64,000 nucleotides of DNA from a virus: positions 48,463 to 112,462 of the IMG/VR virus record IMGVR_UViG_3300037086_000474; one strand, written 5' to 3'. The position numbers were made by a program, and so were the translations under genes. Numbering within the stretch: position 1 is the stretch's first letter; every line of letters begins with the position of its first letter. Under the pieces are notes generated by a model. That model was not told where the DNA came from. It did no database searches and was given only the letters and a program-made list of their open reading frames with translations. Below, piece after piece: positions 1 through 64,000 of this stretch.

Positions 1-2
1 AA

Positions 3-101
3 GTTCATTCCTATTGGATTAGAGATGATGGCAAATGGGTGGATAATGGAAGGGACATGATTAGAGGGCTTTTCAAATTTGTTGGAGGATATGATTACTA
101 A
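3..101 (+). CDS. 3' end of a small protein of the C-terminal-motif family (partial)
   Basis: Frame 3 reads VHSYWIRDDGKWVDNGRDMIRGLFKFVGGYDY*; its TAA overlaps the ATG at 101. Confidence 0.6.
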   Translation, partial: VHSYWIRDDGKWVDNGRDMIRGLFKFVGGYDY

Positions 102-445
102 TGCCAGAACCTTATCGATATAAAACACAGATTTTTGCAGTTGACGTTTTGGGAGAACCAGTCCCAAACAAAGTAGATAGATACTCAGAAGAACCAAGCG
201 TTCATGTCAGTTTTGATACTAGAGACACTGAACGATATGCAGACCACGTGGCCAAGGCTTATCATAAAGCCAAACGCATCGAGTGGCAAAAATCATATAA
301 AGAACTTATGATGAATAAAAGAGCAGATCAAGCAATTGCTAGAGGGGTTGCTCTTTCTTCTACCCCCTTTGATGCAGACGAATATGAAAAGAGATATGGT
401 GCAAATCTTGTAAGGACTACTGCCGTTCCCAAGGATGCTATGTAA
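101..445 (+). CDS. hypothetical protein
   Basis: 114-aa ORF with GGAGG upstream, in a tightly packed operon. Confidence 0.7.
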   Translation: MPEPYRYKTQIFAVDVLGEPVPNKVDRYSEEPSVHVSFDTRDTERYADHVAKAYHKAKRIEWQKSYKELMMNKRADQAIARGVALSSTPFDADEYEKRYGANLVRTTAVPKDAM

Positions 446-447
446 AG

Positions 448-732
448 ATGATTAGTCTTGAGAATGTAATTGAAACATACAGAAACAAAGGCAAAGACTA
501 TCGCTCATTTGAATATCTCGGTCTAGAGACAGATTGCTCATATAAGGGATATCAACATGAGTGGGAATGTAGAGTGGGTGGCATAATAGATATGCGAGGT
601 CGATATAGTCCATATTATTTTACAATAAAAAGACTAACAATAAAGGCATTGGCAGAGGCGCTTGAGAATATGTTTAGGAGAAATGAAGTCAAGAAACTTT
701 TTTTTGATAAAATTTTTGAGGTTGCTAGATGA
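448..732 (+). CDS. small protein, C-terminal-motif family
   Basis: Ends KKLFFDKIFEVAR; ATGA overlap with next gene. Confidence 0.7.
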   Translation: MISLENVIETYRNKGKDYRSFEYLGLETDCSYKGYQHEWECRVGGIIDMRGRYSPYYFTIKRLTIKALAEALENMFRRNEVKKLFFDKIFEVAR

Positions 733-1004
733 TCAAACTGTACACTTGGTGCTTTTATACTCCAGATGGAACTCGTACTTATTTTTTCAGTCTCAATGAA
801 GAAAAGACTGTTGGAAAGGGGATTACATTTCCAAAATGGGCTGAGAAACCTATCTATCAATGGGATGCAATAGCTCACAAAGAAGATCCTGAAAACTGGG
901 TTAATGCCCACAAGCCAAAGGAATTTTCTAGAAAAGTAATTAGCTTTATTTTTGAAGACACTGCTTATGTCAAAAAGGTATGGGACCCATTCGATGAGTA
1001 CTGA
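729..1004 (+). CDS. small protein, C-terminal-motif family
   Basis: RKVISFIFED near C-terminus. Confidence 0.7.
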   Translation: MIKLYTWCFYTPDGTRTYFFSLNEEKTVGKGITFPKWAEKPIYQWDAIAHKEDPENWVNAHKPKEFSRKVISFIFEDTAYVKKVWDPFDEY

Positions 1005-1353
1005 TGTAGAAACAGGACAATGGATGACACGACAAATAGGAGCTCCTGGAACACACCTGGAACTATTTTTCTCTCTTGGTGACGCACACATCAAGAGCTT
1101 TATGAGAGGTGGTTGGATGGACGCAATACAGTGTGGATCGATTGGAAACAACTATCTTAGACAACTGACTTGCACTTTGTATGAAACATCTAAACATCTC
1201 AGGAGAACAGCTATTCAATATGCTTCAAAACCAAGGCTTCTAACTCCAAAAGAACTGAGACTAGTGAAGAAAGAAATAAAAGAATGGGAAGAAGGCCCAA
1301 GACAGATATTTATGAAGTGTATTTTTGAAAATCCAAATTCGAGAGTTCGATAA
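994..1353 (+). CDS. small protein, C-terminal-motif family; paralogue of 1353..1685
   Basis: Likely ATG at 994; GQWMTR...GWMDAIQCGSIGNN...RQIFMKCIFEN. Confidence 0.7.
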   Translation: MSTDVETGQWMTRQIGAPGTHLELFFSLGDAHIKSFMRGGWMDAIQCGSIGNNYLRQLTCTLYETSKHLRRTAIQYASKPRLLTPKELRLVKKEIKEWEEGPRQIFMKCIFENPNSRVR

Positions 1354-1685
1354 TGGAAGGCAAGTGGATAACGAGAGACGAAGGTGGTGACGATCGTTTG
1401 CTCTACTTTTGCATAAGTGGTGGACATGTTGATGATGCGCACGACGGATGGTTTGAAGCAATAAAATGTGGAAGTTTTGGGACCAATATAAATGGCAAAG
1501 ACTTTTGTTTGATTTACGATAGTCCTGATGGTATGTGGAAAACAGGCATATGGGATCAATCGGATCCAAAATATTTAAATGCGAATGAAGAAAAACTCTT
1601 CAAAGCAGCATTCAAAAGATGGGGAAAAACTGGTCGAAGATTGTTTGTGAAAATATTTTTCGAGGATATGAAATGGAAGAAGTAA
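1353..1685 (+). CDS. small protein, C-terminal-motif family; paralogue of 994..1353
   Basis: GKWITR...GWFEAIKCGSFGTN...RRLFVKIFFED. Confidence 0.75.
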   Translation: MEGKWITRDEGGDDRLLYFCISGGHVDDAHDGWFEAIKCGSFGTNINGKDFCLIYDSPDGMWKTGIWDQSDPKYLNANEEKLFKAAFKRWGKTGRRLFVKIFFEDMKWKK

Positions 1686-1906
1686 AGCAAGAATGCGATG
1701 AACTCAAAGAGTTCTTAGACGTAGAAAGAAGAATTATTCTCAAACACATTGACAGCCACAAATGGTTCAATGGCATTGCTGATAAAAATGAAGCCATTGC
1801 AGACTTCATTTCCCGTTATGCATGGCTTATCCGGGAAACTTACTGCATGAGCATTTGTGGCAATAGCAAGAATTGTGCTGTTTTGGATAGCTTGGAAGAA
1901 AAATGA
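1673..1906 (+). CDS. hypothetical helical protein with C-terminal Cys cluster
   Basis: GAGG upstream of ATG 1673; HIDSHKWF motif; CxxxCxxxxxC tail. Confidence 0.6.
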   Translation: MEEVKQECDELKEFLDVERRIILKHIDSHKWFNGIADKNEAIADFISRYAWLIRETYCMSICGNSKNCAVLDSLEEK

Positions 1907-2247
1907 AATCAGATACTAAGTTTAGAATTGGTGCCACAGTCTATTGGGCTGAAATAGATAATGCTAATTTATCACATCAGCCTGACGGTGTCAATCTTTT
2001 TAGTGGAACTGTAATTGAAGACAAGATGAGTCAGGACAGTCCATATATCAAATTCAAAGAGATACTTTACCACGTTGGAAAATACACTTATGCTGGTGAA
2101 GGACGAAAATTGGATCCAGTACATCAAAATGCTAGGTTCAGCCTCTATGGATTTATCAACTCAATGCATTATAAGATTTTCAAAAAACTAGAAAAGGCTC
2201 AGAAAGATATGATTGTTCGTATCTTTGAAAAAGAAAAATGGCTCTAA
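1903..2247 (+). CDS. small protein, C-terminal-motif family; paralogue of 2238..2549
   Basis: TVYWAEIDN...PDGVNLFSGTV...QKDMIVRIFEK. Confidence 0.75.
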   Translation: MKSDTKFRIGATVYWAEIDNANLSHQPDGVNLFSGTVIEDKMSQDSPYIKFKEILYHVGKYTYAGEGRKLDPVHQNARFSLYGFINSMHYKIFKKLEKAQKDMIVRIFEKEKWL

Positions 2248-2549
2248 AAAGATCTCTTTACGATGATGAGACCGTTTATTGGGTAGAAGTGGAGAATAGC
2301 AAAAACATTCCATTTATTGAAAATCCAGATGGTGTTTTTCTTTATCGTGGCAAGGTTCAATACACATATGAAAGTGGGCGCTATTATGTCAATAATATGG
2401 AATTGTTGTTCTCTACAGACGATAAAAAGAGATCAAAATATGGAAAAAGAGATGCAGATTTCCATAACCAGGACACGCTTTTTGACAATCTGCAAAAGGT
2501 GAAGAAAGAAATGATACGGATGATGTTCCAAAAACAACACTGGATGTAA
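2238..2549 (+). CDS. small protein, C-terminal-motif family; paralogue of 1903..2247
   Basis: TVYWVEVEN...PDGVFLYRGKV...KKEMIRMMFQK. Confidence 0.75.
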   Translation: MALKRSLYDDETVYWVEVENSKNIPFIENPDGVFLYRGKVQYTYESGRYYVNNMELLFSTDDKKRSKYGKRDADFHNQDTLFDNLQKVKKEMIRMMFQKQHWM

Positions 2550-2596
2550 GATAAAAAATCCTGGCCAACAAAGATAGTCGTAGGAGCTAATACAGA

Positions 2597-5500
2597 ATGG
2601 CTGAAAATTATCGCATAGTAGAAATAAATGGCCTAGCCATTGATCCAATCACTCAAAAAATGCCAGTAGAAATTACTGCTGAGCCACACGCTCTTTTTGG
2701 AGTTGAACATTATGGCTTGTTAGATGACAGTCAAATTCCTAGTGGAATAATGAGAGATCTCGAACATCAGCTCGATCCTCATACTATGATAATTGATGGA
2801 AGAGATGTTTCAGTGGATGGAACAAAACTCGATACAATTGAAACAGGCGCTGAAGTAAACAATCTCACTGATCAACAAGCTCAGAGTTTGACATCTGGAA
2901 TTGATTGTAATTGGCACACCCATGACAATAGATATTTCACTAAAGCCCAGCTTTCAACATCAGGAATGTCGATGGTTGATTGGGGAAATATCACAGATGC
3001 TCCGACAGCATTCAATCCGACTATTGCTACTACCTCCACTCTTGGTGGAGTTATTATTGGAAGTGGTGTCAATGTTTCTTCAAATGGAACAATTAGTGTC
3101 ACTCCGTATACTCTTCCCAAAGCGACACAAACAACTCTTGGTGGAGTGATTATAGGGCACGATATCAATATCGATGTCAATGGTGTCATCAGCATCGACA
3201 ATTACGAACCATATATGATGGAGCCTGTTATTTCTGGATACTTGCTCTCTTCAAGTGCCGCGGGACTTCGCCATTGGGTTCCACCCTATTCATTACCTCC
3301 GGCCACAACTTCTACACTTGGTGGAGTTGTTGTAGGAACCAACATTGGAGTTGATGCTAATGGAACAATAAGTGTCACCAATATTCCTTGGTCAATTATT
3401 TCATCAACACCAACTTCTATTGCTGGGTACGGAATTGTTCTCACGTTTTCCAACATCACAACTGCTCTTGGTTACACTCCAATCAATGTCAATCAAATTG
3501 GCGTTGCAAATGGTCTCGCTACGCTTGATGGTTCAGGACATTTGACCAATTCTCAAATTCCTCTATCTCTTATTGGAGCACTCGTTTATCAGGGAGTTTG
3601 GGATGCCAATACAAACACTCCACATTTAGTATCTGGAGTTGGAACAAAAGGATGGTATTATAAAGTTAGTGTGGCTGGTTCGACAAATATTGATGGAACG
3701 ACTTCTTGGGATATTGGAGATTTGATTATATTTGATGGAACGACTTGGGATGCAGTTGAAGAAGTGGCACCAGCAGTTGACAGTTTCAATGGAAGAACCG
3801 GCAATGTTGTACTTTCTTCTTCAGATGTCACAACAGCTCTTACATATACTCCATACAATGTCACAAACCCTGCTGGCTATTTGACACTTTCTACACTTCC
3901 AATTGGCTCAACAACAGTTCAAGGTATTTTGGAAGTTGGTGGTGAATTAGGTGTCTCAAATGGTGTAGTGTCCTATACACTTCCACAAGCCACGACTTCT
4001 ACTTTAGGTGGAGTAATTGTAGGAACAGGACTTTCTGTTTCTGCTGGAAATATCAGTATTGTTTATGCAGGAACGGGTTCCATTAATTCAGCTTCTCACA
4101 GCGATCATACTCATTCTAATGGCTCCAACATTGGTGGCCCCTATGAACTCGCTGATGGAAATCCATCAGCTGATGGTTATTTGTTTTCATCCACAATTCT
4201 TGGTTCGAGATCTTGGGTGGCTCCATATTCTTTGCCAGCGGCAACATCCTTTGCTCTAGGTGGAGTAAAGATTGGATCCAACATTGATGTTGAGAGTGAT
4301 GGAACAATCAGTGTCACTTTCCCAGCTGCCTATTCTCTTCCAATTGCATCTTCTTCGGTTCTTGGAGGAATAAAGATTGGGGCAAATGTTTCAGTTGCTG
4401 GTGACGGAACCATTTCTGTTGCAATTCCATATGTTCTTCCACCTGCGACCACTTCTGTTCTTGGTGGAGTAATTGTTGGAAGCAACATTAGTGTTGATGT
4501 GAATGGTGTAATTAGTATAACTGGATACGAATTAGCACTTGGAAATCCATCGACCAATGGCTACCTGCTCTCATCAACAACTTCTGGCACCAGATCTTGG
4601 GTTGCACCATATTCTCTTCCTGCCGCTACTTCTTCTGTTCTTGGAGGAGTAATTATTGGAAGTGGCATCAACAATAGCAGTGGAACTATTTCAGTAACTC
4701 CATATTCTCTTCCTGCCGCTACTTCTTCTGTTCTTGGAGGAGTAATTATTGGAAGTGGCATCAACAATAGCAGTGGAACTATTTCAGTAACTCCATATTC
4801 TCTTCCTGCCGCTACTACTTCTGTTCTTGGTGGAATAATAGTAGGAACCAACATTTCAGTTTCTTCTGGAACTATATCAGTTGCTACTGCCACCACGGCA
4901 GTTCTTGGTGTTGTCAAAGTAGGAACCAACATTACTGTATCGTCTGGAACTATATCAGTTGCTACTGCCACCACGGCAGTTCTTGGTGTTGTCAAAGTAG
5001 GAACTAATATTTCAGTAGCTTCTGGAGTTATTTCTGTTGCGACAGCTACTTCATCGGTGCTTGGACTTGTAAAGCCAGATGGAACCATTATTACCATATC
5101 CTCTGGAGCCATCACTGTTGCCACCTCTACAACAGCGGCTCTTGGTGTTGTGAAGCCAGATGGAACAACAATTACTATTGCCGCTGGAGTTATTTCGGCG
5201 ACACAATACTCTTTGCCAACAGCATCTACCACAGTTCTTGGTGGAGTAAAGATTGATGGATCCACCATCACTATTTCTGGTGGAGTAATTTCTGCTCCAT
5301 ATACCTATACTTTGCCATCTGCAACAACCGTCACTCTTGGTGGAGTGATCATTGGAAGTGGCATCACCCTTTCAAATGATGGAACAATCTCAGTCACTCC
5401 CTACACTCTTTCACAGGCCACGTCTTCCATTTTAGGTGGAGTAATTATTGGAAGTGGTATCAATGTTTCAAATGGAACCATAAGCATTGACAACTATGAA

Positions 5501-8500
5501 TTGGCACTTGGAGATCCAACGGCAGATGGATATTTGCTTTCTTCTACTACATCTGGAACGAGGTCTTGGGTTGCTCCATACTCTTATTCATTACCAGCCG
5601 CCACTACCTCTACTCTTGGAGGAGTGATTGTTGGATCCAACATTTCGGTTTCATCTGGAACGATCAGCATAACTGCAATTCCTTGGTCAATAGTTTCATC
5701 AACACCAACAACAATTTCTGGCTATGGTATTGTGATGACTTCTTCTAATGTCACCACCGCACTCGGATATACTCCAATCAATGTCAATCAGATTGGTGTT
5801 GCCAATGGGCTTGCAACTCTTGATAGTTCAGGTCACCTTACCAATTCACAAATACCCCTTTCATTAGTTGGAGCTCTCGTTTATCAAGGTGTTTGGGATG
5901 CTTCAGCCAACTCTCCTCATCTAACTAGTGGTGTTGGAACTAAAGGGTGGTATTATAAAGTAAGCGTGACTGGAACAACATCTATTGATGGAACATCGGC
6001 TTGGGGTGTTGGTGATCTTCTTATTTTCAATGGAACGACTTGGGATAGTGTTGAAGAAGTTGCTGCTGAGGTCACATCATTCAACACAAGAACTGGTAAT
6101 GTTGTATTAACTTCTTCTGATATTACGACGGCTCTTACATACACTCCATATAATGTCAGTAACCCAGCTGGATATTTGACATTGGCCACACTTCCCATTG
6201 CTTCATCTTCTACTTTTGGTATTGTAGAAATTGGAAGTGGCATTGATATCTCTGGCGGTGTAATTTCAGTCACTCCCTATTCTCTACCAACAGCATCCAC
6301 CACAGTTCTTGGTGGAGTAAAGGTTGATGGTTCTACAATCACAATTTCAAATGGGGTCATAACCGCTCCTTACACCTACACTCTTCCAATCGCTACTTCT
6401 ACAATTCTAGGTGGAGTGAAGATCGGCGCCAATATCAATATTTCAAGTGGCACCATAAGCATTGCTAATTATGAATTGGCTCTTGGAATTCCATCCACAA
6501 ATGGATACTTGCTTTCTTCCACAACCTCTGGAACGAGATCTTGGACTGTTCCATATTCTTTGCCAGTGGCAACATCCTCTGTTCTTGGTGGAGTGATCAT
6601 TGGAAGCGGTATTAATCTAAACAGTGGAACAATTAGTGTCACACCATATTCGCTCCCAACTGCATCCACCACTGTTCTGGGTGGAGTAAAGATTGATGGA
6701 TCTACCATCACAATCTCTAGTGGTGTAATTTCTGCTCCATATATATACACTCTTCCACAGGCCACCACGTCAGTTCTTGGTGGAATTATCATCGGAAGTG
6801 GCATTAATGTTTCAAGTGGAACAATCAGCGTTACTCCATATACTCTTCCAGTTGCCACTTCTTCAATTCTTGGAGGAGTAAAAATTGGAAGCAATATTGC
6901 TGTTGGTGGAGATGGAACTATCAGCATCGCCAACTATGAGTTAGTACTTGGAAATCCATCTACAAATGGATACATTCTTTCATCAACCGCTTCTGGAACA
7001 AGATCTTGGATTGCCCCATATTCTTTGCCAACTGCATCGACTACAGTATTGGGTGGTGTCAAAATTGATGGAACATCTGTAGTTATTTCTAGCGGAATCA
7101 TCTCTGCTACTTACACATACACTCTTCCTGTGGCTACTTCTTCAACCCTTGGAGGAGTTGTTGTTGGATCAGGACTTAGCGTAAATGCTGGAACAATTTC
7201 AGTCAATTTCCCAACTCCATATTCTCTTTCAATTGCAACCTCCTCAACATTGGGTGGAGTGAAGATTGGATCTAACATCAATATTGCTGGCGATGGAACT
7301 ATTTCAATAACTCCATATAGTCTTCCAATTGCAACTTCTTCTGTTCTTGGAGGAGTAAAGATTGGAAACAATATCACTGTTGGTGGTGATGGAACTATAT
7401 CTGTAGCAGCACCATATTCTCTACCAGCAGCAACAACGTCTGCACTTGGTGGAATTATTATAGGAAGCGGTCTTGGTGTGACTAGTGGAGGAACTCTATC
7501 AGTTAATTTTCCAGCATCTTATATTCTTCCAGTCGCTACAGCTTCTGTTTTGGGTGGAGTAAAAATTGGAGCTAATGTTAGTGTGACTGGAGACGGAACC
7601 ATTTCAGTAGCCACTCCATATTCACTACCAACCGCTTCAACCACCATATTAGGTGGTGTAAAAATTGATGGAACAACTGTTACAATTTCATCTGGAATTA
7701 TTTCAGCTCCCTACACATATACTCTTCCACAGGCAACTACTTCTACACTTGGTGGAGTGATAGTTGGGACAGGATTTTCTGTTTCCTTTGGAAACATTTC
7801 AGTGGTATATGCTGGAACTGGTTCAGCTAATTTTGCTGCTCATAGCGATCACAATCACACTGGAATTTATGAACCAGTGCTTGGAAATCCAGGAACGAAT
7901 GGATATATTCTTTCTTCTACAACTAGTGGAACAAGATCTTGGATTGTACCATATTCACTTCCTGCTGCCACAACATCTACGCTTGGTGGAGTGATCGTTG
8001 GAACGAACATCTCCGTATCAGCTGGAACTATCAGTATCACTGCAATTCCTTGGTCCATAATAACATCAACTCCAACCACAATTTCCGGTTATGGAATAGT
8101 TCTTACTTCATCAAACATTACCACTGCCCTTGGATATACTCCAATCAACTCCAACTTAATCGGAGCCGTTAATGGACTTGCCACCCTTGACGTAACAGGC
8201 CACTTGACGACGGCACAAATACCAACTTCTCTTCTTGGTGGTTTGAATTATCAGGGAATTTGGAATGCTTCTACAAACTCCCCTGCTTTGGCCTCTGGTG
8301 TTGGAACTAAAGGGTGGTATTATAAAGTAAGCGTGGCTGGAACAACCTCCATTGATGGAATTTCTGCTTGGGAGCTTGGTGACTTAATCATATTTGACGG
8401 CACTACTTGGGATAGAGTTGAAGGTGGAGTGACAGATGTCACATCTGTTTTTGGCAGAACTGGTGCAGTCACTTTAATATCTTCAGATGTCACTACCGCT

Positions 8501-10264
8501 CTTGGGTATACTCCTTACAATGTCACCAACCCTGCTGGTTACATCACTGCCTCAACAGTTCCAATTGCAACAGCGTCAGTGCTTGGTGGAGTAAAGATTG
8601 GAGCCAATGTAAGTGTTGCAGGAGATGGGACAATCTCTGTTGCAACACCATATTCTTTGCCAACTGCTTCAACAACCGTATTGGGTGGTGTAAAAGTTGA
8701 TGGAGCAACCATTACAATTTCATCTGGAGTGATTAGTGCTCCATATACATATACACTTCCTACCGCCACAACATCTACACTTGGTGGAGTGATTGTGGGC
8801 AGTGGCATCAATTTAGCGTCAGGAACTATATCAGTCACTCCATATTCTTTGCCAACTGCTTCAACAACCGTATTGGGTGGTGTAAAAGTTGATGGAGCAA
8901 CCATTACAATTTCATCTGGAGTGATAAGTGCTGCTACTTATGTTGATGCTCTCGCTACCACTTCTACTGCTGGTGATGTAATAATTGGTACGGGACTTTC
9001 TGTTTCTTCAGGAACTATTTCAGTAATTTATGCCGGAACTGGATCAGCCAATTCCGCTGCTCATAGTGACCATACTCATATCAATTCTTCTTCAATTGGT
9101 GGTCCATATGAACTTACACTCGGAAATCCTGGAAGCAATGGTTATGTTCTTTCTTCTACTACTTCTGGAACTAGATCTTGGGTTGCTCAAAGTTCTTACA
9201 CACTTCCACAGGCCACAGCATCAGTTCTTGGTGGAGTAATTGTAGGATCCAACATTAGTGTTGCTAATGGTGTAATTAGCATTGCCAACTATGAACCAGC
9301 ACTTGGAAATCCGGCAGGAAATGGTTATGTTCTTTCTTCTACGACCGGTGGAGTGAGATCTTGGGTGAGCGTTGCCACCACATTACAAGGTGCCTATAAT
9401 GGTGGCCAAACGGTCAATGTAAGCGGAAGTAACGTGGTATGGCAATTACCAGTCAGTAAGGGATTTGTTATTCAAGATAGCACCGGTGCCAATACCATGT
9501 TCTCAATTTATGGTAATAATACTTCTGGTTCTTTTGGGCTTGCAGGAAATCAATACAGCTCAATTCAGGTTAGTGATGTCCAGCTAGACATCTATTCAAA
9601 TGGAACAGGAAGCTCCATCACAATTCGTTCTGCAGGGACATTGACATTTGATGATAAGTTTACATCGAGTGCCATTTCACTAAGTGAAACTGGTGTAACT
9701 GGTTTGGCAGCTTCATTCTCTGGTCACGCAACCTCCATTATTGGCGCTATCAATTATATGCAGACGGAGGTCATGAGTGGTGGTGTTCAAAATGGTGTTC
9801 TCCAACTCACTAATCAGAGTTCCGCTCCAACTGGTGCCGCTGGCCAGATAGCAATGATTAATAGCGATCTTTATTTTTATGACGCTACAAGAGGAAAGTG
9901 GCTTACTCCATCTAAGACAGCTCAGTGTGCTAAGAATGGAAACTCAAAGGGTTATTATCTCAGATGGCCTGATGGTGCTCCTGGATCTGGAACATCTGGT
10001 CTTACTTTCCACAGAATTGGTACAATTGTTGGAGCCGCCATCAACACTACTACAACCGGAACTCCTGCAGTTGGAATGCACGCGTTCATAACACTCAATG
10101 GTTCTAATGTGGCTACCCTCACATTTGACAGCACGGGAGATGCCCTAAATACAACGTTCAATGTAGATTTCAATCTTCACGATGTTCTAGGAGTGAAAAT
10201 GGACAATGGCACAACTGATTTACAGAACCCAATTGCCAGCATAGAGTATAGTTTTCGTCCGTAA
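2597..10264 (+). CDS. giant repetitive tail/head fibre protein (2555 aa)
   Basis: Dozens of YxLPxATxxxLGGVxxGxxIxxxxGxIS repeats, three YQGxWxA...GWYYKVSV...FxGTTWD modules, HSDHxH motifs, G/S/T-rich; AGGAG SD and AAGATA upstream. Confidence 0.8.
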   Translation: MAENYRIVEINGLAIDPITQKMPVEITAEPHALFGVEHYGLLDDSQIPSGIMRDLEHQLDPHTMIIDGRDVSVDGTKLDTIETGAEVNNLTDQQAQSLTSGIDCNWHTHDNRYFTKAQLSTSGMSMVDWGNITDAPTAFNPTIATTSTLGGVIIGSGVNVSSNGTISVTPYTLPKATQTTLGGVIIGHDINIDVNGVISIDNYEPYMMEPVISGYLLSSSAAGLRHWVPPYSLPPATTSTLGGVVVGTNIGVDANGTISVTNIPWSIISSTPTSIAGYGIVLTFSNITTALGYTPINVNQIGVANGLATLDGSGHLTNSQIPLSLIGALVYQGVWDANTNTPHLVSGVGTKGWYYKVSVAGSTNIDGTTSWDIGDLIIFDGTTWDAVEEVAPAVDSFNGRTGNVVLSSSDVTTALTYTPYNVTNPAGYLTLSTLPIGSTTVQGILEVGGELGVSNGVVSYTLPQATTSTLGGVIVGTGLSVSAGNISIVYAGTGSINSASHSDHTHSNGSNIGGPYELADGNPSADGYLFSSTILGSRSWVAPYSLPAATSFALGGVKIGSNIDVESDGTISVTFPAAYSLPIASSSVLGGIKIGANVSVAGDGTISVAIPYVLPPATTSVLGGVIVGSNISVDVNGVISITGYELALGNPSTNGYLLSSTTSGTRSWVAPYSLPAATSSVLGGVIIGSGINNSSGTISVTPYSLPAATSSVLGGVIIGSGINNSSGTISVTPYSLPAATTSVLGGIIVGTNISVSSGTISVATATTAVLGVVKVGTNITVSSGTISVATATTAVLGVVKVGTNISVASGVISVATATSSVLGLVKPDGTIITISSGAITVATSTTAALGVVKPDGTTITIAAGVISATQYSLPTASTTVLGGVKIDGSTITISGGVISAPYTYTLPSATTVTLGGVIIGSGITLSNDGTISVTPYTLSQATSSILGGVIIGSGINVSNGTISIDNYELALGDPTADGYLLSSTTSGTRSWVAPYSYSLPAATTSTLGGVIVGSNISVSSGTISITAIPWSIVSSTPTTISGYGIVMTSSNVTTALGYTPINVNQIGVANGLATLDSSGHLTNSQIPLSLVGALVYQGVWDASANSPHLTSGVGTKGWYYKVSVTGTTSIDGTSAWGVGDLLIFNGTTWDSVEEVAAEVTSFNTRTGNVVLTSSDITTALTYTPYNVSNPAGYLTLATLPIASSSTFGIVEIGSGIDISGGVISVTPYSLPTASTTVLGGVKVDGSTITISNGVITAPYTYTLPIATSTILGGVKIGANINISSGTISIANYELALGIPSTNGYLLSSTTSGTRSWTVPYSLPVATSSVLGGVIIGSGINLNSGTISVTPYSLPTASTTVLGGVKIDGSTITISSGVISAPYIYTLPQATTSVLGGIIIGSGINVSSGTISVTPYTLPVATSSILGGVKIGSNIAVGGDGTISIANYELVLGNPSTNGYILSSTASGTRSWIAPYSLPTASTTVLGGVKIDGTSVVISSGIISATYTYTLPVATSSTLGGVVVGSGLSVNAGTISVNFPTPYSLSIATSSTLGGVKIGSNINIAGDGTISITPYSLPIATSSVLGGVKIGNNITVGGDGTISVAAPYSLPAATTSALGGIIIGSGLGVTSGGTLSVNFPASYILPVATASVLGGVKIGANVSVTGDGTISVATPYSLPTASTTILGGVKIDGTTVTISSGIISAPYTYTLPQATTSTLGGVIVGTGFSVSFGNISVVYAGTGSANFAAHSDHNHTGIYEPVLGNPGTNGYILSSTTSGTRSWIVPYSLPAATTSTLGGVIVGTNISVSAGTISITAIPWSIITSTPTTISGYGIVLTSSNITTALGYTPINSNLIGAVNGLATLDVTGHLTTAQIPTSLLGGLNYQGIWNASTNSPALASGVGTKGWYYKVSVAGTTSIDGISAWELGDLIIFDGTTWDRVEGGVTDVTSVFGRTGAVTLISSDVTTALGYTPYNVTNPAGYITASTVPIATASVLGGVKIGANVSVAGDGTISVATPYSLPTASTTVLGGVKVDGATITISSGVISAPYTYTLPTATTSTLGGVIVGSGINLASGTISVTPYSLPTASTTVLGGVKVDGATITISSGVISAATYVDALATTSTAGDVIIGTGLSVSSGTISVIYAGTGSANSAAHSDHTHINSSSIGGPYELTLGNPGSNGYVLSSTTSGTRSWVAQSSYTLPQATASVLGGVIVGSNISVANGVISIANYEPALGNPAGNGYVLSSTTGGVRSWVSVATTLQGAYNGGQTVNVSGSNVVWQLPVSKGFVIQDSTGANTMFSIYGNNTSGSFGLAGNQYSSIQVSDVQLDIYSNGTGSSITIRSAGTLTFDDKFTSSAISLSETGVTGLAASFSGHATSIIGAINYMQTEVMSGGVQNGVLQLTNQSSAPTGAAGQIAMINSDLYFYDATRGKWLTPSKTAQCAKNGNSKGYYLRWPDGAPGSGTSGLTFHRIGTIVGAAINTTTTGTPAVGMHAFITLNGSNVATLTFDSTGDALNTTFNVDFNLHDVLGVKMDNGTTDLQNPIASIEYSFRP
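4607..4815 (+). repeat. exact 93-bp tandem repeat (two copies plus a partial) inside the fibre gene
   Basis: ccatattctcttcctgccgctact...tcagtaact begins at 4607, 4700 and 4793. Confidence 0.9.
4865..5005 (+). repeat. near-exact 78-bp-period tandem repeat inside the fibre gene
   Basis: tctggaactatatcagttgctactgccaccacggcagttcttggtgttgtcaaagtaggaac at 4865 and 4943. Confidence 0.85.
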
Positions 10265-10280
10265 TTTTTAGGGAGTAAAT

Positions 10281-12392
10281 ATGCTTACGACTTTTCAGAT
10301 CAAAAATACGAGTGGCTCATCAATCTTTATAAGCGAACTTAGTCTCACCATTCCTGCAAGTAGTTATGCAACCGTAACTAACGAGGATGTTTGGGAAGCG
10401 AACGCCTCTGGTGATTTGAGAGGTTTCATCAATGCTGGTACCACAATCATCAACAATGGTTCAGATCTAAATCAAGCCGACAGCCTTTCCTTCCTTGATG
10501 ACACTCTTTATCTCAAAACCATTTTTTCTGTTTTAGGTCACACCCACCCTGGAACGTATGAACCAGTACTTGGAAATCCAGCAAGCAGTGGCTATGTTCT
10601 TTCTTCAACTACTGCCGGAGTAAGATCTTGGGTGTCAAATATGAGTTACACCCTTCCAGCAGCTACGACTTCTACTCTTGGTGGAGTGATCATTGGAACT
10701 AATATTTCAGTTTCTGCCGGAACGATTTCGATCGCTTCTATTCCTTGGTCAATTGTTGCCTCTACTCCAACCACAATCTCTGGTTATGGAATAGTTCTTA
10801 CTTCTTCCAACATTACTACTGCTCTTGGGTATACTCCAATCAACTCCAACCTCGTTGGAGCAGCTAGTGGTCTTGCTACTTTAGATGGAACAGGAAAACT
10901 CACGACTGCACAAATACCCGCGTCTCTTGTTGGAGCCCTAGTTTATCAAGGAACCTGGAATGCTTCTACAAATACTCCCACCTTAACTTCTGGAGTTGGA
11001 ACAAAGGGGTGGTATTACAAGGTTTCTGTTGCAGGAACTACTAGTCTTGATGGTTTTGCCAATTGGGGAGTAGGAGATCTTGTTATTTTTGATGGAACAA
11101 CTTGGGATGGTGTAGAAGACACAGAAAATGTAGTTACGTCATTCAACACAAGATATGGTGCCGTCACGCTCACATCTTCAGATGTAACAACGGCCCTAAC
11201 CTACACTCCCTACAATTCAACAAATCCAGCGGGGTATATAACGGCAGCCACCTTACCAACAGCATCAACCACTGTTCTTGGTGGAGTAAAGATTGATGGT
11301 ACTACAATAATAATTTCTAGTGGAGTGATTAGTCACCCACTTGCTGGAACCGGAACTACCAACTCTTCTGCACATAGTGACCACACTCATACAAATGCAA
11401 GTGGAATTGGTGGCCCATATGAATTAGCTCTTGGAAACCCAGGAACAAGTGGATATATTTTGTCTTCGACAACTACTGGAATTAGATCTTGGGTTGCCTC
11501 CGCCTATACGCTTCCAGCAGCTACAATTTCTACTCTCGGTGGAATTATTGTAGGAACAGGTCTGGGAGTATCCACTGGAACAATTAGCGTTTCATATGCT
11601 GGAACTGGAACTGCTACCTCGGCAGCCCACTCCGACCATACACACTCTGGAACATATGAACCCGTACTCGGAAATCCTGGAACGAATGGATATGTTGTTT
11701 CTTCGACAACTGCTGGTGTTAGATCTTGGATCGCTCCAAGTTCCTATACTCTTCCGACGGCCTCTACTACAGTGCTTGGAGGAGTGAAGGTTGATGGAAC
11801 TTCAATCACAATTACTAATGGCGTTATTTCAACGAAAAACTTTTCGCTCAACGACATATACAATAATGGAACCACAATCACCACTGGAGCAGGTGCTTTT
11901 AATTTAGACTCGGCCAACGGATATGCCCCTCTACAAATTGGTCCTGAGACGTCTGCACCAACTGCTGGACTTGCAGCGGGACAAATTTGTACTTATGATA
12001 ACACACTTTTTATGTATGATGCAGTTAGAGGCCATTGGCTTTCTGTTGATAGCGTGGCCTTTTCGGCAGCTATAGTTGGTTCGAGTGTTAAGAACTCTTA
12101 TATGCTCGTTCACGGAGACAGTTGTTCAGCAACAGTAGGGTATGTAATGCCATTTAATGGAACAATTGTTATGATGGGAGCAGTTTCATCTTCAGCAACT
12201 AGCAATAGTTTTGCGATCTATAGGAGTGGGGCATCTTTGGTGAGTTTGGCGTGGAGTGGAGTTGCCTCGGTCTATTCAAACACGACTAATGCAGATTTTT
12301 CTGCTGGTGACATACTCTCACCCTATATTAGTGGCACATCCAACTATTGTACAAATCCAGTCTGTTGGTTCAGCGTCAGAAGGAGAATATAA
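10281..12392 (+). CDS. fibre protein, short paralogue of 2597..10264
   Basis: Same LPxATxxxLGGV repeats, one GWYYKVSV module, HSDHTH motifs, related C-terminal YDxxRGxWL domain. Confidence 0.8.
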   Translation: MLTTFQIKNTSGSSIFISELSLTIPASSYATVTNEDVWEANASGDLRGFINAGTTIINNGSDLNQADSLSFLDDTLYLKTIFSVLGHTHPGTYEPVLGNPASSGYVLSSTTAGVRSWVSNMSYTLPAATTSTLGGVIIGTNISVSAGTISIASIPWSIVASTPTTISGYGIVLTSSNITTALGYTPINSNLVGAASGLATLDGTGKLTTAQIPASLVGALVYQGTWNASTNTPTLTSGVGTKGWYYKVSVAGTTSLDGFANWGVGDLVIFDGTTWDGVEDTENVVTSFNTRYGAVTLTSSDVTTALTYTPYNSTNPAGYITAATLPTASTTVLGGVKIDGTTIIISSGVISHPLAGTGTTNSSAHSDHTHTNASGIGGPYELALGNPGTSGYILSSTTTGIRSWVASAYTLPAATISTLGGIIVGTGLGVSTGTISVSYAGTGTATSAAHSDHTHSGTYEPVLGNPGTNGYVVSSTTAGVRSWIAPSSYTLPTASTTVLGGVKVDGTSITITNGVISTKNFSLNDIYNNGTTITTGAGAFNLDSANGYAPLQIGPETSAPTAGLAAGQICTYDNTLFMYDAVRGHWLSVDSVAFSAAIVGSSVKNSYMLVHGDSCSATVGYVMPFNGTIVMMGAVSSSATSNSFAIYRSGASLVSLAWSGVASVYSNTTNADFSAGDILSPYISGTSNYCTNPVCWFSVRRRI

Positions 12393-12394
12393 AA

Positions 12395-13252
12395 ATGGCT
12401 CAACGAATTATCAAAAACTATACTAATCAAGATTTAATTTTAATCGATTTAGGAGACGTTGTCATTCCCGCTAATGGAGCCACAGATATCGGTGGTGAAG
12501 AAAATAAACTCATTCAGCTCGCCTCTTCAAACGATTTGATTGCTGCGATTGGTCAAGGTATCAATAAATATCAAGTAAACGATGGAATGAAAGACATGTC
12601 TTTTTCTGAGGGTATTGATTGTATTAGAAAGATACAAGTTCCCACACTGAGAGACCCTCAAGGAAGATGGCGAGTTAGAGCAGACTCAATTCCTACAAAC
12701 TATGACGTTCAATTTACTGGTTCTGGCGATAATTTAACAACTCGAGAAATTTGTGGAGGAGAGCCACTATACTGGAATTTTCACGGGGATGAACATGAGG
12801 TCACCGAAGGCGTACCAAGTGGATATCGAAGAAAAAGAATAGATTTTCAATTTATAGATGGTGTATATGTCAAAGACGGAATTATCAAATACGTCGGCGC
12901 ACCCCCCTCGTCATACATAGATATGATGTTGGTTTGTCCCACGGGCTATTATTACGATAAAAAATGGGTTGATGACGGTGGCAACATATCTTGGACTTAT
13001 CATGAGGCAACCGAAGATACTGTTTTCGCTTGTTGGGTGAATAAGTTTTGGATATACGGCGACGACGATTGTACTTTGGGAACAGAAACTGCTTCTGATA
13101 TACTTGCTCCAGAGTATTTGATCTGGAGAATAGAAATCACGGCGCCCGCGGATATGCCTGATACTGTTCCATTTCACGACATCACAGGATTGCACGGTAC
13201 ATGTATTTTTCAACTTTATCGAGCGAGAACAATCGCTTGGCCCGCGGAGTAG
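12395..13252 (+). CDS. putative virion protein sharing an N-terminal domain with 10281..12392
   Basis: AGGAG then ATG 12395; IKN..LILIDL..VIPA..S.DL..I..G pattern matches the N-terminus of the 703-aa fibre. Confidence 0.6.
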   Translation: MAQRIIKNYTNQDLILIDLGDVVIPANGATDIGGEENKLIQLASSNDLIAAIGQGINKYQVNDGMKDMSFSEGIDCIRKIQVPTLRDPQGRWRVRADSIPTNYDVQFTGSGDNLTTREICGGEPLYWNFHGDEHEVTEGVPSGYRRKRIDFQFIDGVYVKDGIIKYVGAPPSSYIDMMLVCPTGYYYDKKWVDDGGNISWTYHEATEDTVFACWVNKFWIYGDDDCTLGTETASDILAPEYLIWRIEITAPADMPDTVPFHDITGLHGTCIFQLYRARTIAWPAE

Positions 13253-13279
13253 GTTTTATCAAACTATAGGAGTAAAAAA

Positions 13280-13465
13280 ATGATTGAAGGATTTTATTTT
13301 TTTGATTGGAAAGACTTAACCGAAGAACAGACAGCAGACATCATTGAATTTATGACTTCTGGAGGAAAACAAAGGCTTCAGTCTGATAGAAAGTTTATCA
13401 ATATGCAGAAGATGAGTAACTTCTTGAGAAGAAATCCTGATCTATCACAATACTTTGTAGGATGA
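13280..13465 (+). CDS. hypothetical protein
   Basis: AGGAG SD, 61 aa. Confidence 0.6.
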   Translation: MIEGFYFFDWKDLTEEQTADIIEFMTSGGKQRLQSDRKFINMQKMSNFLRRNPDLSQYFVG

Positions 13466-13496
13466 CAAGTAAAGATAATCTAGTAAGGAGTTCAAT

Positions 13497-13934
13497 ATGC
13501 CAGATACACCAGTTGTTCCAATCACACCACCAACGTCACCAGTATTGCCTGGACCAACAGTTCAAGATATACAAAAACAAATTGAAGAGCTCAGAAACTC
13601 ACTTCTGTCTCAAGATCAGGGAGATCAGGGAGTAGAAGTTGGAGCAGCGCCCACAGTGGGAGGAATACCGGTAAAGACCGATAGTACTTCTAAGTGGATG
13701 ATCAATATTTCATTTGTTGTTTTTGGACTCTGTGGAGTAGTTGGATCAGTGTGGCAGGGATTTGATATGACTAAATATACTCAGTTCTTGCAGACATTTG
13801 CCTATATTTGGGCGCCACTTGTTGTTGCAGTCGGTGGAGGTCGTGCTTTCAAGAATTGGGTCAGCAAGAAATATGTGCCACCCGAGACACCATTAAATCC
13901 ATCTGTTCCTGCATCAGTTGCGGGCGGAAAATAG
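13497..13934 (+). CDS. two-TM membrane protein, holin candidate
   Basis: Hydrophobic segments WMINISFVVFGLCGVVGSVW and FAYIWAPLVVAVGGG; own AAGATA promoter and AAGGAG SD. Confidence 0.45.
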   Translation: MPDTPVVPITPPTSPVLPGPTVQDIQKQIEELRNSLLSQDQGDQGVEVGAAPTVGGIPVKTDSTSKWMINISFVVFGLCGVVGSVWQGFDMTKYTQFLQTFAYIWAPLVVAVGGGRAFKNWVSKKYVPPETPLNPSVPASVAGGK

Positions 13935-13943
13935 GGAATTTAT

Positions 13944-14240
13944 ATGAAATGGATCCTTACGTTGGAGGAAAATGGCTATGAGATCCGTTATTGGGATCAA
14001 ATTACTGAGCAAATCGGTGAATCAATAGCCACTAATTGGAACAAAAAAAGGCTTTATGAGACTCTGTTAGAAAGCGGCTTCAACATCAAGAAAGAAGATC
14101 TGAAGGAGGCCTTCAGCATACTTGATAGTGGTGAGAGGCCTTTTGTTGTATTAACTTCTTTGTCGAAGGGTCCCATCGACCTGGACACCTTTATTCACGA
14201 CCAATTTGTCATCGACAAAGAAACTCAAGATGGAAAATAA
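13944..14240 (+). CDS. hypothetical protein
   Basis: 98-aa ORF in operon. Confidence 0.65.
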   Translation: MKWILTLEENGYEIRYWDQITEQIGESIATNWNKKRLYETLLESGFNIKKEDLKEAFSILDSGERPFVVLTSLSKGPIDLDTFIHDQFVIDKETQDGK

Positions 14241-14466
14241 TGAAAAAATACTCGCGACCCATTATTTAGAGCAAGTTGCTATAGGGTTGGAAGATTTTGG
14301 TAGATTCAAAGAATTATTTAATGCTGAACACATATATTCGTTCTATGTCAAAGACAAAAGAGTCGATGGCACGAAAGTAATACTTAGTGTTCGAGCGATG
14401 AGGATCAATGAATTTGCTGATCTTCTTCGCGCAAATAAAATCGAGTACGAAGTATTAGATCAATAG
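14230..14466 (+). CDS. hypothetical protein
   Basis: Probable ATG 14230 (MENNEKIL), overlapping the previous gene. Confidence 0.6.
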   Translation: MENNEKILATHYLEQVAIGLEDFGRFKELFNAEHIYSFYVKDKRVDGTKVILSVRAMRINEFADLLRANKIEYEVLDQ

Positions 14467-14475
14467 GAGATCATA

Positions 14476-15171
14476 ATGAAAAGGTCATCGAAAAAGTTGG
14501 AACTCTATAAGGAAGAGAAGCAAGAAGTTCTCAATAGAATTCTGAAACTTTATAAAGATTGGGCTTCTTCCAAGGGACAAAAGGCCATTCAAGAAATGAA
14601 AATGACTCTCAATGAGGCAATTACTAGCCCAATTAATTTCTTGAAGATAGTTGAGAAGATGGGATCAGATGGAAAAACGATGCTAGATATCTATGGTAAA
14701 GAATGGACACGATTTGGAAAAAGTCCCCTAGAGGCCAAAAAGAACATAATTAAGACATTAGTCAAAGAAAATAAGATGAGAGCCCTAAAAGAAGACAAAA
14801 ACGATGGATCTGTCGTTGGTGAGTTTGGATTGGCCTATTACCCCATTACTGATAGATCAAATGCAATGGAATCTGCAGTAGATTTGAATGACCGTGATAT
14901 TGTTATCCAAATTAGACATGCTATCACTGGTGGCAATATGGAAATTGCCAAGCAATTGATTTTGAGTTCTTGGGGCAGTCTGACTCTTAATGACCGCAAT
15001 AGTTTAATTGAGTGGATTAATGGAATGCAACAGTACAATGCGTTTGAAAATGCTCCAGAAAAGGGCAGAAAGTTGCTAATTAAGCCATTAAAGACTAAAA
15101 ATGAAATGCCAAAAGATGAATTCGCTGAAAGATTTGTTAAAACAGCAATTGAAAACATGAAAATTAGTTAG
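14476..15171 (+). CDS. hypothetical protein
   Basis: AGGAG SD, 231 aa, K/E-rich. Confidence 0.7.
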   Translation: MKRSSKKLELYKEEKQEVLNRILKLYKDWASSKGQKAIQEMKMTLNEAITSPINFLKIVEKMGSDGKTMLDIYGKEWTRFGKSPLEAKKNIIKTLVKENKMRALKEDKNDGSVVGEFGLAYYPITDRSNAMESAVDLNDRDIVIQIRHAITGGNMEIAKQLILSSWGSLTLNDRNSLIEWINGMQQYNAFENAPEKGRKLLIKPLKTKNEMPKDEFAERFVKTAIENMKIS

Positions 15172-15178
15172 ACCTTGC

Positions 15179-16551
15179 GTGAACTATTGTAATCTTGCGA
15201 TTACGTTTTCCTGTTTCATAGAAGCATGGCTTGGAACTAATCGCTTAGATCTAGAGGTCTTCTTCTCCACAGGCTTTACTTCGGGAGGTTCCATCCCTAG
15301 TTGTTTTATTCCGTAATTTGCCAGATTTGTCCCAGCATTTTGGTCTCTATCTAAATAGGCACCACAGCTGGGACAATTCCAACTTCTTTCCTGCAGCATC
15401 AAATCCTTTTTTACATACCCACAACTCGAACAAGTTTTACTGGATGCAAACCACTTGTCCGCTTGAATGAGTGTTTTATCATTCCATAGTGTTTTGTATT
15501 TTAGTTTCTGTACGAACGTTGCATATCCAAGATCTGATACTGATTTTCCAAGTTTTAGTGCCTGTTTCATTCCGGCAAGTGATAAACTTTCTACCACTAT
15601 AACATCATATTCTTTTACCAGTCTCAAACTCAATTTGTCTATGAAATCTAGTCTCTGTCGTGCAATATGCTCATGAATTTTAGCTAATCTAATTCTAGCT
15701 TTTTCTTGATTTTTACTTCCGTTGATTTTCCGAGAGTATTGTCTTTGTTTTTTAGCTAGAACAGCTTGTGAGTTTCTGTAATGTTTCGTATATTCCGGTG
15801 AATTCCCATATTGATCTACATAAAACTTGTCCAATGAACAATCGAGTCCAAGAACTTTTATATCTTGATCTAAGATTTGATGGCCTTTGAAATCTTGTTC
15901 TCCTTTGAACAAAATGGAAGCAAAATATTTTCCAGATGAAGTTTTTGTAATCGTTATGTTTTTGACTTCTGCCTCATAGAACCATGGTTTTATCACCCTA
16001 TGTCTGAAGTTTATGGATTTTATTTTAGGTAACTTTATCGTTTTTTCATTCAAGTTGATTTCAGAGCGCATTGTTCTATACGAACAAGTGTGTTTTTTCT
16101 TTTTGAAATTAGGATATCCAACTTTTTGCCCCTTTCTCATACCTTTTAAAGATTTGAAAAAGTTCATATAAGCTATTGATAGGTCTATTCTAGATTGTTG
16201 AAGAGCGACGGCATCCGCCTCTTCCAACCATTCAAACTCTTTTTTATAATCCTTTTCAGTTTTATGTTTATGTTTGTAGAGTTCAACTTTATTATTTTTC
16301 AGACGTTCATATGTTTCAATTCTCTCTGCCAACATCTGATTGTACAGAAATCTACAACATCCAAGAGTTTTATTGATCTGAATTTGTTGCTTTGAAGTAG
16401 GGTAAATTCTGACTTTTAGAGATCTATTTATGTTCATAAGTTGAAACTTCTATACACATATCTTATGTATTTTTGTGAAAAGATATATTTGATTTGTCGA
16501 AATTTATGCAAATACACCCATTATATGCAAGTATGCATTAGTGATCCTTGC
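15179..16551 (-). mobile_element. TnpB-only (IS1341-like) element; boundaries inferred
   Basis: Minus-strand TTCAC directly after the tnpB stop (right-end-like); TATGCAAG/CTTGCATA hairpin upstream; no tnpA in window. Confidence 0.55.
15184..16437 (-). CDS. tnpB: IS200/IS605-family RNA-guided nuclease TnpB
   Basis: N-terminal KVRIYPT...GCCRFLYN; RuvC I GLD, RuvC II VVESL, Zn finger CSSCG...CPSCG, RuvC III DRDQNA. Confidence 0.93.
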   Translation of the reverse strand: MNINRSLKVRIYPTSKQQIQINKTLGCCRFLYNQMLAERIETYERLKNNKVELYKHKHKTEKDYKKEFEWLEEADAVALQQSRIDLSIAYMNFFKSLKGMRKGQKVGYPNFKKKKHTCSYRTMRSEINLNEKTIKLPKIKSINFRHRVIKPWFYEAEVKNITITKTSSGKYFASILFKGEQDFKGHQILDQDIKVLGLDCSLDKFYVDQYGNSPEYTKHYRNSQAVLAKKQRQYSRKINGSKNQEKARIRLAKIHEHIARQRLDFIDKLSLRLVKEYDVIVVESLSLAGMKQALKLGKSVSDLGYATFVQKLKYKTLWNDKTLIQADKWFASSKTCSSCGYVKKDLMLQERSWNCPSCGAYLDRDQNAGTNLANYGIKQLGMEPPEVKPVEKKTSRSKRLVPSHASMKQENVIARLQ

Positions 16552-16583
16552 ATACTTTTAATATAAAGTTGTGAGGTCTCGCT

Positions 16584-16964
16584 TTGGATAGTATTGTATA
16601 TTGTGAATTAATAAATCCCAAGTCTCATATTGATGCGCAAAAGGGTATTTTGAGCTTTTACCTTACAGGTGGCTTGGTCCTAAATTCATTAGAAAGAAAA
16701 ATTGTACAAACTGGAATCAGACTCAAGGTTGATTCCAGTTTTATTTTAATAATCAAGAGCGATTCCTACTTAGAAAAGACCAACGGCATTTTTACATTCC
16801 CTACCTTTATTTACCCCACATACACTGATGAAATTCTCCTCACATTAGCCAATCTCAGCACCGCGAGGATGGTGATAGCAGTTGACACGAGAATAGCTGA
16901 GGGATGTGTCATCCCATTCACAAACATTCTTCTCAAACAAGTCCACAACATTTCACATCTTTAA
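16584..16964 (+). CDS. degenerate trimeric dUTPase-fold protein
   Basis: RKIVQTGI, IYPTYTDEILLTLAN and TRIAEG match the dUTPase scaffold, but canonical RSG and IDxDYRG motifs are altered; TTG start. Confidence 0.55.
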   Translation: MDSIVYCELINPKSHIDAQKGILSFYLTGGLVLNSLERKIVQTGIRLKVDSSFILIIKSDSYLEKTNGIFTFPTFIYPTYTDEILLTLANLSTARMVIAVDTRIAEGCVIPFTNILLKQVHNISHL

Positions 16965-16990
16965 TAAAAATTGTTTTCCGGAGCGTTAAT

Positions 16991-17350
16991 ATGGAAATCA
17001 CAAACGAAAAAAGCGAATTTACTAAAGAACTCTTCATTTTCCTGAAGTATAATCTAATAGTGAACGGCCCAAGCTTCACCGAAACAGACGAACTCCTTTA
17101 TCAAGAATTTCTCAAGAAAATTGCATCTTTGCAACACGACTTGAGAGAATCAGATTCAGCAGCAAGTGAAACACTTGGATCTATTATGGCGATGTTTGGT
17201 TTCAGCAGGCACTACTGTAGCATTTCTGGAAAGCCAATTATTGGAAAGTATTACAAAATTGGCAACAGAATAGTCAGTCAAGAAGCCTATGAATCATATA
17301 TGATCGTAAAGGAACTTGAAGGAAGAACTAGTATAGGCACCAAGGAGTAA
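16991..17350 (+). CDS. hypothetical protein
   Basis: GGAG SD before MEITNEKS; CSISGKPI motif. Confidence 0.65.
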   Translation: MEITNEKSEFTKELFIFLKYNLIVNGPSFTETDELLYQEFLKKIASLQHDLRESDSAASETLGSIMAMFGFSRHYCSISGKPIIGKYYKIGNRIVSQEAYESYMIVKELEGRTSIGTKE

Positions 17351-17357
17351 CACCACT

Positions 17358-17963
17358 ATGAATGAAAATATGGAAGACTTCGTAGATGAAGTCTTGACTG
17401 GCAGAAAGAAAAAGAAAGACACTGAAATCAAAGAAAGCGTAGTTAATGTAAAGAAATTATTTGAACAAGACGATGAAGCGGATAAGACGGATCAGTCAGC
17501 AACTTCTGACAATAGTAAGGTCACTATTGGAGGGAAAGAAGATGCGCCAAAGGATCCTAGATTTAAGGGTGAAACAAAAGTCATGACAATTAAACTTTCT
17601 ATTGGAGACAAGGACTATTCACCAATAGAGCTTTCAAAACAAACGTATGAAAAGACGGCCATAACAGATTTTAGTTCCCTTGTCAGCATGTTCGATATAG
17701 ACAAGAGGAAACTAGTAGCACAAGATTCCAGTCCAACATCATTCACGCTGACAACAGAAGAATCAGTATCTCGATCAGGAAATAACTCAGTTTCAATTTC
17801 TCTCACAAGCAATACAGACCAAACAATCAGCGCCAAGGTAACGCTGAATGGAGAGAGTACGGCTTTTGATCTCTTAGACTCAGCAGTGAAACATTTCGAC
17901 CAATTATTCCTGGACAACATTATCAAGACGGTTGATAAAGAACTGCAGAGTGAAAATGGGTAA
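17358..17963 (+). CDS. hypothetical protein
   Basis: AAGGAG SD, 201 aa. Confidence 0.7.
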   Translation: MNENMEDFVDEVLTGRKKKKDTEIKESVVNVKKLFEQDDEADKTDQSATSDNSKVTIGGKEDAPKDPRFKGETKVMTIKLSIGDKDYSPIELSKQTYEKTAITDFSSLVSMFDIDKRKLVAQDSSPTSFTLTTEESVSRSGNNSVSISLTSNTDQTISAKVTLNGESTAFDLLDSAVKHFDQLFLDNIIKTVDKELQSENG

Positions 17964-18678
17964 TCATTATTTTAATAACGCTGAAGTCCAGGGATGGATC
18001 GAACAATTTTTAGCCATTCCTGTCGAAAAGAGAGACACTAATCAAAAAGCTTTACTGATAAGAGAAAAAATTTTTAAAGAAGTCAGCAAGATCATCAATG
18101 GCATTATTTTCAAACACAAATTTACTGTCTGGGAGCAGTATGATGACCTATTTCAAGAAGCTGCCGAGGCATGTATTAAGGCGCTTCCGAAGTTCAATCC
18201 GAACTTCATTACAAGCAATGGATCAAAAGCCACTGCTTTTAACTACTTTTCTTTGACTGCAAAGAGATGCTTGAAGTTCTATACAATCAAAAACAAGAAG
18301 CATCGCAATAATCTTCCTATGGAAGAATATGGGCATGAATTGATTCTCGAGGACACGAATGACAGAATGTCACTCAACACTGTTTGGAGCGATTTTATAG
18401 CCTCAGTAGTTAAGATTTTCAATAGTCCTAAAAACAAGAAATTTCTACCATTGATAGAGATCTTAAGAGAGTATCTCGACAAAATGGGCAATTTCAATAA
18501 GAGAGACTTCTTTAGATTTGCCAAATCGTACGGCTGGTCACCAAACCTGATCAGAAAATTCCTCAAGATCATGAAGGACCACAAAGACAAGATCTACAAA
18601 GACAACCATGCAGTATCCTCAAATCATCAACCTTATGTTTCCAGGAGCAAAGATAATAGTTATTCGGAGGTGAATTAA
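17956..18678 (+). CDS. phage sigma factor, T4 gp55-like (late transcription)
   Basis: HYFNN N-terminus; sigma region-2-like YDDLFQEAAEACIKALPKFNP...AFNYFSLTAKR. Confidence 0.75.
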   Translation: MGNHYFNNAEVQGWIEQFLAIPVEKRDTNQKALLIREKIFKEVSKIINGIIFKHKFTVWEQYDDLFQEAAEACIKALPKFNPNFITSNGSKATAFNYFSLTAKRCLKFYTIKNKKHRNNLPMEEYGHELILEDTNDRMSLNTVWSDFIASVVKIFNSPKNKKFLPLIEILREYLDKMGNFNKRDFFRFAKSYGWSPNLIRKFLKIMKDHKDKIYKDNHAVSSNHQPYVSRSKDNSYSEVN

Positions 18679-19754
18679 TGAGTGATTCAATTATAGAAGT
18701 AATCGACAAAATGGGCGGAAAGAGACCTTGGACCACTGAAACAGACCTCGACAAAATACGCCAGGAGCTGAAAATCATTTCTGGTGAAGAAAGGTTTCAA
18801 GGAACCATAGATACTTATCAGGCTCTAAAAAGAGTTGTCGATGCTGTTATTGATGGAAGATTTAACGACTACCGCAGTTTTTTCAAAGTCGATATAGCCG
18901 ATCTAGCAAAAGAAGTTAAGAAAGTTATTGCTAAAATGAATAAGGCTGATGTCGAAATAATTATTAACGCTCACGATGAAAAGGGTATGACCAAGAATGA
19001 AAAGGCTGTTTTCGAGTTCGCCTCGCAAATAGAAGACGTGTTGTTTAGAAAAACAATCGGCAATAAATATATGTCGTCAAGTGAGAATGCCACCTCAATG
19101 GAAACGGTAAGTAAGAGAGCTTATAATATGATTCCATTGAGAATGAGTGTCGATGGGAAGCATGTTTATGGTTATATAACTGCTCCACAGGGAATTATTA
19201 CCTGGCAGAAGAACATAAAGGCATTTGATGTTCTTGGGGATCTTGAAACAGATGTCGATTCGACTCCTAATTTAACAGATCAACAGAAGGAAAGAATCGA
19301 TAAAGTAAATCTTAGAAAGAAGAACGGAGAACTGACACCAAAAGAAGCCAAAGAATTAATTGGGGCTATCAAGGGGCCAGCTCCAAAAAAGAGAAACTGG
19401 GATGAGCTTTCAGATGAAGAAAAAAAGATGAAATCCATGACAATCAAAGACAAGATGGGAACTTTTGGCCAACTCCCTTATAAACTGCCTCTGATGCAAA
19501 ATGATGACGGAACTTATAAGGTTGAGATGAACAAACACACTAGAGAGATTTTGGATAGATATAACATCATGTTCAATGATACCGAACCGGCCAAGAAGAA
19601 GCTCTTGATGACCGTTATTTCAATACTCAAGAAGAGCAAGAAATATGGTTCCCTTGGTAAAGAAGAAATTAATAATCTATTCAAATATCATGGAGTAAAA
19701 ACTTTTGCAACCGAAAACACTACGTTCTGGGATGCTGTTAGGTCGCTTGTTTAA
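18678..19754 (+). CDS. hypothetical protein
   Basis: GGAGG SD, 358 aa. Confidence 0.75.
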   Translation: MSDSIIEVIDKMGGKRPWTTETDLDKIRQELKIISGEERFQGTIDTYQALKRVVDAVIDGRFNDYRSFFKVDIADLAKEVKKVIAKMNKADVEIIINAHDEKGMTKNEKAVFEFASQIEDVLFRKTIGNKYMSSSENATSMETVSKRAYNMIPLRMSVDGKHVYGYITAPQGIITWQKNIKAFDVLGDLETDVDSTPNLTDQQKERIDKVNLRKKNGELTPKEAKELIGAIKGPAPKKRNWDELSDEEKKMKSMTIKDKMGTFGQLPYKLPLMQNDDGTYKVEMNKHTREILDRYNIMFNDTEPAKKKLLMTVISILKKSKKYGSLGKEEINNLFKYHGVKTFATENTTFWDAVRSLV

Positions 19755-19901
19755 GAATTTGACACTGACCAATGACGAATGGGACCAGCTCTACAAAGAT
19801 TTTGAAGATGCTGTTCCCAAGTGGCAAATTTGTCGAAAGTATCACATCAAAACAGGTTATTACAAAGTGTTGAAGAAATATGTAATGGGCGAAATTAGAT
19901 G

Positions 19902-19921
19902 ATGGGGCTGTCAAGCCCCAT
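19902..19921. terminator. hairpin between convergent genes
   Basis: atggggct-gtca-agccccat. Confidence 0.7.
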
Positions 19922-19923
19922 TT

Positions 19924-21414
19924 CTATTTCTTTACAAAAACACTATTACCACAGTCCCATATTCTATCCCAACCATTCAATTGCATGTTTTCCCATTCAG
20001 TCAACTTTGGATTAAAGATTTTCAGTTTTTTGGATAATTTGTGCTTCTGGAATTCAATTCTGTTGAATCTATGAGTGTAGTCAGTGTAATAATAGCTTGG
20101 GGAAGAATTTTCCATTTCAATGAAGCCGTTTTTTGAGTAGGTAGATCCTGAGAAGTATCTTTTGTCACAATAACTTATAATGCTTTTTGGATGATATTGT
20201 GTTTCGAAATATTTGAGCAATCTCGAAAATCCTCCCATGATCATCATGTCTTTCTTATTACAAAATCTCGTGATCTCCCACTCATATTTTTTGTTGAATC
20301 TTGGTTTAGAAAGACTCAACAGAGAAACCAATTTGCCCTTGTGACGGAGACCAATATGAATTTTTCCAGCAGTAAATCCTTGGAGATGATTTGTATCAAC
20401 GAAAACTCTAGCTTCTTCACTAGAAATCTCATCTATGATGCAGCTTCTGGCACCAATTTTTGAGGTGGTTAGACCCATGATTGTTCGAATAATTGATTCT
20501 ACTATTTCTCTTTTCTCAATCCATTCATCCTCAAAAATATGAATCAATTTGATTCCATGTTGTTCGCAAAGATTAGTTTTCTGAAGATGTCCAGTTTTGT
20601 TTCCGCCATTCAGTTCTGAATGCCAATAGATGCCATCGAACTCTATAGCTAATTTATGTTTTGGAAGATAAATGTCGAGTTCATATGGTGGTATAATTTT
20701 CTTAGTGTTTTCTTCTATAGAAGAAATGGAAAGTTGTTTCACAAAATCAACAACCTGTTTTTCAACAAGAGAACTTCCATTTTGTTTTGGAAAACAGATT
20801 GGGCATCGGGGAAGAGTGCCGTTGGCGTAGTAAAACTGAAAAACGGTATTACAGGTGATACATCTCCAATCAAACTTTTGGTATTTTTCCTTTTTATCAA
20901 GATATTCTTGTAGATTAAAAAGAGGAACAACTTTATCGAATGTTTTGAATTTGAGATATGAATTCTTCAACTTTATTTTTTTATATTTAGGATTATTGAA
21001 ATTTGTTTCAATACCATATCGAGTCAACATGGTCTGTTTCTTTTTTTCCTTGACACCCACTATTTGAGAAGGGTTATCTACACCATATTTTTTTTGAATT
21101 CCTTGTTTGATTCTAGAAGAAGCATTAGCTGATCCATATTTAGCTATTTTAGTAATCGTAAAACCACATTCTCTGCAGAGAATCTCTTCTTCAAAAAATT
21201 TAGAGTTAGAATTGAATTTTTCAGTTTTCTTCTTTTTGCAATGATGACAGATATAAACTATCTGATCTCTTTGTTTGATTGGATAGATTTTATTGACTAG
21301 GAGTGTTTGAAATTTTTTCAGACGACAGATTTGTTCACTTTTTTCTATCGATTTGACCTTAATGTGCTTACTGAATATGATTACTTCTAATACCATTAAT
21401 ATAAAATATGCCAA
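19924..21414 (-). CDS. free-standing Hef/Vsr-like homing endonuclease (start uncertain)
   Basis: YGVDNPSQ-type repeats, CxxC Zn ribbons, ELDIY...AIEFDGIYWHS nuclease motif, C-terminal NHLQG/EITRFC/RIWDCG domain; opposite strand to neighbours. Confidence 0.75.
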   Translation of the reverse strand: MAYFILMVLEVIIFSKHIKVKSIEKSEQICRLKKFQTLLVNKIYPIKQRDQIVYICHHCKKKKTEKFNSNSKFFEEEILCRECGFTITKIAKYGSANASSRIKQGIQKKYGVDNPSQIVGVKEKKKQTMLTRYGIETNFNNPKYKKIKLKNSYLKFKTFDKVVPLFNLQEYLDKKEKYQKFDWRCITCNTVFQFYYANGTLPRCPICFPKQNGSSLVEKQVVDFVKQLSISSIEENTKKIIPPYELDIYLPKHKLAIEFDGIYWHSELNGGNKTGHLQKTNLCEQHGIKLIHIFEDEWIEKREIVESIIRTIMGLTTSKIGARSCIIDEISSEEARVFVDTNHLQGFTAGKIHIGLRHKGKLVSLLSLSKPRFNKKYEWEITRFCNKKDMMIMGGFSRLLKYFETQYHPKSIISYCDKRYFSGSTYSKNGFIEMENSSPSYYYTDYTHRFNRIEFQKHKLSKKLKIFNPKLTEWENMQLNGWDRIWDCGNSVFVKK

Positions 21415-21434
21415 AAATACTAAAAGATAGTTAT

Positions 21435-21827
21435 ATGAGCCAAATACAAAAAGTAGATACCAATAAGACCATGGTTGAAGCTCAACAGCAACAGGTTGAA
21501 CAGATGAATGAAGTTGCTAAATTGGCTATGACCAATATAGATTCTGATAGAGATAGAAGCAATGAATTATATGATTTTATGAAAGACCAAATTGATATCG
21601 ATGGTGACCGTAACCCAGCCACGAGAGAAGCCATGTCCAAGGCAGTTGAGCTCAGAATGAAAGGGACTGATCAGTTGATTGAGCTTTTGAAAATAAAGGC
21701 CAAACTAATCAATCCAAATGCTCCGGGAGTGAATGTTAATATAAATTTGGGTAGTTATGATGAAAACAAGGGTGGAGATACAAGCGACTTGATTGAGGTT
21801 GTAGATAAAATTAGACACGGAGAATAA
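21435..21827 (+). CDS. helical protein, possible small terminase subunit
   Basis: AAGATA just upstream of ATG 21435; helical core followed by VNVNINLGS, reminiscent of the T4 gp16 tail. Confidence 0.35.
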   Translation: MSQIQKVDTNKTMVEAQQQQVEQMNEVAKLAMTNIDSDRDRSNELYDFMKDQIDIDGDRNPATREAMSKAVELRMKGTDQLIELLKIKAKLINPNAPGVNVNINLGSYDENKGGDTSDLIEVVDKIRHGE

Positions 21828-21829
21828 AT

Positions 21830-21860
21830 AAGGGACTCTTTCGAGTCCCTTTTCTTTTAT
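21830..21860. terminator. intrinsic terminator between convergent genes
   Basis: aagggactc-tttc-gagtccctt followed by a T-rich tract. Confidence 0.85.
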
Positions 21861-22792
21861 TTTTGTTCGATTACTGGTATTTGCCAATTCTTGAACGCGT
21901 GATAGTATTTCAGAGCCTCGGCTAAATCTCCCTTTATATAGAGAGAATTTGGAATTGCCCCACTGCCATCTTTCCAATAATTAGAAATGACTTCATACTC
22001 ATCAGTAAATAGTGCCAGAAGAACCCAATCTTCTCGGTTGTTGAATGTCTGCATCAAATCATCGATTCTAGCAACAAGCAACTTAATCGATTCAGATGGA
22101 TTATTAAGAGTTTCGTTTCCCTTATACACAAGTTGAAAAAATCTGTTGTTTCTGATCAATGGTAAATTGGCGATTCTTTCTCCAGTCTTCATGTACATTG
22201 AAGCAATTCCATGTCGATAGGCCACATTATAGACTGGATTGAAGTTTGTGGCTACTTTTAGATACGCGAGAGGTAGAAAATAGTTAATCGATGGAATATC
22301 AGACGTGCAAAGCCACGTCTGCTCGAAGAAAGTACTCAATTGATCATCATTCATTTTTTGTTCAACAGGCGTAATGTTTGTATAGTAATTGACCATTGAA
22401 TATGTGAATTCTCTAAGTTTTTCCTTTCTTTGATTCATCGGCAAGCTTTCCCAGGAATTAGTTGCTTCCATCCTATCTCTTGCAACGAGAATTCTCTCAC
22501 TTTCGTGCAGGTAGGTCTTTTTCATGTCGTTGACTGCCCAGGTGAACGCTAGCCAGCCTCCAACAACAGCAAGAATGAAAACAGAACAAAGAACAATTAT
22601 GGTAACTCTCTGTTTTCTGCCGGTCTCATTTTTCTCTTTGCTAGTTCCACTCACTGCATTAATCAGCAACTCTCCCACATCAACCCCCTGTTGTTTTGCA
22701 GCATCAAGTATCATACTAACTGCTGTTACTTCGCCGTTGGGTTTTCTTATGCCATTAGGCCCTAGTATAGGAGGTCTTAAAGGTTCAGCCAT
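21857..22792 (-). CDS. membrane-anchored protein with a degenerate SLT-like domain
   Basis: One TM helix; LAYLKVATNFNP...HGIASM resembles SLT xESxFNP...GLMQ without the catalytic Glu. Confidence 0.5.
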   Translation of the reverse strand: MAEPLRPPILGPNGIRKPNGEVTAVSMILDAAKQQGVDVGELLINAVSGTSKEKNETGRKQRVTIIVLCSVFILAVVGGWLAFTWAVNDMKKTYLHESERILVARDRMEATNSWESLPMNQRKEKLREFTYSMVNYYTNITPVEQKMNDDQLSTFFEQTWLCTSDIPSINYFLPLAYLKVATNFNPVYNVAYRHGIASMYMKTGERIANLPLIRNNRFFQLVYKGNETLNNPSESIKLLVARIDDLMQTFNNREDWVLLALFTDEYEVISNYWKDGSGAIPNSLYIKGDLAEALKYYHAFKNWQIPVIEQK

Positions 22793-22833
22793 TTTTTACT
22801 CCTTTTTCTTATATTATCAAACTATGCATCAAA

Positions 22834-23679
22834 CTAGTAGGTGACTGAAAGAAAATTCATTGGATCAATTGGAATTTTGTCTTTTCTGATTTCATAGTGG
22901 AGATGGGGACCATTGGATTCTCCAGTCTCTCCAACTCGACCAATCATATCACCTCGCTTAACACTGTCTCCTATATGACAATCAAATTCACTCAAATGAG
23001 CATAGTAGGTAACGAATCCATATTTATGAGTAACAATAATCACTCTTCCATATATAGGATTATCTCTTTGTATTAAAGTGACAGTTCCTTCGGCGGTTAC
23101 AAGAACTGGATCTCCGGTCTTACCTGCAATATCAATTCCAGCATGAAGACTGAGTTTTTTCTCATCAAATGGATCTGGTCTAAAGCCAAATCCTGATGTA
23201 ATTTTTGGAACTCCATCGCTCTTTACGGGCCAAACGAATGGAAAATTGTCGATAAACTCTTTACGAGCGCTCAGATACACCTTGACCTGCGAAAGGAGTT
23301 TCTGTTCCTCGTCTATGTTATAGACAAGATCTCTTAATTGAAGTAGGACGTTTTCATCAGAGGGATTAATTGTTTGTGGGGAGGCTCCGCCCATGGGCGT
23401 TTTTCTATTGTAGATCAAATCTACGATGGATTTTATGGATTCTTTGTATCGATTGCTTACTTTAAGCACGTCTGTGTATTGGTTTCTATAGTCGTCTCTT
23501 TGTTTCTCTAGTCCTTTGATTGTGGCTTCATAGCTTGTTTTGGAGGCCTCTATCCTTCGATCTGCTAACCATCGAGTTGCCAGTGTAAATCCTCCAAGGA
23601 GGATTACCACGACACCAAGAATTGTCAGAAAGAATATTCGAGGACGGACGCCTGCCTTTTGAGTAGGCCCTAGTTTCAT
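22834..23679 (-). CDS. M23-family peptidoglycan endopeptidase
   Basis: N-terminal TM and coiled coil; ITSGFGFR, HAGID, TYYAHL, GPHLHYEI motifs. Confidence 0.92.
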   Translation of the reverse strand: MKLGPTQKAGVRPRIFFLTILGVVVILLGGFTLATRWLADRRIEASKTSYEATIKGLEKQRDDYRNQYTDVLKVSNRYKESIKSIVDLIYNRKTPMGGASPQTINPSDENVLLQLRDLVYNIDEEQKLLSQVKVYLSARKEFIDNFPFVWPVKSDGVPKITSGFGFRPDPFDEKKLSLHAGIDIAGKTGDPVLVTAEGTVTLIQRDNPIYGRVIIVTHKYGFVTYYAHLSEFDCHIGDSVKRGDMIGRVGETGESNGPHLHYEIRKDKIPIDPMNFLSVTY

Positions 23680-23785
23680 TCATACCTCCGATATAGTTAA
23701 AATTATGCAGGTTTCATACTGGATTATCTTTCCTTTTATCAATCAAAACGAAAGATAATTCTAGAAACATCCAGGAGGCCCCGAA

Positions 23786-23965
23786 ATGAAATTTGTTGAG
23801 TATTTGGTGGAATTTGTAGTCCATATGCCTGGACATAAGAACTCGGTAGGAGAAGAAGCCCCATGGGTCATTAAGTCTCATACCACGGGCAAAATTTTGT
23901 CATCCCATAAGTCTCGTTCAGCTGCAAAGTCTCACCTCAGAGACATGCATTCCCATGGAGGCTAA
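23786..23965 (+). CDS. small His-rich protein, probable capsid-internal (not in ORF track)
   Basis: GGAGG SD; MKFVEYLVEFVVHMPGHKNS...HLRDMHSHGG, 59 aa. Confidence 0.7.
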   Translation: MKFVEYLVEFVVHMPGHKNSVGEEAPWVIKSHTTGKILSSHKSRSAAKSHLRDMHSHGG

Positions 23966-23967
23966 CA

Positions 23968-24762
23968 ATGCCTGGAGATTGGCGTCCACGACTACATGAT
24001 ATCCCCGATGAAAAAGCCCTGTTCAAGTTTTTTGAGAAAAACGCTCGGTATCGAGGAGATAATGGTTATTCTATAGCTGGGATCTATGGCGACGACACCG
24101 ATATTTTGTTTAAAAAGCTTAAGAAGGCATGGAAGGCTGACGTCAAACAACACAAAGAAGAAATAGGTGAGAGTATTGGTCTCTTTGAGAAAAAGTGCTC
24201 AAAGAAAGACATGAAAAAACATAAATCCGAAAAGAAGGAGGACATTAACATGCCCAAAACATTAGAACAAATGATTAGAGAACAGCTTGTCAAAGAACAG
24301 GCTAAGAAACAGGCTAAGAAAGAACTAGGAAATGTTACTCTGATGGCTAAGGACCAGAAATCGGTAGAAGGAAATTTGTCAGGAGTCGATAGCATAAAGC
24401 TCAAGAAAGACGACGAAAAAGAGCTAAAGATCAAGAAAATCAGTAAAAAATCAAGCTCTGTATTTGCCGATAAGAAAATGAATACGGAGGGCATTCTAAT
24501 GAAGTTTGTCAAAGCAATGGAAGAGGAAAGAGGTGTTTCAGAGCACCCCAAGGCTACTGCAAGAAAGAAGAAGAAAACCGAGGCTAGCCATGTTGGATCA
24601 AGCAAGGTTAAAGAAATTTACAAGACAGCCGAAAAACTGAAAGAGGCTCCAGGCGTAGATAACCCATGGGCCCTTGCTCATTGGCAGAAGGAAAGAAAGT
24701 TTGCTGGAGAAAGACAGCATGCTGCCGAAAAGGCCGCTAGATCAAGAAAACGAAACAAGTAA
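23968..24762 (+). CDS. Lys/Glu-rich protein, probable capsid-internal
   Basis: 264 aa, highly charged; VDNPWALAHWQK motif. Confidence 0.65.
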   Translation: MPGDWRPRLHDIPDEKALFKFFEKNARYRGDNGYSIAGIYGDDTDILFKKLKKAWKADVKQHKEEIGESIGLFEKKCSKKDMKKHKSEKKEDINMPKTLEQMIREQLVKEQAKKQAKKELGNVTLMAKDQKSVEGNLSGVDSIKLKKDDEKELKIKKISKKSSSVFADKKMNTEGILMKFVKAMEEERGVSEHPKATARKKKKTEASHVGSSKVKEIYKTAEKLKEAPGVDNPWALAHWQKERKFAGERQHAAEKAARSRKRNK

Positions 24763-24764
24763 CC

Positions 24765-25259
24765 ATGGAAGAAACCAATCTCGACAAAATTCTTATCGAA
24801 GAGCTGGCTCTCAATGAGTTTATGCCGGCTGAAACAGTCGGAGGGGCAATTGCTCAGTTGAGCATAGTGACTATCGGATTTTTGGCCATGTTTATCATTA
24901 GTGGAGCTCCTGAAGCTATTATTGATCGAGTAGTCACTGCCATCAAAAATAGAAAAATAACTTCACAAAGGATCGAACGGCTAGTTCGAGACATGAAGAT
25001 TGTCGGATTGGATCCAAAAAAAATAACCGATCCAGCCCACACTGCTATTTTTACCAAAGTTATCAAAAAGTTAATGAAGGCAGAATCAACTACAGAAACT
25101 GAGGCGGCCGAAAAAGAGCTGAAGCAAATGCTCTCAGACTTTTGGCCATATCAGCGTGGTCAAATTAGAGATACCATGAATAAGATGTCAAAAGAAAATC
25201 AAATTTCTCTTGCCCATAAGATAAAGTACTTTTTTAGTTTTAAACAAGATGAAAATTAA
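24765..25259 (+). CDS. hypothetical protein with one hydrophobic segment
   Basis: 164 aa; acidic N-terminus followed by a TM-like stretch. Confidence 0.65.
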   Translation: MEETNLDKILIEELALNEFMPAETVGGAIAQLSIVTIGFLAMFIISGAPEAIIDRVVTAIKNRKITSQRIERLVRDMKIVGLDPKKITDPAHTAIFTKVIKKLMKAESTTETEAAEKELKQMLSDFWPYQRGQIRDTMNKMSKENQISLAHKIKYFFSFKQDEN

Positions 25260-25289
25260 TCCTAGAGAGCAGCCATATTGGAGATTCAT

Positions 25290-25547
25290 ATGAAATTAGA
25301 TGAGTTTGTAAAAAGGCTAGATAAAGAAATGCTTTCAACCGCATATGGCACACAAAGAAGTATAAGAAATGTGTCTTCAGATATAGATTATGCTCTACAA
25401 AACAAAAAAGAGATAACTGGAGATGATATAAAAAAGACTGCAGAAAAGTATGGACTTAAAGACATAGAACCAGAGCAAATAATCCAAATAGCTAAAGAGC
25501 TCAAACGAAGCAGATTGGCAAGACAACATGTCCAGGCAAAGGGCTAA
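25290..25547 (+). CDS. hypothetical protein
   Basis: GGAG SD before MKLDEFVKRLDKE. Confidence 0.65.
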   Translation: MKLDEFVKRLDKEMLSTAYGTQRSIRNVSSDIDYALQNKKEITGDDIKKTAEKYGLKDIEPEQIIQIAKELKRSRLARQHVQAKG

Positions 25548-25553
25548 CCTTAA

Positions 25554-25871
25554 ATGAGATTTGACGAAGCGGTCAAAGAAAAATACCCACATCCCGGATT
25601 TCCAGAAACCACCAATACTGATAAAAGAATCAAAATAGTCTCATATAAAGATTTCCGTCCAAAAAAGCATATCAAAAGGAAGAGAAAACTGTTTCGACAT
25701 ATAAAAGCAGTCCTCTCTGTTCATGAAAGAGCGGAAGTTGAGAGAGAGCGCGCCAAGGCAAAGAGAGAGCATGCAGAAGAAAAAGCAAGAGAAAAATTTC
25801 ACGAGAAGAAAAAACCAGTCAAGCATGTCCAGAAGCCTATAAGGAAACCAGCGAAGAAGAAAAAGAAATGA
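25554..25871 (+). CDS. very basic protein
   Basis: MRFDEAVKE N-terminus; K/R-rich. Confidence 0.65.
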   Translation: MRFDEAVKEKYPHPGFPETTNTDKRIKIVSYKDFRPKKHIKRKRKLFRHIKAVLSVHERAEVERERAKAKREHAEEKAREKFHEKKKPVKHVQKPIRKPAKKKKK

Positions 25872-26143
25872 CCGTTGCTCAACTCCTTAAAAAGGTTAGC
25901 AATGATTTTGCGGAAAAATATCTCTGGCAAAATTTAGTATTTGAATTTGCACGTGGCCGGTGGGTATATATGGAAACAGATAATGAATTTCCTGGTCATA
26001 CTCACACATGTGTTCAATGGCTTACCGATGACGATACCCCACATCGTTTCATTGATCAAGAACTCAGAAATGCAGCTATATTGGAAAGAGAGACGATCAA
26101 TTGGATTTTTGATCCTGCAGATCTCTTTGGGATAGACAAATGA
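25868..26143 (+). CDS. small protein, C-terminal-motif family
   Basis: RETINWIFD near C-terminus. Confidence 0.65.
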   Translation: MTVAQLLKKVSNDFAEKYLWQNLVFEFARGRWVYMETDNEFPGHTHTCVQWLTDDDTPHRFIDQELRNAAILERETINWIFDPADLFGIDK

Positions 26144-26490
26144 ACAGTTGGAACATAAAAGTTGGAGACATTTTTTACTATTTCTGGTTAGAGGCCCATG
26201 CTCTCACATTTATGAAAGTTGAGGCAATTAGACGTGACCGTTTTAAGATTCTTGAAATTTATAGCACTAACAGAAGTTATACTGTTGATAGTGAAACCCG
26301 TCTTCGATTCAATCGTCTGTATAAGAATTTTAGTACCCCACTCAAAAAGGCCATAAAATACGGAGTTCAATATTCAATAGTTGAGTCCATTTTTGATGGT
26401 GGCGGTTATCACAACACCATTCGAGATTATGCCATTGGATTTGATGGAGAGAGCAAAGTTGCCATAAAGGGTTGGGAGAAACATTTCTAA
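26140..26490 (+). CDS. small protein, C-terminal-motif family; paralogue of 26490..26846
   Basis: IKVGDIFYYF...YSIVESIFDGG. Confidence 0.7.
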   Translation: MNSWNIKVGDIFYYFWLEAHALTFMKVEAIRRDRFKILEIYSTNRSYTVDSETRLRFNRLYKNFSTPLKKAIKYGVQYSIVESIFDGGGYHNTIRDYAIGFDGESKVAIKGWEKHF

Positions 26491-26846
26491 TGAATAGGGA
26501 TGAACTCAAGGTTGGACAATTGTACTATTACTTCAACTTTGAAACCACTAGTGCTGAGTTTTTGCAAGTAAGGGCTCTCCATATTCAAGACAGAAACTGT
26601 TTGTTTGAAACAATGGAAATCTATATCTCTAGATACAAAGATCTTGGACAAAGAATTTTGCCTGTCAGTAAGATATATAGAGGACATGCCGCAGCCCTAA
26701 AGAAAGTAGGCTCAGTTCCATACTTGGGGCGCTATGTATTTCAATCAATTTTTGAAAATGGCAAGCACAATCAATTGGGAATGTATGTTGACGGTGAGGC
26801 ACGCTGGGCCTACAATGTTTGGAAATCAGCTTATAGAAGGAAATAA
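26490..26846 (+). CDS. small protein, C-terminal-motif family; paralogue of 26140..26490
   Basis: LKVGQLYYYF...RYVFQSIFENG. Confidence 0.7.
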   Translation: MNRDELKVGQLYYYFNFETTSAEFLQVRALHIQDRNCLFETMEIYISRYKDLGQRILPVSKIYRGHAAALKKVGSVPYLGRYVFQSIFENGKHNQLGMYVDGEARWAYNVWKSAYRRK

Positions 26847-26860
26847 CAAAGGAGCTTAAT

Positions 26861-27640
26861 ATGCCAGACTACGGACAATATGGAAAATATTTTTGGAACA
26901 ATAAATACAAAATGAGCCCAGTCATCTATAGCGGAAGAGCTGAAAGAGGCAGGTCTACTAACATTAACGTCGATGTAAGGAACTTCATTGTTAACAATGA
27001 CTATATCCTTCAACAAGTTGTCGCTAAATACGGACTCAAAAAAGACACTCCAAACAATACCGCATGGGCAGTTCAGCAATTTGTGGTCAAATTTCTCAGC
27101 TATATGGAAGACGATAAAGCCAATTTGGCTGAAGAATTTTGGCAGTTCCCATTTGAAGCAATTCAGTGGGGAGTTGGAGATTGTGAAGACGGAGCACTTT
27201 TGACTGCTTCTCTCATGATTAACGCTGGGATTGAATCCTGGAGAGTTAAGAGTGCCGCTGGATATGTACAGGAATCGGCGACCGCTCCTCAGGGTGGTCA
27301 TTGTTATTGTCTCTTTTTGGCAGACAGACCAGAATCTGAAAGAAAATTGGAATGGGTCATTATGGATTGGTGTTATCTCGAAGATTCAAGGCTTCCACCG
27401 GAAAAGAAACCATTAGCAAAAGACGGTGGTCAGCAGAATAACTACAAAGATACATGGTTCACTTTCAATGACCAATTTAGTTGGGCTGGTGGACCAATCA
27501 GCATGCAGGATAGCAGAGTTACTTCTGCCGTCGCCGCAGCTCAAGATAATCAATTGGCCGAGCAACTAACTAATGAGCTTCTTCCACAGATTTTCAACGA
27601 AATAGATAAAAAATATAAAAGAGGGCAAAGTATCTACTAA
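26861..27640 (+). CDS. transglutaminase-like cysteine peptidase
   Basis: GDCEDGA, GGHCY and MDW provide a Cys-His-Asp triad. Confidence 0.8.
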   Translation: MPDYGQYGKYFWNNKYKMSPVIYSGRAERGRSTNINVDVRNFIVNNDYILQQVVAKYGLKKDTPNNTAWAVQQFVVKFLSYMEDDKANLAEEFWQFPFEAIQWGVGDCEDGALLTASLMINAGIESWRVKSAAGYVQESATAPQGGHCYCLFLADRPESERKLEWVIMDWCYLEDSRLPPEKKPLAKDGGQQNNYKDTWFTFNDQFSWAGGPISMQDSRVTSAVAAAQDNQLAEQLTNELLPQIFNEIDKKYKRGQSIY

Positions 27641-27981
27641 TGATTGGCAAGAAAATTGGAGTCTTTTCAGATTTCTTTCACATAAGTCCTCCTCTCACCA
27701 AATGGATTGTCATGGCGGCACTACAAGATGAACAATTTGTTAAGGGAGGTGGCTATGGTGGAGACATCGACGATGATGGAATTGATTTTTACAAAAAGAA
27801 ACTTGGTGATATGAACCACATCATAGTTACCATGGCGCGAGGCAAGCTTATTGTTCAACTTGGAATCAAAAAGCCATTGAATAATGCAAATCCTGAAGAC
27901 CCAATCAAACATTTTATTAATACAAAAATTACTTATGCCATAGATATGTCAACTTTAGATGTCTATAATTCGCAATACTAG
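27640..27981 (+). CDS. hypothetical protein
   Basis: 113 aa, translationally coupled to previous gene. Confidence 0.6.
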   Translation: MIGKKIGVFSDFFHISPPLTKWIVMAALQDEQFVKGGGYGGDIDDDGIDFYKKKLGDMNHIIVTMARGKLIVQLGIKKPLNNANPEDPIKHFINTKITYAIDMSTLDVYNSQY

Positions 27982-28002
27982 AACGAGCATACTTTCATCT
28001 AT

Positions 28003-28611
28003 ATGACAGATGCCGTACTTGTGCTTGACATGGACTTTTTTACTAGACCCGTATATATTGGTAGTTTCTATGAAAAAAGAGAGTATTTGAATCCTCTAGA
28101 TTTCAAAGGAACGGCTAAAAATTGGATGACGCTTGATGATTTTTTGTACAAAATGAATTTCTTGTACAAAATCAGAGGAGCCTCTGTTGGAAGAGATCAA
28201 GAAACGATCTATTATCTTCAGAGAATGATTGATGTCCATCACATACAACCAAAAAAATTCGAACTAATACTCATGGATGCTCACCATGATTCATATATGT
28301 GGAATGACAAAAGTCATTATGATCATTGTCCTATCACCGAATTTAGAGATTGGGATTGGGCACTAGGAACGTTTAGATTTGGATGGGTCGATCATATCAC
28401 ATGGGTCTATCCAGATTATTTAGAAAAACAAGAGCCTTTTCATCCTGCAGCTTTCAGTAAAATACATACAAGAATTACTCCTGTCAAATGGGCTGATTTC
28501 AAACCTAACGAATATGAATGGAAATATCTTAGCCTTGTCTTGAATAAAGACATGGCAGCGTACGATGATAAAATGTTGCAAGGCATATTAAAACACATTC
28601 AAGTATTTTGA
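28003..28611 (+). CDS. arginase/deacetylase-fold (UPF0489-like) metallohydrolase
   Basis: LVLDMDFF and ILMDAHHD motifs. Confidence 0.6.
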   Translation: MTDAVLVLDMDFFTRPVYIGSFYEKREYLNPLDFKGTAKNWMTLDDFLYKMNFLYKIRGASVGRDQETIYYLQRMIDVHHIQPKKFELILMDAHHDSYMWNDKSHYDHCPITEFRDWDWALGTFRFGWVDHITWVYPDYLEKQEPFHPAAFSKIHTRITPVKWADFKPNEYEWKYLSLVLNKDMAAYDDKMLQGILKHIQVF

Positions 28612-28615
28612 AAGT

Positions 28616-28644
28616 AGGGCAACTGTAAAAAGTTGCCCTTTTTT
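28616..28644 (+). terminator. intrinsic terminator
   Basis: agggcaact-gtaaaa-agttgccct-ttttt. Confidence 0.85.
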
Positions 28645-28660
28645 GTAAGATATATTTATA

Positions 28661-28954
28661 ATGAAAGCCTATCATCTCCAATGGAATTACGAGGATTCAG
28701 ATGCCGATCCTCAAACCGGGGAACAAATACAAATACGGGTGCCAATTGATAGCTACGCCTTTGTTGAAGGAAATTATACTTTAGAATTCGACTTTAGCAA
28801 CGGTGGAGAAAAAGTAATGATCTGGGCAAATAACTCAGAACAGGCCGATAAGATCATCAGAAATTTTGAAAAAATCAAAGGGGCTCTAATTGACGAAAAC
28901 ACTAAGCATTATTGTATTGAATGCCTCTTCGAGAGAGATTACGAAATAAAATGA
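28661..28954 (+). CDS. small protein, C-terminal-motif family
   Basis: KHYCIECLFER; AAGATA 8 nt before the ATG. Confidence 0.7.
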   Translation: MKAYHLQWNYEDSDADPQTGEQIQIRVPIDSYAFVEGNYTLEFDFSNGGEKVMIWANNSEQADKIIRNFEKIKGALIDENTKHYCIECLFERDYEIK

Positions 28955-31905
28955 CTAAACAAGATCTAGCTGAACAACAACTAAAAGAAAACTACAAGAA
29001 ATATGGATTTGATCTTCCATGGGATAAGATTCGATGGGGAGGGGCTCTAATCGAAACTACTCTTAATGATGGAAGTGTGGAGATTGTAGACAGATTAGTT
29101 GAATTCACTCTTTGTTCTCTATATTCTTTCTATTACATAGATAGATATTGCTGGACCGTTCCATCAAACGGTGGGCCAATACCACTCAAACTCTTTTATT
29201 TTCAAAAAGATGCTCTGGGGCTTTTTCAGAAATACAGCAAAGTCATATTCAGAAAGTGCCTGACCGAGGACAACTATATCCAAACAGACAGAGGATTGAT
29301 TTCAATCAAGGAAGCCAAAGTTGGAGACAAGATCCTAACTCTCAAGGACGGCGTTCCTTATTGGGATGAGATTGTTGATTTTTGGGAAAATGAAGAAAAA
29401 CAGGAAGTCGTTAAAATTCATCAATACAATGGAAATATGTTGGAATGCAGTTTAGATCATCCAACAATGACGACAGAAGGGTGGAAAGAGGCTAAGGATA
29501 TAAAGAAAAATGACGAATTAATTTCTTTTTTTGAAAAAGAAACATTTGGAGATTTTGAACTTGAATCTGATGAATTAGCAAAACTCATTGGCTTTTACAT
29601 AGCTGATGGCAAAGCAAGAAGAACCCATTTCACTAATACAAACAAAAAGTACGCTAAAGAGGTATTTGAGGCTTCCAAGCTTTTCAAAGATATAAAACCG
29701 CGCATGGTAACTCATATAAACACTAATCCAAGACATAAAAAATATGGATATAGTGTTAGCATGTCTAATGGAGATCATTCTGGCAGCTACACATCTAGTT
29801 ATCTCAGATTTGCTGATAGGTTTAATTTTGGTAAAATTGGAAGAGAGAGATTTCTTTCAGAAGAAACTATGAATCTGAATAAACGGCAAATGTCGATTCT
29901 TTTGAATCGATTATATGCTGGAGATGGATGGGCCACTATTGGAAAACGTTCAAATAGTGCTGGTGCTCTTTTTGTTGATTTTGGTGTCGGAATAGGAATG
30001 CCCAACAAAAAATTCGCATATCAAGTGCAGAACATACTAAATACTAAATATGGCATAAAAACAGCTATCAAATATGAAGATAGATTTTGGAGAGTTCAAA
30101 CAGTTGATAAGTATTCTGGTTTAAAGTTTGCTAAAGAGATTGGCATCCAAGGTAAAATTAGTGATAGATTCATCAATAGGGCAGAGAAATCTATAAAATA
30201 CATAGGAAAAAATCCAAATAAAGTTGGAAGAATAAAAAACATAGGAAAAAAAACAACGTATGATATAACAACTAAGACTGGAACATTTTTGGCTAATGGA
30301 ATTTTAGTTCACAACTGTCGCCAGGTTGGTGCCTCTGTTCTTTCTGGATGCTATGCTCTTTGGAGAGCCAATTTTCAATTGTCACAGAACATCAAAGTCA
30401 TTTCTTTGAAGATTGATGATGCTCGCGAATTCAAAGAGAAGACAATTGATCTCAATTATCTCAACATGCCAGGATTTTTGAAAACTGTTGCAACCAGAGA
30501 CGGAAATAACAGAACTACTCTGAAGCTCAAAAATGGCTCAATGATAAAGATTCTTCCAAAGTCTAAAAATGCAGGTCGTGGTGGTACTCCTTCACTCGTA
30601 ATTATAGACGAGGCAGCATTTAATGAATGGATGGATCATATTTGGAAATCCATTGAACCATCATTGGACAAGGGTGGAGACATCATTGTTATTTCGACGA
30701 CCAATGGTGTTGGAAATTGGTACCATCTTACATATTCTAGAGCAGAGACTGGAGAGAATGAATTTTATCCAATTCATATTCCATGGTGGAAATATCCTGG
30801 AAGAGACAACCCATGGCTTCAAGATGTGCTCGATGGAAAAATACCAACAGACCAAATAGAAGATTTTGTTGCAGTTGAAGAATTAAAACAGCTCGCCTAT
30901 GAAGGCGACCCAAGAAAAGCTCCATGGCTTTGGAAGAGACGACATAATGCTAAGAACGAAAAAGACTTCCATCAAGAAATATTAGCAGAGTTTATTGGTT
31001 CTGGTGATACGGTCACGACTCCAAAAACAATCATGAGATTAGAGGCCGAAAAAAGAGATCCAAGATGGGTTGATCGTATGCCGAATGGAGAGGGACCATA
31101 TGCTGGACTTTGGTGCTGGGAAGACAGAAAAGAAGACCGTTATTACATGCTCACTGCTGATACAGCAACTGGTCATGGAAGAGATTTTTCCACCTTTCAA
31201 GTTATGGACATTTTCAACAGAGAGCAGGTTGCAGAATTTAGATATCAAATACCAACGGATAGTTTTGGAATGCTGATAAAGAAAATGGCTCGTTATTACA
31301 ACAACGCCTTTGTGGTAGTTGAAACAAACCACCCTGGACCAGCAACTTTTAATGAAGTCTATAAATCAAGAATAGATCCATACCCTAATGTATATGTGCA
31401 AAAAAGAGGCAAGGATTTGGCATCTTGGGAAACGACATCAAAGACAAGAGTAAAGTTAATAGAGGCTTATTTTAGAGATTTGGAAAATGGATCCATTCAT
31501 GTTTATTCAAGTCGACTTTTGGAAGAAATCAAGACATTTATTTGGTCAGATTCCGACAAACCAGAAGCTCTGACTGGATACAATGATGACTTGGTTATGT
31601 CTCTTGCTATGTTCTGTCATTTGAAAGACAAACAGCAAACAGCAATGCCTCTTATTCTGAGCTCATCGTACAGTAAGGCTAGTGAATATTCTGAAACAAT
31701 GCCAGATTTGAAATGGGCTGAAAGAGAGCGACAGATTACTGAAATGTATGGAGTAAGTCTGGAAGATTGGTACTGGGTGAGTGGGAATAAGGCTCCAGAT
31801 GAGTATTTAAAAATGAAGGAGCGGCAGGAGCAAGATAAAGAAGAGAGGCAAGTAGTTTTAGAAAAGCCTCCAGAGTGGTTGACTAAGATTGTAAAGGATA
31901 AATAA
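28951..31905 (+). CDS. terL: terminase large subunit with intein
   Basis: Spliced K|CRQVGAS Walker A region, LVIIDEAAF Walker B, ISTTNG, and nuclease motifs ADTATGHGRDFS, VVETN, NDDLVMSLA. Confidence 0.92.
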   Translation: MTKQDLAEQQLKENYKKYGFDLPWDKIRWGGALIETTLNDGSVEIVDRLVEFTLCSLYSFYYIDRYCWTVPSNGGPIPLKLFYFQKDALGLFQKYSKVIFRKCLTEDNYIQTDRGLISIKEAKVGDKILTLKDGVPYWDEIVDFWENEEKQEVVKIHQYNGNMLECSLDHPTMTTEGWKEAKDIKKNDELISFFEKETFGDFELESDELAKLIGFYIADGKARRTHFTNTNKKYAKEVFEASKLFKDIKPRMVTHINTNPRHKKYGYSVSMSNGDHSGSYTSSYLRFADRFNFGKIGRERFLSEETMNLNKRQMSILLNRLYAGDGWATIGKRSNSAGALFVDFGVGIGMPNKKFAYQVQNILNTKYGIKTAIKYEDRFWRVQTVDKYSGLKFAKEIGIQGKISDRFINRAEKSIKYIGKNPNKVGRIKNIGKKTTYDITTKTGTFLANGILVHNCRQVGASVLSGCYALWRANFQLSQNIKVISLKIDDAREFKEKTIDLNYLNMPGFLKTVATRDGNNRTTLKLKNGSMIKILPKSKNAGRGGTPSLVIIDEAAFNEWMDHIWKSIEPSLDKGGDIIVISTTNGVGNWYHLTYSRAETGENEFYPIHIPWWKYPGRDNPWLQDVLDGKIPTDQIEDFVAVEELKQLAYEGDPRKAPWLWKRRHNAKNEKDFHQEILAEFIGSGDTVTTPKTIMRLEAEKRDPRWVDRMPNGEGPYAGLWCWEDRKEDRYYMLTADTATGHGRDFSTFQVMDIFNREQVAEFRYQIPTDSFGMLIKKMARYYNNAFVVVETNHPGPATFNEVYKSRIDPYPNVYVQKRGKDLASWETTSKTRVKLIEAYFRDLENGSIHVYSSRLLEEIKTFIWSDSDKPEALTGYNDDLVMSLAMFCHLKDKQQTAMPLILSSSYSKASEYSETMPDLKWAERERQITEMYGVSLEDWYWVSGNKAPDEYLKMKERQEQDKEERQVVLEKPPEWLTKIVKDK
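29257..30315 (+). mobile_element. 353-aa intein with LAGLIDADG homing endonuclease
   Basis: Starts CLTEDNYI; block B CSLDHP; LIGFYIADG and LYAGDG; ends YDITT...FLANGILVHN followed by Cys. Confidence 0.93.
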
Positions 31906-32217
31906 ATGAAATATGAGAAATTGGCCGAACAAGTTCAAGCAGCCCTCACGGCTCAAAGATTGACAAGAGCTGCCGGACGGGCATTTACTTATAAAGGTCC
32001 AGCAACTACTCGTGTCACTCGACAACAAAAGGTTAATCTCTATAAAGAAAAAGATCCAGCAAGCATCAAGGGAGCGCTTGAAAATGCTTTCGATATGATG
32101 ATCGCTGCGGTCAATGGAACTCATATTCAACAATTTGCCATTTCAAAGATCAATACACTTCGAACTCAACTCTACAATAAAATTGAAAATGAAGAGCACA
32201 TGAAGGAGCAGAAATGA
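31906..32217 (+). CDS. hypothetical protein
   Basis: 103 aa; MKYEKLAE N-terminus. Confidence 0.65.
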   Translation: MKYEKLAEQVQAALTAQRLTRAAGRAFTYKGPATTRVTRQQKVNLYKEKDPASIKGALENAFDMMIAAVNGTHIQQFAISKINTLRTQLYNKIENEEHMKEQK

Positions 32218-32405
32218 TTTTCAATATAGCTCTTGAAATGCTCAAAGTTCCTGACATTATCAATCGACCCACCAAAAGAATCTCACGGGCTTGGAACGCT
32301 GCTCAAGGCAAAAATGATGATTTGAAGAACAAAAAGCGTAAAAAGAAGAGCTCATCTGAAAAGCGACAAAAAGCTATTTTAGAGCCTAAGTTCAAGTATT
32401 TATAA
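32214..32405 (+). CDS. small basic protein
   Basis: AAGGAG SD; ATGA overlap. Confidence 0.55.
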   Translation: MIFNIALEMLKVPDIINRPTKRISRAWNAAQGKNDDLKNKKRKKKSSSEKRQKAILEPKFKYL

Positions 32406-32411
32406 TACTAT

Positions 32412-32780
32412 ATGAAAAAATTGATACTAGTCATCATCCTAATGCTCGTAGTGGCAGAATGCTTTGGGGCCACAAATAGTGCAGTCGTGTTTCCAAACAT
32501 GAACTTCAATCAGGGACTCAACTTCATAGATGGATATTTTTCTGTCATTGGGACGGTAGTTGTCTCTATTGTTTTGCCCTTTGTCTTTGATGATCCTATG
32601 GATAAAGTCACTGGTATACCTCCTGGATTTCTTTATTGTTCTATGGATGCAATTCTTATCGCCTCTGCTATTTGGAACCTTACTATTGCGACCTCAGAAT
32701 GGGGCCATCAGCACTACACCAATCCGAAACTTTTTAGTACCAATGTTTATGTTCTTGGATTCAAGATTTTTTCCATCTAG
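32412..32780 (+). CDS. signal-peptide-bearing membrane protein
   Basis: MKKLILVIILMLVVAEC signal plus two hydrophobic segments. Confidence 0.65.
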   Translation: MKKLILVIILMLVVAECFGATNSAVVFPNMNFNQGLNFIDGYFSVIGTVVVSIVLPFVFDDPMDKVTGIPPGFLYCSMDAILIASAIWNLTIATSEWGHQHYTNPKLFSTNVYVLGFKIFSI

Positions 32781-32830
32781 CATACTTCATTCAGAGGTAT
32801 AGTCTATGATGTCATTTATTTGGTGTCCAA

Positions 32831-33439
32831 TTGGCAAGAAGGATAAGAATGCAACTTTGGATGAATTTGACAAGAAATAAGCCCGATTTTGAATCAGCCA
32901 TAATAGCTTCTGGTTATGGAATAATTCGAGGTGTCATCAATCCTATCTACAAGGCTGATGACGTGAGGTCAAAACTCACTGGTCAGTATACCTATCTTGA
33001 ACCACTAGCAGAAACTAATCCTTTGAATCTTGGAGAGATCATTAAGTTCAAAATTGATGCGATTTCTCCATTAAAATTTCAGGGATTTGGTTTTGTCTTT
33101 GATGCTGACAGCGTTGGAATTGCTATCTTCTCCCAATTGAAACGCAATTTTTCTTGTCAGTTTGGAGCTTATTACAGCAAAGAAGGAGATTGGACCAGTC
33201 CACGTTTTTTCATGAGCATCAACGCTATGTTTGAAGCTGGAGTCGATTACGTTTTTTTGAATCCATCATTCCTTCCTGAAATCATTGAATGGGTCATAAA
33301 AATCCATGATAGAATGCTCTACAAAACTAGAGTTATATTAGAAAGTGATGAGGGGAGTTCAGATGATGTATTGGCATCTGGCGCCCATGGTCTTCTGCTT
33401 AAAGACTATGAGTATGTCAATTTTTTTGGTAAAGTCTAA
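32831..33439 (+). CDS. hypothetical alpha/beta protein (possibly degenerate TIM barrel)
   Basis: EAGVDYVF and LASGAHGLLL segments; start uncertain. Confidence 0.5.
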   Translation: MARRIRMQLWMNLTRNKPDFESAIIASGYGIIRGVINPIYKADDVRSKLTGQYTYLEPLAETNPLNLGEIIKFKIDAISPLKFQGFGFVFDADSVGIAIFSQLKRNFSCQFGAYYSKEGDWTSPRFFMSINAMFEAGVDYVFLNPSFLPEIIEWVIKIHDRMLYKTRVILESDEGSSDDVLASGAHGLLLKDYEYVNFFGKV

Positions 33440-33885
33440 TGGGCACCAATTTTTACATGCGAACTAAAAATATAGAAAATTATCCTGAAAAAATTCGTTC
33501 TGATGAGTCTCTCAGCAGCAAGAATTTTTTTGGATGTATCCATATCGGTAAAAGAAGTGCTGCGGGTATGTGGTGCTATGATTGCGGAGTTACTCTTTGT
33601 AAAGACGGAATCGAAGGAATCCACAACGGCAAATCTGAATGGTACAAAGAGAGCGACAAATTTGTTTGCCCAAAGTGCGGCAAAGAAGTAAAGACTCATT
33701 GTTCTTCTTGGACTTGGGCTGTTGATCCGGGTGACGTGTTTTTCAAAGCAGAATTGATTTCAGGTTCCAACAAAAAAATCGTAGTAAATGAGTATGGAGA
33801 TGAAATTACTGGTGACGATTTTTTGATTGAACTCGAAAAGGTACCGATCAAATTCATACACTCAGTAGGAGTTGATTTCTCATGA
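33439..33885 (+). CDS. phage hypothetical protein with Zn ribbon
   Basis: MGTNFY, HIGKRS, CYDC/CPKC, NEYG motifs. Confidence 0.7.
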   Translation: MGTNFYMRTKNIENYPEKIRSDESLSSKNFFGCIHIGKRSAAGMWCYDCGVTLCKDGIEGIHNGKSEWYKESDKFVCPKCGKEVKTHCSSWTWAVDPGDVFFKAELISGSNKKIVVNEYGDEITGDDFLIELEKVPIKFIHSVGVDFS

Positions 33886-34295
33886 TAACAGTAGCTGATT
33901 TGATTAAGGAACTTAAAAATAGAGATCCAAAGGCCATCATTGTTGCTCGTGATAAATGGCAAACCTTCGAAATCAAAAGCATTGGAAGCAGCACTTGGCC
34001 ATATGGCAAAGACAAGAGACCGGCAGTATGGCTTTTGGAGTAAAATGACTGACGCGAAGTTTGCCAAACTACTCCTATCAGATATCACTTGCGATGATTG
34101 TTTCTATAAGTTAAAATTAGTAAATATAGGAGCAAATTCGGCAGCACTTGCGTATGAGTTTAACCAAACGGCCAAAACGATAGGGGCGCACTGCAGAATC
34201 ATTGGATTAGTTGAGTTCAAATCCGACAAAGTTCCTTATGAAACCTACATCTTTCGAAGCAAGAGACTTTGCAAGCAGTGGAAGAGGAGAAAATA

Positions 34296-34703
34296 ATGGG
34301 TTTCAACACGGTTGTCCATATTTTGAATGACATGTTCTCTCAACTCCAAGAGCATCCTAAGGAGTTTGTCGATTACATTCTCAGCAGAATGAATGGTGGT
34401 CCGAAATATCAAGGAAGTCCAGTAGATCAAGCAGTCGAAGTCATGCAAACCCACCATGCTTCTGATTATGTACTTTACCTCTCTGGTGGAAACACATGTT
34501 TCGATTTTTCTTCAAAAGAAATTGACAGACTTTTGGCTAGTGGCCACGATGAATACCTCGATAAGATTGTCAGAGAAGCTCAGTGGCATGTCACACGAAT
34601 GAAGAGATATGTCGCTGAACAGCGGGCAATAAGAGACCCTTTGCTCTACAAGGCGAAAAAGGCGGTGGCGAGCCATCGGGCTCGAAAGAAGGCAAAAAAA
34701 TGA
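34296..34703 (+). CDS. hypothetical protein
   Basis: GAGGAG SD before MGFNTVVHILND. Confidence 0.7.
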   Translation: MGFNTVVHILNDMFSQLQEHPKEFVDYILSRMNGGPKYQGSPVDQAVEVMQTHHASDYVLYLSGGNTCFDFSSKEIDRLLASGHDEYLDKIVREAQWHVTRMKRYVAEQRAIRDPLLYKAKKAVASHRARKKAKK

Positions 34704-34897
34704 TCGACGTCAAGTTTAGTCATTTCAACAATGGCGCGTGTCCAATGTGTAAACATAACACCAATTGCAACATTCTTAAATCCATGAATCACTCAGTCAA
34801 CCTAGTGGCTAGTGCCAAATTTGATAAAGTGATGGAGATCGTTGTATATCGTTGTCCAGAGTTTGAAGAGAAGGATTTCATAGCTGATAAAGAATGA
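34700..34897 (+). CDS. small Cys-rich protein
   Basis: CPMC...C...CPEF; ATGA overlaps at both ends. Confidence 0.65.
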   Translation: MIDVKFSHFNNGACPMCKHNTNCNILKSMNHSVNLVASAKFDKVMEIVVYRCPEFEEKDFIADKE

Positions 34898-35139
34898 GTA
34901 CAAAAATCGCTCGTTTTTACCGTAAGCTTTCAGATCAGGAACTTTTTGGATGCATCAAAGACATCAAAAAACTCCATCAAACAGGTGTGCTTCCAAATAA
35001 CTCCATAGTGACCAAAGTCAAAGAAGATTTTTGCAATATTTCTGGCATGGGAGAAGCTGTGGCATTTGATGCCAACATCAAAAATCTACGGTGGGAAGCA
35101 GCCCAGAGATGGTTTGACCAAGTACTAGATCGCGTCTAA
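34894..35139 (+). CDS. hypothetical protein
   Basis: 81 aa, coupled start. Confidence 0.6.
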   Translation: MSTKIARFYRKLSDQELFGCIKDIKKLHQTGVLPNNSIVTKVKEDFCNISGMGEAVAFDANIKNLRWEAAQRWFDQVLDRV

Positions 35140-35160
35140 GAACAATCAAAAGCTACAGTA

Positions 35161-35166
35161 AAGATA
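35161..35166 (+). promoter_or_regulatory. AAGATA putative late promoter (representative copy)
   Basis: Also at 2571, 13472, 21424, 23752, 28647, 45892 and as TATCTT at 16459, 23725, 40015, 53922, 63971, each shortly before a gene start. Confidence 0.75.
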
Positions 35167-35172
35167 ACCCAT

Positions 35173-35436
35173 ATGAAACTATTCAAATGGTATTCTCGCA
35201 AAACAACAACTGGCATAATAGAATACGTCTTTCCATTTTTCGAGGTCAATCCAAGTGATCCTGGTGTGGCCTATTTTCAATACACTTCTAATGATTCATC
35301 TATAGGAATGGACGCCACATCAACTCCAGATTTTGAAAACATCTATACCAAAGACAAAAGCAATCACGAAGAAAAGATACACGGAATGATATATTCTCTT
35401 TTTACTGATCTATACCAAATATTGGAATATTTTTAG
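35173..35436 (+). CDS. small protein, C-terminal-motif family
   Basis: HGMIYSLFTD; AAGATA 6 nt before the ATG. Confidence 0.7.
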   Translation: MKLFKWYSRKTTTGIIEYVFPFFEVNPSDPGVAYFQYTSNDSSIGMDATSTPDFENIYTKDKSNHEEKIHGMIYSLFTDLYQILEYF

Positions 35437-35437
35437 G

Positions 35438-35683
35438 ATGAGAACAAAACCTGTGATTGGGAATATCTACTGGATAGTTTGGGAACATGGTGGCCTTCCA
35501 GATATTGGAGAGGCCATTGAATATGCCAGTGATCGACGAGTTCGAATGAAAGAGCTAACCTCTCACAACACTCTCAATATTTTCTATGGTCAAATTCATG
35601 AGAGGTTGCCCTACAAATTATCACCGTATCTAATGCAAAATGTGATCAAGAACCTTTTTGATAATAAGGCTCGTTTTAAATAA
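35438..35683 (+). CDS. small protein, C-terminal-motif family
   Basis: PVIGNIYWI...QNVIKNLFDN. Confidence 0.7.
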   Translation: MRTKPVIGNIYWIVWEHGGLPDIGEAIEYASDRRVRMKELTSHNTLNIFYGQIHERLPYKLSPYLMQNVIKNLFDNKARFK

Positions 35684-35687
35684 TATT

Positions 35688-38468
35688 CTACTGAGTTTCG
35701 ATTATCTGATAATTCCAAGTGTATGTTGTTCCAGTTATTGGAGCTGCCGTAAAATTCACACTAAATCCACTTACTAATGATGTCACAAAAACACCAATTG
35801 TGTTACCCGCAGCATTTGCATTTGTCGGTGTGAGATTAACAATTGGCACAACATTATAAGCAACGTTGAAACTTACCGTAAGTTGAGTTCCTGAAGCGAC
35901 GGCAGCAGATCCAGATGTCAAACTAACAGAACCAGCACTATCTGTAGCATGAGACACAGAAGCAGTGGCACCAGTACCAGCATTAGCATTTGGAGTTGCT
36001 GTTGGAGCTGTAGTTTGAGTACTTTTGAGATGTCCATTATTAAAGACAGCTGAGGTGCTAGCATTAGGAGATAATGATTCAAGGATGTTTTTAGTTGTAC
36101 TAGTTCCTAATACGGCTCCATTTGTGACAAACCAATAGTTGGTCGATCCATCCATTCTGAGTGCATTTGATCCACCATCAAACATTGCACTGTTAGTAAT
36201 TTGAGACACATAAATTCCATAGTCATCAAAGTTTACTGAATTTGCTAACCAAATCATTCCGCCCTTGAAAGTAGTGAATTCAACATGGCTATACTGAAGA
36301 AGGGTCAACAAACCACTAAATTCATTGTTTTCAGAATATGCCAGTTCAACTCCTATACTGCCTCCTCGACCGACACCATTATAAATACCATTAAATATTC
36401 CTCTGATGCGGCTCTTATATAAGGCAAAAAACTGAGCAGTGCCCTGCGTAAGCAAACTAGCATCAACTGATATGGTTGAAGGGAGCGCATATGCAAATGT
36501 AAGTGATGGAGTTCCGCCCGCGGTTGCTGGTTGAGTAATTACAAGAGCTGAACTACTAGTAATGCTCTTGATGAATGTGTTAGAGGGAATTCCAGCACCA
36601 CTCAAAGCTTGGCCTGTCATAAGTCCAGTAGTGCTCAATCCTGTAATACTTGTTGATCCAAGAGTTGTTGTTCCAGTTTGAACGCTATAGGTCATTAGCC
36701 CTGGATTACCAAATATTTCTATATCACCAAAAGAATATTCTTGATTGACATTATTTCCACTTTGAATATCGAGCAAACGCAAGGTGCCAGTCAGTCTATT
36801 TTTAGAAATATAAGCAAAGTGTGTAGAGTTTGAATCGTCATGAGGAGTCACACCAGCGCAGAATGAGAATCCATGTCTCATTGACCATGAATTGAACATA
36901 ACGTCTGGTTGCAAGTGAAAGTCGATAAAATGATCTGTTCCGGGCTGTGGAGTCCAGAATGTTGAGTTTGTACCACCACTATTATAAGTACTACCAGCAT
37001 CAGCTCTTCCAAGATGCACAGGTCCTAAACCAATTGTGCAAATTTTTCTCTTCGTCATATCACAATAGAAAATGCTTGGAATTTGGAATGAAAGGCTAAC
37101 TGTGGCTGAAGCGGTGGCGGGTTGTGAAAGAGTAAGGGTCCCTAAATTCATCGTTGCACTAAAGCTAATAGCTGTGACCGTAGTTCCAGATTGAATCCCA
37201 GAACCAGTCACTGTTTGACCAATCATCGCATTAGCTACATAACTGACATTATTGACTGTTGAACCACTGCTTGCCGTTGTACCTGTTACTTGAAGAGGCA
37301 CATTGACTGTAAATGGCACATCAGAAGCTGTTGCAGTAGCAGCATGAGAAATTGTTACACTAGAGGCTCCAACTGTAGTCATTGAAGCAGTACCAGACTG
37401 AACAGCATTATTGCTTACTTGTATACTGGTACCACCAGGCAAAATGGCAGTAATTCTAGAGGCTGGTAAATATGATTGACTACTACCTGAATACACGGTT
37501 TGTCCAACCCACAAAGCAGCAGTGCTTGAAAAACCTGTGACTATATTGCTTCCAGTAGTATAGCTGACTGTTCCAAAAAATCCACCAGCAATAAAACTTT
37601 GTCCACTGATTGTAGTGTTGACGGGAATGCCTGGTCCAGTGATTGTCTGTCCATTGATTGCCGGGAGATAAGTGTATCCAAAATCGTAAACCGTAGTCGA
37701 TCCGGTTATAGTAGTTCCATATATTGTAAGATTATTGGAAGTAGGAGTGTAGACGCCTGCAGGAAGCATTATGACCCAGTCATTGCCGTTTTGAGTGAGA
37801 GTGTCATCTGCACGAGGAATAGAAGCCCATGCTGCATTGAGATCAGTTCCAAATTGTTTGACTCCATAGCTAGACAGTCCTTGCATATTGTTTGGAAAAA
37901 CTGTGATCTGGCTGAAACTCAAATTTGAAGCTAGAGCTGACTTGACGGCCTTTTGAGTTGGATAGAGAGTGTCAGAATTTGCCGTAAAACTGGCATCAGT
38001 TGATTTATTACTAATATTTTCAGGAGTAAATCCAAGTGCATTTTGTTTGCTGTTGAAAGTAGTCCAATCTGTTGATGAAAGAGCTCCCAATACTGAACCA
38101 GTTGCTGTTGGAATATTGGCTATATTACTCCAATCTAAATCTGTGGCAGAAATGCTATCTCCAACAAATTTGCCACTAATATACAAATTACCAGTTTGAT
38201 AAGTGACATTAGTTATTTGAATGGTGTGGAATACATTTCTAGTAGATCCAACGGCCGTAGAAACCCTCGAAGACAAATCAATGGCTTCAATTCCAATAGT
38301 ATAATCTACGCCCTGAGACAGCAGGGTGCCTCCACCCGAGGCAGCAGTTCTAATGACCAAATCTTGTTGAATAAACCAGTCATGGTCTAATTGAAAAATA
38401 GAGCTGCCAACGTTTGTCTTAAGATTATCAGCAAAAATCAATCCTGTAAGGATTAGATTCATCAACAT
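35688..38468 (-). CDS. tail fibre/spike-like receptor-binding protein
   Basis: 926 aa, T/S/G-rich; four GQxxxGxGIxxxTxI-like beta repeats; C-terminal VSFNVAY..PIVNLTP..GFSV domain. Confidence 0.7.
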   Translation of the reverse strand: MLMNLILTGLIFADNLKTNVGSSIFQLDHDWFIQQDLVIRTAASGGGTLLSQGVDYTIGIEAIDLSSRVSTAVGSTRNVFHTIQITNVTYQTGNLYISGKFVGDSISATDLDWSNIANIPTATGSVLGALSSTDWTTFNSKQNALGFTPENISNKSTDASFTANSDTLYPTQKAVKSALASNLSFSQITVFPNNMQGLSSYGVKQFGTDLNAAWASIPRADDTLTQNGNDWVIMLPAGVYTPTSNNLTIYGTTITGSTTVYDFGYTYLPAINGQTITGPGIPVNTTISGQSFIAGGFFGTVSYTTGSNIVTGFSSTAALWVGQTVYSGSSQSYLPASRITAILPGGTSIQVSNNAVQSGTASMTTVGASSVTISHAATATASDVPFTVNVPLQVTGTTASSGSTVNNVSYVANAMIGQTVTGSGIQSGTTVTAISFSATMNLGTLTLSQPATASATVSLSFQIPSIFYCDMTKRKICTIGLGPVHLGRADAGSTYNSGGTNSTFWTPQPGTDHFIDFHLQPDVMFNSWSMRHGFSFCAGVTPHDDSNSTHFAYISKNRLTGTLRLLDIQSGNNVNQEYSFGDIEIFGNPGLMTYSVQTGTTTLGSTSITGLSTTGLMTGQALSGAGIPSNTFIKSITSSSALVITQPATAGGTPSLTFAYALPSTISVDASLLTQGTAQFFALYKSRIRGIFNGIYNGVGRGGSIGVELAYSENNEFSGLLTLLQYSHVEFTTFKGGMIWLANSVNFDDYGIYVSQITNSAMFDGGSNALRMDGSTNYWFVTNGAVLGTSTTKNILESLSPNASTSAVFNNGHLKSTQTTAPTATPNANAGTGATASVSHATDSAGSVSLTSGSAAVASGTQLTVSFNVAYNVVPIVNLTPTNANAAGNTIGVFVTSLVSGFSVNFTAAPITGTTYTWNYQIIETQ

Positions 38469-38482
38469 AATATTTCTCCTAA

Positions 38483-39724
38483 TTAGGCATAATAACTATC
38501 GTCGCCATAATAAGCACTATCTGAAATGGCTTCACTATAGTACTCCGTTAGTTCGACGGTCGTTGGTGGAAGATATGAACTTTCAGTTATTGAACTGGGT
38601 GCTATGTTGAGAGCAACTCTTGGAGAATAAACCAAGCCCCCATTGCCTTGAGTATCTGCATAGCAATAAATTTGAATAACGTCTCCAGCTGAAAAATCGA
38701 GACTTAGAGAAGAATTGACATATTTCCCTGCAGCAAGATTGAAATAAAAGAGATCTGTGTCAACACCATTTTTTCTGATTGAGAATTTTTTTGTTTGATT
38801 TCCATGACCACCAGCAGCTGAAACTCCAAGAATTGTACCACCACTGAGAGCTGTCCATCCGGTGGCATGATCACTTTGATTGTTTGTTGATAGATAAACT
38901 CCATTTCCATATCTGATTTCATATGAAACATTTCTCTTATCTGCAGACAGCCATTTTCCTCTTGTTGAATCGAACACATACAACATACCATTCACTACGG
39001 TCATTTGTCCAGCAGAAAGATTTGTAGTTGGAGCAGTGGTTATTGATACAATTTCAAATGGAGCATTTGAAGAAGTCGTTGAGTTTAAAATCACTGGCCC
39101 ATTACTATCAATAATAATAGTAGAGTTGTTTTCGTAGGCATCTTGTAAAGACACGTTGGCTGTTGATCCACTAATTCCTTTTGGTCCAATGTATCTATAA
39201 ACTCTAGCCCAAAGAGGAGTACTCCATCCCATGATGGATGCAGTATTGGCTGCACCAAGCACCACGAATCCCAATTTGTAAGATGGAATCCAAGCACCTT
39301 GAGTTGTTGAAATCTCTGTTCCAACTCCAGTTCCAGAACCATTGTCCTGGAACAAACGCATTGCATAGCCTTGTCCGAAAATCTGTGGGAGAAGCCAATT
39401 ATCATATATTCCAGAGGAAGGAGTGTCGAGAGTAATATAGGCTGCCCAAGCTCTGTAGTTTGTTCCATTTACAAGAGACAACTTGATGTCCCTTTTTTCA
39501 ATGGTTCCGGGGTTTGCAGTGACATTATCGTCAGCAGCTGTAGAATCGGCAGCGGGCGGGACGGCATTGGCCCACAGATCTTGATTGACTAGAAATGGTC
39601 TCCAAGAGTTTTTCTCTTCATACCATTGGAGTCCCGTGGCATCCGAGGTATTGCTCAAGCCTTGAATACCAAAAACCATTTTGAGGCTCAGATTGAGTTT
39701 TTCAATAGAAGTCAGATCGGCCAT
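38483..39724 (-). CDS. virion protein sharing the C-terminal domain of the two + strand fibres
   Basis: APTTNLSAGQM...LYVFDSTRGKWLS...GTILG...DFSAGDVI. Confidence 0.7.
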   Translation of the reverse strand: MADLTSIEKLNLSLKMVFGIQGLSNTSDATGLQWYEEKNSWRPFLVNQDLWANAVPPAADSTAADDNVTANPGTIEKRDIKLSLVNGTNYRAWAAYITLDTPSSGIYDNWLLPQIFGQGYAMRLFQDNGSGTGVGTEISTTQGAWIPSYKLGFVVLGAANTASIMGWSTPLWARVYRYIGPKGISGSTANVSLQDAYENNSTIIIDSNGPVILNSTTSSNAPFEIVSITTAPTTNLSAGQMTVVNGMLYVFDSTRGKWLSADKRNVSYEIRYGNGVYLSTNNQSDHATGWTALSGGTILGVSAAGGHGNQTKKFSIRKNGVDTDLFYFNLAAGKYVNSSLSLDFSAGDVIQIYCYADTQGNGGLVYSPRVALNIAPSSITESSYLPPTTVELTEYYSEAISDSAYYGDDSYYA

Positions 39725-39733
39725 TGTTGTTTC

Positions 39734-40009
39734 CTATTCTAGAATTGTTTTGAAGAATCGTTTTTGAACCCAATCTTTTTCATCTGATGATACAGACTTC
39801 CAAAACATGTCCCACGTGATGTTTTCGTTTTTGCCTATAGGTTTGTAGATTTTTTTTTCAAACTGAAACTTTGAGTTCTTGTGTGAATAGACATCATGTC
39901 CATCTTCATCATTGATTTTTTCCCAACCAAGGATAAACAAATAAGCCTCACCAAAATCAAAAATTACAGCTTCCTCACCACTACCAGTGTATTCGTAATA
40001 TACTTCCAT
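39734..40009 (-). CDS. small protein, C-terminal-motif family; paralogue of 63704..63964
   Basis: FWKSVSSDEKDWVQKRFFKTILE; AAGATA 5 nt before the ATG. Confidence 0.7.
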   Translation of the reverse strand: MEVYYEYTGSGEEAVIFDFGEAYLFILGWEKINDEDGHDVYSHKNSKFQFEKKIYKPIGKNENITWDMFWKSVSSDEKDWVQKRFFKTILE

Positions 40010-40051
40010 GAAGTTATCTTTCGTTTTAGAGCCGAAAAAGCATAGTTTAGA

Positions 40052-40255
40052 ATGAAAGTAGGTGTAAAGATGGCAAACAAACTGGCTTTATGGTTTCTTT
40101 GGGGTGGGGTAGTTGTAGTAACAACCAGTACAGTGATGTTTATCACACATCTGATCCCCGCATCAATTGGCATACTTGTCACCATCATTGCTGGTCTGTG
40201 TGTCATTCTAAGCACGGAGATCAGTAAGTTCATCCTCAAGCTTTTGAAGAGGTAG
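40052..40255 (+). CDS. small two-TM membrane protein
   Basis: Two hydrophobic helices; start at 40052 or 40070. Confidence 0.6.
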   Translation: MKVGVKMANKLALWFLWGGVVVVTTSTVMFITHLIPASIGILVTIIAGLCVILSTEISKFILKLLKR

Positions 40256-40259
40256 AGAA

Positions 40260-40475
40260 ATGGAAAGTGCCATCATTCATGTCTTAACTATTATCGTAGG
40301 TGCCGTGCTTTGTGCAGCACTATCTGGCTTCATCTTCAAGCGTTTCATCAGTCACCTGAAGATGGGGTACAATGCACAGATGCTCATCATGGTTCCAATT
40401 TTCATGGTGATCATGATTGCCTACGGTGTATCACTCATCGCTATTTGGAACTCACTCGGATTGATAGGGAAATGA
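40260..40475 (+). CDS. small two-TM membrane protein
   Basis: GAGG SD; two hydrophobic helices. Confidence 0.65.
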   Translation: MESAIIHVLTIIVGAVLCAALSGFIFKRFISHLKMGYNAQMLIMVPIFMVIMIAYGVSLIAIWNSLGLIGK

Positions 40476-40900
40476 TGAACGAGCACGAAATCGAGTTCGC
40501 TGATCAGACGGCGAAGAGAGGTTTCGAGGCCTCTCACTCGATGGACAAATACCTTGAAAAGGTCATTCGAGCCAGCGTGGCTTACGCTGATGCTATCAAG
40601 GTGACCAATCCCCATAGTTGGACTTTCAAGTTTGATCTTGGTGATTGGTTTGTTAGAATCAAGGATGCAAGTGATCGATGGAATGAAAGAAATTACCACT
40701 ATTTCTTGCTCAAGTATAAGAAAGTCACGCTCGTTCGCCTTGATTGGGTCATAGCGAAAACTGAGGGCAAAAAGCATCCTCAGGTAGTGAGTGTCACAGA
40801 GTTGGCAAAGGATCAACTTTTTTATATCACTGAATATGTCAATCATGTAGATGTCGAGCTCACTCAAATGAGCACAATGATGGAGAAGGTCAATCTCTAG
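40472..40900 (+). CDS. hypothetical protein
   Basis: ATGA-coupled start MMNEHEIEF. Confidence 0.6.
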   Translation: MMNEHEIEFADQTAKRGFEASHSMDKYLEKVIRASVAYADAIKVTNPHSWTFKFDLGDWFVRIKDASDRWNERNYHYFLLKYKKVTLVRLDWVIAKTEGKKHPQVVSVTELAKDQLFYITEYVNHVDVELTQMSTMMEKVNL

Positions 40901-40904
40901 AATG

Positions 40905-40934
40905 TTTTAGAGATAGGGCAATGTAAGGTATAAT
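40905..40934 (+). promoter_or_regulatory. putative early promoter TTTTAGAG-N16-TATAAT
   Basis: Same 16-nt spacing at 40905, 42769, 47286, 54025, 59941 and 61823. Confidence 0.8.
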
Positions 40935-40940
40935 GATCCC

Positions 40941-41723
40941 ATGATCAAAGAGAATGGAATAGTAGACTACATGACCTACAATGAGGGCATGAAGAAGTCC
41001 CTTTTGGACAAGATCTTCTTCATGGACAAAATCGACGCCAGAGTCATCATTGATTACGGGTGCGCTGATGGAGTTCTCATTCACTTTCTTTCCACTCTCT
41101 TCCCCGAACTTTACTACATCGGTTATGACATCGACGAGAAGATGCTCGAAAAGGCAAGGGAGCGCTGTGGAAACAACGAGCAGCGGTTTCTTTTCACGTC
41201 TGATTGGAGCAAAGTCGAAGAGCATGCTGGGCAGGGGCTCAATGCGATCGTCCTCTCTTCGGTCATCCACGAGGTCTATGCTTATGGAACCCGAGCAGAT
41301 GTGGACAACATGTGGAACCGCGTCTTTTCTGGAAAGTTTGATTACATCGTCATCCGTGACATGGTCCCTTCCACCTCTCTCGACAAGGTTTCGAACATCA
41401 ACGACGTGGCTAATATCTACAAGAAGGGTGACAAGGCCTACCTCCATGAGTTCGAAAAAGTGTGGGGCACAATCGAATCCAACAAGAATCTCATTCACTT
41501 TCTTTTGAAGTATCGCTATACTGACAACTGGGACAGGGAGGTTCGAGAGAATTATCTCCCCATCACTCGTGAGGAACTTCTCTCCTCTATTCCTGATGCA
41601 TACGAAATCGAATTTCATGAGCACTTCATCCTTCCTTTTCTCAAGAACATCGTGAAGCAGGATTTCAACATCACAATCAAAGACAACACCCATCTGAAAC
41701 TTGTTCTCAAGAGGGTAGTGTGA
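40941..41723 (+). CDS. class I SAM-dependent methyltransferase
   Basis: IIDYGCADG motif I, IGYDID, LSSVIHEVY. Confidence 0.85.
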   Translation: MIKENGIVDYMTYNEGMKKSLLDKIFFMDKIDARVIIDYGCADGVLIHFLSTLFPELYYIGYDIDEKMLEKARERCGNNEQRFLFTSDWSKVEEHAGQGLNAIVLSSVIHEVYAYGTRADVDNMWNRVFSGKFDYIVIRDMVPSTSLDKVSNINDVANIYKKGDKAYLHEFEKVWGTIESNKNLIHFLLKYRYTDNWDREVRENYLPITREELLSSIPDAYEIEFHEHFILPFLKNIVKQDFNITIKDNTHLKLVLKRVV

Positions 41724-42007
41724 AGAAGAGAAAGGCATTCTACAAAGAGATCACCCAGTGCGTTGTTGGAGAATGTCCGTTCTCTGAGTGGCAAGAAGAT
41801 GCTAATGGTCCTGACGGCATTCATTGCAACCACCCGCAAGGCCATTGGGGATTAATTATAAGTGACAATGAAGTTGAAAGATGGCACAAGGAACATAAAG
41901 GGAAACACTTTCCTTTTCATATTCCGAAGGATTGCCCCTTGGACGACTATGATCTCTTTTATGCGGCCGTAAATGCCATAAAGGAAAAAGGCAATGAGCA
42001 ACACTGA
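41720..42007 (+). CDS. Cys-rich phage protein
   Basis: CxxxxCPF...CNHP...IPKDCPL. Confidence 0.6.
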   Translation: MKKRKAFYKEITQCVVGECPFSEWQEDANGPDGIHCNHPQGHWGLIISDNEVERWHKEHKGKHFPFHIPKDCPLDDYDLFYAAVNAIKEKGNEQH

Positions 42008-42398
42008 TCTCGTGGATAGTGTTCTTCGTGAAATTCCTCAAGAACTAGATCCAAAATCTCCTCGAAAAAGGAGATTTGTTTGTGAGACCGCCAATCTCAC
42101 AATTTTCTACAATTATCCTATGGGTGACATCATTGTCAGTGCTGAACTTTGTCTGGCCGATGTCCATGTTGGTTCTGCGCGAGTGATGAATGTATACATT
42201 GAGAGTGATGATTACTATAAGAAGTTTACCATCGCACCAGCCAAAAGAACCATTGCTGGTCTTGTCCGAAGCAATGCTGTGGGGCACATGAATCTCGACA
42301 AGACTGAGATACTTGAGAGGATCAAGTTTTGTACTCAAGATCTTGAATATAACATCATTGATTTCTTGATCACAAGAATCAAGAAGTACATGTACTAA
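41994..42398 (+). CDS. hypothetical protein
   Basis: 134 aa, in operon. Confidence 0.6.
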   Translation: MSNTDLVDSVLREIPQELDPKSPRKRRFVCETANLTIFYNYPMGDIIVSAELCLADVHVGSARVMNVYIESDDYYKKFTIAPAKRTIAGLVRSNAVGHMNLDKTEILERIKFCTQDLEYNIIDFLITRIKKYMY

Positions 42399-42408
42399 AG
42401 GAGAAAAA

Positions 42409-42639
42409 ATGATTACGTATCACGACATTGAAGTAAGGGTTACGGAATTTTGCATCAGCGATCTCAATAATGAGATCCTTGTGAAGGTTGAGACTGAAGA
42501 GGGAAATCGCTGGTCGAATGGTTGGGTTGCTGGACTCGATCTCGTTTTCACCGGTGATGACAGTTTGAAGGCAGTTTGCGATGGTATTGCAGCTGATGAA
42601 ATCCGATCTCGTCCTCCCGAGGAAAACAAGACCAACTAG
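42409..42639 (+). CDS. small acidic protein
   Basis: AAGGAG SD. Confidence 0.65.
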   Translation: MITYHDIEVRVTEFCISDLNNEILVKVETEEGNRWSNGWVAGLDLVFTGDDSLKAVCDGIAADEIRSRPPEENKTN

Positions 42640-42804
42640 ATGGGCATGCCTCAAGAACCATTTCTGAAAAAGATTGTTGACAGTTTCATACTCGATCCTC
42701 ATGGCATTCATGGAATCGAGCATTGGATCAGGGCCTATGAGAATGGCTATTAGCCTGTGAACTTCTCATTTTAGAGCCTTTAGTGGTTGTTGTATTATCA
42801 TTTT

Positions 42805-43251
42805 ATGAAGCAAACAACCATACAAATACTCTCCGAAGATGTGAAGAAGTTAGTAAAGCAGATTTCTTCCTACGAAGAGCAGGGCATGACATTCTTTGCA
42901 GCCAATGAAAAGGCAATCGATGAGATTCTTCCGAATTACGATTTCTTTTGGCAGCTTGTTATTCTTGCGGCTATTTGCCGCAGGTGTGTTCAGGTGGATA
43001 ACGCCCGTTTGGGTGGCAATGACAAAACTTTCATCGATATATATCTCAAGAACAAGAATCATGAGGATCTCTGTAAACGTATCATCAAAGATCTGACTCG
43101 GAAAGACAATAAGGTTGGTACCGAAGTCGATTTCACCCGTGATGATTGGAACAATGAAACCGAGAAACTCATGGATGAGCTGTTGAAAACCGACGACACC
43201 TTCAGATATGATGGCATTGTGGATGCCCGCCAGATAATGTTTGGGTTCTAG
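42805..43251 (+). CDS. hypothetical protein
   Basis: ATG 6 nt after the TATTAT of the early-type promoter at 42769. Confidence 0.65.
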   Translation: MKQTTIQILSEDVKKLVKQISSYEEQGMTFFAANEKAIDEILPNYDFFWQLVILAAICRRCVQVDNARLGGNDKTFIDIYLKNKNHEDLCKRIIKDLTRKDNKVGTEVDFTRDDWNNETEKLMDELLKTDDTFRYDGIVDARQIMFGF

Positions 43252-43271
43252 GTGAAAAACACAGAAAAATT

Positions 43272-43301
43272 AAAGGGGAGCAAGAGCTTCCCTTTCTTTT
43301 T
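43272..43301 (+). terminator. intrinsic terminator
   Basis: aaaggggagc-aaga-gcttcccttt-cttttt. Confidence 0.75.
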
Positions 43302-43302
43302 A

Positions 43303-43310
43303 GCATACTT
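43303..43310 (+). promoter_or_regulatory. GCATACTT promoter-like motif upstream of pncB
   Basis: Recurs before gene starts at 16550, 27987, 32780, 46936, with variants at 40040, 62606, 63986 and on the minus strand. Confidence 0.7.
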
Positions 43311-43338
43311 CAATGTGAAGGCAGCTGAGGAGGAATAG

Positions 43339-44499
43339 ATGGCGATTTACACTTCTCTTGCGGACGTGGACACTTACAAATTTTCAATGCAACAGGGTGT
43401 CCTTCATCAGTTTCCTGGAACTGAAGTTGAGTATGCTTTCAGGTGTCGTAATAGCGCAAAATGGACTTCTGAGATTGTGGGAGAAATTAATGATGAGCTC
43501 GATAATCTCTGTTCTCTTCGCTTTACCACTAATGAACTTGAGTATCTTGCCAACATCCGATTTCTCAAGCCTGATTACATCGACTTTTTGAGCCTCATGC
43601 AGCTCAATCGTGGCCACATCAGAGCATGGCTCGACAATACCAACAACCTTCAGATCCGTATCAAGGGAAGCTGGCTTCTCACCATCCTCTTCGAAGTCCC
43701 AGTCCTTGCCATCGTCAACGAAGTCTATTACCGCAACACTTACCCCACCATTCCCTACACCGCCGGGCGCGAGAGGTTGGAGAAGAAAGTCCTCCTCATC
43801 CCTGATGACATGTGGTATAGTGAGTTCGGAACTCGTCGCCGCCAGTCCTTCGACAATCAGGATGCAGTGATTGCCTATCTCATCGAGCAGAAGCGTGGAC
43901 ATTTCATGGGAACGTCAAATGTCTTTTTCGCCAAAAAGTATGGCATCACTCCCATTGGAACCATGGCTCATGAATGGATCCAGTGTGGCCAGGCCATCGG
44001 AGTCCGTCTCATTGATTCTCAGAAGCGGATGCTTCAGGCCTGGGTTGATGAATACCGCGGAGATCTTGGATACGCACTCTCTGATACTCTCGGAGTGGAT
44101 GCTTTTCTCCGTGACTTCGATCAGTATTTCGCAAAGTTGTATGATGGACTCCGACAGGATAGTGGCGACCCGATCGAATGGGGCGAAAAGGTCATCAAAC
44201 ATTATGAAGACCTCAAAGTGGATCCGAAGAACAAATCTCTCATCTTCTCTGACTCACTCGACATTGCCAAGGCAAAAATGATCAATGACACCTTCAAGGA
44301 AAGAGCAAAGGTTTCTTTCGGAATCGGCACTTATCTCACCAACGACATTCCTGGGATCGAACCTCTCAACTGCGTCATCAAAGTTGTGAGGTGCAATGGC
44401 CAGCCAGTGGCAAAAATATCTGATTCAAGTGGAAAAAGCATGTGTGAGGATCAGAGTTATGTCACGTATCTCAAGCAGATGTTCAAGATCGAGAGGTAG
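43339..44499 (+). CDS. pncB: nicotinate phosphoribosyltransferase
   Basis: DTYKFSMQQ, EFGTRRR, GTSNV, GTMAHEW, RQDSGDP, FSDSL, FGIGT, AKISDSSGK (E. coli PncB type). Confidence 0.95.
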   Translation: MAIYTSLADVDTYKFSMQQGVLHQFPGTEVEYAFRCRNSAKWTSEIVGEINDELDNLCSLRFTTNELEYLANIRFLKPDYIDFLSLMQLNRGHIRAWLDNTNNLQIRIKGSWLLTILFEVPVLAIVNEVYYRNTYPTIPYTAGRERLEKKVLLIPDDMWYSEFGTRRRQSFDNQDAVIAYLIEQKRGHFMGTSNVFFAKKYGITPIGTMAHEWIQCGQAIGVRLIDSQKRMLQAWVDEYRGDLGYALSDTLGVDAFLRDFDQYFAKLYDGLRQDSGDPIEWGEKVIKHYEDLKVDPKNKSLIFSDSLDIAKAKMINDTFKERAKVSFGIGTYLTNDIPGIEPLNCVIKVVRCNGQPVAKISDSSGKSMCEDQSYVTYLKQMFKIER

Positions 44500-44502
44500 A
44501 GT

Positions 44503-44907
44503 ATGTGGTTTTTTCTTATTGGAGTTGGCGTGATTTTTGCTGGATGCTTGATTTTTGCTTTTACCAAGCTAGATGCTGATGATTCAGTGTTGACAGCTAT
44601 TTTTGCATCTCTTTTCATCGCAATTGTGTTCAGCTTCGTAATCACTGCGATAGCAACATCTTGTGTACACAAAGAAACCATAGTGGAAAAAATGGATGTT
44701 GTTTCTGTGAAAACGTCGACAGGAACGGACTTTCTCTTCAAAGAAGGCAAAGAGTACAAAAACATCAACACTATGAAGTTTGACACGAAAATAACTATTG
44801 GTGAACAAATGATTGTTCAGAAAACGACGGTAAGAGTTCCTGAAAATGGTTGGTTTTTTCCAACTTCAAACTCAACCTATCTGCTTGTGATGGCTGAGGC
44901 GAGGTGA
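44503..44907 (+). CDS. membrane protein
   Basis: Two N-terminal TM segments. Confidence 0.65.
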   Translation: MWFFLIGVGVIFAGCLIFAFTKLDADDSVLTAIFASLFIAIVFSFVITAIATSCVHKETIVEKMDVVSVKTSTGTDFLFKEGKEYKNINTMKFDTKITIGEQMIVQKTTVRVPENGWFFPTSNSTYLLVMAEAR

Positions 44908-45290
44908 ATATGAACTTACTTGGTGGTTTAAGGAAGAAGGGTATAAAGAGACACAATGGTGAATACCACCAGTCTGACATCAAAGACTTTCAGGAAAAAT
45001 CCTCTGATGAAGAGAGATTGGTTTTTCTCAAAAATGTTTTTGATGAAAAAATCTATGGAGAGTACGCTGGCGGAACTCTGACCGGCATGCTGAATAAAAA
45101 GCTCAACTTCTTCAACGTGGGCAAGGGAGAGACAGAAGAAGAAAACTTTTGGATTGCTCTCAACTACATCAAGTATATGTCGGCCAATGGAAAAGGCGCT
45201 CACTATCAAGATGCTCTCGACATTGCCAACAAGGATCCAAACCAAGCTTTCATAGTGGCGAAAGCAATGCTCTGGAGTCAGAATGACTGA
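44904..45290 (+). CDS. hypothetical protein
   Basis: 128 aa, coupled. Confidence 0.6.
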   Translation: MNMNLLGGLRKKGIKRHNGEYHQSDIKDFQEKSSDEERLVFLKNVFDEKIYGEYAGGTLTGMLNKKLNFFNVGKGETEEENFWIALNYIKYMSANGKGAHYQDALDIANKDPNQAFIVAKAMLWSQND

Positions 45291-45630
45291 TGAAGACCAG
45301 ATGATCCAGGGGCGGTTTGTCTATGATTATTGGTATAAGCCGATCAATTGGAATGCCTATAGCCCAGACCAGTATCCTGGCATTGGTCTCAAAATCATCT
45401 TTGTTGGAACATATGCCTATTTGAGACTAGCTTCAAAAGAAAGAGGAAGATTTCATTTTGAGCTCTACGACTTTGCTCAGACCGAAAAGCCATTGAAATG
45501 GTTTAGTGTTCAAACCTTAGAAGGATTGCGTGAGGCATCAAACGGAGAAGTTGCTGAAAGTGCTGCTTATATTGCAAAGAAAATGATAGAAGACAGTTTA
45601 AGGAGAGGAAACTATGACTCATTTGTCTGA
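45283..45630 (+). CDS. hypothetical protein
   Basis: GGAG SD, 115 aa. Confidence 0.6.
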   Translation: MTDEDQMIQGRFVYDYWYKPINWNAYSPDQYPGIGLKIIFVGTYAYLRLASKERGRFHFELYDFAQTEKPLKWFSVQTLEGLREASNGEVAESAAYIAKKMIEDSLRRGNYDSFV

Positions 45631-45871
45631 TAGAGAGCGAACCATTCAAGGATATATTGCAGGCACTGTATTGTTTATCGTCGTAGCCAACTTTGCTTTG
45701 ATCATGATCAACTGGGTTGTGCGAGAGCCTTTTGCCCCATGGCTTTTATTTACTGGCACATCGGCTTTCTTTTTGATTTTATCACTCGTTCCTATTCAAA
45801 AACGATTGGCCAGAATCGTTGTTCGTATTATTGACCGAAAGAAGAATGAAAGAGAGAAGATTGATTTCTGA
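45614..45871 (+). CDS. small two-TM membrane protein
   Basis: Two hydrophobic helices. Confidence 0.6.
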   Translation: MTHLSDRERTIQGYIAGTVLFIVVANFALIMINWVVREPFAPWLLFTGTSAFFLILSLVPIQKRLARIVVRIIDRKKNEREKIDF

Positions 45872-45916
45872 ACTCTCTATCTAGGTTAACAAAGATAAAC
45901 TCAATAGGAAAAAAGT

Positions 45917-46612
45917 ATGAAAAAAATATTTTCTCTTCTAGTTTTGTTGGCACTAGTTGGATGTGTGAGTGTTCCAGACAACAAAGTCATTCTTCTTGCT
46001 CCTGTTCCACCTCATCCTCCTCTTACCACTGGCGCTGCTACTGTTCCAAAGGAAACTGGAACTTTCGATATTGATGCCCCAGTAGTCATTACCACCAATA
46101 CAATCAAAAATGAGATTCTTTTGAACCTCAAAGAGCTGAAAAACTCTGGTTTTACGATTGACATTTCTGATGCTCAGGTATATGGAGTCAATGATCAAAT
46201 GGCCGTTCTTGGTCTCAAAATTGATGCTCGATATAGTTTCTTCCATGCCAAGGGGTGGATCTATCTCCGCACCAAACCTGTACTTGATATACAGCGCCAA
46301 CAACTCCTTTTTACTAAAACCACATTTGATGTGCAAACGAAAAACGTGTTGGTTGGTGTTGCCAACTGGCTTCTTAATGCAGAGATTGTCAAACAAATCG
46401 ACAAAGTAAAATTCGATCTCACTGGGCCAATCAATCAACAAAAAGATTCTTTCAACAAACAGTTTGCCAACATGCCTCTTTCGGGAGTTGGAGATGCCCA
46501 TGGAAACGTGGTGAGTATTGTGGTTACCGACTACAAAATTGCCGACTCTGAGTTTTTAGTAAGGTTCAAAGTTATTGGAACTATTGATGTAAGGGTCAAC
46601 ATTCCAAAATGA
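45917..46612 (+). CDS. lipoprotein, DUF4403-like
   Basis: Lipobox LVGC; GWIYL.TKP...TKNVLVGVANWL pattern; AAGATA upstream. Confidence 0.6.
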   Translation: MKKIFSLLVLLALVGCVSVPDNKVILLAPVPPHPPLTTGAATVPKETGTFDIDAPVVITTNTIKNEILLNLKELKNSGFTIDISDAQVYGVNDQMAVLGLKIDARYSFFHAKGWIYLRTKPVLDIQRQQLLFTKTTFDVQTKNVLVGVANWLLNAEIVKQIDKVKFDLTGPINQQKDSFNKQFANMPLSGVGDAHGNVVSIVVTDYKIADSEFLVRFKVIGTIDVRVNIPK

Positions 46613-46926
46613 AGGTAGATGATCTCAAGCCATTCACATGGTACGCCGTATATGGTTCAGATGGCAAGTTCCTCATCGACAACATGCTTATAATCAACGA
46701 AGTTTCTAGAGATGATAAAGAAGCACTCTTTCAAGGGTTCTTGTTTCTTCCTCCAGAAGATCTTCAGTTCAGAAGAGGCGGATGGCTTTTTTCTCTTCCG
46801 TTAGATTCTGAAATGGACTGTCGGAAAGAATATCCTAAGCATAACGATAGAGTAAATCGACAGTGTATTGTTGAACTATTTCACACCCCCGCTTATGAAA
46901 CAGGAAAGACCACACAGCTAATCTAA
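46609..46926 (+). CDS. small protein, C-terminal-motif family
   Basis: LKPFTWYAV...NRQCIVELFHT. Confidence 0.6.
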   Translation: MKVDDLKPFTWYAVYGSDGKFLIDNMLIINEVSRDDKEALFQGFLFLPPEDLQFRRGGWLFSLPLDSEMDCRKEYPKHNDRVNRQCIVELFHTPAYETGKTTQLI

Positions 46927-46961
46927 TATTCTAAAGCATACTTACTTACGAAGGTGGGTGT

Positions 46962-47282
46962 ATGGTCGAGGAGAGAAATGGAAAACGCCTCCGCGATGCA
47001 TTGGGACTAATCCGAGGCAATATTTTCTATCTGAAAAATCGAGGACTTGTGGTTTGGACAGATGGATCCATTCATACTCATCTCGTCTATAAGAGCACTA
47101 GATTATGGGAGAATGAACCCCATTGCTATTTCAGTTTGTGTTGGGGTGCTCCTCTCAAAACCCGTCTTATAAGAGTCAAAGTCAAACAAATGCAAAACAT
47201 GTTCAATGATGACAGTTTGCAACCACTTTCAGAAGCCGAGTTTGCAAAGTTTATCCTTGGATTGAAAAAGGAAGAACTCTAA
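46962..47282 (+). CDS. hypothetical protein
   Basis: GCATACTT upstream; 106 aa. Confidence 0.6.
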   Translation: MVEERNGKRLRDALGLIRGNIFYLKNRGLVVWTDGSIHTHLVYKSTRLWENEPHCYFSLCWGAPLKTRLIRVKVKQMQNMFNDDSLQPLSEAEFAKFILGLKKEEL

Positions 47283-47320
47283 TCATTTTAGAGTTGTCAC
47301 TGGGAGGAGTATAATAAATC

Positions 47321-48622
47321 ATGTCGTTAGAATATAGAGGAAAGTACGGAAGCGCTATCGTCTTCAACGACGAGGTTGAAGCAACGGCTGTTTCTTCCAT
47401 CATCAATCTCATGAACCATGAGGTCGCTGAAAACGCCCACGTTCGAATCATGCCTGATGTCCATGCCGGAAAAGGTTGTGTCATCGGATACACCGCTCTT
47501 CTGACCAACAAGGTTATCCCCAATCTCATAGGTGTTGATATCGGTTGTTCCGTCGTCTCCTTCAAAATTGGACACTTCTCTGTCATTGGCGAACTTCGTG
47601 ATAAGCTCGACAAGTTTATTCGAGGCAATATTCCTTCCGGTCACGATGTCAGAAACAAACCTTTTGGTGGTCTTGATGTTCTCTTCAACGACAAGATTGC
47701 CGCGCCAGCCATCAGCTATGTCATCTACGACAAGAGCATCCGAGAGATCTGCAAGCAGGAAGGCCAGTCTTACGACAGGGTAATGGCTTCTATTGGAACT
47801 CTTGGTGGTGGAAATCATTTCATTGAGCTCGGCAAGGATGAGGAAGGTTTTCTCTGGCTGACTTTCCACTCTGGTTCTAGGAACTTTGGAAAAGTCATCT
47901 GTGAGTATCACCAGGAAGTTGCTGAGAAACAGATTCTTGGACCGGATGAGGATGAGTTCAAGCGCCAAGTTGAAATCATCAAGGCGACCAAGAAGGGAAA
48001 GGGAATTGAAGCCGCAATCCACGCTCTTCGGACTGGAATGTCGAAGAGGGGAAAGAAGTCTGGTCTCGAGTTCTTGACGGGCGATAAGAAGGATGACTAT
48101 CTCCATGATATGATGATCGCCCAGATGTATGCCAAGTTAAACAGGATGATCATGGCATATGATGTCATTCAGAACTTTTACAAGCTCAACTTTTTTGAGC
48201 TTGAGATGGTTGAGTCGGTGCATAACTACATCAACTTCGTGGATGGCATCGTCCGTAAGGGTGCGATTTCTGCTCACTCTGGTGAAAAGGTCATCATTCC
48301 TTTCAATATGAGGGATGGTCTCATTATTGGCAAGGGCAAGGGAAATGAAGATTGGAACAACTCTGCTCCTCACGGCAGTGGCCGTCTCATGAGTCGTACT
48401 CAGGCTAAGGGGTTGGATCTCGATTACTTCGAAAAGACCATGAAGGATGCTGGTGTTTGGTCCTCTTGTGTTGGCAAGGGAACGCTCGATGAGTCTCCCA
48501 TGGCCTACAAGAATTCTGAGTCCATCATCAAGTATTTGGAGCCAACGGTTGAGATCACCCATCGCGTGAAAAGCATCTATAATTTCAAGGCCGGAGAAGA
48601 GTCGAGGGAAAGGGAAGAATAA
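47321..48622 (+). CDS. rtcB: RtcB RNA ligase
   Basis: IMPDVHAGKGCVIG, GVDIGC, GTLGGGNHFIE, HSGSR, HNY, RKGA, SAPHGSGR, LDESPMAYK. Confidence 0.96.
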   Translation: MSLEYRGKYGSAIVFNDEVEATAVSSIINLMNHEVAENAHVRIMPDVHAGKGCVIGYTALLTNKVIPNLIGVDIGCSVVSFKIGHFSVIGELRDKLDKFIRGNIPSGHDVRNKPFGGLDVLFNDKIAAPAISYVIYDKSIREICKQEGQSYDRVMASIGTLGGGNHFIELGKDEEGFLWLTFHSGSRNFGKVICEYHQEVAEKQILGPDEDEFKRQVEIIKATKKGKGIEAAIHALRTGMSKRGKKSGLEFLTGDKKDDYLHDMMIAQMYAKLNRMIMAYDVIQNFYKLNFFELEMVESVHNYINFVDGIVRKGAISAHSGEKVIIPFNMRDGLIIGKGKGNEDWNNSAPHGSGRLMSRTQAKGLDLDYFEKTMKDAGVWSSCVGKGTLDESPMAYKNSESIIKYLEPTVEITHRVKSIYNFKAGEESREREE

Positions 48623-49102
48623 ATGGAGACGACTTTTCCCCAACGTCTAGCGTATGGCAAAGAGGCAGAAAGAGCGGTTTGTAATGTTTTAGATAAGCAA
48701 GAAGTTTCATATGAAACTACCGAAAAAAGATCAGATTGGAGTCCAACTTTTGACCAAAAGTATGGTGATATTTGGATATCAGCACCTTGGGGTAATAGAA
48801 TATTCAAAATTGATGTAAAAAGGTCGTCAGTTTCCTTTGATAGCATTGATCACTTTGAGGGAAACTATTTTATTCTAACTGAACATGAAATGAAACACTT
48901 TTTTGTTTTTCCTGCAAGTTCTATGAAACATTATAAGGCCACCTGCATTAAAAATGGTAATGGATATACAACACTTTCTTCAGGCGACGCTGGGATCAAA
49001 TTTGATCTTTATAAATTAGTTCATTTATACAAAGCCCTATTTCTCAATGTTTGGATTTCTGATATTATGAAACCATATGACTCAAGGGAAAGGGAAGACT
49101 AG
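48623..49102 (+). CDS. PD-(D/E)xK-type nuclease, probable mobile endonuclease
   Basis: GKEAE...GDIWI...KIDVK; AT-richer than neighbours; flanked by direct repeats. Confidence 0.6.
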   Translation: METTFPQRLAYGKEAERAVCNVLDKQEVSYETTEKRSDWSPTFDQKYGDIWISAPWGNRIFKIDVKRSSVSFDSIDHFEGNYFILTEHEMKHFFVFPASSMKHYKATCIKNGNGYTTLSSGDAGIKFDLYKLVHLYKALFLNVWISDIMKPYDSRERED

Positions 49103-49132
49103 ATTGCATATGTCTTGATAGAGGAGAGAAGA

Positions 49133-49978
49133 ATGCTGAAAGATGTCGAAGGTGCAGTGAAGAAGATTGTGAAGGAACTTCAGGACTTCACAGATTGTGC
49201 GACATTGGGCATGTCGGGTGGAGCGGATTCCACTCTCGTCGCATGTCTCTGCGTGAGGGCTCTGGGTGAGGAAAATATTTATGCTATTGGGCTTCCCTAC
49301 AGTGATCTTGACAAGAACAGCTTCAATAGCAGATCGAGACGGACAGCTGAGAGACTTGGGGTTCATTATACCGAGATCCCCATCAAGAAGCAGGTGGATT
49401 CAGTGGTTGAATCTCTTGGAATCAATGATTTTGTCAAGGGATCTGGACCCGAAGCCATGGACCCAGTTCAACTCGGTAACATCAAAGCCCGCATCCGCAT
49501 GACCACCCTTTATGCCATGAATGCGTGGCTCACATCCAATGGACAGAGATACCGTGTCATGGGAACCGGAAATCTTTCCGAAGACTTTATCGGCTATGAC
49601 ACCAAGGGTGGAGACGCTCTTGCCGACATTTTCCCAATCGGAACCCTCTTCAAGAGTGAAGTCTATCAAATGCTCGACCACTTCGTCAAAGAAGGCATGA
49701 TTGTCGATTCCGACATCGACCGTGTTCCGAGTGCAGGTCTCTGGAATGGACAGACCGACGAAGGAGAACTCGGCCATACTTATGCTGAGATGGAAGGTGC
49801 CATCCAGTGCCTCATCGATGATTATGACTCCATCAATAAACCATCAATCAATCCACTTCTTGAGTTTGTTCGCCAGAGACACCTCATCAACAAGCACAAA
49901 CATATCGGACCCCCTGTCATCAATGTCAGAGATCAGTGTCATTGGAACGACCACAATCACAAGTATTGGCAGCAATGA
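49133..49978 (+). CDS. nadE: NH3-dependent NAD+ synthetase
   Basis: GMSGGADS PP-loop, GNIKARIRM, GTGNLSE, GYDTKGGD, PSAGLW..QTDE; no glutaminase domain. Confidence 0.95.
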   Translation: MLKDVEGAVKKIVKELQDFTDCATLGMSGGADSTLVACLCVRALGEENIYAIGLPYSDLDKNSFNSRSRRTAERLGVHYTEIPIKKQVDSVVESLGINDFVKGSGPEAMDPVQLGNIKARIRMTTLYAMNAWLTSNGQRYRVMGTGNLSEDFIGYDTKGGDALADIFPIGTLFKSEVYQMLDHFVKEGMIVDSDIDRVPSAGLWNGQTDEGELGHTYAEMEGAIQCLIDDYDSINKPSINPLLEFVRQRHLINKHKHIGPPVINVRDQCHWNDHNHKYWQQ

Positions 49979-50382
49979 CCTACGAAGAGTTCCTGGCAGA
50001 GTATGATCAACTCATGAAATTATCCTCTAGAAAAGACAGAGGAGAGGCTATGGGTGTGTTAATCTCAAAGGTGCCGCAAGAGTTTGTCAATCGTCACAAT
50101 CAAGAGAGATATGAAAAGGAACTCTTTAATTGGAGAGACTTCCAAGTTGTTGGTGAAACCAAAGAAGCGAGAAAAGCCAAGGTGCTTCTCAGTGGTCATC
50201 AACTTGATGAAAGTGATGAGAGATTTACTGCTGCACTTATGCCAGAGGCAATTGCACAGGAGGCAGAGGTTTGGCACTTTCGCTCACCACCTGCCACTTG
50301 GACTCAACTAGCTGGCAGAGAGGGTTTCATGATCTTAAAGGGTGACAAGGTTCTGAAAACCAAGCTCACCAGAATGAACTAG
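49975..50382 (+). CDS. hypothetical protein
   Basis: ATGA overlap with nadE; FRSPPATW..LAGREG. Confidence 0.65.
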   Translation: MTYEEFLAEYDQLMKLSSRKDRGEAMGVLISKVPQEFVNRHNQERYEKELFNWRDFQVVGETKEARKAKVLLSGHQLDESDERFTAALMPEAIAQEAEVWHFRSPPATWTQLAGREGFMILKGDKVLKTKLTRMN

Positions 50383-50391
50383 GAGAAAGAG

Positions 50392-51939
50392 ATGGGGTTT
50401 TGGTCACCGCTTCGAGTTCACAATCTCATGGAAGACATCAGTTCACTCAACATTCGAAGAACTGATTTCTGTGATAACTGTCTCTTCTTCCAGAGAATGA
50501 TTGACGACTTCAAGAAGAAAAAAATCCCAACTCTTGAAATCGAACAGAAACTTGCGGAATATGGTTCTATTTCGCATCAACTGTCAGAACTCATTGGTGA
50601 GAAACAGGAGCAGCTGAAGAAGTTGATGCTGAAGAATAAATGAAAGATCTAACAAACGACATAGAAGTTTTAGGAGTTCGAATCAAAGAAGATTGTCTGC
50701 CCCTGGTTCAAAGGAAGATGGTTGATTTTCCTTCCATTCGTTTTCTCTACAATCCTTTGAGATACAAAGGCACTAACTACTATGAAATCTCCTATGGTGG
50801 TAGTGTGGATGATGTCAGAGGTTTCGAAACTACCATCGAAGATTTCTATTACAAAGAGCCCAAAGAAGAAAAGATTCCTTTCTTCCAGAGGCTCTTTGGA
50901 AAGCGCAAGTGACCTTCAAGAATCGAATCCATTCTGGAGATTACTGTTGGTTTGATTGGCTAGATTTCGAAAAGAAATTTCGTCCTAGTGTAATCAAACC
51001 TATCTACATCCTTACTCCTCGCCTGTGGGCCGAAGGCATCTTGATTTCTGATGTCGTATTATTTTTACAAGAGGGGTACTACGACAACTCTGATCAAATC
51101 AACTGTGGTTATTTTCGAGGTCTGATAAATAATCAAACCATCGATTTCATGATTGATAATGAAACTCTTGAAAAGGCATATGATCAATGTATGTTCGATC
51201 TTTCAAAAGAAGATGATCGAATAGCCAAGTTGATGTTGGTTTTAGAGATGAGCGGAGTTGATGTAATATGAAAGAAGAATAGATATGAAGCGTAGTCCAA
51301 TCTCGATCAAGGAATACAAACAGGGAAACTTTACTCCTTGTATCAATGACCTCAAGTTTCGACCTGTCATTAGGAAATACGGTGATTTTCCTGGTATTTT
51401 GAAGCGCGCGTTTTCAAACCACAGAGTGATATTCCTTGATCAGTTTGGCAAACAAGATTTCGTCTTCACTGGTGAATATAAGCACTATTGTTGGGGATTC
51501 ACCCTTCCATCTGGACTCCGTCTTGTTGTGCTCACTGGGAATCAAGGCACAGGATACGAATATGAACTGGGATCGAAGATTACCAAAGAAGACGTGGCTG
51601 ATCTCGATCATTTTCTAGATGGGCTGAAATAGGAGAAGAGAGATGAGTGCGAGGAAGATTGTTTTGTGGGTGATTTTGACCTTGGGCACACTTGCTCTCA
51701 TAGTCCTTATTAGCTTCACGATTTTTCGTGACTATCATCCGACACCCAAGCAGGCTATCGAAAGAGCTGTTGCCCATGAGGATAGCATGGAAGCTGGGCT
51801 TCCTACGAGTTTTGTTTTCATAGAAGATCGTGGCAATGGTTATCGTCTCTACAAGGACGAGTTTGGATACTACCTTGTTTGGCATGACACCACCTATGCG
51901 GCGTCAACTCACATCACTTTTCTTGGAAAGGCGAGATAA
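50392..51939 (+). other. run of five small hypothetical genes (50392-50643, 50640-50912, 50909-51271, 51285-51632, 51643-51939)
   Basis: Tandem ORFs with SD sites or overlapping starts/stops; the last has an N-terminal TM. Confidence 0.6.
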
Positions 51940-51944
51940 GATAG

Positions 51945-52514
51945 ATGAACAAGAAACAAGCCAGAGAGTTTGCCGCGAAGGTTGTTCATGTATGGTGTTC
52001 TGGAGATGAAGAGATTAATGAGCACGTCCAGGAGATTCTCTCCGGAGCGGCTGATGACTTGATTGGAATCGGTGCATTTCTTGAAAAGGAACATCCGAGA
52101 AATCCGTATCTTACAGTAGATGCCATTATTGAAGTTCCTATGCTTTACAAAAATGATGAATCTGGCATGGGGATTGTTGTCATCGAACGAAAGAACCCAC
52201 CACATGGTTTCGCTCTTCCTGGTGGATTTGTCGAATATGGTGAAAGTGTGGAAGACGCGGTGAAGAGAGAGTGCAAAGAAGAAACTGGTCTTGACGTCAG
52301 GATTTACAAACAGTTCCACGTCTATTCCAAGCCAAATCGCGATCCTCGACAGCACAATGTCTCAATCGTTTTCATCTGTCGAGCTGAGGCTCTTCCAGTA
52401 GCAGGAGATGATGCGGCAAAAGTTGATTTAGTTCCGTTCGGAAAGGTTCTGAAGCTCAAATTTGCTTTTGACCACAAACAAATCTTGACCGACTATTTGG
52501 AGATGCTTAGATGA
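51945..52514 (+). CDS. Nudix hydrolase (ADP-ribose pyrophosphatase-like)
   Basis: Nudix box ALPGGFVEYGESVEDAVKRECKEETGL; YSKPNRDPR, AGDDA, AFDH. Confidence 0.92.
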   Translation: MNKKQAREFAAKVVHVWCSGDEEINEHVQEILSGAADDLIGIGAFLEKEHPRNPYLTVDAIIEVPMLYKNDESGMGIVVIERKNPPHGFALPGGFVEYGESVEDAVKRECKEETGLDVRIYKQFHVYSKPNRDPRQHNVSIVFICRAEALPVAGDDAAKVDLVPFGKVLKLKFAFDHKQILTDYLEMLR

Positions 52515-52816
52515 AGGCTAAAGCTTCCTATAAAATACCATTCAACTCTAATGGTGATATGTGTACCTATGCTAGCACTTGGGACAAGGTTGAATGGAAA
52601 GACAACTGTGAGTGGGAAGACAATTTGGAGTATGAGTCTTTTGGCAGAGGAAGGTCTGCAGTGCATATTTACTTCAGGTCGTTGATCACGGGTAATAAAT
52701 ACACGATGTTCATGACGGATTTTCATGACATCATAAAAGACATGGTCACTGGAAGAGTTTCTGGGACCTTCACTTTTCAGAAGCGGGGTGCAAACTACGG
52801 AATGAGGAGAGTATGA
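52511..52816 (+). CDS. hypothetical phage protein
   Basis: RGRSA...FTFQKRGANYG. Confidence 0.65.
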   Translation: MKAKASYKIPFNSNGDMCTYASTWDKVEWKDNCEWEDNLEYESFGRGRSAVHIYFRSLITGNKYTMFMTDFHDIIKDMVTGRVSGTFTFQKRGANYGMRRV

Positions 52817-52953
52817 CCAAGTGCAGTGAGTGTGAAAAAGAGAGTGATATATTCTACACTTGGTTGCGTGTTGCGAAAAATCGGATTTTCTGTTCCTGGA
52901 AATGTTTGGGAACATGGTGTGATAGTCTATCCAAAGAAGGAGAGAAGAAATGA
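52813..52953 (+). CDS. 46-aa Zn-finger (TRASH-like) protein, not in ORF track
   Basis: MTKCSECEK...FCSWKCL; GAGGAG SD; ATGA overlaps at both ends. Confidence 0.65.
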   Translation: MTKCSECEKESDIFYTWLRVAKNRIFCSWKCLGTWCDSLSKEGEKK

Positions 52954-53285
52954 AGAAGCTGATTTGGGTTCTGTTGGGTGTGGCTGTTCTTATGCTCGCG
53001 GGTTGTGGGTATGAGAACCGGATCCGTGATTTTGGAGATAACAACGGCAACAAGAAGCCGGCAATTTCAGAACAGTCTCTCGGAAAAGGCGGAGTTTTCA
53101 AGGTCGATCTGCTTTTCGAAGTTGATGGGTATCGAGTGTATCGTTTTGTCGATAACGCCCATGACCGCTACCTTGTCCTACCGATCACCGACAAGCGCAC
53201 ATCCCAGGTTCTCAGCGATGAGTCCGAAACTCAGGGCAAGACGGTTATTTATCATGACGCGAGTATCATGACGGTTTTGAACTAG
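52950..53285 (+). CDS. lipoprotein, DUF4884-like
   Basis: Lipobox LAGC; FKVDLLFEVDGYRVYRFVD. Confidence 0.7.
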   Translation: MKKLIWVLLGVAVLMLAGCGYENRIRDFGDNNGNKKPAISEQSLGKGGVFKVDLLFEVDGYRVYRFVDNAHDRYLVLPITDKRTSQVLSDESETQGKTVIYHDASIMTVLN

Positions 53286-53288
53286 TTG

Positions 53289-53317
53289 AAACTGGCCTCC
53301 TTAGGAGGCCAGTTTTA
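53289..53317 (+). terminator. intrinsic terminator
   Basis: aaactggcctcc-tta-ggaggccagttt. Confidence 0.85.
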
Positions 53318-53378
53318 CTGATGATTGCATTGAGATTCAACAGAGAATCGATTTTTTGATGAGAGAGGAAGGATCAGT

Positions 53379-53567
53379 ATGGCAAAAAAGAGAGTGAAGT
53401 GCATCGAGAACGGTGAGTTTGAGAATGAGAGGTTCTCAAATGGCGAACTATTCTACAAACTCATCACAATCGACGACAAGGAGCTGCTTATTCTTCACGC
53501 AGGCGACGGAGGTGTGGTAGTTGTCGATCCCGCCAGTTTCAAGAAGAGCAAGAAGAAGACTGTCTGA
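53379..53567 (+). CDS. hypothetical protein
   Basis: AAGGA SD; 62 aa. Confidence 0.6.
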   Translation: MAKKRVKCIENGEFENERFSNGELFYKLITIDDKELLILHAGDGGVVVVDPASFKKSKKKTV

Positions 53568-53571
53568 CACA

Positions 53572-53913
53572 TTACGTCCAAGCAACCATTCCATCTGTAA
53601 TAGAGACGTGACAGCATTCATTTCCATCGATCCATTTGGCTGATATGCTAGGCGTTAGCGTAAAGGTTTCAAAGGTGTCCCCTCTCACCCTGTTCCAATA
53701 TGGAATATGATACTGCTGCAACCAATCCCATTGAACTTTCTTCAGATCTGCCAGACCCGGACTATCATCAGGATATGTAGAGATGATGGGCCAAAAATAA
53801 ACAAAGTGAATACGTTTTGGATTTTTTGGACAATGATAGGTAAGAGCAAGAGCGATTCCTGTAGCAACTGGAATTCTATTGCTCCATTCTGGTGAGAGAT
53901 CAATTAGTCTCAT
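53572..53913 (-). CDS. DUF6527-like Cys/His protein
   Basis: HCP...H...TLTPSI...CHVSITDG..W; AAGATA 8 nt upstream of ATG 53913. Confidence 0.55.
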   Translation of the reverse strand: MRLIDLSPEWSNRIPVATGIALALTYHCPKNPKRIHFVYFWPIISTYPDDSPGLADLKKVQWDWLQQYHIPYWNRVRGDTFETFTLTPSISAKWIDGNECCHVSITDGMVAWT

Positions 53914-54081
53914 TGTGATTTTATCTTCTCTGCGGCATGAGCATATATCTTCACGTCTGATCATCGTCCCAATAGGTGATCAAGGAGAAAAAGACATTGG
54001 AGGCTCGAGGTTTGCTCTCGGCCATTTTAGAGCATTTCACCCATGTGATAATATAAGACTATCTTATCATAAGGAGCGTGC

Positions 54082-56142
54082 ATGGAACTGAAGGGTGGGA
54101 TCAACCAGGTAAAGTCGAATGTTGCAGCTGACGGTGCTTTTACAATCACGACTTCTGCCAAGGCTTTCAAAATCCTTTCCGACAACCTCTATTCCGACAA
54201 GGTCCGCGCAGTCATCCGCGAGCTTTCTTGCAACGCCTACGACGCTCATGTGACTGTTGAAAAGGGAACCACTCCGTTCGAAGTGCACATGCCCACACGC
54301 GAAGAGCCCTTCTTCGCCGTGAAGGATTTTGGAACTGGTATGTCCCGTGACTTCGTCATGAACCTCTACACCTCCTATTTCAACTCCGACAAGACCCAGA
54401 GGAACGACTTGGTTGGAGCCCTTGGTCTTGGAAGCAAGAGCCCCTTCGCATACACCGACACCTTCACCGTGACCTCCATCTTGGATGGCACCAAGAGCGT
54501 CTACACCTGCTACATCAACAAGGACGGAACTCCCAACATCAGCCTCATGAACGAGAGCAAAACCGAAGAGGCCAATGGCGTCGAAGTGAAGCTTCCTGTG
54601 AAGATGCAGGATTTCGGCGAATTTGATTCAAAAGCCCAGGATGTTTTCAAGTATTTCACCACTCGCCCCAATTTCAACAACAAACAGAGAGTTCCCTCTT
54701 TCGATGTCCTCTACCATGGAAAGACATGGAAGCTTCTGAAGCATGACTATGACAGCCACTGTGTTGCGATTCAGGGAAACGTTGCCTACCCCATCGATTC
54801 AAACCGCCTGATGGGCCTCAACAAAGCCGAAGAGTTTGTCTGCCACAACAGCTTCATCTTGGATTTCAACATTGGAGACCTCGACATTGCGGCTTCTCGT
54901 GAGGCCCTCAGCTACGATGAGGCTACTATCACCAACCTCAAGAAGAAGATGAATGAGGTTCACAAGGACCTCGTGAAACAGATCACCAAAAAGATCGCCG
55001 ACATTTCCTCGAAGTGGGAAGCAGTGGTTGTCCTGAAGGGCCTCATCAACGGCCTCAGCTACAACAATGCTCTTCGCATCCCTTACAAGGGCGAGGAAAT
55101 TGTCGACACGACTTTCAAGGTCAGCGTCAAGTCGATTCAGACTTCAGTCCACCTCTACAAGCGCAACAGCCGCAATCAGGATTACATTGGCCGCGAGATC
55201 CTCACCAAACCTGAGCAGGAAGCCATCCACATCAGCCCGACTTCCAACATCCAGTTCGTCGTCAACGATCAGAAGCGTACTGGTGTCAGCAAGGTAAAGA
55301 TCCTTGTGAAGGAAACCAGCAATCATATCTATGTTCTTGAGAGCGAAGATCAGATATTCTTGAAAGCGATGGGAAATCCCAAGGTGACCTATACTTCTGA
55401 GCTTCCTGATCTTCCGAAGGCCGAGAAGAAGCGCGAAGCCAAGGAGCAGAAAAAGACTTTCGTCCCCTTCAGGTACGGCCGCTTCGAAGACTCTGCCAGC
55501 ATGTCGATGAATCAGCTCGAGAAGAGCGCTGTGAAGTACTATGTCATCATGAAGCGCAATCATGTCATGGATGGTGAGATTCAGGTAGATAATCGCACCT
55601 TCAATGATAGGATCAACGACGCCATCAAGATTGAGGCTCTTCCTAAGGATGTTCAGATCTTCGGCGTTCCCTACTGGGCGCCCACTCAGAAGTGGTGGAA
55701 GAATGTCTCTCGCATCACTTCTCTCTTCAGCGTTCTTGAGACCCTCACGAAGGAAACGGTGAAGGCCAACATGGATGCTATTGTGACCTACGCAGAGTCC
55801 TATGCCACTTACGAAGCAGTTCAGCAGCAGGAAAATCTCTACCAGCAGGTTCTTCAAAGTGTAGCCATCACGAATCGCATCAAAAAGGTCGACTCGAAGT
55901 TCTTCCTTCTGAAGGCAGAGTTTTCTTCCATCATCGCCAACTACAAGAAGGGTACTGCGAGCTCGAAGATGAGCGCCCTCTACGAACTGGCATGCCGCTA
56001 CGGCATGGTGAAGACGACCAAGAAGAACGTTGAGAAGATTGAGACCGTGTATCCGATGCTGAAGGTTCTCGACAAGTGGAACATCAAGAACTCCACCGAA
56101 GAGATTGCCGATTATATCAACCTCGTGGATCAGGCGCGCTAG
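54082..56142 (+). CDS. rIIA: rIIA-like protein (GHKL ATPase N-terminus)
   Basis: AFKILSDNLYSDK..VIRELSCNAYDAH, DFGTGMS, GALGLGSKSPFAYTDTF. Confidence 0.9.
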   Translation: MELKGGINQVKSNVAADGAFTITTSAKAFKILSDNLYSDKVRAVIRELSCNAYDAHVTVEKGTTPFEVHMPTREEPFFAVKDFGTGMSRDFVMNLYTSYFNSDKTQRNDLVGALGLGSKSPFAYTDTFTVTSILDGTKSVYTCYINKDGTPNISLMNESKTEEANGVEVKLPVKMQDFGEFDSKAQDVFKYFTTRPNFNNKQRVPSFDVLYHGKTWKLLKHDYDSHCVAIQGNVAYPIDSNRLMGLNKAEEFVCHNSFILDFNIGDLDIAASREALSYDEATITNLKKKMNEVHKDLVKQITKKIADISSKWEAVVVLKGLINGLSYNNALRIPYKGEEIVDTTFKVSVKSIQTSVHLYKRNSRNQDYIGREILTKPEQEAIHISPTSNIQFVVNDQKRTGVSKVKILVKETSNHIYVLESEDQIFLKAMGNPKVTYTSELPDLPKAEKKREAKEQKKTFVPFRYGRFEDSASMSMNQLEKSAVKYYVIMKRNHVMDGEIQVDNRTFNDRINDAIKIEALPKDVQIFGVPYWAPTQKWWKNVSRITSLFSVLETLTKETVKANMDAIVTYAESYATYEAVQQQENLYQQVLQSVAITNRIKKVDSKFFLLKAEFSSIIANYKKGTASSKMSALYELACRYGMVKTTKKNVEKIETVYPMLKVLDKWNIKNSTEEIADYINLVDQAR

Positions 56143-56358
56143 ATGAAGTATATCATCACAAACAATACCATATCAGTTGTCCTGGAAAATGGAACCACAA
56201 TGGTCTGTGACAACACTCATGAGCAGTTTGAGGCCATCAAGACCGCTATTGCAAACAAGGATGAGGAAGAGGTTGCCTATCTCTTCAACAAGATCATAGT
56301 GGATCAGGCTGCTCAGCTTCTTCGCAAGACTTGCGGAGAGCAGAAGACCTGGAGGTAA
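56143..56358 (+). CDS. short protein resembling only the rIIB N-terminus
   Basis: Directly after rIIA; ITNNTISVV...THEQFEAIKTAI; only 71 aa. Confidence 0.5.
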   Translation: MKYIITNNTISVVLENGTTMVCDNTHEQFEAIKTAIANKDEEEVAYLFNKIIVDQAAQLLRKTCGEQKTWR

Positions 56359-56362
56359 GACA

Positions 56363-56629
56363 ATGTTTTGGAAACTGAGAAGGTTGTTTAGGTGGCCATG
56401 GAAATGGCCACATGTTTTTCACAACTATGAGATTTTGCTTTCGGAAATCATCACTGAAGAGTGTGAGAAGATTCTCTTTAGAAAACCTCCAGATCTTGCA
56501 CACATGCTTCGTTGGGAAAAGTGCCAGGGTTGCGAGAAGCAGAGAGTGTTTCTCATTTCCATTGATGGAAAACAAACAAAGATCGAACCTACTTTTGTGA
56601 AGGCTATCGACAAGGTATGTAGGAAATAA
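56363..56629 (+). CDS. hypothetical protein
   Basis: GGAGG SD; CQGC motif. Confidence 0.6.
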   Translation: MFWKLRRLFRWPWKWPHVFHNYEILLSEIITEECEKILFRKPPDLAHMLRWEKCQGCEKQRVFLISIDGKQTKIEPTFVKAIDKVCRK

Positions 56630-56630
56630 T

Positions 56631-56822
56631 ATGACTCAATCAAAACGACTTTGCCGTTCATCTTCAGATAGTTGGGTTGGTGGTGTTTGCGGTGGTCTAG
56701 GAAAGTATTTCGAAATCGATGCAAGCATCATCAGGCTGATTTGGATTGTTGCCATTTTGGCGGCGGGTTTCGGTTTTGGACTCTACATCATCCTCTGGAT
56801 CATTATGCCGAGGGGGAGGTAG
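56631..56822 (+). CDS. PspC-domain membrane protein
   Basis: KRLCRS..D..VGGVCGGLGKYF.ID...IRL...LYIILWIIMP. Confidence 0.9.
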   Translation: MTQSKRLCRSSSDSWVGGVCGGLGKYFEIDASIIRLIWIVAILAAGFGFGLYIILWIIMPRGR

Positions 56823-56823
56823 T

Positions 56824-57174
56824 ATGAAATTTTCCTCAATCAAAGAAGGGGTCGTTTTCACTCTTCCGAGTGGGTATCGACTTTACAGAGAAAAGAAAGG
56901 TGGTCCTTCTTTCACGACGAGTGACAAACTTGTTGGTGATTATGTCGTCATCAACTTTCAGTATCGGCCTGGATGGCATCATGATCCCAAGACCCCAGAT
57001 TTTCAGTATTGGATCTGGGCCAAGCGTCTCGACAAGAATGGCCGGTGGAAGGACAATGGTGCGGAGATTCGACTTCATACTGGTTCCGAAAATGAACGCG
57101 ATCTCGTCACCATTCCTATCGAAAATCTGAAGTTGAAAAAGCACATGAAGCGGACCTATGTGGATGAGAAATAG
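56824..57174 (+). CDS. hypothetical protein
   Basis: GGAGG SD before MKFSSIKEG. Confidence 0.6.
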   Translation: MKFSSIKEGVVFTLPSGYRLYREKKGGPSFTTSDKLVGDYVVINFQYRPGWHHDPKTPDFQYWIWAKRLDKNGRWKDNGAEIRLHTGSENERDLVTIPIENLKLKKHMKRTYVDEK

Positions 57175-57177
57175 AAA

Positions 57178-57405
57178 ATGAAAACTTTTCAAATCAAATC
57201 ATTCAGTGCACTCATGATCTATTTCATCGCAGCCATGTCTACTGGTGGAGCACTTTGCATGACGGGGATCGTTGCGTACTTGTGGATTTTCATGGGAGCA
57301 CCGATTCGTGCATTCATTGTTGATCTTCTTCTCGTAGATGGAGGAACAGCAATCATCATTTTCATGGCGGTTCGCAAAGCCCGTTCACTCAACAAAAGGC
57401 GGTAG
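57178..57405 (+). CDS. small two-TM membrane protein
   Basis: Two hydrophobic helices. Confidence 0.6.
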   Translation: MKTFQIKSFSALMIYFIAAMSTGGALCMTGIVAYLWIFMGAPIRAFIVDLLLVDGGTAIIIFMAVRKARSLNKRR

Positions 57406-57411
57406 TTTAAA

Positions 57412-58350
57412 ATGGACACAAAGGACCGTTTTCTAGGTTGCATATATGGGCTCGCTATCGGGGACGCTTTAGGGGCCCCTGTCGAGTTTCAGACTCTCCA
57501 GATCGGTGGTAAAAGAGTCTCATTTTTGTCTGATTGGGGCGGTCATCCTGTAGGTTCTTATACAGATGATACCCAAATGTCACTTGCGACAGCACAGGGT
57601 ATCATCGATGCATTCAAGAAGAAAGACAGATGGTCTACTCCATATGTCTATAAGAGATATCTCGATTGGCTCGATACTCAAATGTCTGCAGAACAATCGA
57701 GAGCTCCTGGCCGCACCTGCATAAGAGCACTGGCAAGTGGAAAGATGGGAACAATCGAACAACACCTCAATGATAGCAAGGGGTGTGGTGGTGTCATGCG
57801 AACGGCACCAATCGGTCTTGTCTATAAAGATCCTGAAACAGTTTTTAGGTATGGAGCAGAGTGTGCAGCAATCACTCATGGACATCCATCTGGATACCTT
57901 TCTGCAGGGTATCTTTCTCACATCATCTATCTCCTCAACAAAGGTGATGTGGATCTGAAGACTGCGATCAGTCTTCCCATCATCATTCTTCGTGGATATA
58001 AAGGTTATGAAGAGATGGACAAAATCATCCACGACGTAGTCAAATACTATAGTGATCCAAGTATGTCGATCGAAGACGCCATCAACAAGTTGGGTCAAGG
58101 ATGGATTGGAGAAGAGGCTCTTGCAGTTTCAGTCTACTCAGCACTAAAGTTCTCTGATGATTGGAAAGCTGGAGTTCTTGCAGCTATAAACTACTCTGGA
58201 GACAGTGACTCTTGTGGTTCGATTACCGGAGCTATCCTTGGAACCATGTTGGGAGTTGATGCCATTCCTTCTGAATGGGTAGAGAAAGTGGAGAACTCTC
58301 ACTACATCAAAACAATTTCTGAAGAGCTCTGGAAATATAGAGAGATCTAG
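57412..58350 (+). CDS. ADP-ribosylglycohydrolase (DraG/ARH family)
   Basis: GLAIGDALGAPVEF, YTDDTQM, GCGGVMR..PIGL, ITHGHP, GDSDSCGSITG. Confidence 0.95.
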   Translation: MDTKDRFLGCIYGLAIGDALGAPVEFQTLQIGGKRVSFLSDWGGHPVGSYTDDTQMSLATAQGIIDAFKKKDRWSTPYVYKRYLDWLDTQMSAEQSRAPGRTCIRALASGKMGTIEQHLNDSKGCGGVMRTAPIGLVYKDPETVFRYGAECAAITHGHPSGYLSAGYLSHIIYLLNKGDVDLKTAISLPIIILRGYKGYEEMDKIIHDVVKYYSDPSMSIEDAINKLGQGWIGEEALAVSVYSALKFSDDWKAGVLAAINYSGDSDSCGSITGAILGTMLGVDAIPSEWVEKVENSHYIKTISEELWKYREI

Positions 58351-58381
58351 AGTTGTGGTATAATGATCTAAAGGAGATCGA

Positions 58382-59101
58382 ATGACCTTTGTCACTGGCG
58401 ATTGTCATGGAGTAAGCCTAAACAGTGAAATCATGAAGCTCTCAAAGAGCAACTGGCCTCTTTCTAAGTCACTGACAAAGAGAGACTATCTCATCGTCGC
58501 CGGTGATTGGGGAGTCGTTTGGAGCGGCCTCCTTGATTCCATCAAAACCGAAAACTATCTCATCAACTGGCTCAACAATGCCCCATTTACAACTCTCGTT
58601 GTTCGTGGAAATCACGACAATCCTCTCCGTCTTGCCGACTTTCCTGAGGTGGAAATGTTTGGAGATGTTGTCAAGCAAATCTCTGACACTATTTTCTATC
58701 TGCTCGATGGCCATATCTATAACATCGACGGCAAGATCATCTTTGTTTTGGGTGGAGCGGACTCTTTTGACAAGGCACAGAGGGTCGAAGGAGTTTCTTG
58801 GTGGAGAGAAGAGATTCCATCCTACATGACCATCAAGGAAGGTGTTGATAGGCTGGCCAAGATCAACTTCAATGTGGATTATGTGATTACTCATGCCATT
58901 TTCACAGAGGCCTATGAGGCTCTGTGGGGTAAACAGGCTAATGATCGCCACTTCAGAGATCCCATGATCAAGAGTCTGCAAGTAATCAAGGACAGTTTGA
59001 CCTACAAAGCTTGGTATTGTGGTCACTATCACAAAGACCAATATCTTGCTGATTATCGTGTTCGTGTTCTCTACTACAAAATAGTAGAAATAGGAGCATA
59101 A
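58382..59101 (+). CDS. calcineurin-like metallophosphoesterase
   Basis: GDCHG, GDWG, GNHD, ITH, GHYH. Confidence 0.92.
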   Translation: MTFVTGDCHGVSLNSEIMKLSKSNWPLSKSLTKRDYLIVAGDWGVVWSGLLDSIKTENYLINWLNNAPFTTLVVRGNHDNPLRLADFPEVEMFGDVVKQISDTIFYLLDGHIYNIDGKIIFVLGGADSFDKAQRVEGVSWWREEIPSYMTIKEGVDRLAKINFNVDYVITHAIFTEAYEALWGKQANDRHFRDPMIKSLQVIKDSLTYKAWYCGHYHKDQYLADYRVRVLYYKIVEIGA

Positions 59102-59102
59102 G

Positions 59103-59717
59103 ATGAAGATAACTTTGCTTGGTGATTCTATTTTCGACAACGCTCGTTATGTAAATCCTGATGAAAGGTCAGTGATCGAACATCTGAAGGCTGTTGGAAT
59201 GGATGCTGATCTTCTGGCTGTTGATGGAAGCATCACACTCGATGTCACAAGACAGTTGGAAAAATGTTCTAATCTCACGTCTCACTTCGTCATCAGTTGT
59301 GGTGGAAATGACGCTCTCTACGCAGAGACTGTGATTTCAACCGCCATAACCGCTCAGTCCCTACTGCATGCTCTTCAAAACATTCAGATGGATTTCAGAA
59401 TCAACTATCATCAACTCCTTGCAAAGATGAAGGAGACTGGTATTCCGACTTTCGTCTGCACAATCTATGACAAGATCCCACATTTCAGTCCTGAAGAGCT
59501 AACTTTGCTTTCCATTTTCAATGATGTCATCATTTCAACAGCGACATTCTTTGGGTATTCAGTGATTGATCTCCGTCCGCTTTGCAACGATCCCAAAGAT
59601 TATTCAGAGCTTTCACCCATAGAGCCTTCAAACCAGGGAGGGGAGAAGATTGCAAACAAGATCGCTAGCACACTGAAGCGTTGGAACCCAAAGTTCAGCA
59701 AGACGGTGATCTTTTAG
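59103..59717 (+). CDS. SGNH/GDSL hydrolase
   Basis: LLGDSIFDN, GGND, PIEPS...GGEKIA. Confidence 0.85.
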   Translation: MKITLLGDSIFDNARYVNPDERSVIEHLKAVGMDADLLAVDGSITLDVTRQLEKCSNLTSHFVISCGGNDALYAETVISTAITAQSLLHALQNIQMDFRINYHQLLAKMKETGIPTFVCTIYDKIPHFSPEELTLLSIFNDVIISTATFFGYSVIDLRPLCNDPKDYSELSPIEPSNQGGEKIANKIASTLKRWNPKFSKTVIF

Positions 59718-59726
59718 GAGGATGAT

Positions 59727-59939
59727 ATGAAGAGAATCATGGACAATGCGGTAATGAAGATGGACAAGATTGTGAAGCGGAACAAGATTCCCGCGCACAT
59801 CGGGATCAATGACCCCAAGAAGATCATTTTCGTCTATATCACCCGCCATGTCTCCGCGAGGACGCTCGGCAAGCTGCCCACAAAACTCGGCACATATACC
59901 GTTGAGACGAAATATGTCGGTGAGGTCGTTCCGGCTTAG
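59727..59939 (+). CDS. hypothetical protein
   Basis: GGAGG SD; 70 aa. Confidence 0.6.
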   Translation: MKRIMDNAVMKMDKIVKRNKIPAHIGINDPKKIIFVYITRHVSARTLGKLPTKLGTYTVETKYVGEVVPA

Positions 59940-59976
59940 TTTTTAGAGCCGGTGGTTTCTGTAGTATAATGAACTC

Positions 59977-60864
59977 ATGATGAAACAGGAGAGAACTGTG
60001 AAGAAGATTGCTGTCACAAGCGGAGCTGCTCTGATTTCCAAGGCCAAGTCGGCCCCTGCCAAAAAGGACGAGTTGTATGATCTCTACACCATGTGTGCAG
60101 AGCTCAACACCACGAATTCCATGAATGGAAAGCTGGAGATCCTCAAGAAGTATCCCCAGTGCAAACAGCTTCTCACCTACACCTACGATCCATTCAGACA
60201 GTACTATGTGTCTTCTGCAAACCTTCAGAAGCGCCAGGACCTGGTCGAATACACGAAGTTCTCTCTCATCGAAATCCTCGACAAGCTCGCAAATCGCGAA
60301 GTCACTGGCCACAAGGCCATTGCTCTTGTGAATGGGTACGTCTTCGCCAATCTCCAGTATCAGGAACTCATCTACAACATCTTCAAGCGAAACTTGAAGA
60401 CGCGTGTAGATTCGTCCCTCATCAACCGCATCTGGCCAGGAACGGTGCCCGCGTTTGATGTCGCCCTCGCCTACAATTACGAACACCGGAAGGACAAGGT
60501 TGATTTCACCAAGCAGAAGTGGTTCGCTTCGCGGAAGTTGGACGGCTGTGTCTCGGGTGATTCCATCGTAGAGTTTGAAGATGGGTCGAAGTCTACAATG
60601 CGTGAAGTTGTCGAGGGACGAATCAACAGGAAAATCAAGTCATACAATGACGTCACCAAGAAGATTGAATACAAAGAGATCACGGCCTACGTCAAGAACG
60701 GTGACGACATCCAGGAAAAAGGTTATCAGTGGTATGAGATTGTGTTGGAAAATGGAGTCAATCTCAAGCTAACTGGAAATCACCGGGTTTATCTTCCTGA
60801 ACTGAAGTGTTACCGGCGCGTCGACGAACTTGAAGGGAGCGAAGAACTTCTGTTGGACATCTAA
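59977..60864 (+). CDS. ATP-dependent DNA ligase N-terminal half fused to an N-intein (split gene)
   Basis: T4-type ligase N-domain (YTYDPF..YYV, LANREVTGH, LINRIWP) ends at motif I RKLDG, then intein CVSGDS...LTGNH...stop. Confidence 0.88.
   Translation: MMKQERTVKKIAVTSGAALISKAKSAPAKKDELYDLYTMCAELNTTNSMNGKLEILKKYPQCKQLLTYTYDPFRQYYVSSANLQKRQDLVEYTKFSLIEILDKLANREVTGHKAIALVNGYVFANLQYQELIYNIFKRNLKTRVDSSLINRIWPGTVPAFDVALAYNYEHRKDKVDFTKQKWFASRKLDGCVSGDSIVEFEDGSKSTMREVVEGRINRKIKSYNDVTKKIEYKEITAYVKNGDDIQEKGYQWYEIVLENGVNLKLTGNHRVYLPELKCYRRVDELEGSEELLLDI
60547..60864 (+). mobile_element. N-terminal split-intein fragment (105 aa)
   Basis: Block A CVSGDSIV and block B KLTGNHRV; no C-terminal HN block before the stop. 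Confidence 0.85.
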
Positions 60865-60865
60865 C

Positions 60866-61759
60866 TTATTTCAACCATTCATTCAAAATGTCTTCATATT
60901 CTCTTCTGCCTATTTGTGAGCACCATACTACAACAACACGATAACCAAAACTTTTTAGGTGTTCCTCTCGAACTTTGTCGAGATACCAAATCTCAGCAGC
61001 CGTGATCTCACCCTTGAATCTTTTTATTATGTCGGTGCCTTTGTACCTATCTGGATTGGCGTGCCACTTGTCTCCATTTACTTCTATTATCAACTTTCTA
61101 TCTTCAATCAGTATGTCGGGTCTTGGAGAGTATATTCTACCAAGTTGATCATTGAATTTAGAAAATCTCGTTCCATCTTCAGAAACAAAATCAATACCTT
61201 TCTTTTCCAAAAATCCTTCTATAATTTTGTGTCCTATAGATTTTCTGCCTGCATTGCTTTTTCTCCAAGGAACATTTGTCGGATTTAGAACACCATGGTG
61301 CTTATATAGTGTGTCTATTGATTTCGCTTTGATTTCTTCTAGCTGAAAAACATTCTTCACTCCATACTTTCGTTCTACGGTTGCGTTTCTTTTATAGTAT
61401 GATGTGGTGTTTTTGGACAGGGCATTTACTTTACCATACTTTTCAAGACAGGATTTTTCGTACTTTTCTCGAGTGGCTGGATTGTTCATAGCTTCTTTGA
61501 CTGATTTCGTCTTCAATCCAAATCTTACGGCATATTCTATGACTGTTCCTGCATCTATGATGGGTGAAAGATGTAGTGATATGGCTATGTCGTTTGCAGT
61601 TCTGTTGTTTTCAATATATTCTTTCTGAAGAAAAGCCAGGGTCAGGTTGTCATCACGGATTTTCTTAGTATTGCTTATCCAAGTGGGGCACTTGCCCTTA
61701 TGACCATGCAGAGCATTTTTAGAGTCGAATATTTTACCACAGGCGGTACATTTATACAT
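60866..61759 (-). CDS. Vsr/DUF559-like free-standing homing endonuclease
   Basis: GGGAG SD before MYKCTACG (Zn finger); YGVKNVFQ-type repeats; PDIL...IIEVNGDKWH...GYRVVVVW. Confidence 0.8.
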   Translation of the reverse strand: MYKCTACGKIFDSKNALHGHKGKCPTWISNTKKIRDDNLTLAFLQKEYIENNRTANDIAISLHLSPIIDAGTVIEYAVRFGLKTKSVKEAMNNPATREKYEKSCLEKYGKVNALSKNTTSYYKRNATVERKYGVKNVFQLEEIKAKSIDTLYKHHGVLNPTNVPWRKSNAGRKSIGHKIIEGFLEKKGIDFVSEDGTRFSKFNDQLGRIYSPRPDILIEDRKLIIEVNGDKWHANPDRYKGTDIIKRFKGEITAAEIWYLDKVREEHLKSFGYRVVVVWCSQIGRREYEDILNEWLK

Positions 61760-61897
61760 TTTATATCTCCCTGAATGTATATAAATATGCATCGAGGAAG
61801 ATGGATGGAAATATGTTCGACATTTTAGAGAGAGTGGCCAATATGATAAGATTTCTTCTAACAAAGATTCTTCTAGATAGAAGGGAAGGGTACGGAG

Positions 61898-62485
61898 ATG
61901 AAGGCAAAACAGAGGAAAGAGATTGAAGAGAATCCCGCTGCTTGGATAAGAAGTACAGCAAAGTTCTTCTGGAACGTTTTTCATGACGAAAGCGACTACA
62001 TTCCTGCTTTCATAGAGAAGTTGCTTGCTGGTGGCGGTGGCAATTCCATGTTCAATCAAAGTTGGGTGTTTACATCTTCTCTCTTTGTTCAGAGAAGAAT
62101 CTCTAGTGAGGCAGTAAAAGTATTGGAAGAGCTTGGTCTTTCAAAGAACAACATACCTCATGATTTGTTGCATGATAATGCAAAGGGAGAAGCAGACCGG
62201 AAAGCAATTGGAAAGCTTCTGCATGAGGACCATTGTCCAGGAAACGTGAAAGTCATGCACTTGATCAGGGACAAGATACGGTCGTACCCTCTGACTGCAA
62301 CCTTTGAAGACATCGCAGATGACCTTTGTGAGTTTTTGAAAACTGTCCAGACTCTGGACATTATTACAGTCAAACAGGACGATATGAGAACCTTGAAGAG
62401 CAGCGGCTTTGTGAAGAAGCAAAAGGACATGTTTACTCACGAGGAAAGAGATGCTCTTCTAGATGACGAGTGGGAGGATATGTAA
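61898..62485 (+). CDS. hypothetical protein, possible His-metal nuclease
   Basis: GGAG SD; HEDHCPG...DIITVKQD; early-type promoter at 61823. Confidence 0.55.
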   Translation: MKAKQRKEIEENPAAWIRSTAKFFWNVFHDESDYIPAFIEKLLAGGGGNSMFNQSWVFTSSLFVQRRISSEAVKVLEELGLSKNNIPHDLLHDNAKGEADRKAIGKLLHEDHCPGNVKVMHLIRDKIRSYPLTATFEDIADDLCEFLKTVQTLDIITVKQDDMRTLKSSGFVKKQKDMFTHEERDALLDDEWEDM

Positions 62486-62526
62486 GATCGAACATAGTCA
62501 TCCATAGAGTTTCATGGCCCCAAAAT

Positions 62527-62558
62527 ATGGGCTCTATTACAGAGCCCATTTTGTTTTT
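62527..62558 (+). terminator. intrinsic terminator
   Basis: atgggctct-attac-agagcccat-tttgttttt. Confidence 0.8.
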
Positions 62559-62665
62559 AGACCATTGGCTCGATGAGAGTTTATACGGTTGAAAACCGTG
62601 GAAAAGCATATTTTCATTCTATAGAAGAAGACCAATGTGATAAGAGTTGAATTCAAAAATGATAA

Positions 62666-63700
62666 ATGGAAGGATATTCAAAATTGAGATCTGAAAAAGC
62701 AAAGAAATACGATTTTTGGCCCACCCCAGAAATTACAAAAACAGATTTATTTTCTCTAATCAAAGATTTTTCAGGAACATGGGTAGAAAACTCAGTAGGG
62801 CAAGGAGCGCTCCTTTCAGCACTTATTGACAAGGGCGTCAAGCAAAATAAAATAACTGCAATCGACATTGACAAGGATAACATAGACCATTGCAAAGAAC
62901 TGTGGCCCCATGTGAATTATATTCATGGAGATTTTCTTGATAGCACTGGAAAATGGGACAACTGTGTCTATAATCCACCATTCACTAAATGGGAAGAGTT
63001 TACAAGAAAATCATTGGAATGTTGCGAAAATCTCTATGCAATATTGCCCAACAATTGGGCCCATAGTCCTAGAGCAAGGTATTTTGATTTACAGTCTCGT
63101 ATTGTAAATGAGGTGTATGACAGAAAATATTTTTGCGAGTTTGGTATTCAACAGTGTATCTCTCTTTTCGTGATAAAGAAGGATCACTATGTAGATCACA
63201 GCATTGCAAAAGAAAAATATTTTCATGAAAAAGATTTACTAGCAAAAGTTGAAAATGGACAAACAACAGATGCATTCAAACAAAAACTGGTTGATCAAAG
63301 ATTTGGAATAATTGTCCCATGGGGACCAACATTCAATAATAGTGGATGTCTTCCAAGAGGAACTAAAGTGAATTTGGGTCCCGTTGTTCGTGCAATTCAT
63401 CTATCAAACGAATTTTATGTAGACGAAAACTTTGTCATGTACAATGGAAAACTAAAATCTGGTAAAGACTTTGAGTTTCTCTATATTAGACGTCATACTA
63501 ACGATAGAGTACAGAAGGGAAGCCGAAGAGACGCTGTTTGGTGTCTATATTGTGAAAATGAAAAGGAATTAGATAAATTGATTGATTTTTATATAAACTA
63601 TCCAGTGGATTTTCATTGTAAGTTTTCTAATTGGAACTGTTCAAAACATACTATAGTACCAGATTGGTATGCAAAAAAATATGAGTCACTTGAGAAGTGA
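62666..63700 (+). CDS. N6-adenine DNA methyltransferase (gamma order)
   Basis: FWPTP, ENSVGQGAL motif I, IDID, GDFL, VYNPPF motif IV. Confidence 0.85.
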   Translation: MEGYSKLRSEKAKKYDFWPTPEITKTDLFSLIKDFSGTWVENSVGQGALLSALIDKGVKQNKITAIDIDKDNIDHCKELWPHVNYIHGDFLDSTGKWDNCVYNPPFTKWEEFTRKSLECCENLYAILPNNWAHSPRARYFDLQSRIVNEVYDRKYFCEFGIQQCISLFVIKKDHYVDHSIAKEKYFHEKDLLAKVENGQTTDAFKQKLVDQRFGIIVPWGPTFNNSGCLPRGTKVNLGPVVRAIHLSNEFYVDENFVMYNGKLKSGKDFEFLYIRRHTNDRVQKGSRRDAVWCLYCENEKELDKLIDFYINYPVDFHCKFSNWNCSKHTIVPDWYAKKYESLEK

Positions 63701-63703
63701 GAT

Positions 63704-63964
63704 TCAAATAAGAACCGTTTGGATCATTTTCCGCATCATCCATTCTCGGTCTGATGATTTTATATGTTCCCAAAAATAAGATGTAATATCTGAGTCCTCC
63801 TCATCTTCATGTGAATGTGTATAAAACACATATTTGCCTTTTTTGGGAGGAAGAGTCTTTCGTTTGTTTGAGATATGATCCCAACTAATCCGAAGCTGAG
63901 CTCCATCAAAACTCCAAATAACAATTTCAGTTCCCGTGTCGTAATAGCTGTAAAATATCTGCAT
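63704..63964 (-). CDS. small protein, C-terminal-motif family; paralogue of 39734..40009
   Basis: FWEHIKSSDREWMMRKMIQTVLI; AAGATA 6 nt before the ATG. Confidence 0.7.
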   Translation of the reverse strand: MQIFYSYYDTGTEIVIWSFDGAQLRISWDHISNKRKTLPPKKGKYVFYTHSHEDEEDSDITSYFWEHIKSSDREWMMRKMIQTVLI

Positions 63965-64000
63965 ATGGATTATCTTGTCTTTAGGGCATAGTTTGTAATG

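Follow-up and report, generated by a model that had tools for sequence, protein, structure and literature searches.

The internal proteins of bacteriophage T4 are diverse and share only a capsid-targeting sequence, or CTS (PMC3012670). The virus record IMGVR_UViG_3300037086_000474 (112 kb), about 54% complete, comes from a large, novel phage whose terminase is of the T4 type; within the window analysed here, a stretch of 64,000 nt covering positions 48,463–112,462 of the record, sixteen small and otherwise diverse proteins likewise bear a short shared amphipathic peptide, as IPI–III and Alt do in T4 (PMC3012670). The likeness extends to the (L/I)-x-E ending of the peptide and to the terminase of the phage. 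However, the T4 sequence stands at the N-terminus and is removed when the prohead protease cleaves after Glu, whereas the motif of the present phage is C-terminal or lies 30 aa inside the protein, starting at residue 67–104 of carriers that are 81–119 aa long, and a conserved (L/I)-x-E site is not found: Glu is present in 8 of the 16 carriers, is unconserved among orthologues, and occupies a position that is 29% conserved in the 14-member 1903 family. A CTS of the T4 type was thus rejected.

Three other described systems come close. PIP-box and similar clamp-binding C-terminal peptides follow the pattern Q-x-x-[ILM]-x-x-[FY]-[FY]; the spacing and the nearness to the C-terminus are similar, while the motif described here has an additional hydrophobic residue at position 3, and the assignment was set aside since Q stands at position 1 in only 2/16 carriers, position 7 is aliphatic, and, in the one family modelled, the long helix has pLDDT 92–96, which is not the mark of a flexible tail. 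The SH3, Tudor, chromo-barrel and PWWP barrels, including the phage ProQ-C-like family PF24203, share with the one modelled family out of twelve the combination of a small barrel and a terminal helix; the resemblance is weak (E=0.09, Z=4.2, TM 0.4–0.5), no Pfam match is found at E≤1, and no claim of histone- or RNA-binding residues is made. Finally, the lineage-specific expansions of small paralogous ORFs in large phages, such as the hyperplastic regions of T4-type phages, resemble this locus in their tandem ORFan runs, clear paralog pairs and lack of database families, and a second expanded protein set in the same genome has a terminal motif of its own, AK-x-LL. They differ from it in that the motif here spans 12 families that sequence cannot link; only four pairs connect and hhalign probabilities between the families do not exceed 19%, so that sequence comparison does not demonstrate a single paralogous family.

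Sixteen carriers and their motif

All sixteen peptide strings listed in the initial annotation translate from the ORFs given for them, and every carrier falls within the size class of 80–120 aa that it had proposed. The carriers, named below by their first coordinate in the window, are as follows:

3–100 (+): C-terminal portion of a 105-aa ORF whose start lies 216 nt 5' of the window; motif 51–77, ending F-K, without the acidic residue
448–732 (+): 94 aa; motif 694–720, 3 aa before the end
729–1004 (+): 91 aa; motif 930–956
994–1353 (+): 119 aa; motif 1303–1329; paralog of 1353–1685
1353–1685 (+): 110 aa; motif 1638–1664; paralog of 994–1353
1903–2247 (+): 114 aa; motif 2203–2229; member of the modelled family; paralog of 2238–2549
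2238–2549 (+): 103 aa; motif 2505–2531; paralog of 1903–2247
25868–26143 (+): 91 aa; motif 26087–26113; weak member
26140–26490 (+): 116 aa; motif 26371–26397, 30 aa before the end; clear paralog of 26490–26846
26490–26846 (+): 118 aa; motif 26730–26756, 29 aa before the end
28661–28954 (+): 97 aa; motif 28907–28933; first gene 3' of a strong terminator
35173–35436 (+): 87 aa; motif 35380–35406, ending F-T; weak member
35438–35683 (+): 81 aa; motif 35636–35662
39734–40009 (−): 91 aa; motif 39737–39763 (I-L-E), with which the protein ends; weak member; paralog of 63704–63964
46609–46926 (+): 105 aa; motif 46858–46884, ending F-H; weak member
63704–63964 (−): 86 aa; motif 63707–63733 (V-L-I); weak member; paralog of 39734–40009

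The motif is commoner in these proteins than in controls. A tight regular expression, [ILMVFC][ILMVF]..[ILMF]F[EDQ] (that is, hydrophobic-hydrophobic-x-x-[ILMF]-F-[EDQ]), has 10 matches within the C-terminal 37 aa encoded by genes of up to 160 aa, against a mean of 0.68 after residue shuffling (maximum 4 in 2000 shuffles); outside those tails it matches once in 34,054 aa of called proteins, where 3.5 matches are expected. An HMM of the motif built from all sixteen carriers finds no further real gene above 1.7 bits in the 112-kb record and no larger protein with the motif; its next matches are all wrong-frame ORFs at no more than 6.3 bits, and the members score 9–16 bits. Membership was also assessed with leave-one-family-out HMMs, each member being ranked against 142 unclaimed genes: 10–11 members are robustly recovered and 5–6 are weak. 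The proteins 448, 729, 994, 1903, 26490, 28661 and 35438 each score above 142 of the 142, two unclaimed genes exceed ORF 3–100, and at most two exceed 1353 and 2238; on their own, 25868, 26140, 35173, 39734, 46609 and 63704 are weak, with 6–57 unclaimed genes above them.

The motif Phe is present in 14/16 carriers and is followed by an acidic residue in 11; position 1 is K, R or H in 12 and Q in two, and the helix is often flanked by G, P or N. The placement of the motif near the protein ends, as first described, holds for most carriers and fails for 26140 and 26490, in which a further 29–30 structured-looking residues follow it; a 71%-identical metagenomic homologue of 26490–26846 also has the motif. 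The Phe is encoded by TTT ten times and by TTC four times (genome-wide TTT:TTC is 55:45), the residue before it by ATT, ATC, ATG, CTT, CTC, CTA, TTT or GTT, and the codon strings differ from one instance to another (CTC TTC GAG, ATG TTC CAA and ATC TTT GAA, for example). Such codon variation at conserved positions indicates selection on the peptide; the motif is real and lies at the protein level.

The initial annotation had called these proteins otherwise dissimilar, which stands in so far as they form 12 mutually unlinked sequence families, and which is qualified by the four paralog pairs (994/1353, 1903/2238, 26140/26490 and 39734/63704) and by a common composition rich in W and Y. Beyond the four pairs, neither BLAST nor iterated HMMER nor hhalign detects similarity. 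W and Y make up 8.9% of the carriers versus 5.3% of other small proteins (p=3e-6), a richness that also holds outside the motif. The isoelectric points range from 4.5 to 9.6, several carriers being strongly acidic overall, and GRAVY values between −0.4 and −0.9 mark the proteins as otherwise hydrophilic. No Pfam or PHROG family was matched, in agreement with the earlier view that this is not a described family; the scan took in 15 of the 16 carriers, ORF 3–100 being left out as its start lies outside the window. None of the 15 reaches a Pfam gathering score, PF24203 (Phage_ProQ_C_like) included, and their best PHROG match (E=0.0038) is to a family of unknown function.

Conservation and predicted fold of the 1903/2238 family

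Alignment A2 comprises 14 sequences, the 1903/2238 family plus 12 metagenomic homologues, at 24–60% identity. The motif helix is its best-conserved segment: L96, A99, M103, I104, F108, K110 and W113 are conserved at 86–93%, while positions 97, 98, 105, 106 and 109 vary, the last of these, the “E” position, being occupied by E, S, G, Q, R, A, K, N or T. Read from the alignment, the conserved helix positions appear as a one-sided stripe that includes the small Ala. When the A2 profile is compared with about 100 small proteins, the best two matches outside the family are both claimed members; the match to 26140 runs through the N-terminal strand and not through the motif.

The AlphaFold2 (AF2) model built on A2 (pLDDT 82, pTM 0.77) gives 1903 long strands at residues 12–19, 28–38 and 48–60, short elements at 72–87 and a terminal helix at 96–109, a block with pLDDT 92–96. 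In this family, the motif helix is predicted with high confidence to be the terminal helix of an SH3/Tudor/chromo-barrel-like domain. The best Foldseek match of the model is the MSL3 chromo-barrel (weak, E=0.09, TM 0.39–0.47), and VIA-align wide returns PWWP and MRG chromo-barrels, also weakly (Z=4.2, over model residues 5–114); the top fold matches are chromo-barrel, PWWP and Tudor domains, in alignments that take in the terminal helix, and the ESM Atlas leads (ProQ-C-like and SplA) are likewise small barrels. In a distant homologue, P0018, the strand-helix unit occurs three times in tandem, and the helix is therefore internal to the domain there.

The AAGATA element and the gene neighbourhood

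The hexamer AAGATA does lie 5–8 nt 5' of the ATG of four carriers, as had been noticed, and it also precedes a giant gene of another kind:

28616–28639 (+): intrinsic-terminator-like hairpin, followed by AAGATA at 28647–28652, 8 nt 5' of the 28661 ATG
35161–35166 (+): AAGATA 6 nt 5' of the 35173 ATG, without a Shine-Dalgarno sequence between
40015–40020 (−): AAGATA 5 nt 5' of the ATG of 39734–40009
63971–63976 (−): AAGATA 6 nt 5' of the ATG of 63704–63964
2571–2576 (+): AAGATA 20 nt 5' of the giant head-fibre-repeat gene 2597–10264, with AGGAG between

The enrichment of AAGATA(A) between genes is genuine: 23 of its 92 copies are intergenic in a record of which 9.3% is intergenic DNA, the highest such fraction among 30 hexamer permutations. 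The element is found 19–45 nt 5' of several very large genes as well, of which two resemble fibre or tail genes in their family matches, and the proposal of a promoter class specific to the motif proteins does not hold, fibre genes such as 2597–10264 having the element too. Its presence both there and at four motif genes makes late expression of the motif proteins plausible.

The carriers belong to runs of genes in one direction, next to the genes for fibres, the head module and the terminase, which suggests late-expressed accessory or binding modules. A 34-nt overlap joins the gene 28661–28954 to the start of the large terminase gene, and 39734–40009 heads a minus-strand run with proteins of 413 and 926 aa that have no informative family match. 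Other proteins of the phage seem to have T4-like N-terminal capsid-targeting leaders; motif genes adjoin the terminase gene and a run whose products bear them. The 54%-complete record yields no match to PF03420 (Peptidase_S77, the T4-type prohead protease) or to PF02916 (sliding clamp).

Readings of the motif helix

The preferred reading, which we hold tentatively and at close to an even chance, is that the sixteen genes represent a lineage-specific expansion of small barrel-plus-helix proteins. The motif, basic-x-hydrophobic-hydrophobic-x-x-[ILM]-F and often an acidic residue, would be the hydrophobic face of a short amphipathic helix that closes a small aromatic-rich, beta-rich domain, and divergence would have left only this packing helix, a W/Y-rich beta body and a size of 81–119 aa in common. 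We infer that this architecture extends to the remaining 11 families and that all twelve are of common origin; the three homology searches detect no relationship among them. On the model, the helix would be packed against the barrel and not free to dock. The evidence leans away from a detachable C-terminal tag, as which the docking or targeting helix of the initial annotation could be understood: the helix is predicted to be integral to the domain, the hydrophobic face is conserved in the 1903/2238 family and the acidic residue is not, and all carriers belong to one size class, larger proteins lacking the motif. Against the barrel reading, one of 12 families is modelled, with weak fold matches (Z about 4); otherwise unlike families retain a near-invariant Phe, which exceeds what is usual for a generic packing helix, and several of the helices are short with G, P or N on either side, a common trait of docking peptides.

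Those same features would suit a docking or sorting signal for one partner, shared by unrelated small proteins, a reading that we consider unlikely but worth weighing. Candidates for the partner are a hub of the fibre or baseplate, a hub protein of the host, and the scaffold or the inside of the capsid, in which last case the helix would be a CTS analogue at the C-terminus; the carriers would be packaged cargo or interchangeable adaptors. Their bodies have no detectable homology, yet the Phe persists, with semi-conserved flanking charges (basic in 12/16, acidic in 11/16); the genes stand in runs headed by AAGATA(A), which is also 5' of fibre genes, and beside the terminase and the genes with CTS-like leaders, and the T4 internal proteins offer a precedent (PMC3012670). 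However, AF2 sets the helix confidently within a domain, it is followed by 29–30 aa in 26140 and 26490, there is no large carrier, and the range of isoelectric points is wide; the variation of the acidic residue between orthologues excludes a Glu-specific protease site. The phage, moreover, apparently already uses N-terminal CTS-like leaders, and neither a prohead protease nor a clamp is found in the 54%-complete record. That the helix is a portable C-terminal address of a dozen unrelated small late proteins, docking on a single phage hub and constituting a second sorting code, for cargo or adaptors, beside those leaders, is slightly more doubtful still; the hub may be the scaffold or capsid interior, the fibre or baseplate, or the N-terminal extension of the terminase.

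A role in peripheral membrane targeting, with the amphipathic helix recruiting small soluble phage proteins to the inner membrane as in MinD and FtsA, is very improbable. The helix is short, amphipathic and mostly C-terminal, with basic residues beside a four-residue hydrophobic face, in proteins that are otherwise hydrophilic; but an acidic residue directly follows that face in most carriers, several of which are strongly acidic overall, the motif is internal in 26140 and 26490, and the model of the 1903/2238 family confidently predicts a packed helix. Scarcely credible, and largely refuted, is the absence of any protein-level feature, with chance, composition or a nucleotide signal at gene ends (promoter, coupling, or a recombination signal like the T-rich ATTTTTGA) in its place: many instances do read ATT TTT GAA/GAT and wrong-frame ORFs of this AT-rich DNA yield about 19 loose regex matches, but these are scattered and low-scoring, the tails hold 10 matches against 0.68 expected, codons differ between instances, and the motif is retained in homologues of 24–60% identity from other samples.

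If the helix is a mere packing element of fast-diverging mini-barrels, the locus is one more uncharacterised phage protein expansion, which still offers a useful HMM seed and illustrates that “tags” recognised by eye can be fold elements. If the helix does dock on a common partner, the accessory proteins of phages would have a sorting or adaptor code that is both new and simple; like the T4 CTS, it could be put to use in packaging foreign proteins, and it would help to explain how the dozens of small ORFan proteins of large phages are organised.

A recurrent C-terminal motif in small proteins

All 16 peptide strings that the initial annotation assigned to an amphipathic motif (basic-x-hydrophobic-hydrophobic-x-x-[ILM]-F, often followed by an acidic residue) near the ends of small proteins translate from the open reading frames (ORFs) named for them. 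Across 158 genes called by codon-usage score, a tight form of this motif, [ILMVFC][ILMVF]..[ILMF]F[EDQ], matches 10 times within the C-terminal 37 residues of genes of up to 160 aa, against 0.68 in shuffles (maximum of 4 in 2000), and once in the ~30,000 remaining residues, where 3.5 matches would be expected. With members named by their start in the window, a leave-one-family-out HMM scored 448, 729, 994, 1903, 26490, 28661 and 35438 each ahead of every one of the 142 unclaimed genes. Close behind came the ORF at 3-100 (which begins before the window), 1353 and 2238; the other six (25868, 26140, 35173, 39734 on the minus strand, 46609 and 63704 on the minus strand) are individually inseparable from background, their best local match still falling at the claimed site. 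The count of about 16 was thus generous, and 10-11 members in 7-8 families stand as solid.

An HMM of all 16 members searched over the 112 kb retrieved no additional real gene, the next-best matches being ORFs in the wrong frame, none of them above 6.3 bits, whereas members score 9-16 bits. A de novo reduced-alphabet search of all tails was uninformative (maximum of 8 families vs 7.7 in shuffles). Between-family tail similarity in the claimed set exceeds that of 5000 random sets, a test that is partly circular because the set was picked by eye. Unbiased 9-mer comparison of every C-terminal tail also gives an overall excess, dominated by another motif family (maximum degree 19 vs 11.4 in shuffles). 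This second set consists of small beta-rich proteins with a C-terminal helix of the form acidic-x-hydrophobic-A-K-x-[LM][LM]-x-G, encoded at:

44904-45290, AK-x-LL gene
46962-47282, AK-x-LL gene
50909-51271, AK-x-LL gene
40-45 kb upstream of the window start, about 10 further AK-x-LL genes

A motif-like string is also present in the upstream part of the frame of ORF 1619-1906, which runs in a different frame across the end of 1353-1685 and likely starts at the ATG at 1673 (77 aa); it is probably a coincidence in T-rich DNA.

Codons vary between instances, and the signal therefore lies in the peptide: the conserved Phe is encoded by TTT in 10 cases and TTC in four (55:45 genome-wide), eight codons serve for the residue before it, and complete instances disagree at most of their positions. 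The same differences rule out a DNA-level signal such as a Bacteroidota-type TAnnTTTG box, an alternative-frame TGA or a slippery run.

The description of the carriers as otherwise dissimilar holds across families, but four pairs are related and all carriers share a size class and richness in Trp and Tyr. When all six-frame ORFs were compared by BLAST and iterated HMMER, the only pairs to link were 994/1353, 1903/2238, 26140/26490 and 39734/63704; hhalign among the resulting 12 families gave nothing convincing, a Pfam and PHROGs scan of 15 of the 16 (all except the ORF at 3-100) returned no family of known function, and a search for more homologues of 26140/26490 found none. Every carrier is 81-119 aa long, its motif begins between residues 67 and 104, and Trp plus Tyr make up 8.9% of residues, compared with 5.3% in the other 83 small proteins (p=3e-6), or 11.3% vs 4.9% over the first 25 residues (p=1e-5), where many carriers open with an aromatic beta-strand. 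When the 1903-family profile was run against ~100 small proteins, the top two non-family matches were claimed members, one of them aligning via its N-terminal strand and not via the motif. In 26140 and 26490, 29-30 residues follow the motif, which is absent from every larger protein.

Genomic setting and the AAGATA element

The record (112,462 bp, of which the window is the final 64 kb) is a provirus according to IMG/VR, with an estimated completeness of ~54%, and a 187,052-bp contig carries the same proteins. By sequence comparison the phage is novel: megablast against phage records gave no match, neither tblastn against phage records nor a related-locus search of viral and metagenome contigs found a related phage, and two degenerate DNA-pattern scans for relatives gave chance matches only. 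Its large terminase (28921-31905) is T4-type, with at most 33% identity to known phages and homology beginning at about residue 462, after an N-terminal extension of ~460 aa; a 97-aa motif gene lies upstream and overlaps the terminase start by 34 nt. A 2555-aa protein (2597-10264) has phi29 head-fibre-like repeats (PF11133, 233 bits), and a C-terminal segment like its own closes several further large proteins in the record, a hint that fibre paralogs are numerous. Also annotated are a 703-aa tail protein, an M23 peptidase and rIIA; the remaining genes mostly lack a family match. Several proteins encoded at 23786-25871 and 31906-32217 have M-[KR]-hydrophobic-x-E-hydrophobic-hydrophobic-x-E leaders, like the T4 capsid-targeting sequence, and two of these have very basic bodies or tails. 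Directly 3' of the motif trio at 25868-26846, ahead of the terminase operon, 26861-27640 encodes a 259-aa protein with a transglutaminase-like domain (DUF553, 25.7 bits, over the cut-off).

AAGATA does lie 5-8 nt ahead of the ATG of 28661, 35173, 39734 and 63704 (the last two on the minus strand), as first reported; within the 0-14 nt before any ATG, however, it is no commoner than permutations of the hexamer. Of its 92 copies, 23 are wholly intergenic, the top fraction among 30 permutations in a record that is 9.3% intergenic, and the intergenic copies extend to AAGATAA. The element is found 19-45 nt upstream of many genes, five of them large (698, 648, 1216, 524 and 2555 aa); the 2555-aa gene alone has a fibre-family match, and the other four are putative fibre genes, judged by size and similar C-terminal ends. 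Example sites are:

2571, AAGATA(A)
13472, AAGATA(A)
23725, minus strand, AAGATA(A)
28647, AAGATA(A)
35161, AAGATA(A)
40015, minus strand, AAGATA(A)
45892, AAGATA(A)
63971, minus strand, AAGATA(A)

Two placements recur: 19-45 nt upstream of a start that has a Shine-Dalgarno sequence, and 5-8 nt before an ATG that lacks one; the latter may yield leaderless transcripts. Because it is enriched in intergenic DNA and stands upstream of many genes, AAGATA(A) is probably a real promoter core and may mark late genes much as the T4 late -10 box does. It does not set the motif proteins apart as a promoter class: inspection places every motif gene in a co-directional run headed by AAGATA, yet many other genes lie in such runs too. 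One such run, headed by AAGATAA, has a 231-aa protein with a lipoprotein-like signal peptide (a hydrophobic stretch, then Cys; 45917-46612) immediately ahead of motif gene 46609-46926.

Predicted fold of the 1903/2238 family

An exhaustive HMMER search extended the 1903/2238 family to 14 proteins, whose alignment (24-60% identity) has D28, G29, A99, M103, I104, F108, K110 and W113 nearly invariant. Within the helix the conserved residues L96, A99, M103, I104 and F108 line up as a stripe, and positions 97, 98, 105, 106 and 109 vary freely, 109 being the Glu of the motif as first described. From this alignment AlphaFold2 predicted three long strands and some short elements, together with a helix spanning 96-109 (block pLDDT 92-96), with an overall pLDDT of 82 and pTM of 0.77; a four-sequence alignment gave a poor model (pLDDT 47). 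Conservation of one hydrophobic side with a small Ala in it, polar positions that vary freely and the confidence of the model together have the look of a buried packing helix.

Structural matches to the model are weak. In the PDB, Foldseek places the MSL3 chromo-barrel first (E=0.09). VIA-align, run against 48,161 chains, puts PWWP and MRG chromo-barrel domains at the top (Z=4.2), the alignment spanning residues 5-114 with the terminal helix included. The ESM Atlas offers other small barrels (ProQ-C-like, SplA) as leads. A PDB sequence search with the family alignment found no match. These matches, silent on function, weakly suggest a small SH3/Tudor-like barrel with a helix cap. A distant match of 214 aa from the HMMER search (P0018) consists of a ~70-aa unit present in three tandem copies, and the strand-helix part of this unit fits the 1903-family profile; the helix is therefore internal to a domain there. 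In a 1759-aa protein from that search (P0011), profile positions 12-32 are matched fourteen times, which makes it a hairpin repeat protein.

Fold element or docking signal

That the motif is a shared docking or cargo signal on small proteins, as originally proposed, appears unlikely. Such a signal has a true precedent in the T4 capsid-targeting sequence, a short targeting peptide that is all that diverse proteins have in common (PMC3012670); moreover, the surroundings of the motif genes look late, and the 25868-26846 trio shares a co-directional run with proteins bearing leaders like that sequence and with the transglutaminase-like protein. However, the acidic residue is unconserved, carrier pI spreads from 4.5 to 9.6 and no partner can be named. 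A recognisable prohead protease or clamp did not turn up in the fragment, which at ~54% completeness may simply miss them. Since the acidic residue is unconserved, a Glu-specific cleavage site is unlikely in general and, as a prohead-protease site, is ruled out for the 1903 family; a PIP-box is ruled out because neither position 1 nor the structural setting fits.

An alternative is that the carriers are barrel-plus-helix mini-proteins that expanded within this lineage and have since diverged. This reading has real weak points: shared descent of the 12 families cannot be demonstrated, and the near-invariant Phe exceeds what a generic helix usually keeps. With one family modelled, we nonetheless tentatively favour this expansion over a detachable tag, because of the stripe pattern, the confident model, the uniform size and aromatic, beta-rich character of the carriers, the lack of the motif in larger proteins and the residues trailing it in 26140 and 26490; the C-terminal helix would then belong to the fold of these small phage proteins.

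Follow-up and report, generated by a model that had tools for sequence, protein, structure and literature searches.

A large, uncultured peat phage (source record IMGVR_UViG_3300037086_000474) encodes a nicotinate phosphoribosyltransferase (PncB), an NAD+ synthetase (NadE) and a Nudix hydrolase, which together are likely to represent a dispersed, reduced copy of the recurrent Preiss–Handler NAD+ salvage module of large phages. The window analysed here is a stretch of 64,000 nucleotides of this record (positions 48,463 to 112,462), to which all coordinates refer. The four genes that a first-pass annotation had combined into one NAD+-rebuilding set, those for PncB, NadE, the Nudix hydrolase and an ADP-ribosylglycohydrolase (ARH), are present, look intact and score above curated family cut-offs; they are all co-directional and lie within 15 kb.

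The pncB gene (43339..44499, + strand) encodes a type I nicotinate phosphoribosyltransferase with the N-terminal and catalytic NAPRTase domains (PF17767, 113.5 bits; PF04095, 254.6 bits). The protein passes the equivalog models TIGR01514 (475.5 bits, cut-off 269.55) and NF003704 (528.7 bits, cut-off 379), and its closest solved structure, 1YIR (382.7 bits), is deposited as “Nicotinate phosphoribosyltransferase 2”. Residues 206–213 (IGTMAHEW) align with LGTMAHEW of 1YIR, and the GTMAHEW histidine motif is invariant in three phage PncB sequences; in enterobacterial PncB we take the GTxAHE histidine to be the site of ATP-dependent autophosphorylation. No nicotinamide phosphoribosyltransferase model is among the NCBIfam matches of PncB, and its only PHROG match is a weak one to the NAMPT family (57.5 bits).

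NadE (49133..49978, + strand; PF02540, 151.3 bits) is an NH3-dependent NAD+ synthetase with 140.9 bits to TIGR00552 (cut-off 63.65) and 172.7 bits to the full-length equivalog NF010587, below its cut-off of 255. As a single-domain protein of 281 aa, it has no glutaminase domain. Its ATG at 49133 is preceded by a GGAG Shine–Dalgarno sequence, and the PP-loop motif MSGGADST (SGGxDS) is present. The nearest solved chains are 2E18 (110 bits), to which NadE aligns over its full length, 3P52 and the lower-scoring 3FIU (78 bits), all deposited as “NH(3)-dependent NAD(+) synthetase”.

The Nudix hydrolase (51945..52514, + strand; PF00293, 75.2 bits) is probably an ADP-ribose pyrophosphatase, splitting ADP-ribose into AMP and ribose-5-phosphate. 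Its translation contains an intact Nudix box of the form GX5EX7REUXEEXGU (G-x5-E-x7-REcxEExGl, GFVEYGESVEDAVKRECKEETGL). The best NCBIfam matches, all far below cut-off, are to NrtR (43.9 bits, cut-off 400), NadM-Nudix (40.4 bits, cut-off 354) and the NudF-type ADPRase (23.1 bits, cut-off 248), and because no family-specific cut-off is reached, we base the ADP-ribose specificity on resemblance and gene context. The earlier label “ADP-ribose-type Nudix” is borne out for the catalytic box and not at the level of ADP-ribose-acting family models, none of which scores above cut-off. The nearest solved structure is 2YYH (123 bits), for which we know of no tested substrate; among the more remote matches are 3GZ5/3GZ8 (“MutT/nudix family”) and 2QJT/2QJO (NMN adenylyltransferase and bifunctional NMN adenylyltransferase/Nudix hydrolase). 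Since the catalytic box is intact, the 189-aa protein covers only positions 18–156 of the 245-position NrtR profile and no DNA-binding domain was found in it, we regard the protein as an enzyme and not as a repressor.

PncB and NadE form a real and recurrent phage pair. The survey of their co-occurrence that had been proposed with the first-pass annotation yielded 96 IMG/VR contigs encoding PncB relatives, with 49 large records, 18 of them at least 90% complete, and 80 loci. NadE is encoded in 42 of the 49 large PncB-carrying records, including all 18 with a completeness of 90% or more, and usually lies within 5 kb of PncB; at 51 of the 80 loci the distance is below 10 kb, mostly within 3 kb. 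Co-occurrence is also strong in an independent set, the GenBank phages, where NadE is found in 9 of 13 PncB records compared to 39 of 50,697 records overall (hypergeometric P ~2e-26; the PncB/NadE counts include two duplicate record pairs). The Nudix hydrolase belongs with PncB and NadE to this recurrent NAD-salvage module, but its family is a less frequent neighbour of PncB (10 of 80 loci). Two further records, L036 (235 kb, 98% complete) and L032, contain compact operons with the order pncB-nudix-nadD-nadE-pncA-x-rtcB, in which the Nudix gene between pncB and nadD encodes a protein 44–45% identical to that of the peat phage. By these genes, the nearest relative is the phage contig G001 (PncB 69%, NadE 63%, Nudix 56% and RtcB 60% identity); only 9 of 173 ORFs are common to the two phages overall, which indicates that the accessory genes travel together between otherwise unrelated phages.

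Within the peat phage, pncB, nadE and the Nudix gene are spread over 9 kb among unrelated ORFs and do not form an operon: nine other ORFs, including rtcB, separate pncB from nadE, about six separate nadE from the Nudix gene, and rIIA (phrog_612, 456 bits) together with small unrelated ORFs lies between the Nudix and ARH genes. Just 5′ of pncB, a terminator-like hairpin with a trailing T run (43272..43295, + strand; 10-pair stem with five GC pairs, CTTTTT tail) marks where a new block of co-directional genes begins. The GCATA motif said to precede both pncB and nadE is there, at 43303 and 49106, but does not hold up as a shared signal: the window contains 102 copies compared to 94 ± 11 in shuffles, 27 of 100 shuffles reach 102, and a count at chance level is no evidence of shared regulation. 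The dispersal of the genes, the “provirus” label of the record in IMG/VR and the cellular origin of the closest named PncB homologues (55–58% identity) would suit unrelated passengers without joint function, either picked up recently from a host or part of host DNA at the edge of a mis-called provirus. We consider this hardly credible. The block between 43 and 58 kb is bordered and broken up by rIIA, an intein-split ligase and homing endonucleases, and the position of rIIA between the Nudix and ARH genes identifies the region as phage DNA and not host flank. Moreover, PncB, NadE, Nudix and RtcB recur at 56–69% identity in a phage contig with almost nothing else in common, and the co-occurrence of PncB and NadE in phages is far above chance.

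ARH (57412..58350, + strand; DraG/ARH family, PF03747, 234.4 bits) carries the acidic metal-binding motifs GDALG, TDDT and GDSDS, has DraG, ARH1 and ARH3 as nearest solved structures and is the first gene of a tight ARH–metallophosphatase–GDSL trio. Its inclusion in the NAD set would imply a single closed-loop counter-defence system of four genes, in which ADP-ribose is recycled and a deamidated pool is proof against NADases. Such a system could draw on the intactness and common direction of the four genes within 15 kb, on the occurrence of the Nudix family inside phage NAD operons and on a bacterial salvage route that counters an NAD-depleting toxin (PMC11535050). It is nevertheless unlikely, as no more than 3 of the 49 other PncB-carrying records (2 of the 18 near-complete ones) encode an ARH, none of the 80 loci has one less than 10 kb away from PncB, the Nudix gene is parted from it by rIIA and small unrelated ORFs, and GCATA occurs at chance frequency. 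The suggested shielding of NaMN and NaAD from NADases likewise found no support in the present data or in the literature found. ARH is no member of the module and has a separate function, most likely the removal of ADP-ribose from some modified target.

To complete the route, further enzymes are needed, and the search for pncA, nadD/nadM and prs was run on the 112,462 bp of the record, about 54% of the genome, to which all absences refer. No NadD, PncA, Prs, Nampt or PnuC was found in this DNA. NadD and PncA, already noted as missing from the window, were detected neither by a six-frame Pfam search of the 112,462 bp nor with profiles derived from phage sequences (13 for NadD, 17 for PncA); the best match of the NadD profile (E = 0.049) is not an adenylyltransferase, and PF01467 adenylyltransferases had no match. 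The encoded pathway is therefore incomplete, and in view of these absences we regard the module as a reduced copy, for which the host would have to supply NadD.

PF01467 is also missing from 5 of the 18 near-complete PncB- and NadE-encoding phage genomes (G003, G004, G029, G040 and G042), as would be expected from NadD-independent chemistry. NadE might act on NaMN as an NMN synthetase, with a host NMN adenylyltransferase finishing the route, or a PncB-like enzyme might form NaAD from ADPR-pyrophosphate and nicotinate, a version drawn by analogy with Namat in NARP1. The match of NadE to 3FIU, presumably a Francisella enzyme preferring NaMN, points in the same direction, although the search output names neither organism nor preference. 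We judge this chemistry quite improbable: PncB scores far above the NAPRTase equivalog cut-off and is close to 1YIR, NadE is nearer to 2E18 and 3P52 than to 3FIU, no Prs/Adps-like ADPR-PP maker (PF13793) was matched in G000, G001, G003, G004 or G017, and the NMN version would still require an adenylyltransferase.

With a reduced Preiss–Handler module, phage PncB would convert nicotinate and PRPP to NaMN, host NadD would convert NaMN to NaAD, and phage NadE would form NAD+ from NaAD, ATP and NH3, while the Nudix hydrolase would release AMP and ribose-5-phosphate from ADP-ribose, the latter of which host Prs may return to PRPP. Nicotinamide would enter only through a nicotinamidase, a step that the phage fragment does not encode and would leave to host PncA. 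Overall, the infected cell would be better supplied with NAD+. This might benefit the phage by offsetting NAD-depleting defences or by generally feeding its replication, each a tentative proposal with somewhat under an even chance. NADases release nicotinamide, which PncB is unable to use, and this counts against the explanation. Our literature search found no experimental test of any phage Preiss–Handler set.

The phage NAD+ reconstitution pathways that have been shown experimentally are NARP1 (Adps + Namat), NARP2 (Nampt + Nmnat) and NARP3 (PnuC + NadR) (10.1101/2024.02.11.579819; PMC13464706). They share with the peat phage set the presumed goal of restoring NAD+ in the infected cell, and the putative ADP-ribose step of the Nudix hydrolase parallels the use of ADP-ribose by NARP1. 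In contrast, the peat phage set would follow a deamidated route with other enzymes and could not use nicotinamide without a nicotinamidase. As claimed, it differs from both NARP1 and NARP2: the record contains no Adps (no PF13793 match), no Namat (PncB is the sole PF04095 gene), no Nampt (no second PF04095 gene) and no NMN adenylyltransferase (no PF01467 match). The components of NARP3 are equally absent from the record (no PnuC, PF04973; no NadR-like enzyme, PF01467).

The proposal of a new, third pathway type has to be withdrawn, as the phage Preiss–Handler idea is already known. Clusters of pncB-nadD-nadE were described in “NAD-jumbo phages” such as Kuafu_71 (Microbiome 2024; PMC11662467), a 2026 paper on a cultured Xanthomonas phage suggested that Preiss–Handler clusters counter NAD depletion (PMC13384950), and the name of a third pathway already belongs to PnuC + NadR (NARP3; PMC13464706). 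Like the NAD-jumbo phages, the peat phage is a large phage combining the nicotinate-route enzymes PncB and NadE, with a proposed role in raising NAD+, but its genes are dispersed over 9 kb, its 112,462 bp lack NadD, and it comes from peat and not from gut. Of the complete pathway (pncB + nadD + nadE), it therefore has pncB and nadE in one genome, with no nadD in a record that is about 54% complete. In IMG/VR, we found related clusters with PncA and Nudix as additional members.

The same enzymes make up salvage pathway I of Pseudomonas aeruginosa, where pncB1, nadD2 and nadE are under the ADP-ribose-sensing repressor NrtR. This bacterial pathway was shown to buffer NAD loss, as a RES-domain NAD-depleting toxin is more harmful once pncB, nadD2 or nadE is deleted (PMC11535050). 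The phage PncB is closest to 1YIR and the phage Nudix resembles the NrtR/NadM Nudix domain; it is, however, an enzyme and not an NrtR-type repressor, and no ADP-ribose-controlled regulation is evident. The jumbo phage PA5oct induces the host pncA-pncB1-nadE operon (PMC7318152), and pncB overexpression is cited, in a passage of PMC6128845, as raising NAD in E. coli. Among cultured jumbo phages, Atu_ph07 (Agrobacterium) and Phosso (Sinorhizobium) likewise have annotated pncB and NAD synthetase in one genome. In Atu_ph07, 3 kb separate pncB from a gene annotated as ADP-ribose pyrophosphatase, and in Phosso, nadE is about 0.7 kb away from pncB, but their proteins are only 27–31% identical to those of the peat phage and they belong to other lineages with other hosts.

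The sole hint of expression is a few contigs of 150–220 nt in one peat metatranscriptome, which are possibly DNA-derived. RtcB RNA ligase (47321..48622, + strand; PF01139, 195.9 bits; phrog_1075, 409 bits), encoded between pncB and nadE, probably serves a separate function in RNA repair; six records have it no more than 11 kb from PncB or NadE, compared to about 2.8 expected, a weak association that sometimes places it near NAD clusters of big phages. Lastly, a 134-aa protein encoded directly 3′ of pncB (44503..44907, + strand), with two N-terminal membrane helices by eye and no Pfam or PHROG match, is a possible accessory; the adjacency recurs in the relative G001 (28% identity, 19 bp after PncB in L002).

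The window is the terminal 64 kb of an IMG/VR virus record of 112,462 bp in total, which carries the IMG/VR label 'provirus' and a CheckV completeness estimate of 54%. The examined part is phage DNA rather than host flank, as its open reading frames (ORFs) are small, co-directional and closely packed, a T4-type rIIA homologue of 686 amino acids with a weak HSP90/GHKL-like N-terminus is encoded at 54082-56142 (phrog_612, 456 bits), and large terminase, tail protein and homing endonuclease genes as well as an intein-interrupted ligase gene lie nearby. Peat metagenomes from three other studies also contain DNA at least 99% identical, which marks the phage as a genuine inhabitant of peat; no near-identical phage genome was found in GenBank, and a scan of metagenome contigs for an exact match to the last 51 bases gave no match.

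All four genes that the first-pass annotation had combined into an NAD+-rebuilding set are present and, judged by domain matches and motifs, apparently intact. PncB (43339-44499, 386 amino acids) contains both NAPRTase domains, scores 475.5 bits against the nicotinate phosphoribosyltransferase equivalog TIGR01514 (cut-off 269.6) and, at 382.7 bits, aligns end to end with the solved structure 1YIR (deposited as 'Nicotinate phosphoribosyltransferase 2'), GTMAHEW histidine motif included. NadE (49133-49978, 281 amino acids) is a single-domain NAD synthase with an SGGADS loop (PF02540, 151 bits; TIGR00552, 140.9 bits at a cut-off of 63.65); no glutaminase domain was found in it, and its nearest solved relatives are the short chains 2E18, 3P52 and 3FIU, all deposited as 'NH(3)-dependent NAD(+) synthetase'. 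The Nudix protein (51945-52514, 189 amino acids) has a complete catalytic box. Among protein families it comes closest to the Nudix domains of NrtR and NadM-Nudix proteins, known to bind or hydrolyse ADP-ribose, with every match far under cut-off. Among solved structures its closest relative is 2YYH, for which we know of no tested substrate. Because of these sub-threshold matches and the nature of this relative, 'ADP-ribose-type' is to be read as a predicted assignment, if a reasonable one. The fourth gene encodes an ADP-ribosylglycohydrolase (ARH; 57412-58350, 312 amino acids, 234 bits) nearest to DraG, ARH1 and ARH3. Between pncB and nadE lie nine ORFs, RtcB among them; about six stand between nadE and the Nudix gene, and the Nudix and ARH genes have rIIA plus several small ORFs between them.

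A survey of phages for pncB together with nadE, a check suggested by the first-pass annotation, found the pair to be recurrent. Searching IMG/VR with a three-sequence PncB alignment yielded 96 contigs with relatives, 80 of which were fetched; gene content was counted in the 49 large records available in full, including 18 with a completeness of 90% or more. NadE is encoded in 42 of these 49 PncB-carrying records and in all 18 near-complete ones, and in the IMG/VR loci the two genes usually lie within 5 kb of each other. A second, independent set of 50,697 GenBank phage records supplied the base rate: NadE occurs in 39 records and PncB in 13, nine of which have both (P ~2e-26), in a set that includes two duplicate record pairs and three PncB records of bacterial or flank DNA. 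The top PncB match, 'Acinetobacter phage MD-2021a', was discarded as bacterial chromosome contigs, whose pncB and nadE are not phage genes; its contig CAKLQH020000008.1 (locus L001) holds glmS, glmU, ribH, nusB, phoBR and similar housekeeping genes. Given the co-occurrence in both collections, PncB and NadE are a real phage pair and the constant core of the module. NadD and PncA are common in it yet optional: a cytidylyltransferase-family (NadD/NMNAT-type) gene was found in 29/49 records (13/18 near-complete) and an isochorismatase-family (PncA-type) gene in 33/49 (13/18 near-complete). Among the near-complete genomes, five of 18 (G003, G004, G029, G040 and G042) combine PncB and NadE without a NadD-type gene; the PncB identities of these five differ widely, a hint that NadD may have been lost more than once. 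In G004, a complete 139-kb phage, a radical-SAM gene (6453-7385 of its PncB locus L011) lies about 2 kb upstream of a pncA-pncB-nadE operon.

The set in the window is a reduced, dispersed form of this phage Preiss-Handler gene set. Six-frame searches of the 112 kb detected no NadD/NMNAT, PncA or Prs/Adps and no NAD-dependent ligase, second NAPRTase/Nampt-family gene or PnuC, and neither a profile of phage NadD (13 sequences) nor one of phage PncA (17 sequences) identified anything when applied unfiltered to all ORFs of at least 40 amino acids. The best profile match, an ORF at 16904-17350 (E = 0.049), was rejected as a hidden NadD or PncA for want of the HxGH motif. The earlier statement that NadD and PncA are not in the window is thus borne out; since almost half of the genome is missing, their absence applies to the 112 kb searched and not to the whole phage genome. 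The contig nearest by its NAD genes (G001) likewise has neither NadD nor PncA. Its PncB is 69% identical to that of our phage, its NadE 63%, its Nudix 56% and its RtcB 60%, and it also has a small membrane protein after pncB, while only 9 of 173 ORFs are common overall, which suggests that accessory genes travel jointly between otherwise unrelated big phages. In our phage the protein directly after pncB has 134 amino acids (44503-44907) and, by eye, two N-terminal membrane helices; its counterpart in G001 (11201-11569 of locus L002) is 28% identical.

Of the 80 PncB loci fetched, 10 have a homologue of the window's Nudix at most 10 kb from PncB, and a compact operon pncB-nudix-nadD-nadE-pncA-x-rtcB occurs in two unrelated large-phage contigs (L036, 235 kb and 98% complete, 9980-16906; L032, 9785-15384). 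In the cultured phage Atu_ph07 an annotated ADP-ribose pyrophosphatase lies 3 kb away from pncB. On these grounds the Nudix is a plausible member of the module, of which its family is an optional part. The 410-aa gene x of the L036 operon has a weak metallophosphatase match, and a 177-aa ORF upstream weakly matches AAA_28, the family of NadR-type kinase domains.

The ARH, which had been counted as part of the set, lies outside the NAD module, as it is found in only 3 of 49 other records and in none of the 80 loci within 10 kb of PncB. It opens a tight trio (57412-59717) in which a calcineurin-like metallophosphatase (58382-59101) comes 31 nt later and a GDSL/SGNH hydrolase (59103-59717) 1 nt after that, and this trio was not found near PncB in the 80 phage loci. 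The three genes may be a single operon whose products work on derivatives of ADP-ribose or on ADP-ribosylated targets; the ARH more probably strips ADP-ribose from some modified target. A published precedent is a phage enzyme, of another family than this ARH, that removes ADP-ribose from DNA to defeat DarTG (PMC13728456). RtcB was also considered as a true module member: it lies within 11 kb of PncB or NadE in six records against about 2.8 expected by random placement, and as this excess is weak and two of the six are near-duplicates, we claim no association. In the window a 159-aa ORF that has no family match directly adjoins the RtcB RNA ligase gene downstream (together 47321-49102) and precedes nadE; considered as an adenylyltransferase, this ORF by eye resembles a PD-(D/E)xK nuclease instead, with a D...IDVK pattern. 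The two may constitute an RNA- or DNA-repair unit.

A GCATA motif does precede both pncB (43303) and nadE (49106), as had been noted, but its reading as a shared regulatory signal was rejected because the window's 102 matches are at the level of shuffled sequences (94 +/- 11) and the motif therefore carries no information. A good terminator-like hairpin precedes pncB (43272-43295). Promoter-like sites of the form TTTAGA-N17-TAT(A/T)AT, which may represent a phage promoter class, are located shortly before ORF 42787 (site at 42770-42798), rtcB (47287-47315) and the ligase gene (59942-59970); this form is absent at pncB and nadE. The peat metatranscriptome run X20 contains eight contigs of 150-220 nt identical to this region, which cover 43527-43749 inside pncB, 49361-49502 inside nadE and six further short stretches, a weak hint of in situ expression that DNA carry-over could also explain.

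Bacteria commonly fight phages by depleting NAD+, and phages have been shown to rebuild it by three pathways. The defining genes of NARP1 (Adps + Namat), NARP2 (Nampt + Nmnat) and NARP3 (PnuC + NadR) were each searched for here and are all absent from the 112 kb, so the set is none of these; it belongs to the phage Preiss-Handler gene sets, a class already described. The name 'NAD-jumbo phages' comes from Li et al. (2024), who presented a cluster of pncB, nadD and nadE (PMC11662467), and pncB, nadM, nadD and nadE of Xanthomonas phage X1 (2026) were suggested to counter NAD-depleting defence (PMC13384950). The proposal of a third type of phage NAD pathway is consequently superseded, the class dating from 2024 (PMC11662467) and the label 'third pathway' now denoting PnuC+NadR (PMC13464706). 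Passages of a November 2026 review cover NARP1, NARP2 and aRES counter-measures and contain no mention of NARP3 or the Preiss-Handler route (PMC13728456); our literature search found no published test of a phage Preiss-Handler set. Large phages carry the route widely, with 96 IMG/VR contigs from one query, and it is known from bioinformatics alone. To this the window adds no new principle, and its main value is the survey result, with PncB and NadE constant, NadD, PncA and a Nudix of this family common but optional, and ARH unrelated.

Reasoning from established pathway knowledge, PncB would convert nicotinate and PRPP to NaMN, host NadD, an essential enzyme, would convert NaMN to NaAD, and phage NadE would convert NaAD to NAD+. 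From ADP-ribose, which NADases release as their other product, the Nudix would generate AMP and ribose-5-phosphate, and this could supply PRPP synthesis through host Prs; nicotinamide would enter solely via nicotinamidase, which is not encoded in the 112 kb. An NAD-boosting role is credible, since NAD rises on pncB overexpression in E. coli (cited in PMC6128845), NrtR-controlled pncB, nadD2 and nadE buffer a RES-domain NAD-depleting toxin in P. aeruginosa (PMC11535050) and infection by jumbo phage PA5oct activates the pncA-pncB1-nadE operon of the host (PMC7318152). What the phage gains may be counter-defence or general supply, which the data do not separate. It seems rather unlikely that the PncB-NadE core by itself constitutes a fourth strategy of NAD+ reconstitution, with NadD and PncA optional, in which phage entry and exit enzymes of the deamidated route and an ADP-ribose-splitting Nudix work with host NadD to rescue phages measurably from NADase immunity. 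No support was found for the proposal that NADases spare a deamidated pool, and what stands of the original reading is the PncB-NadE pair with a plausible Nudix, without the ARH, the GCATA signal, the shielded pool or the claim to a new kind of pathway.

Further genes concern the genome at large. The ligase-like ORF (59977-62059) runs into an intein (Hint module) right after a KLDG|C motif and stops about 105 amino acids on; the remainder of the window showed no C-terminal half of the ligase. A convergent gene encoding an endonuclease-like protein of 397 amino acids (DUF7487, zinc finger) terminates 2 nt from this ORF. Heavy mobile-element traffic is suggested by two genes inside the phage genome, one for a transposase (15184-16437; phrog_506, 341 bits) and the other for a large HNH homing endonuclease (19924-21414; phrog_3339, 393 bits).
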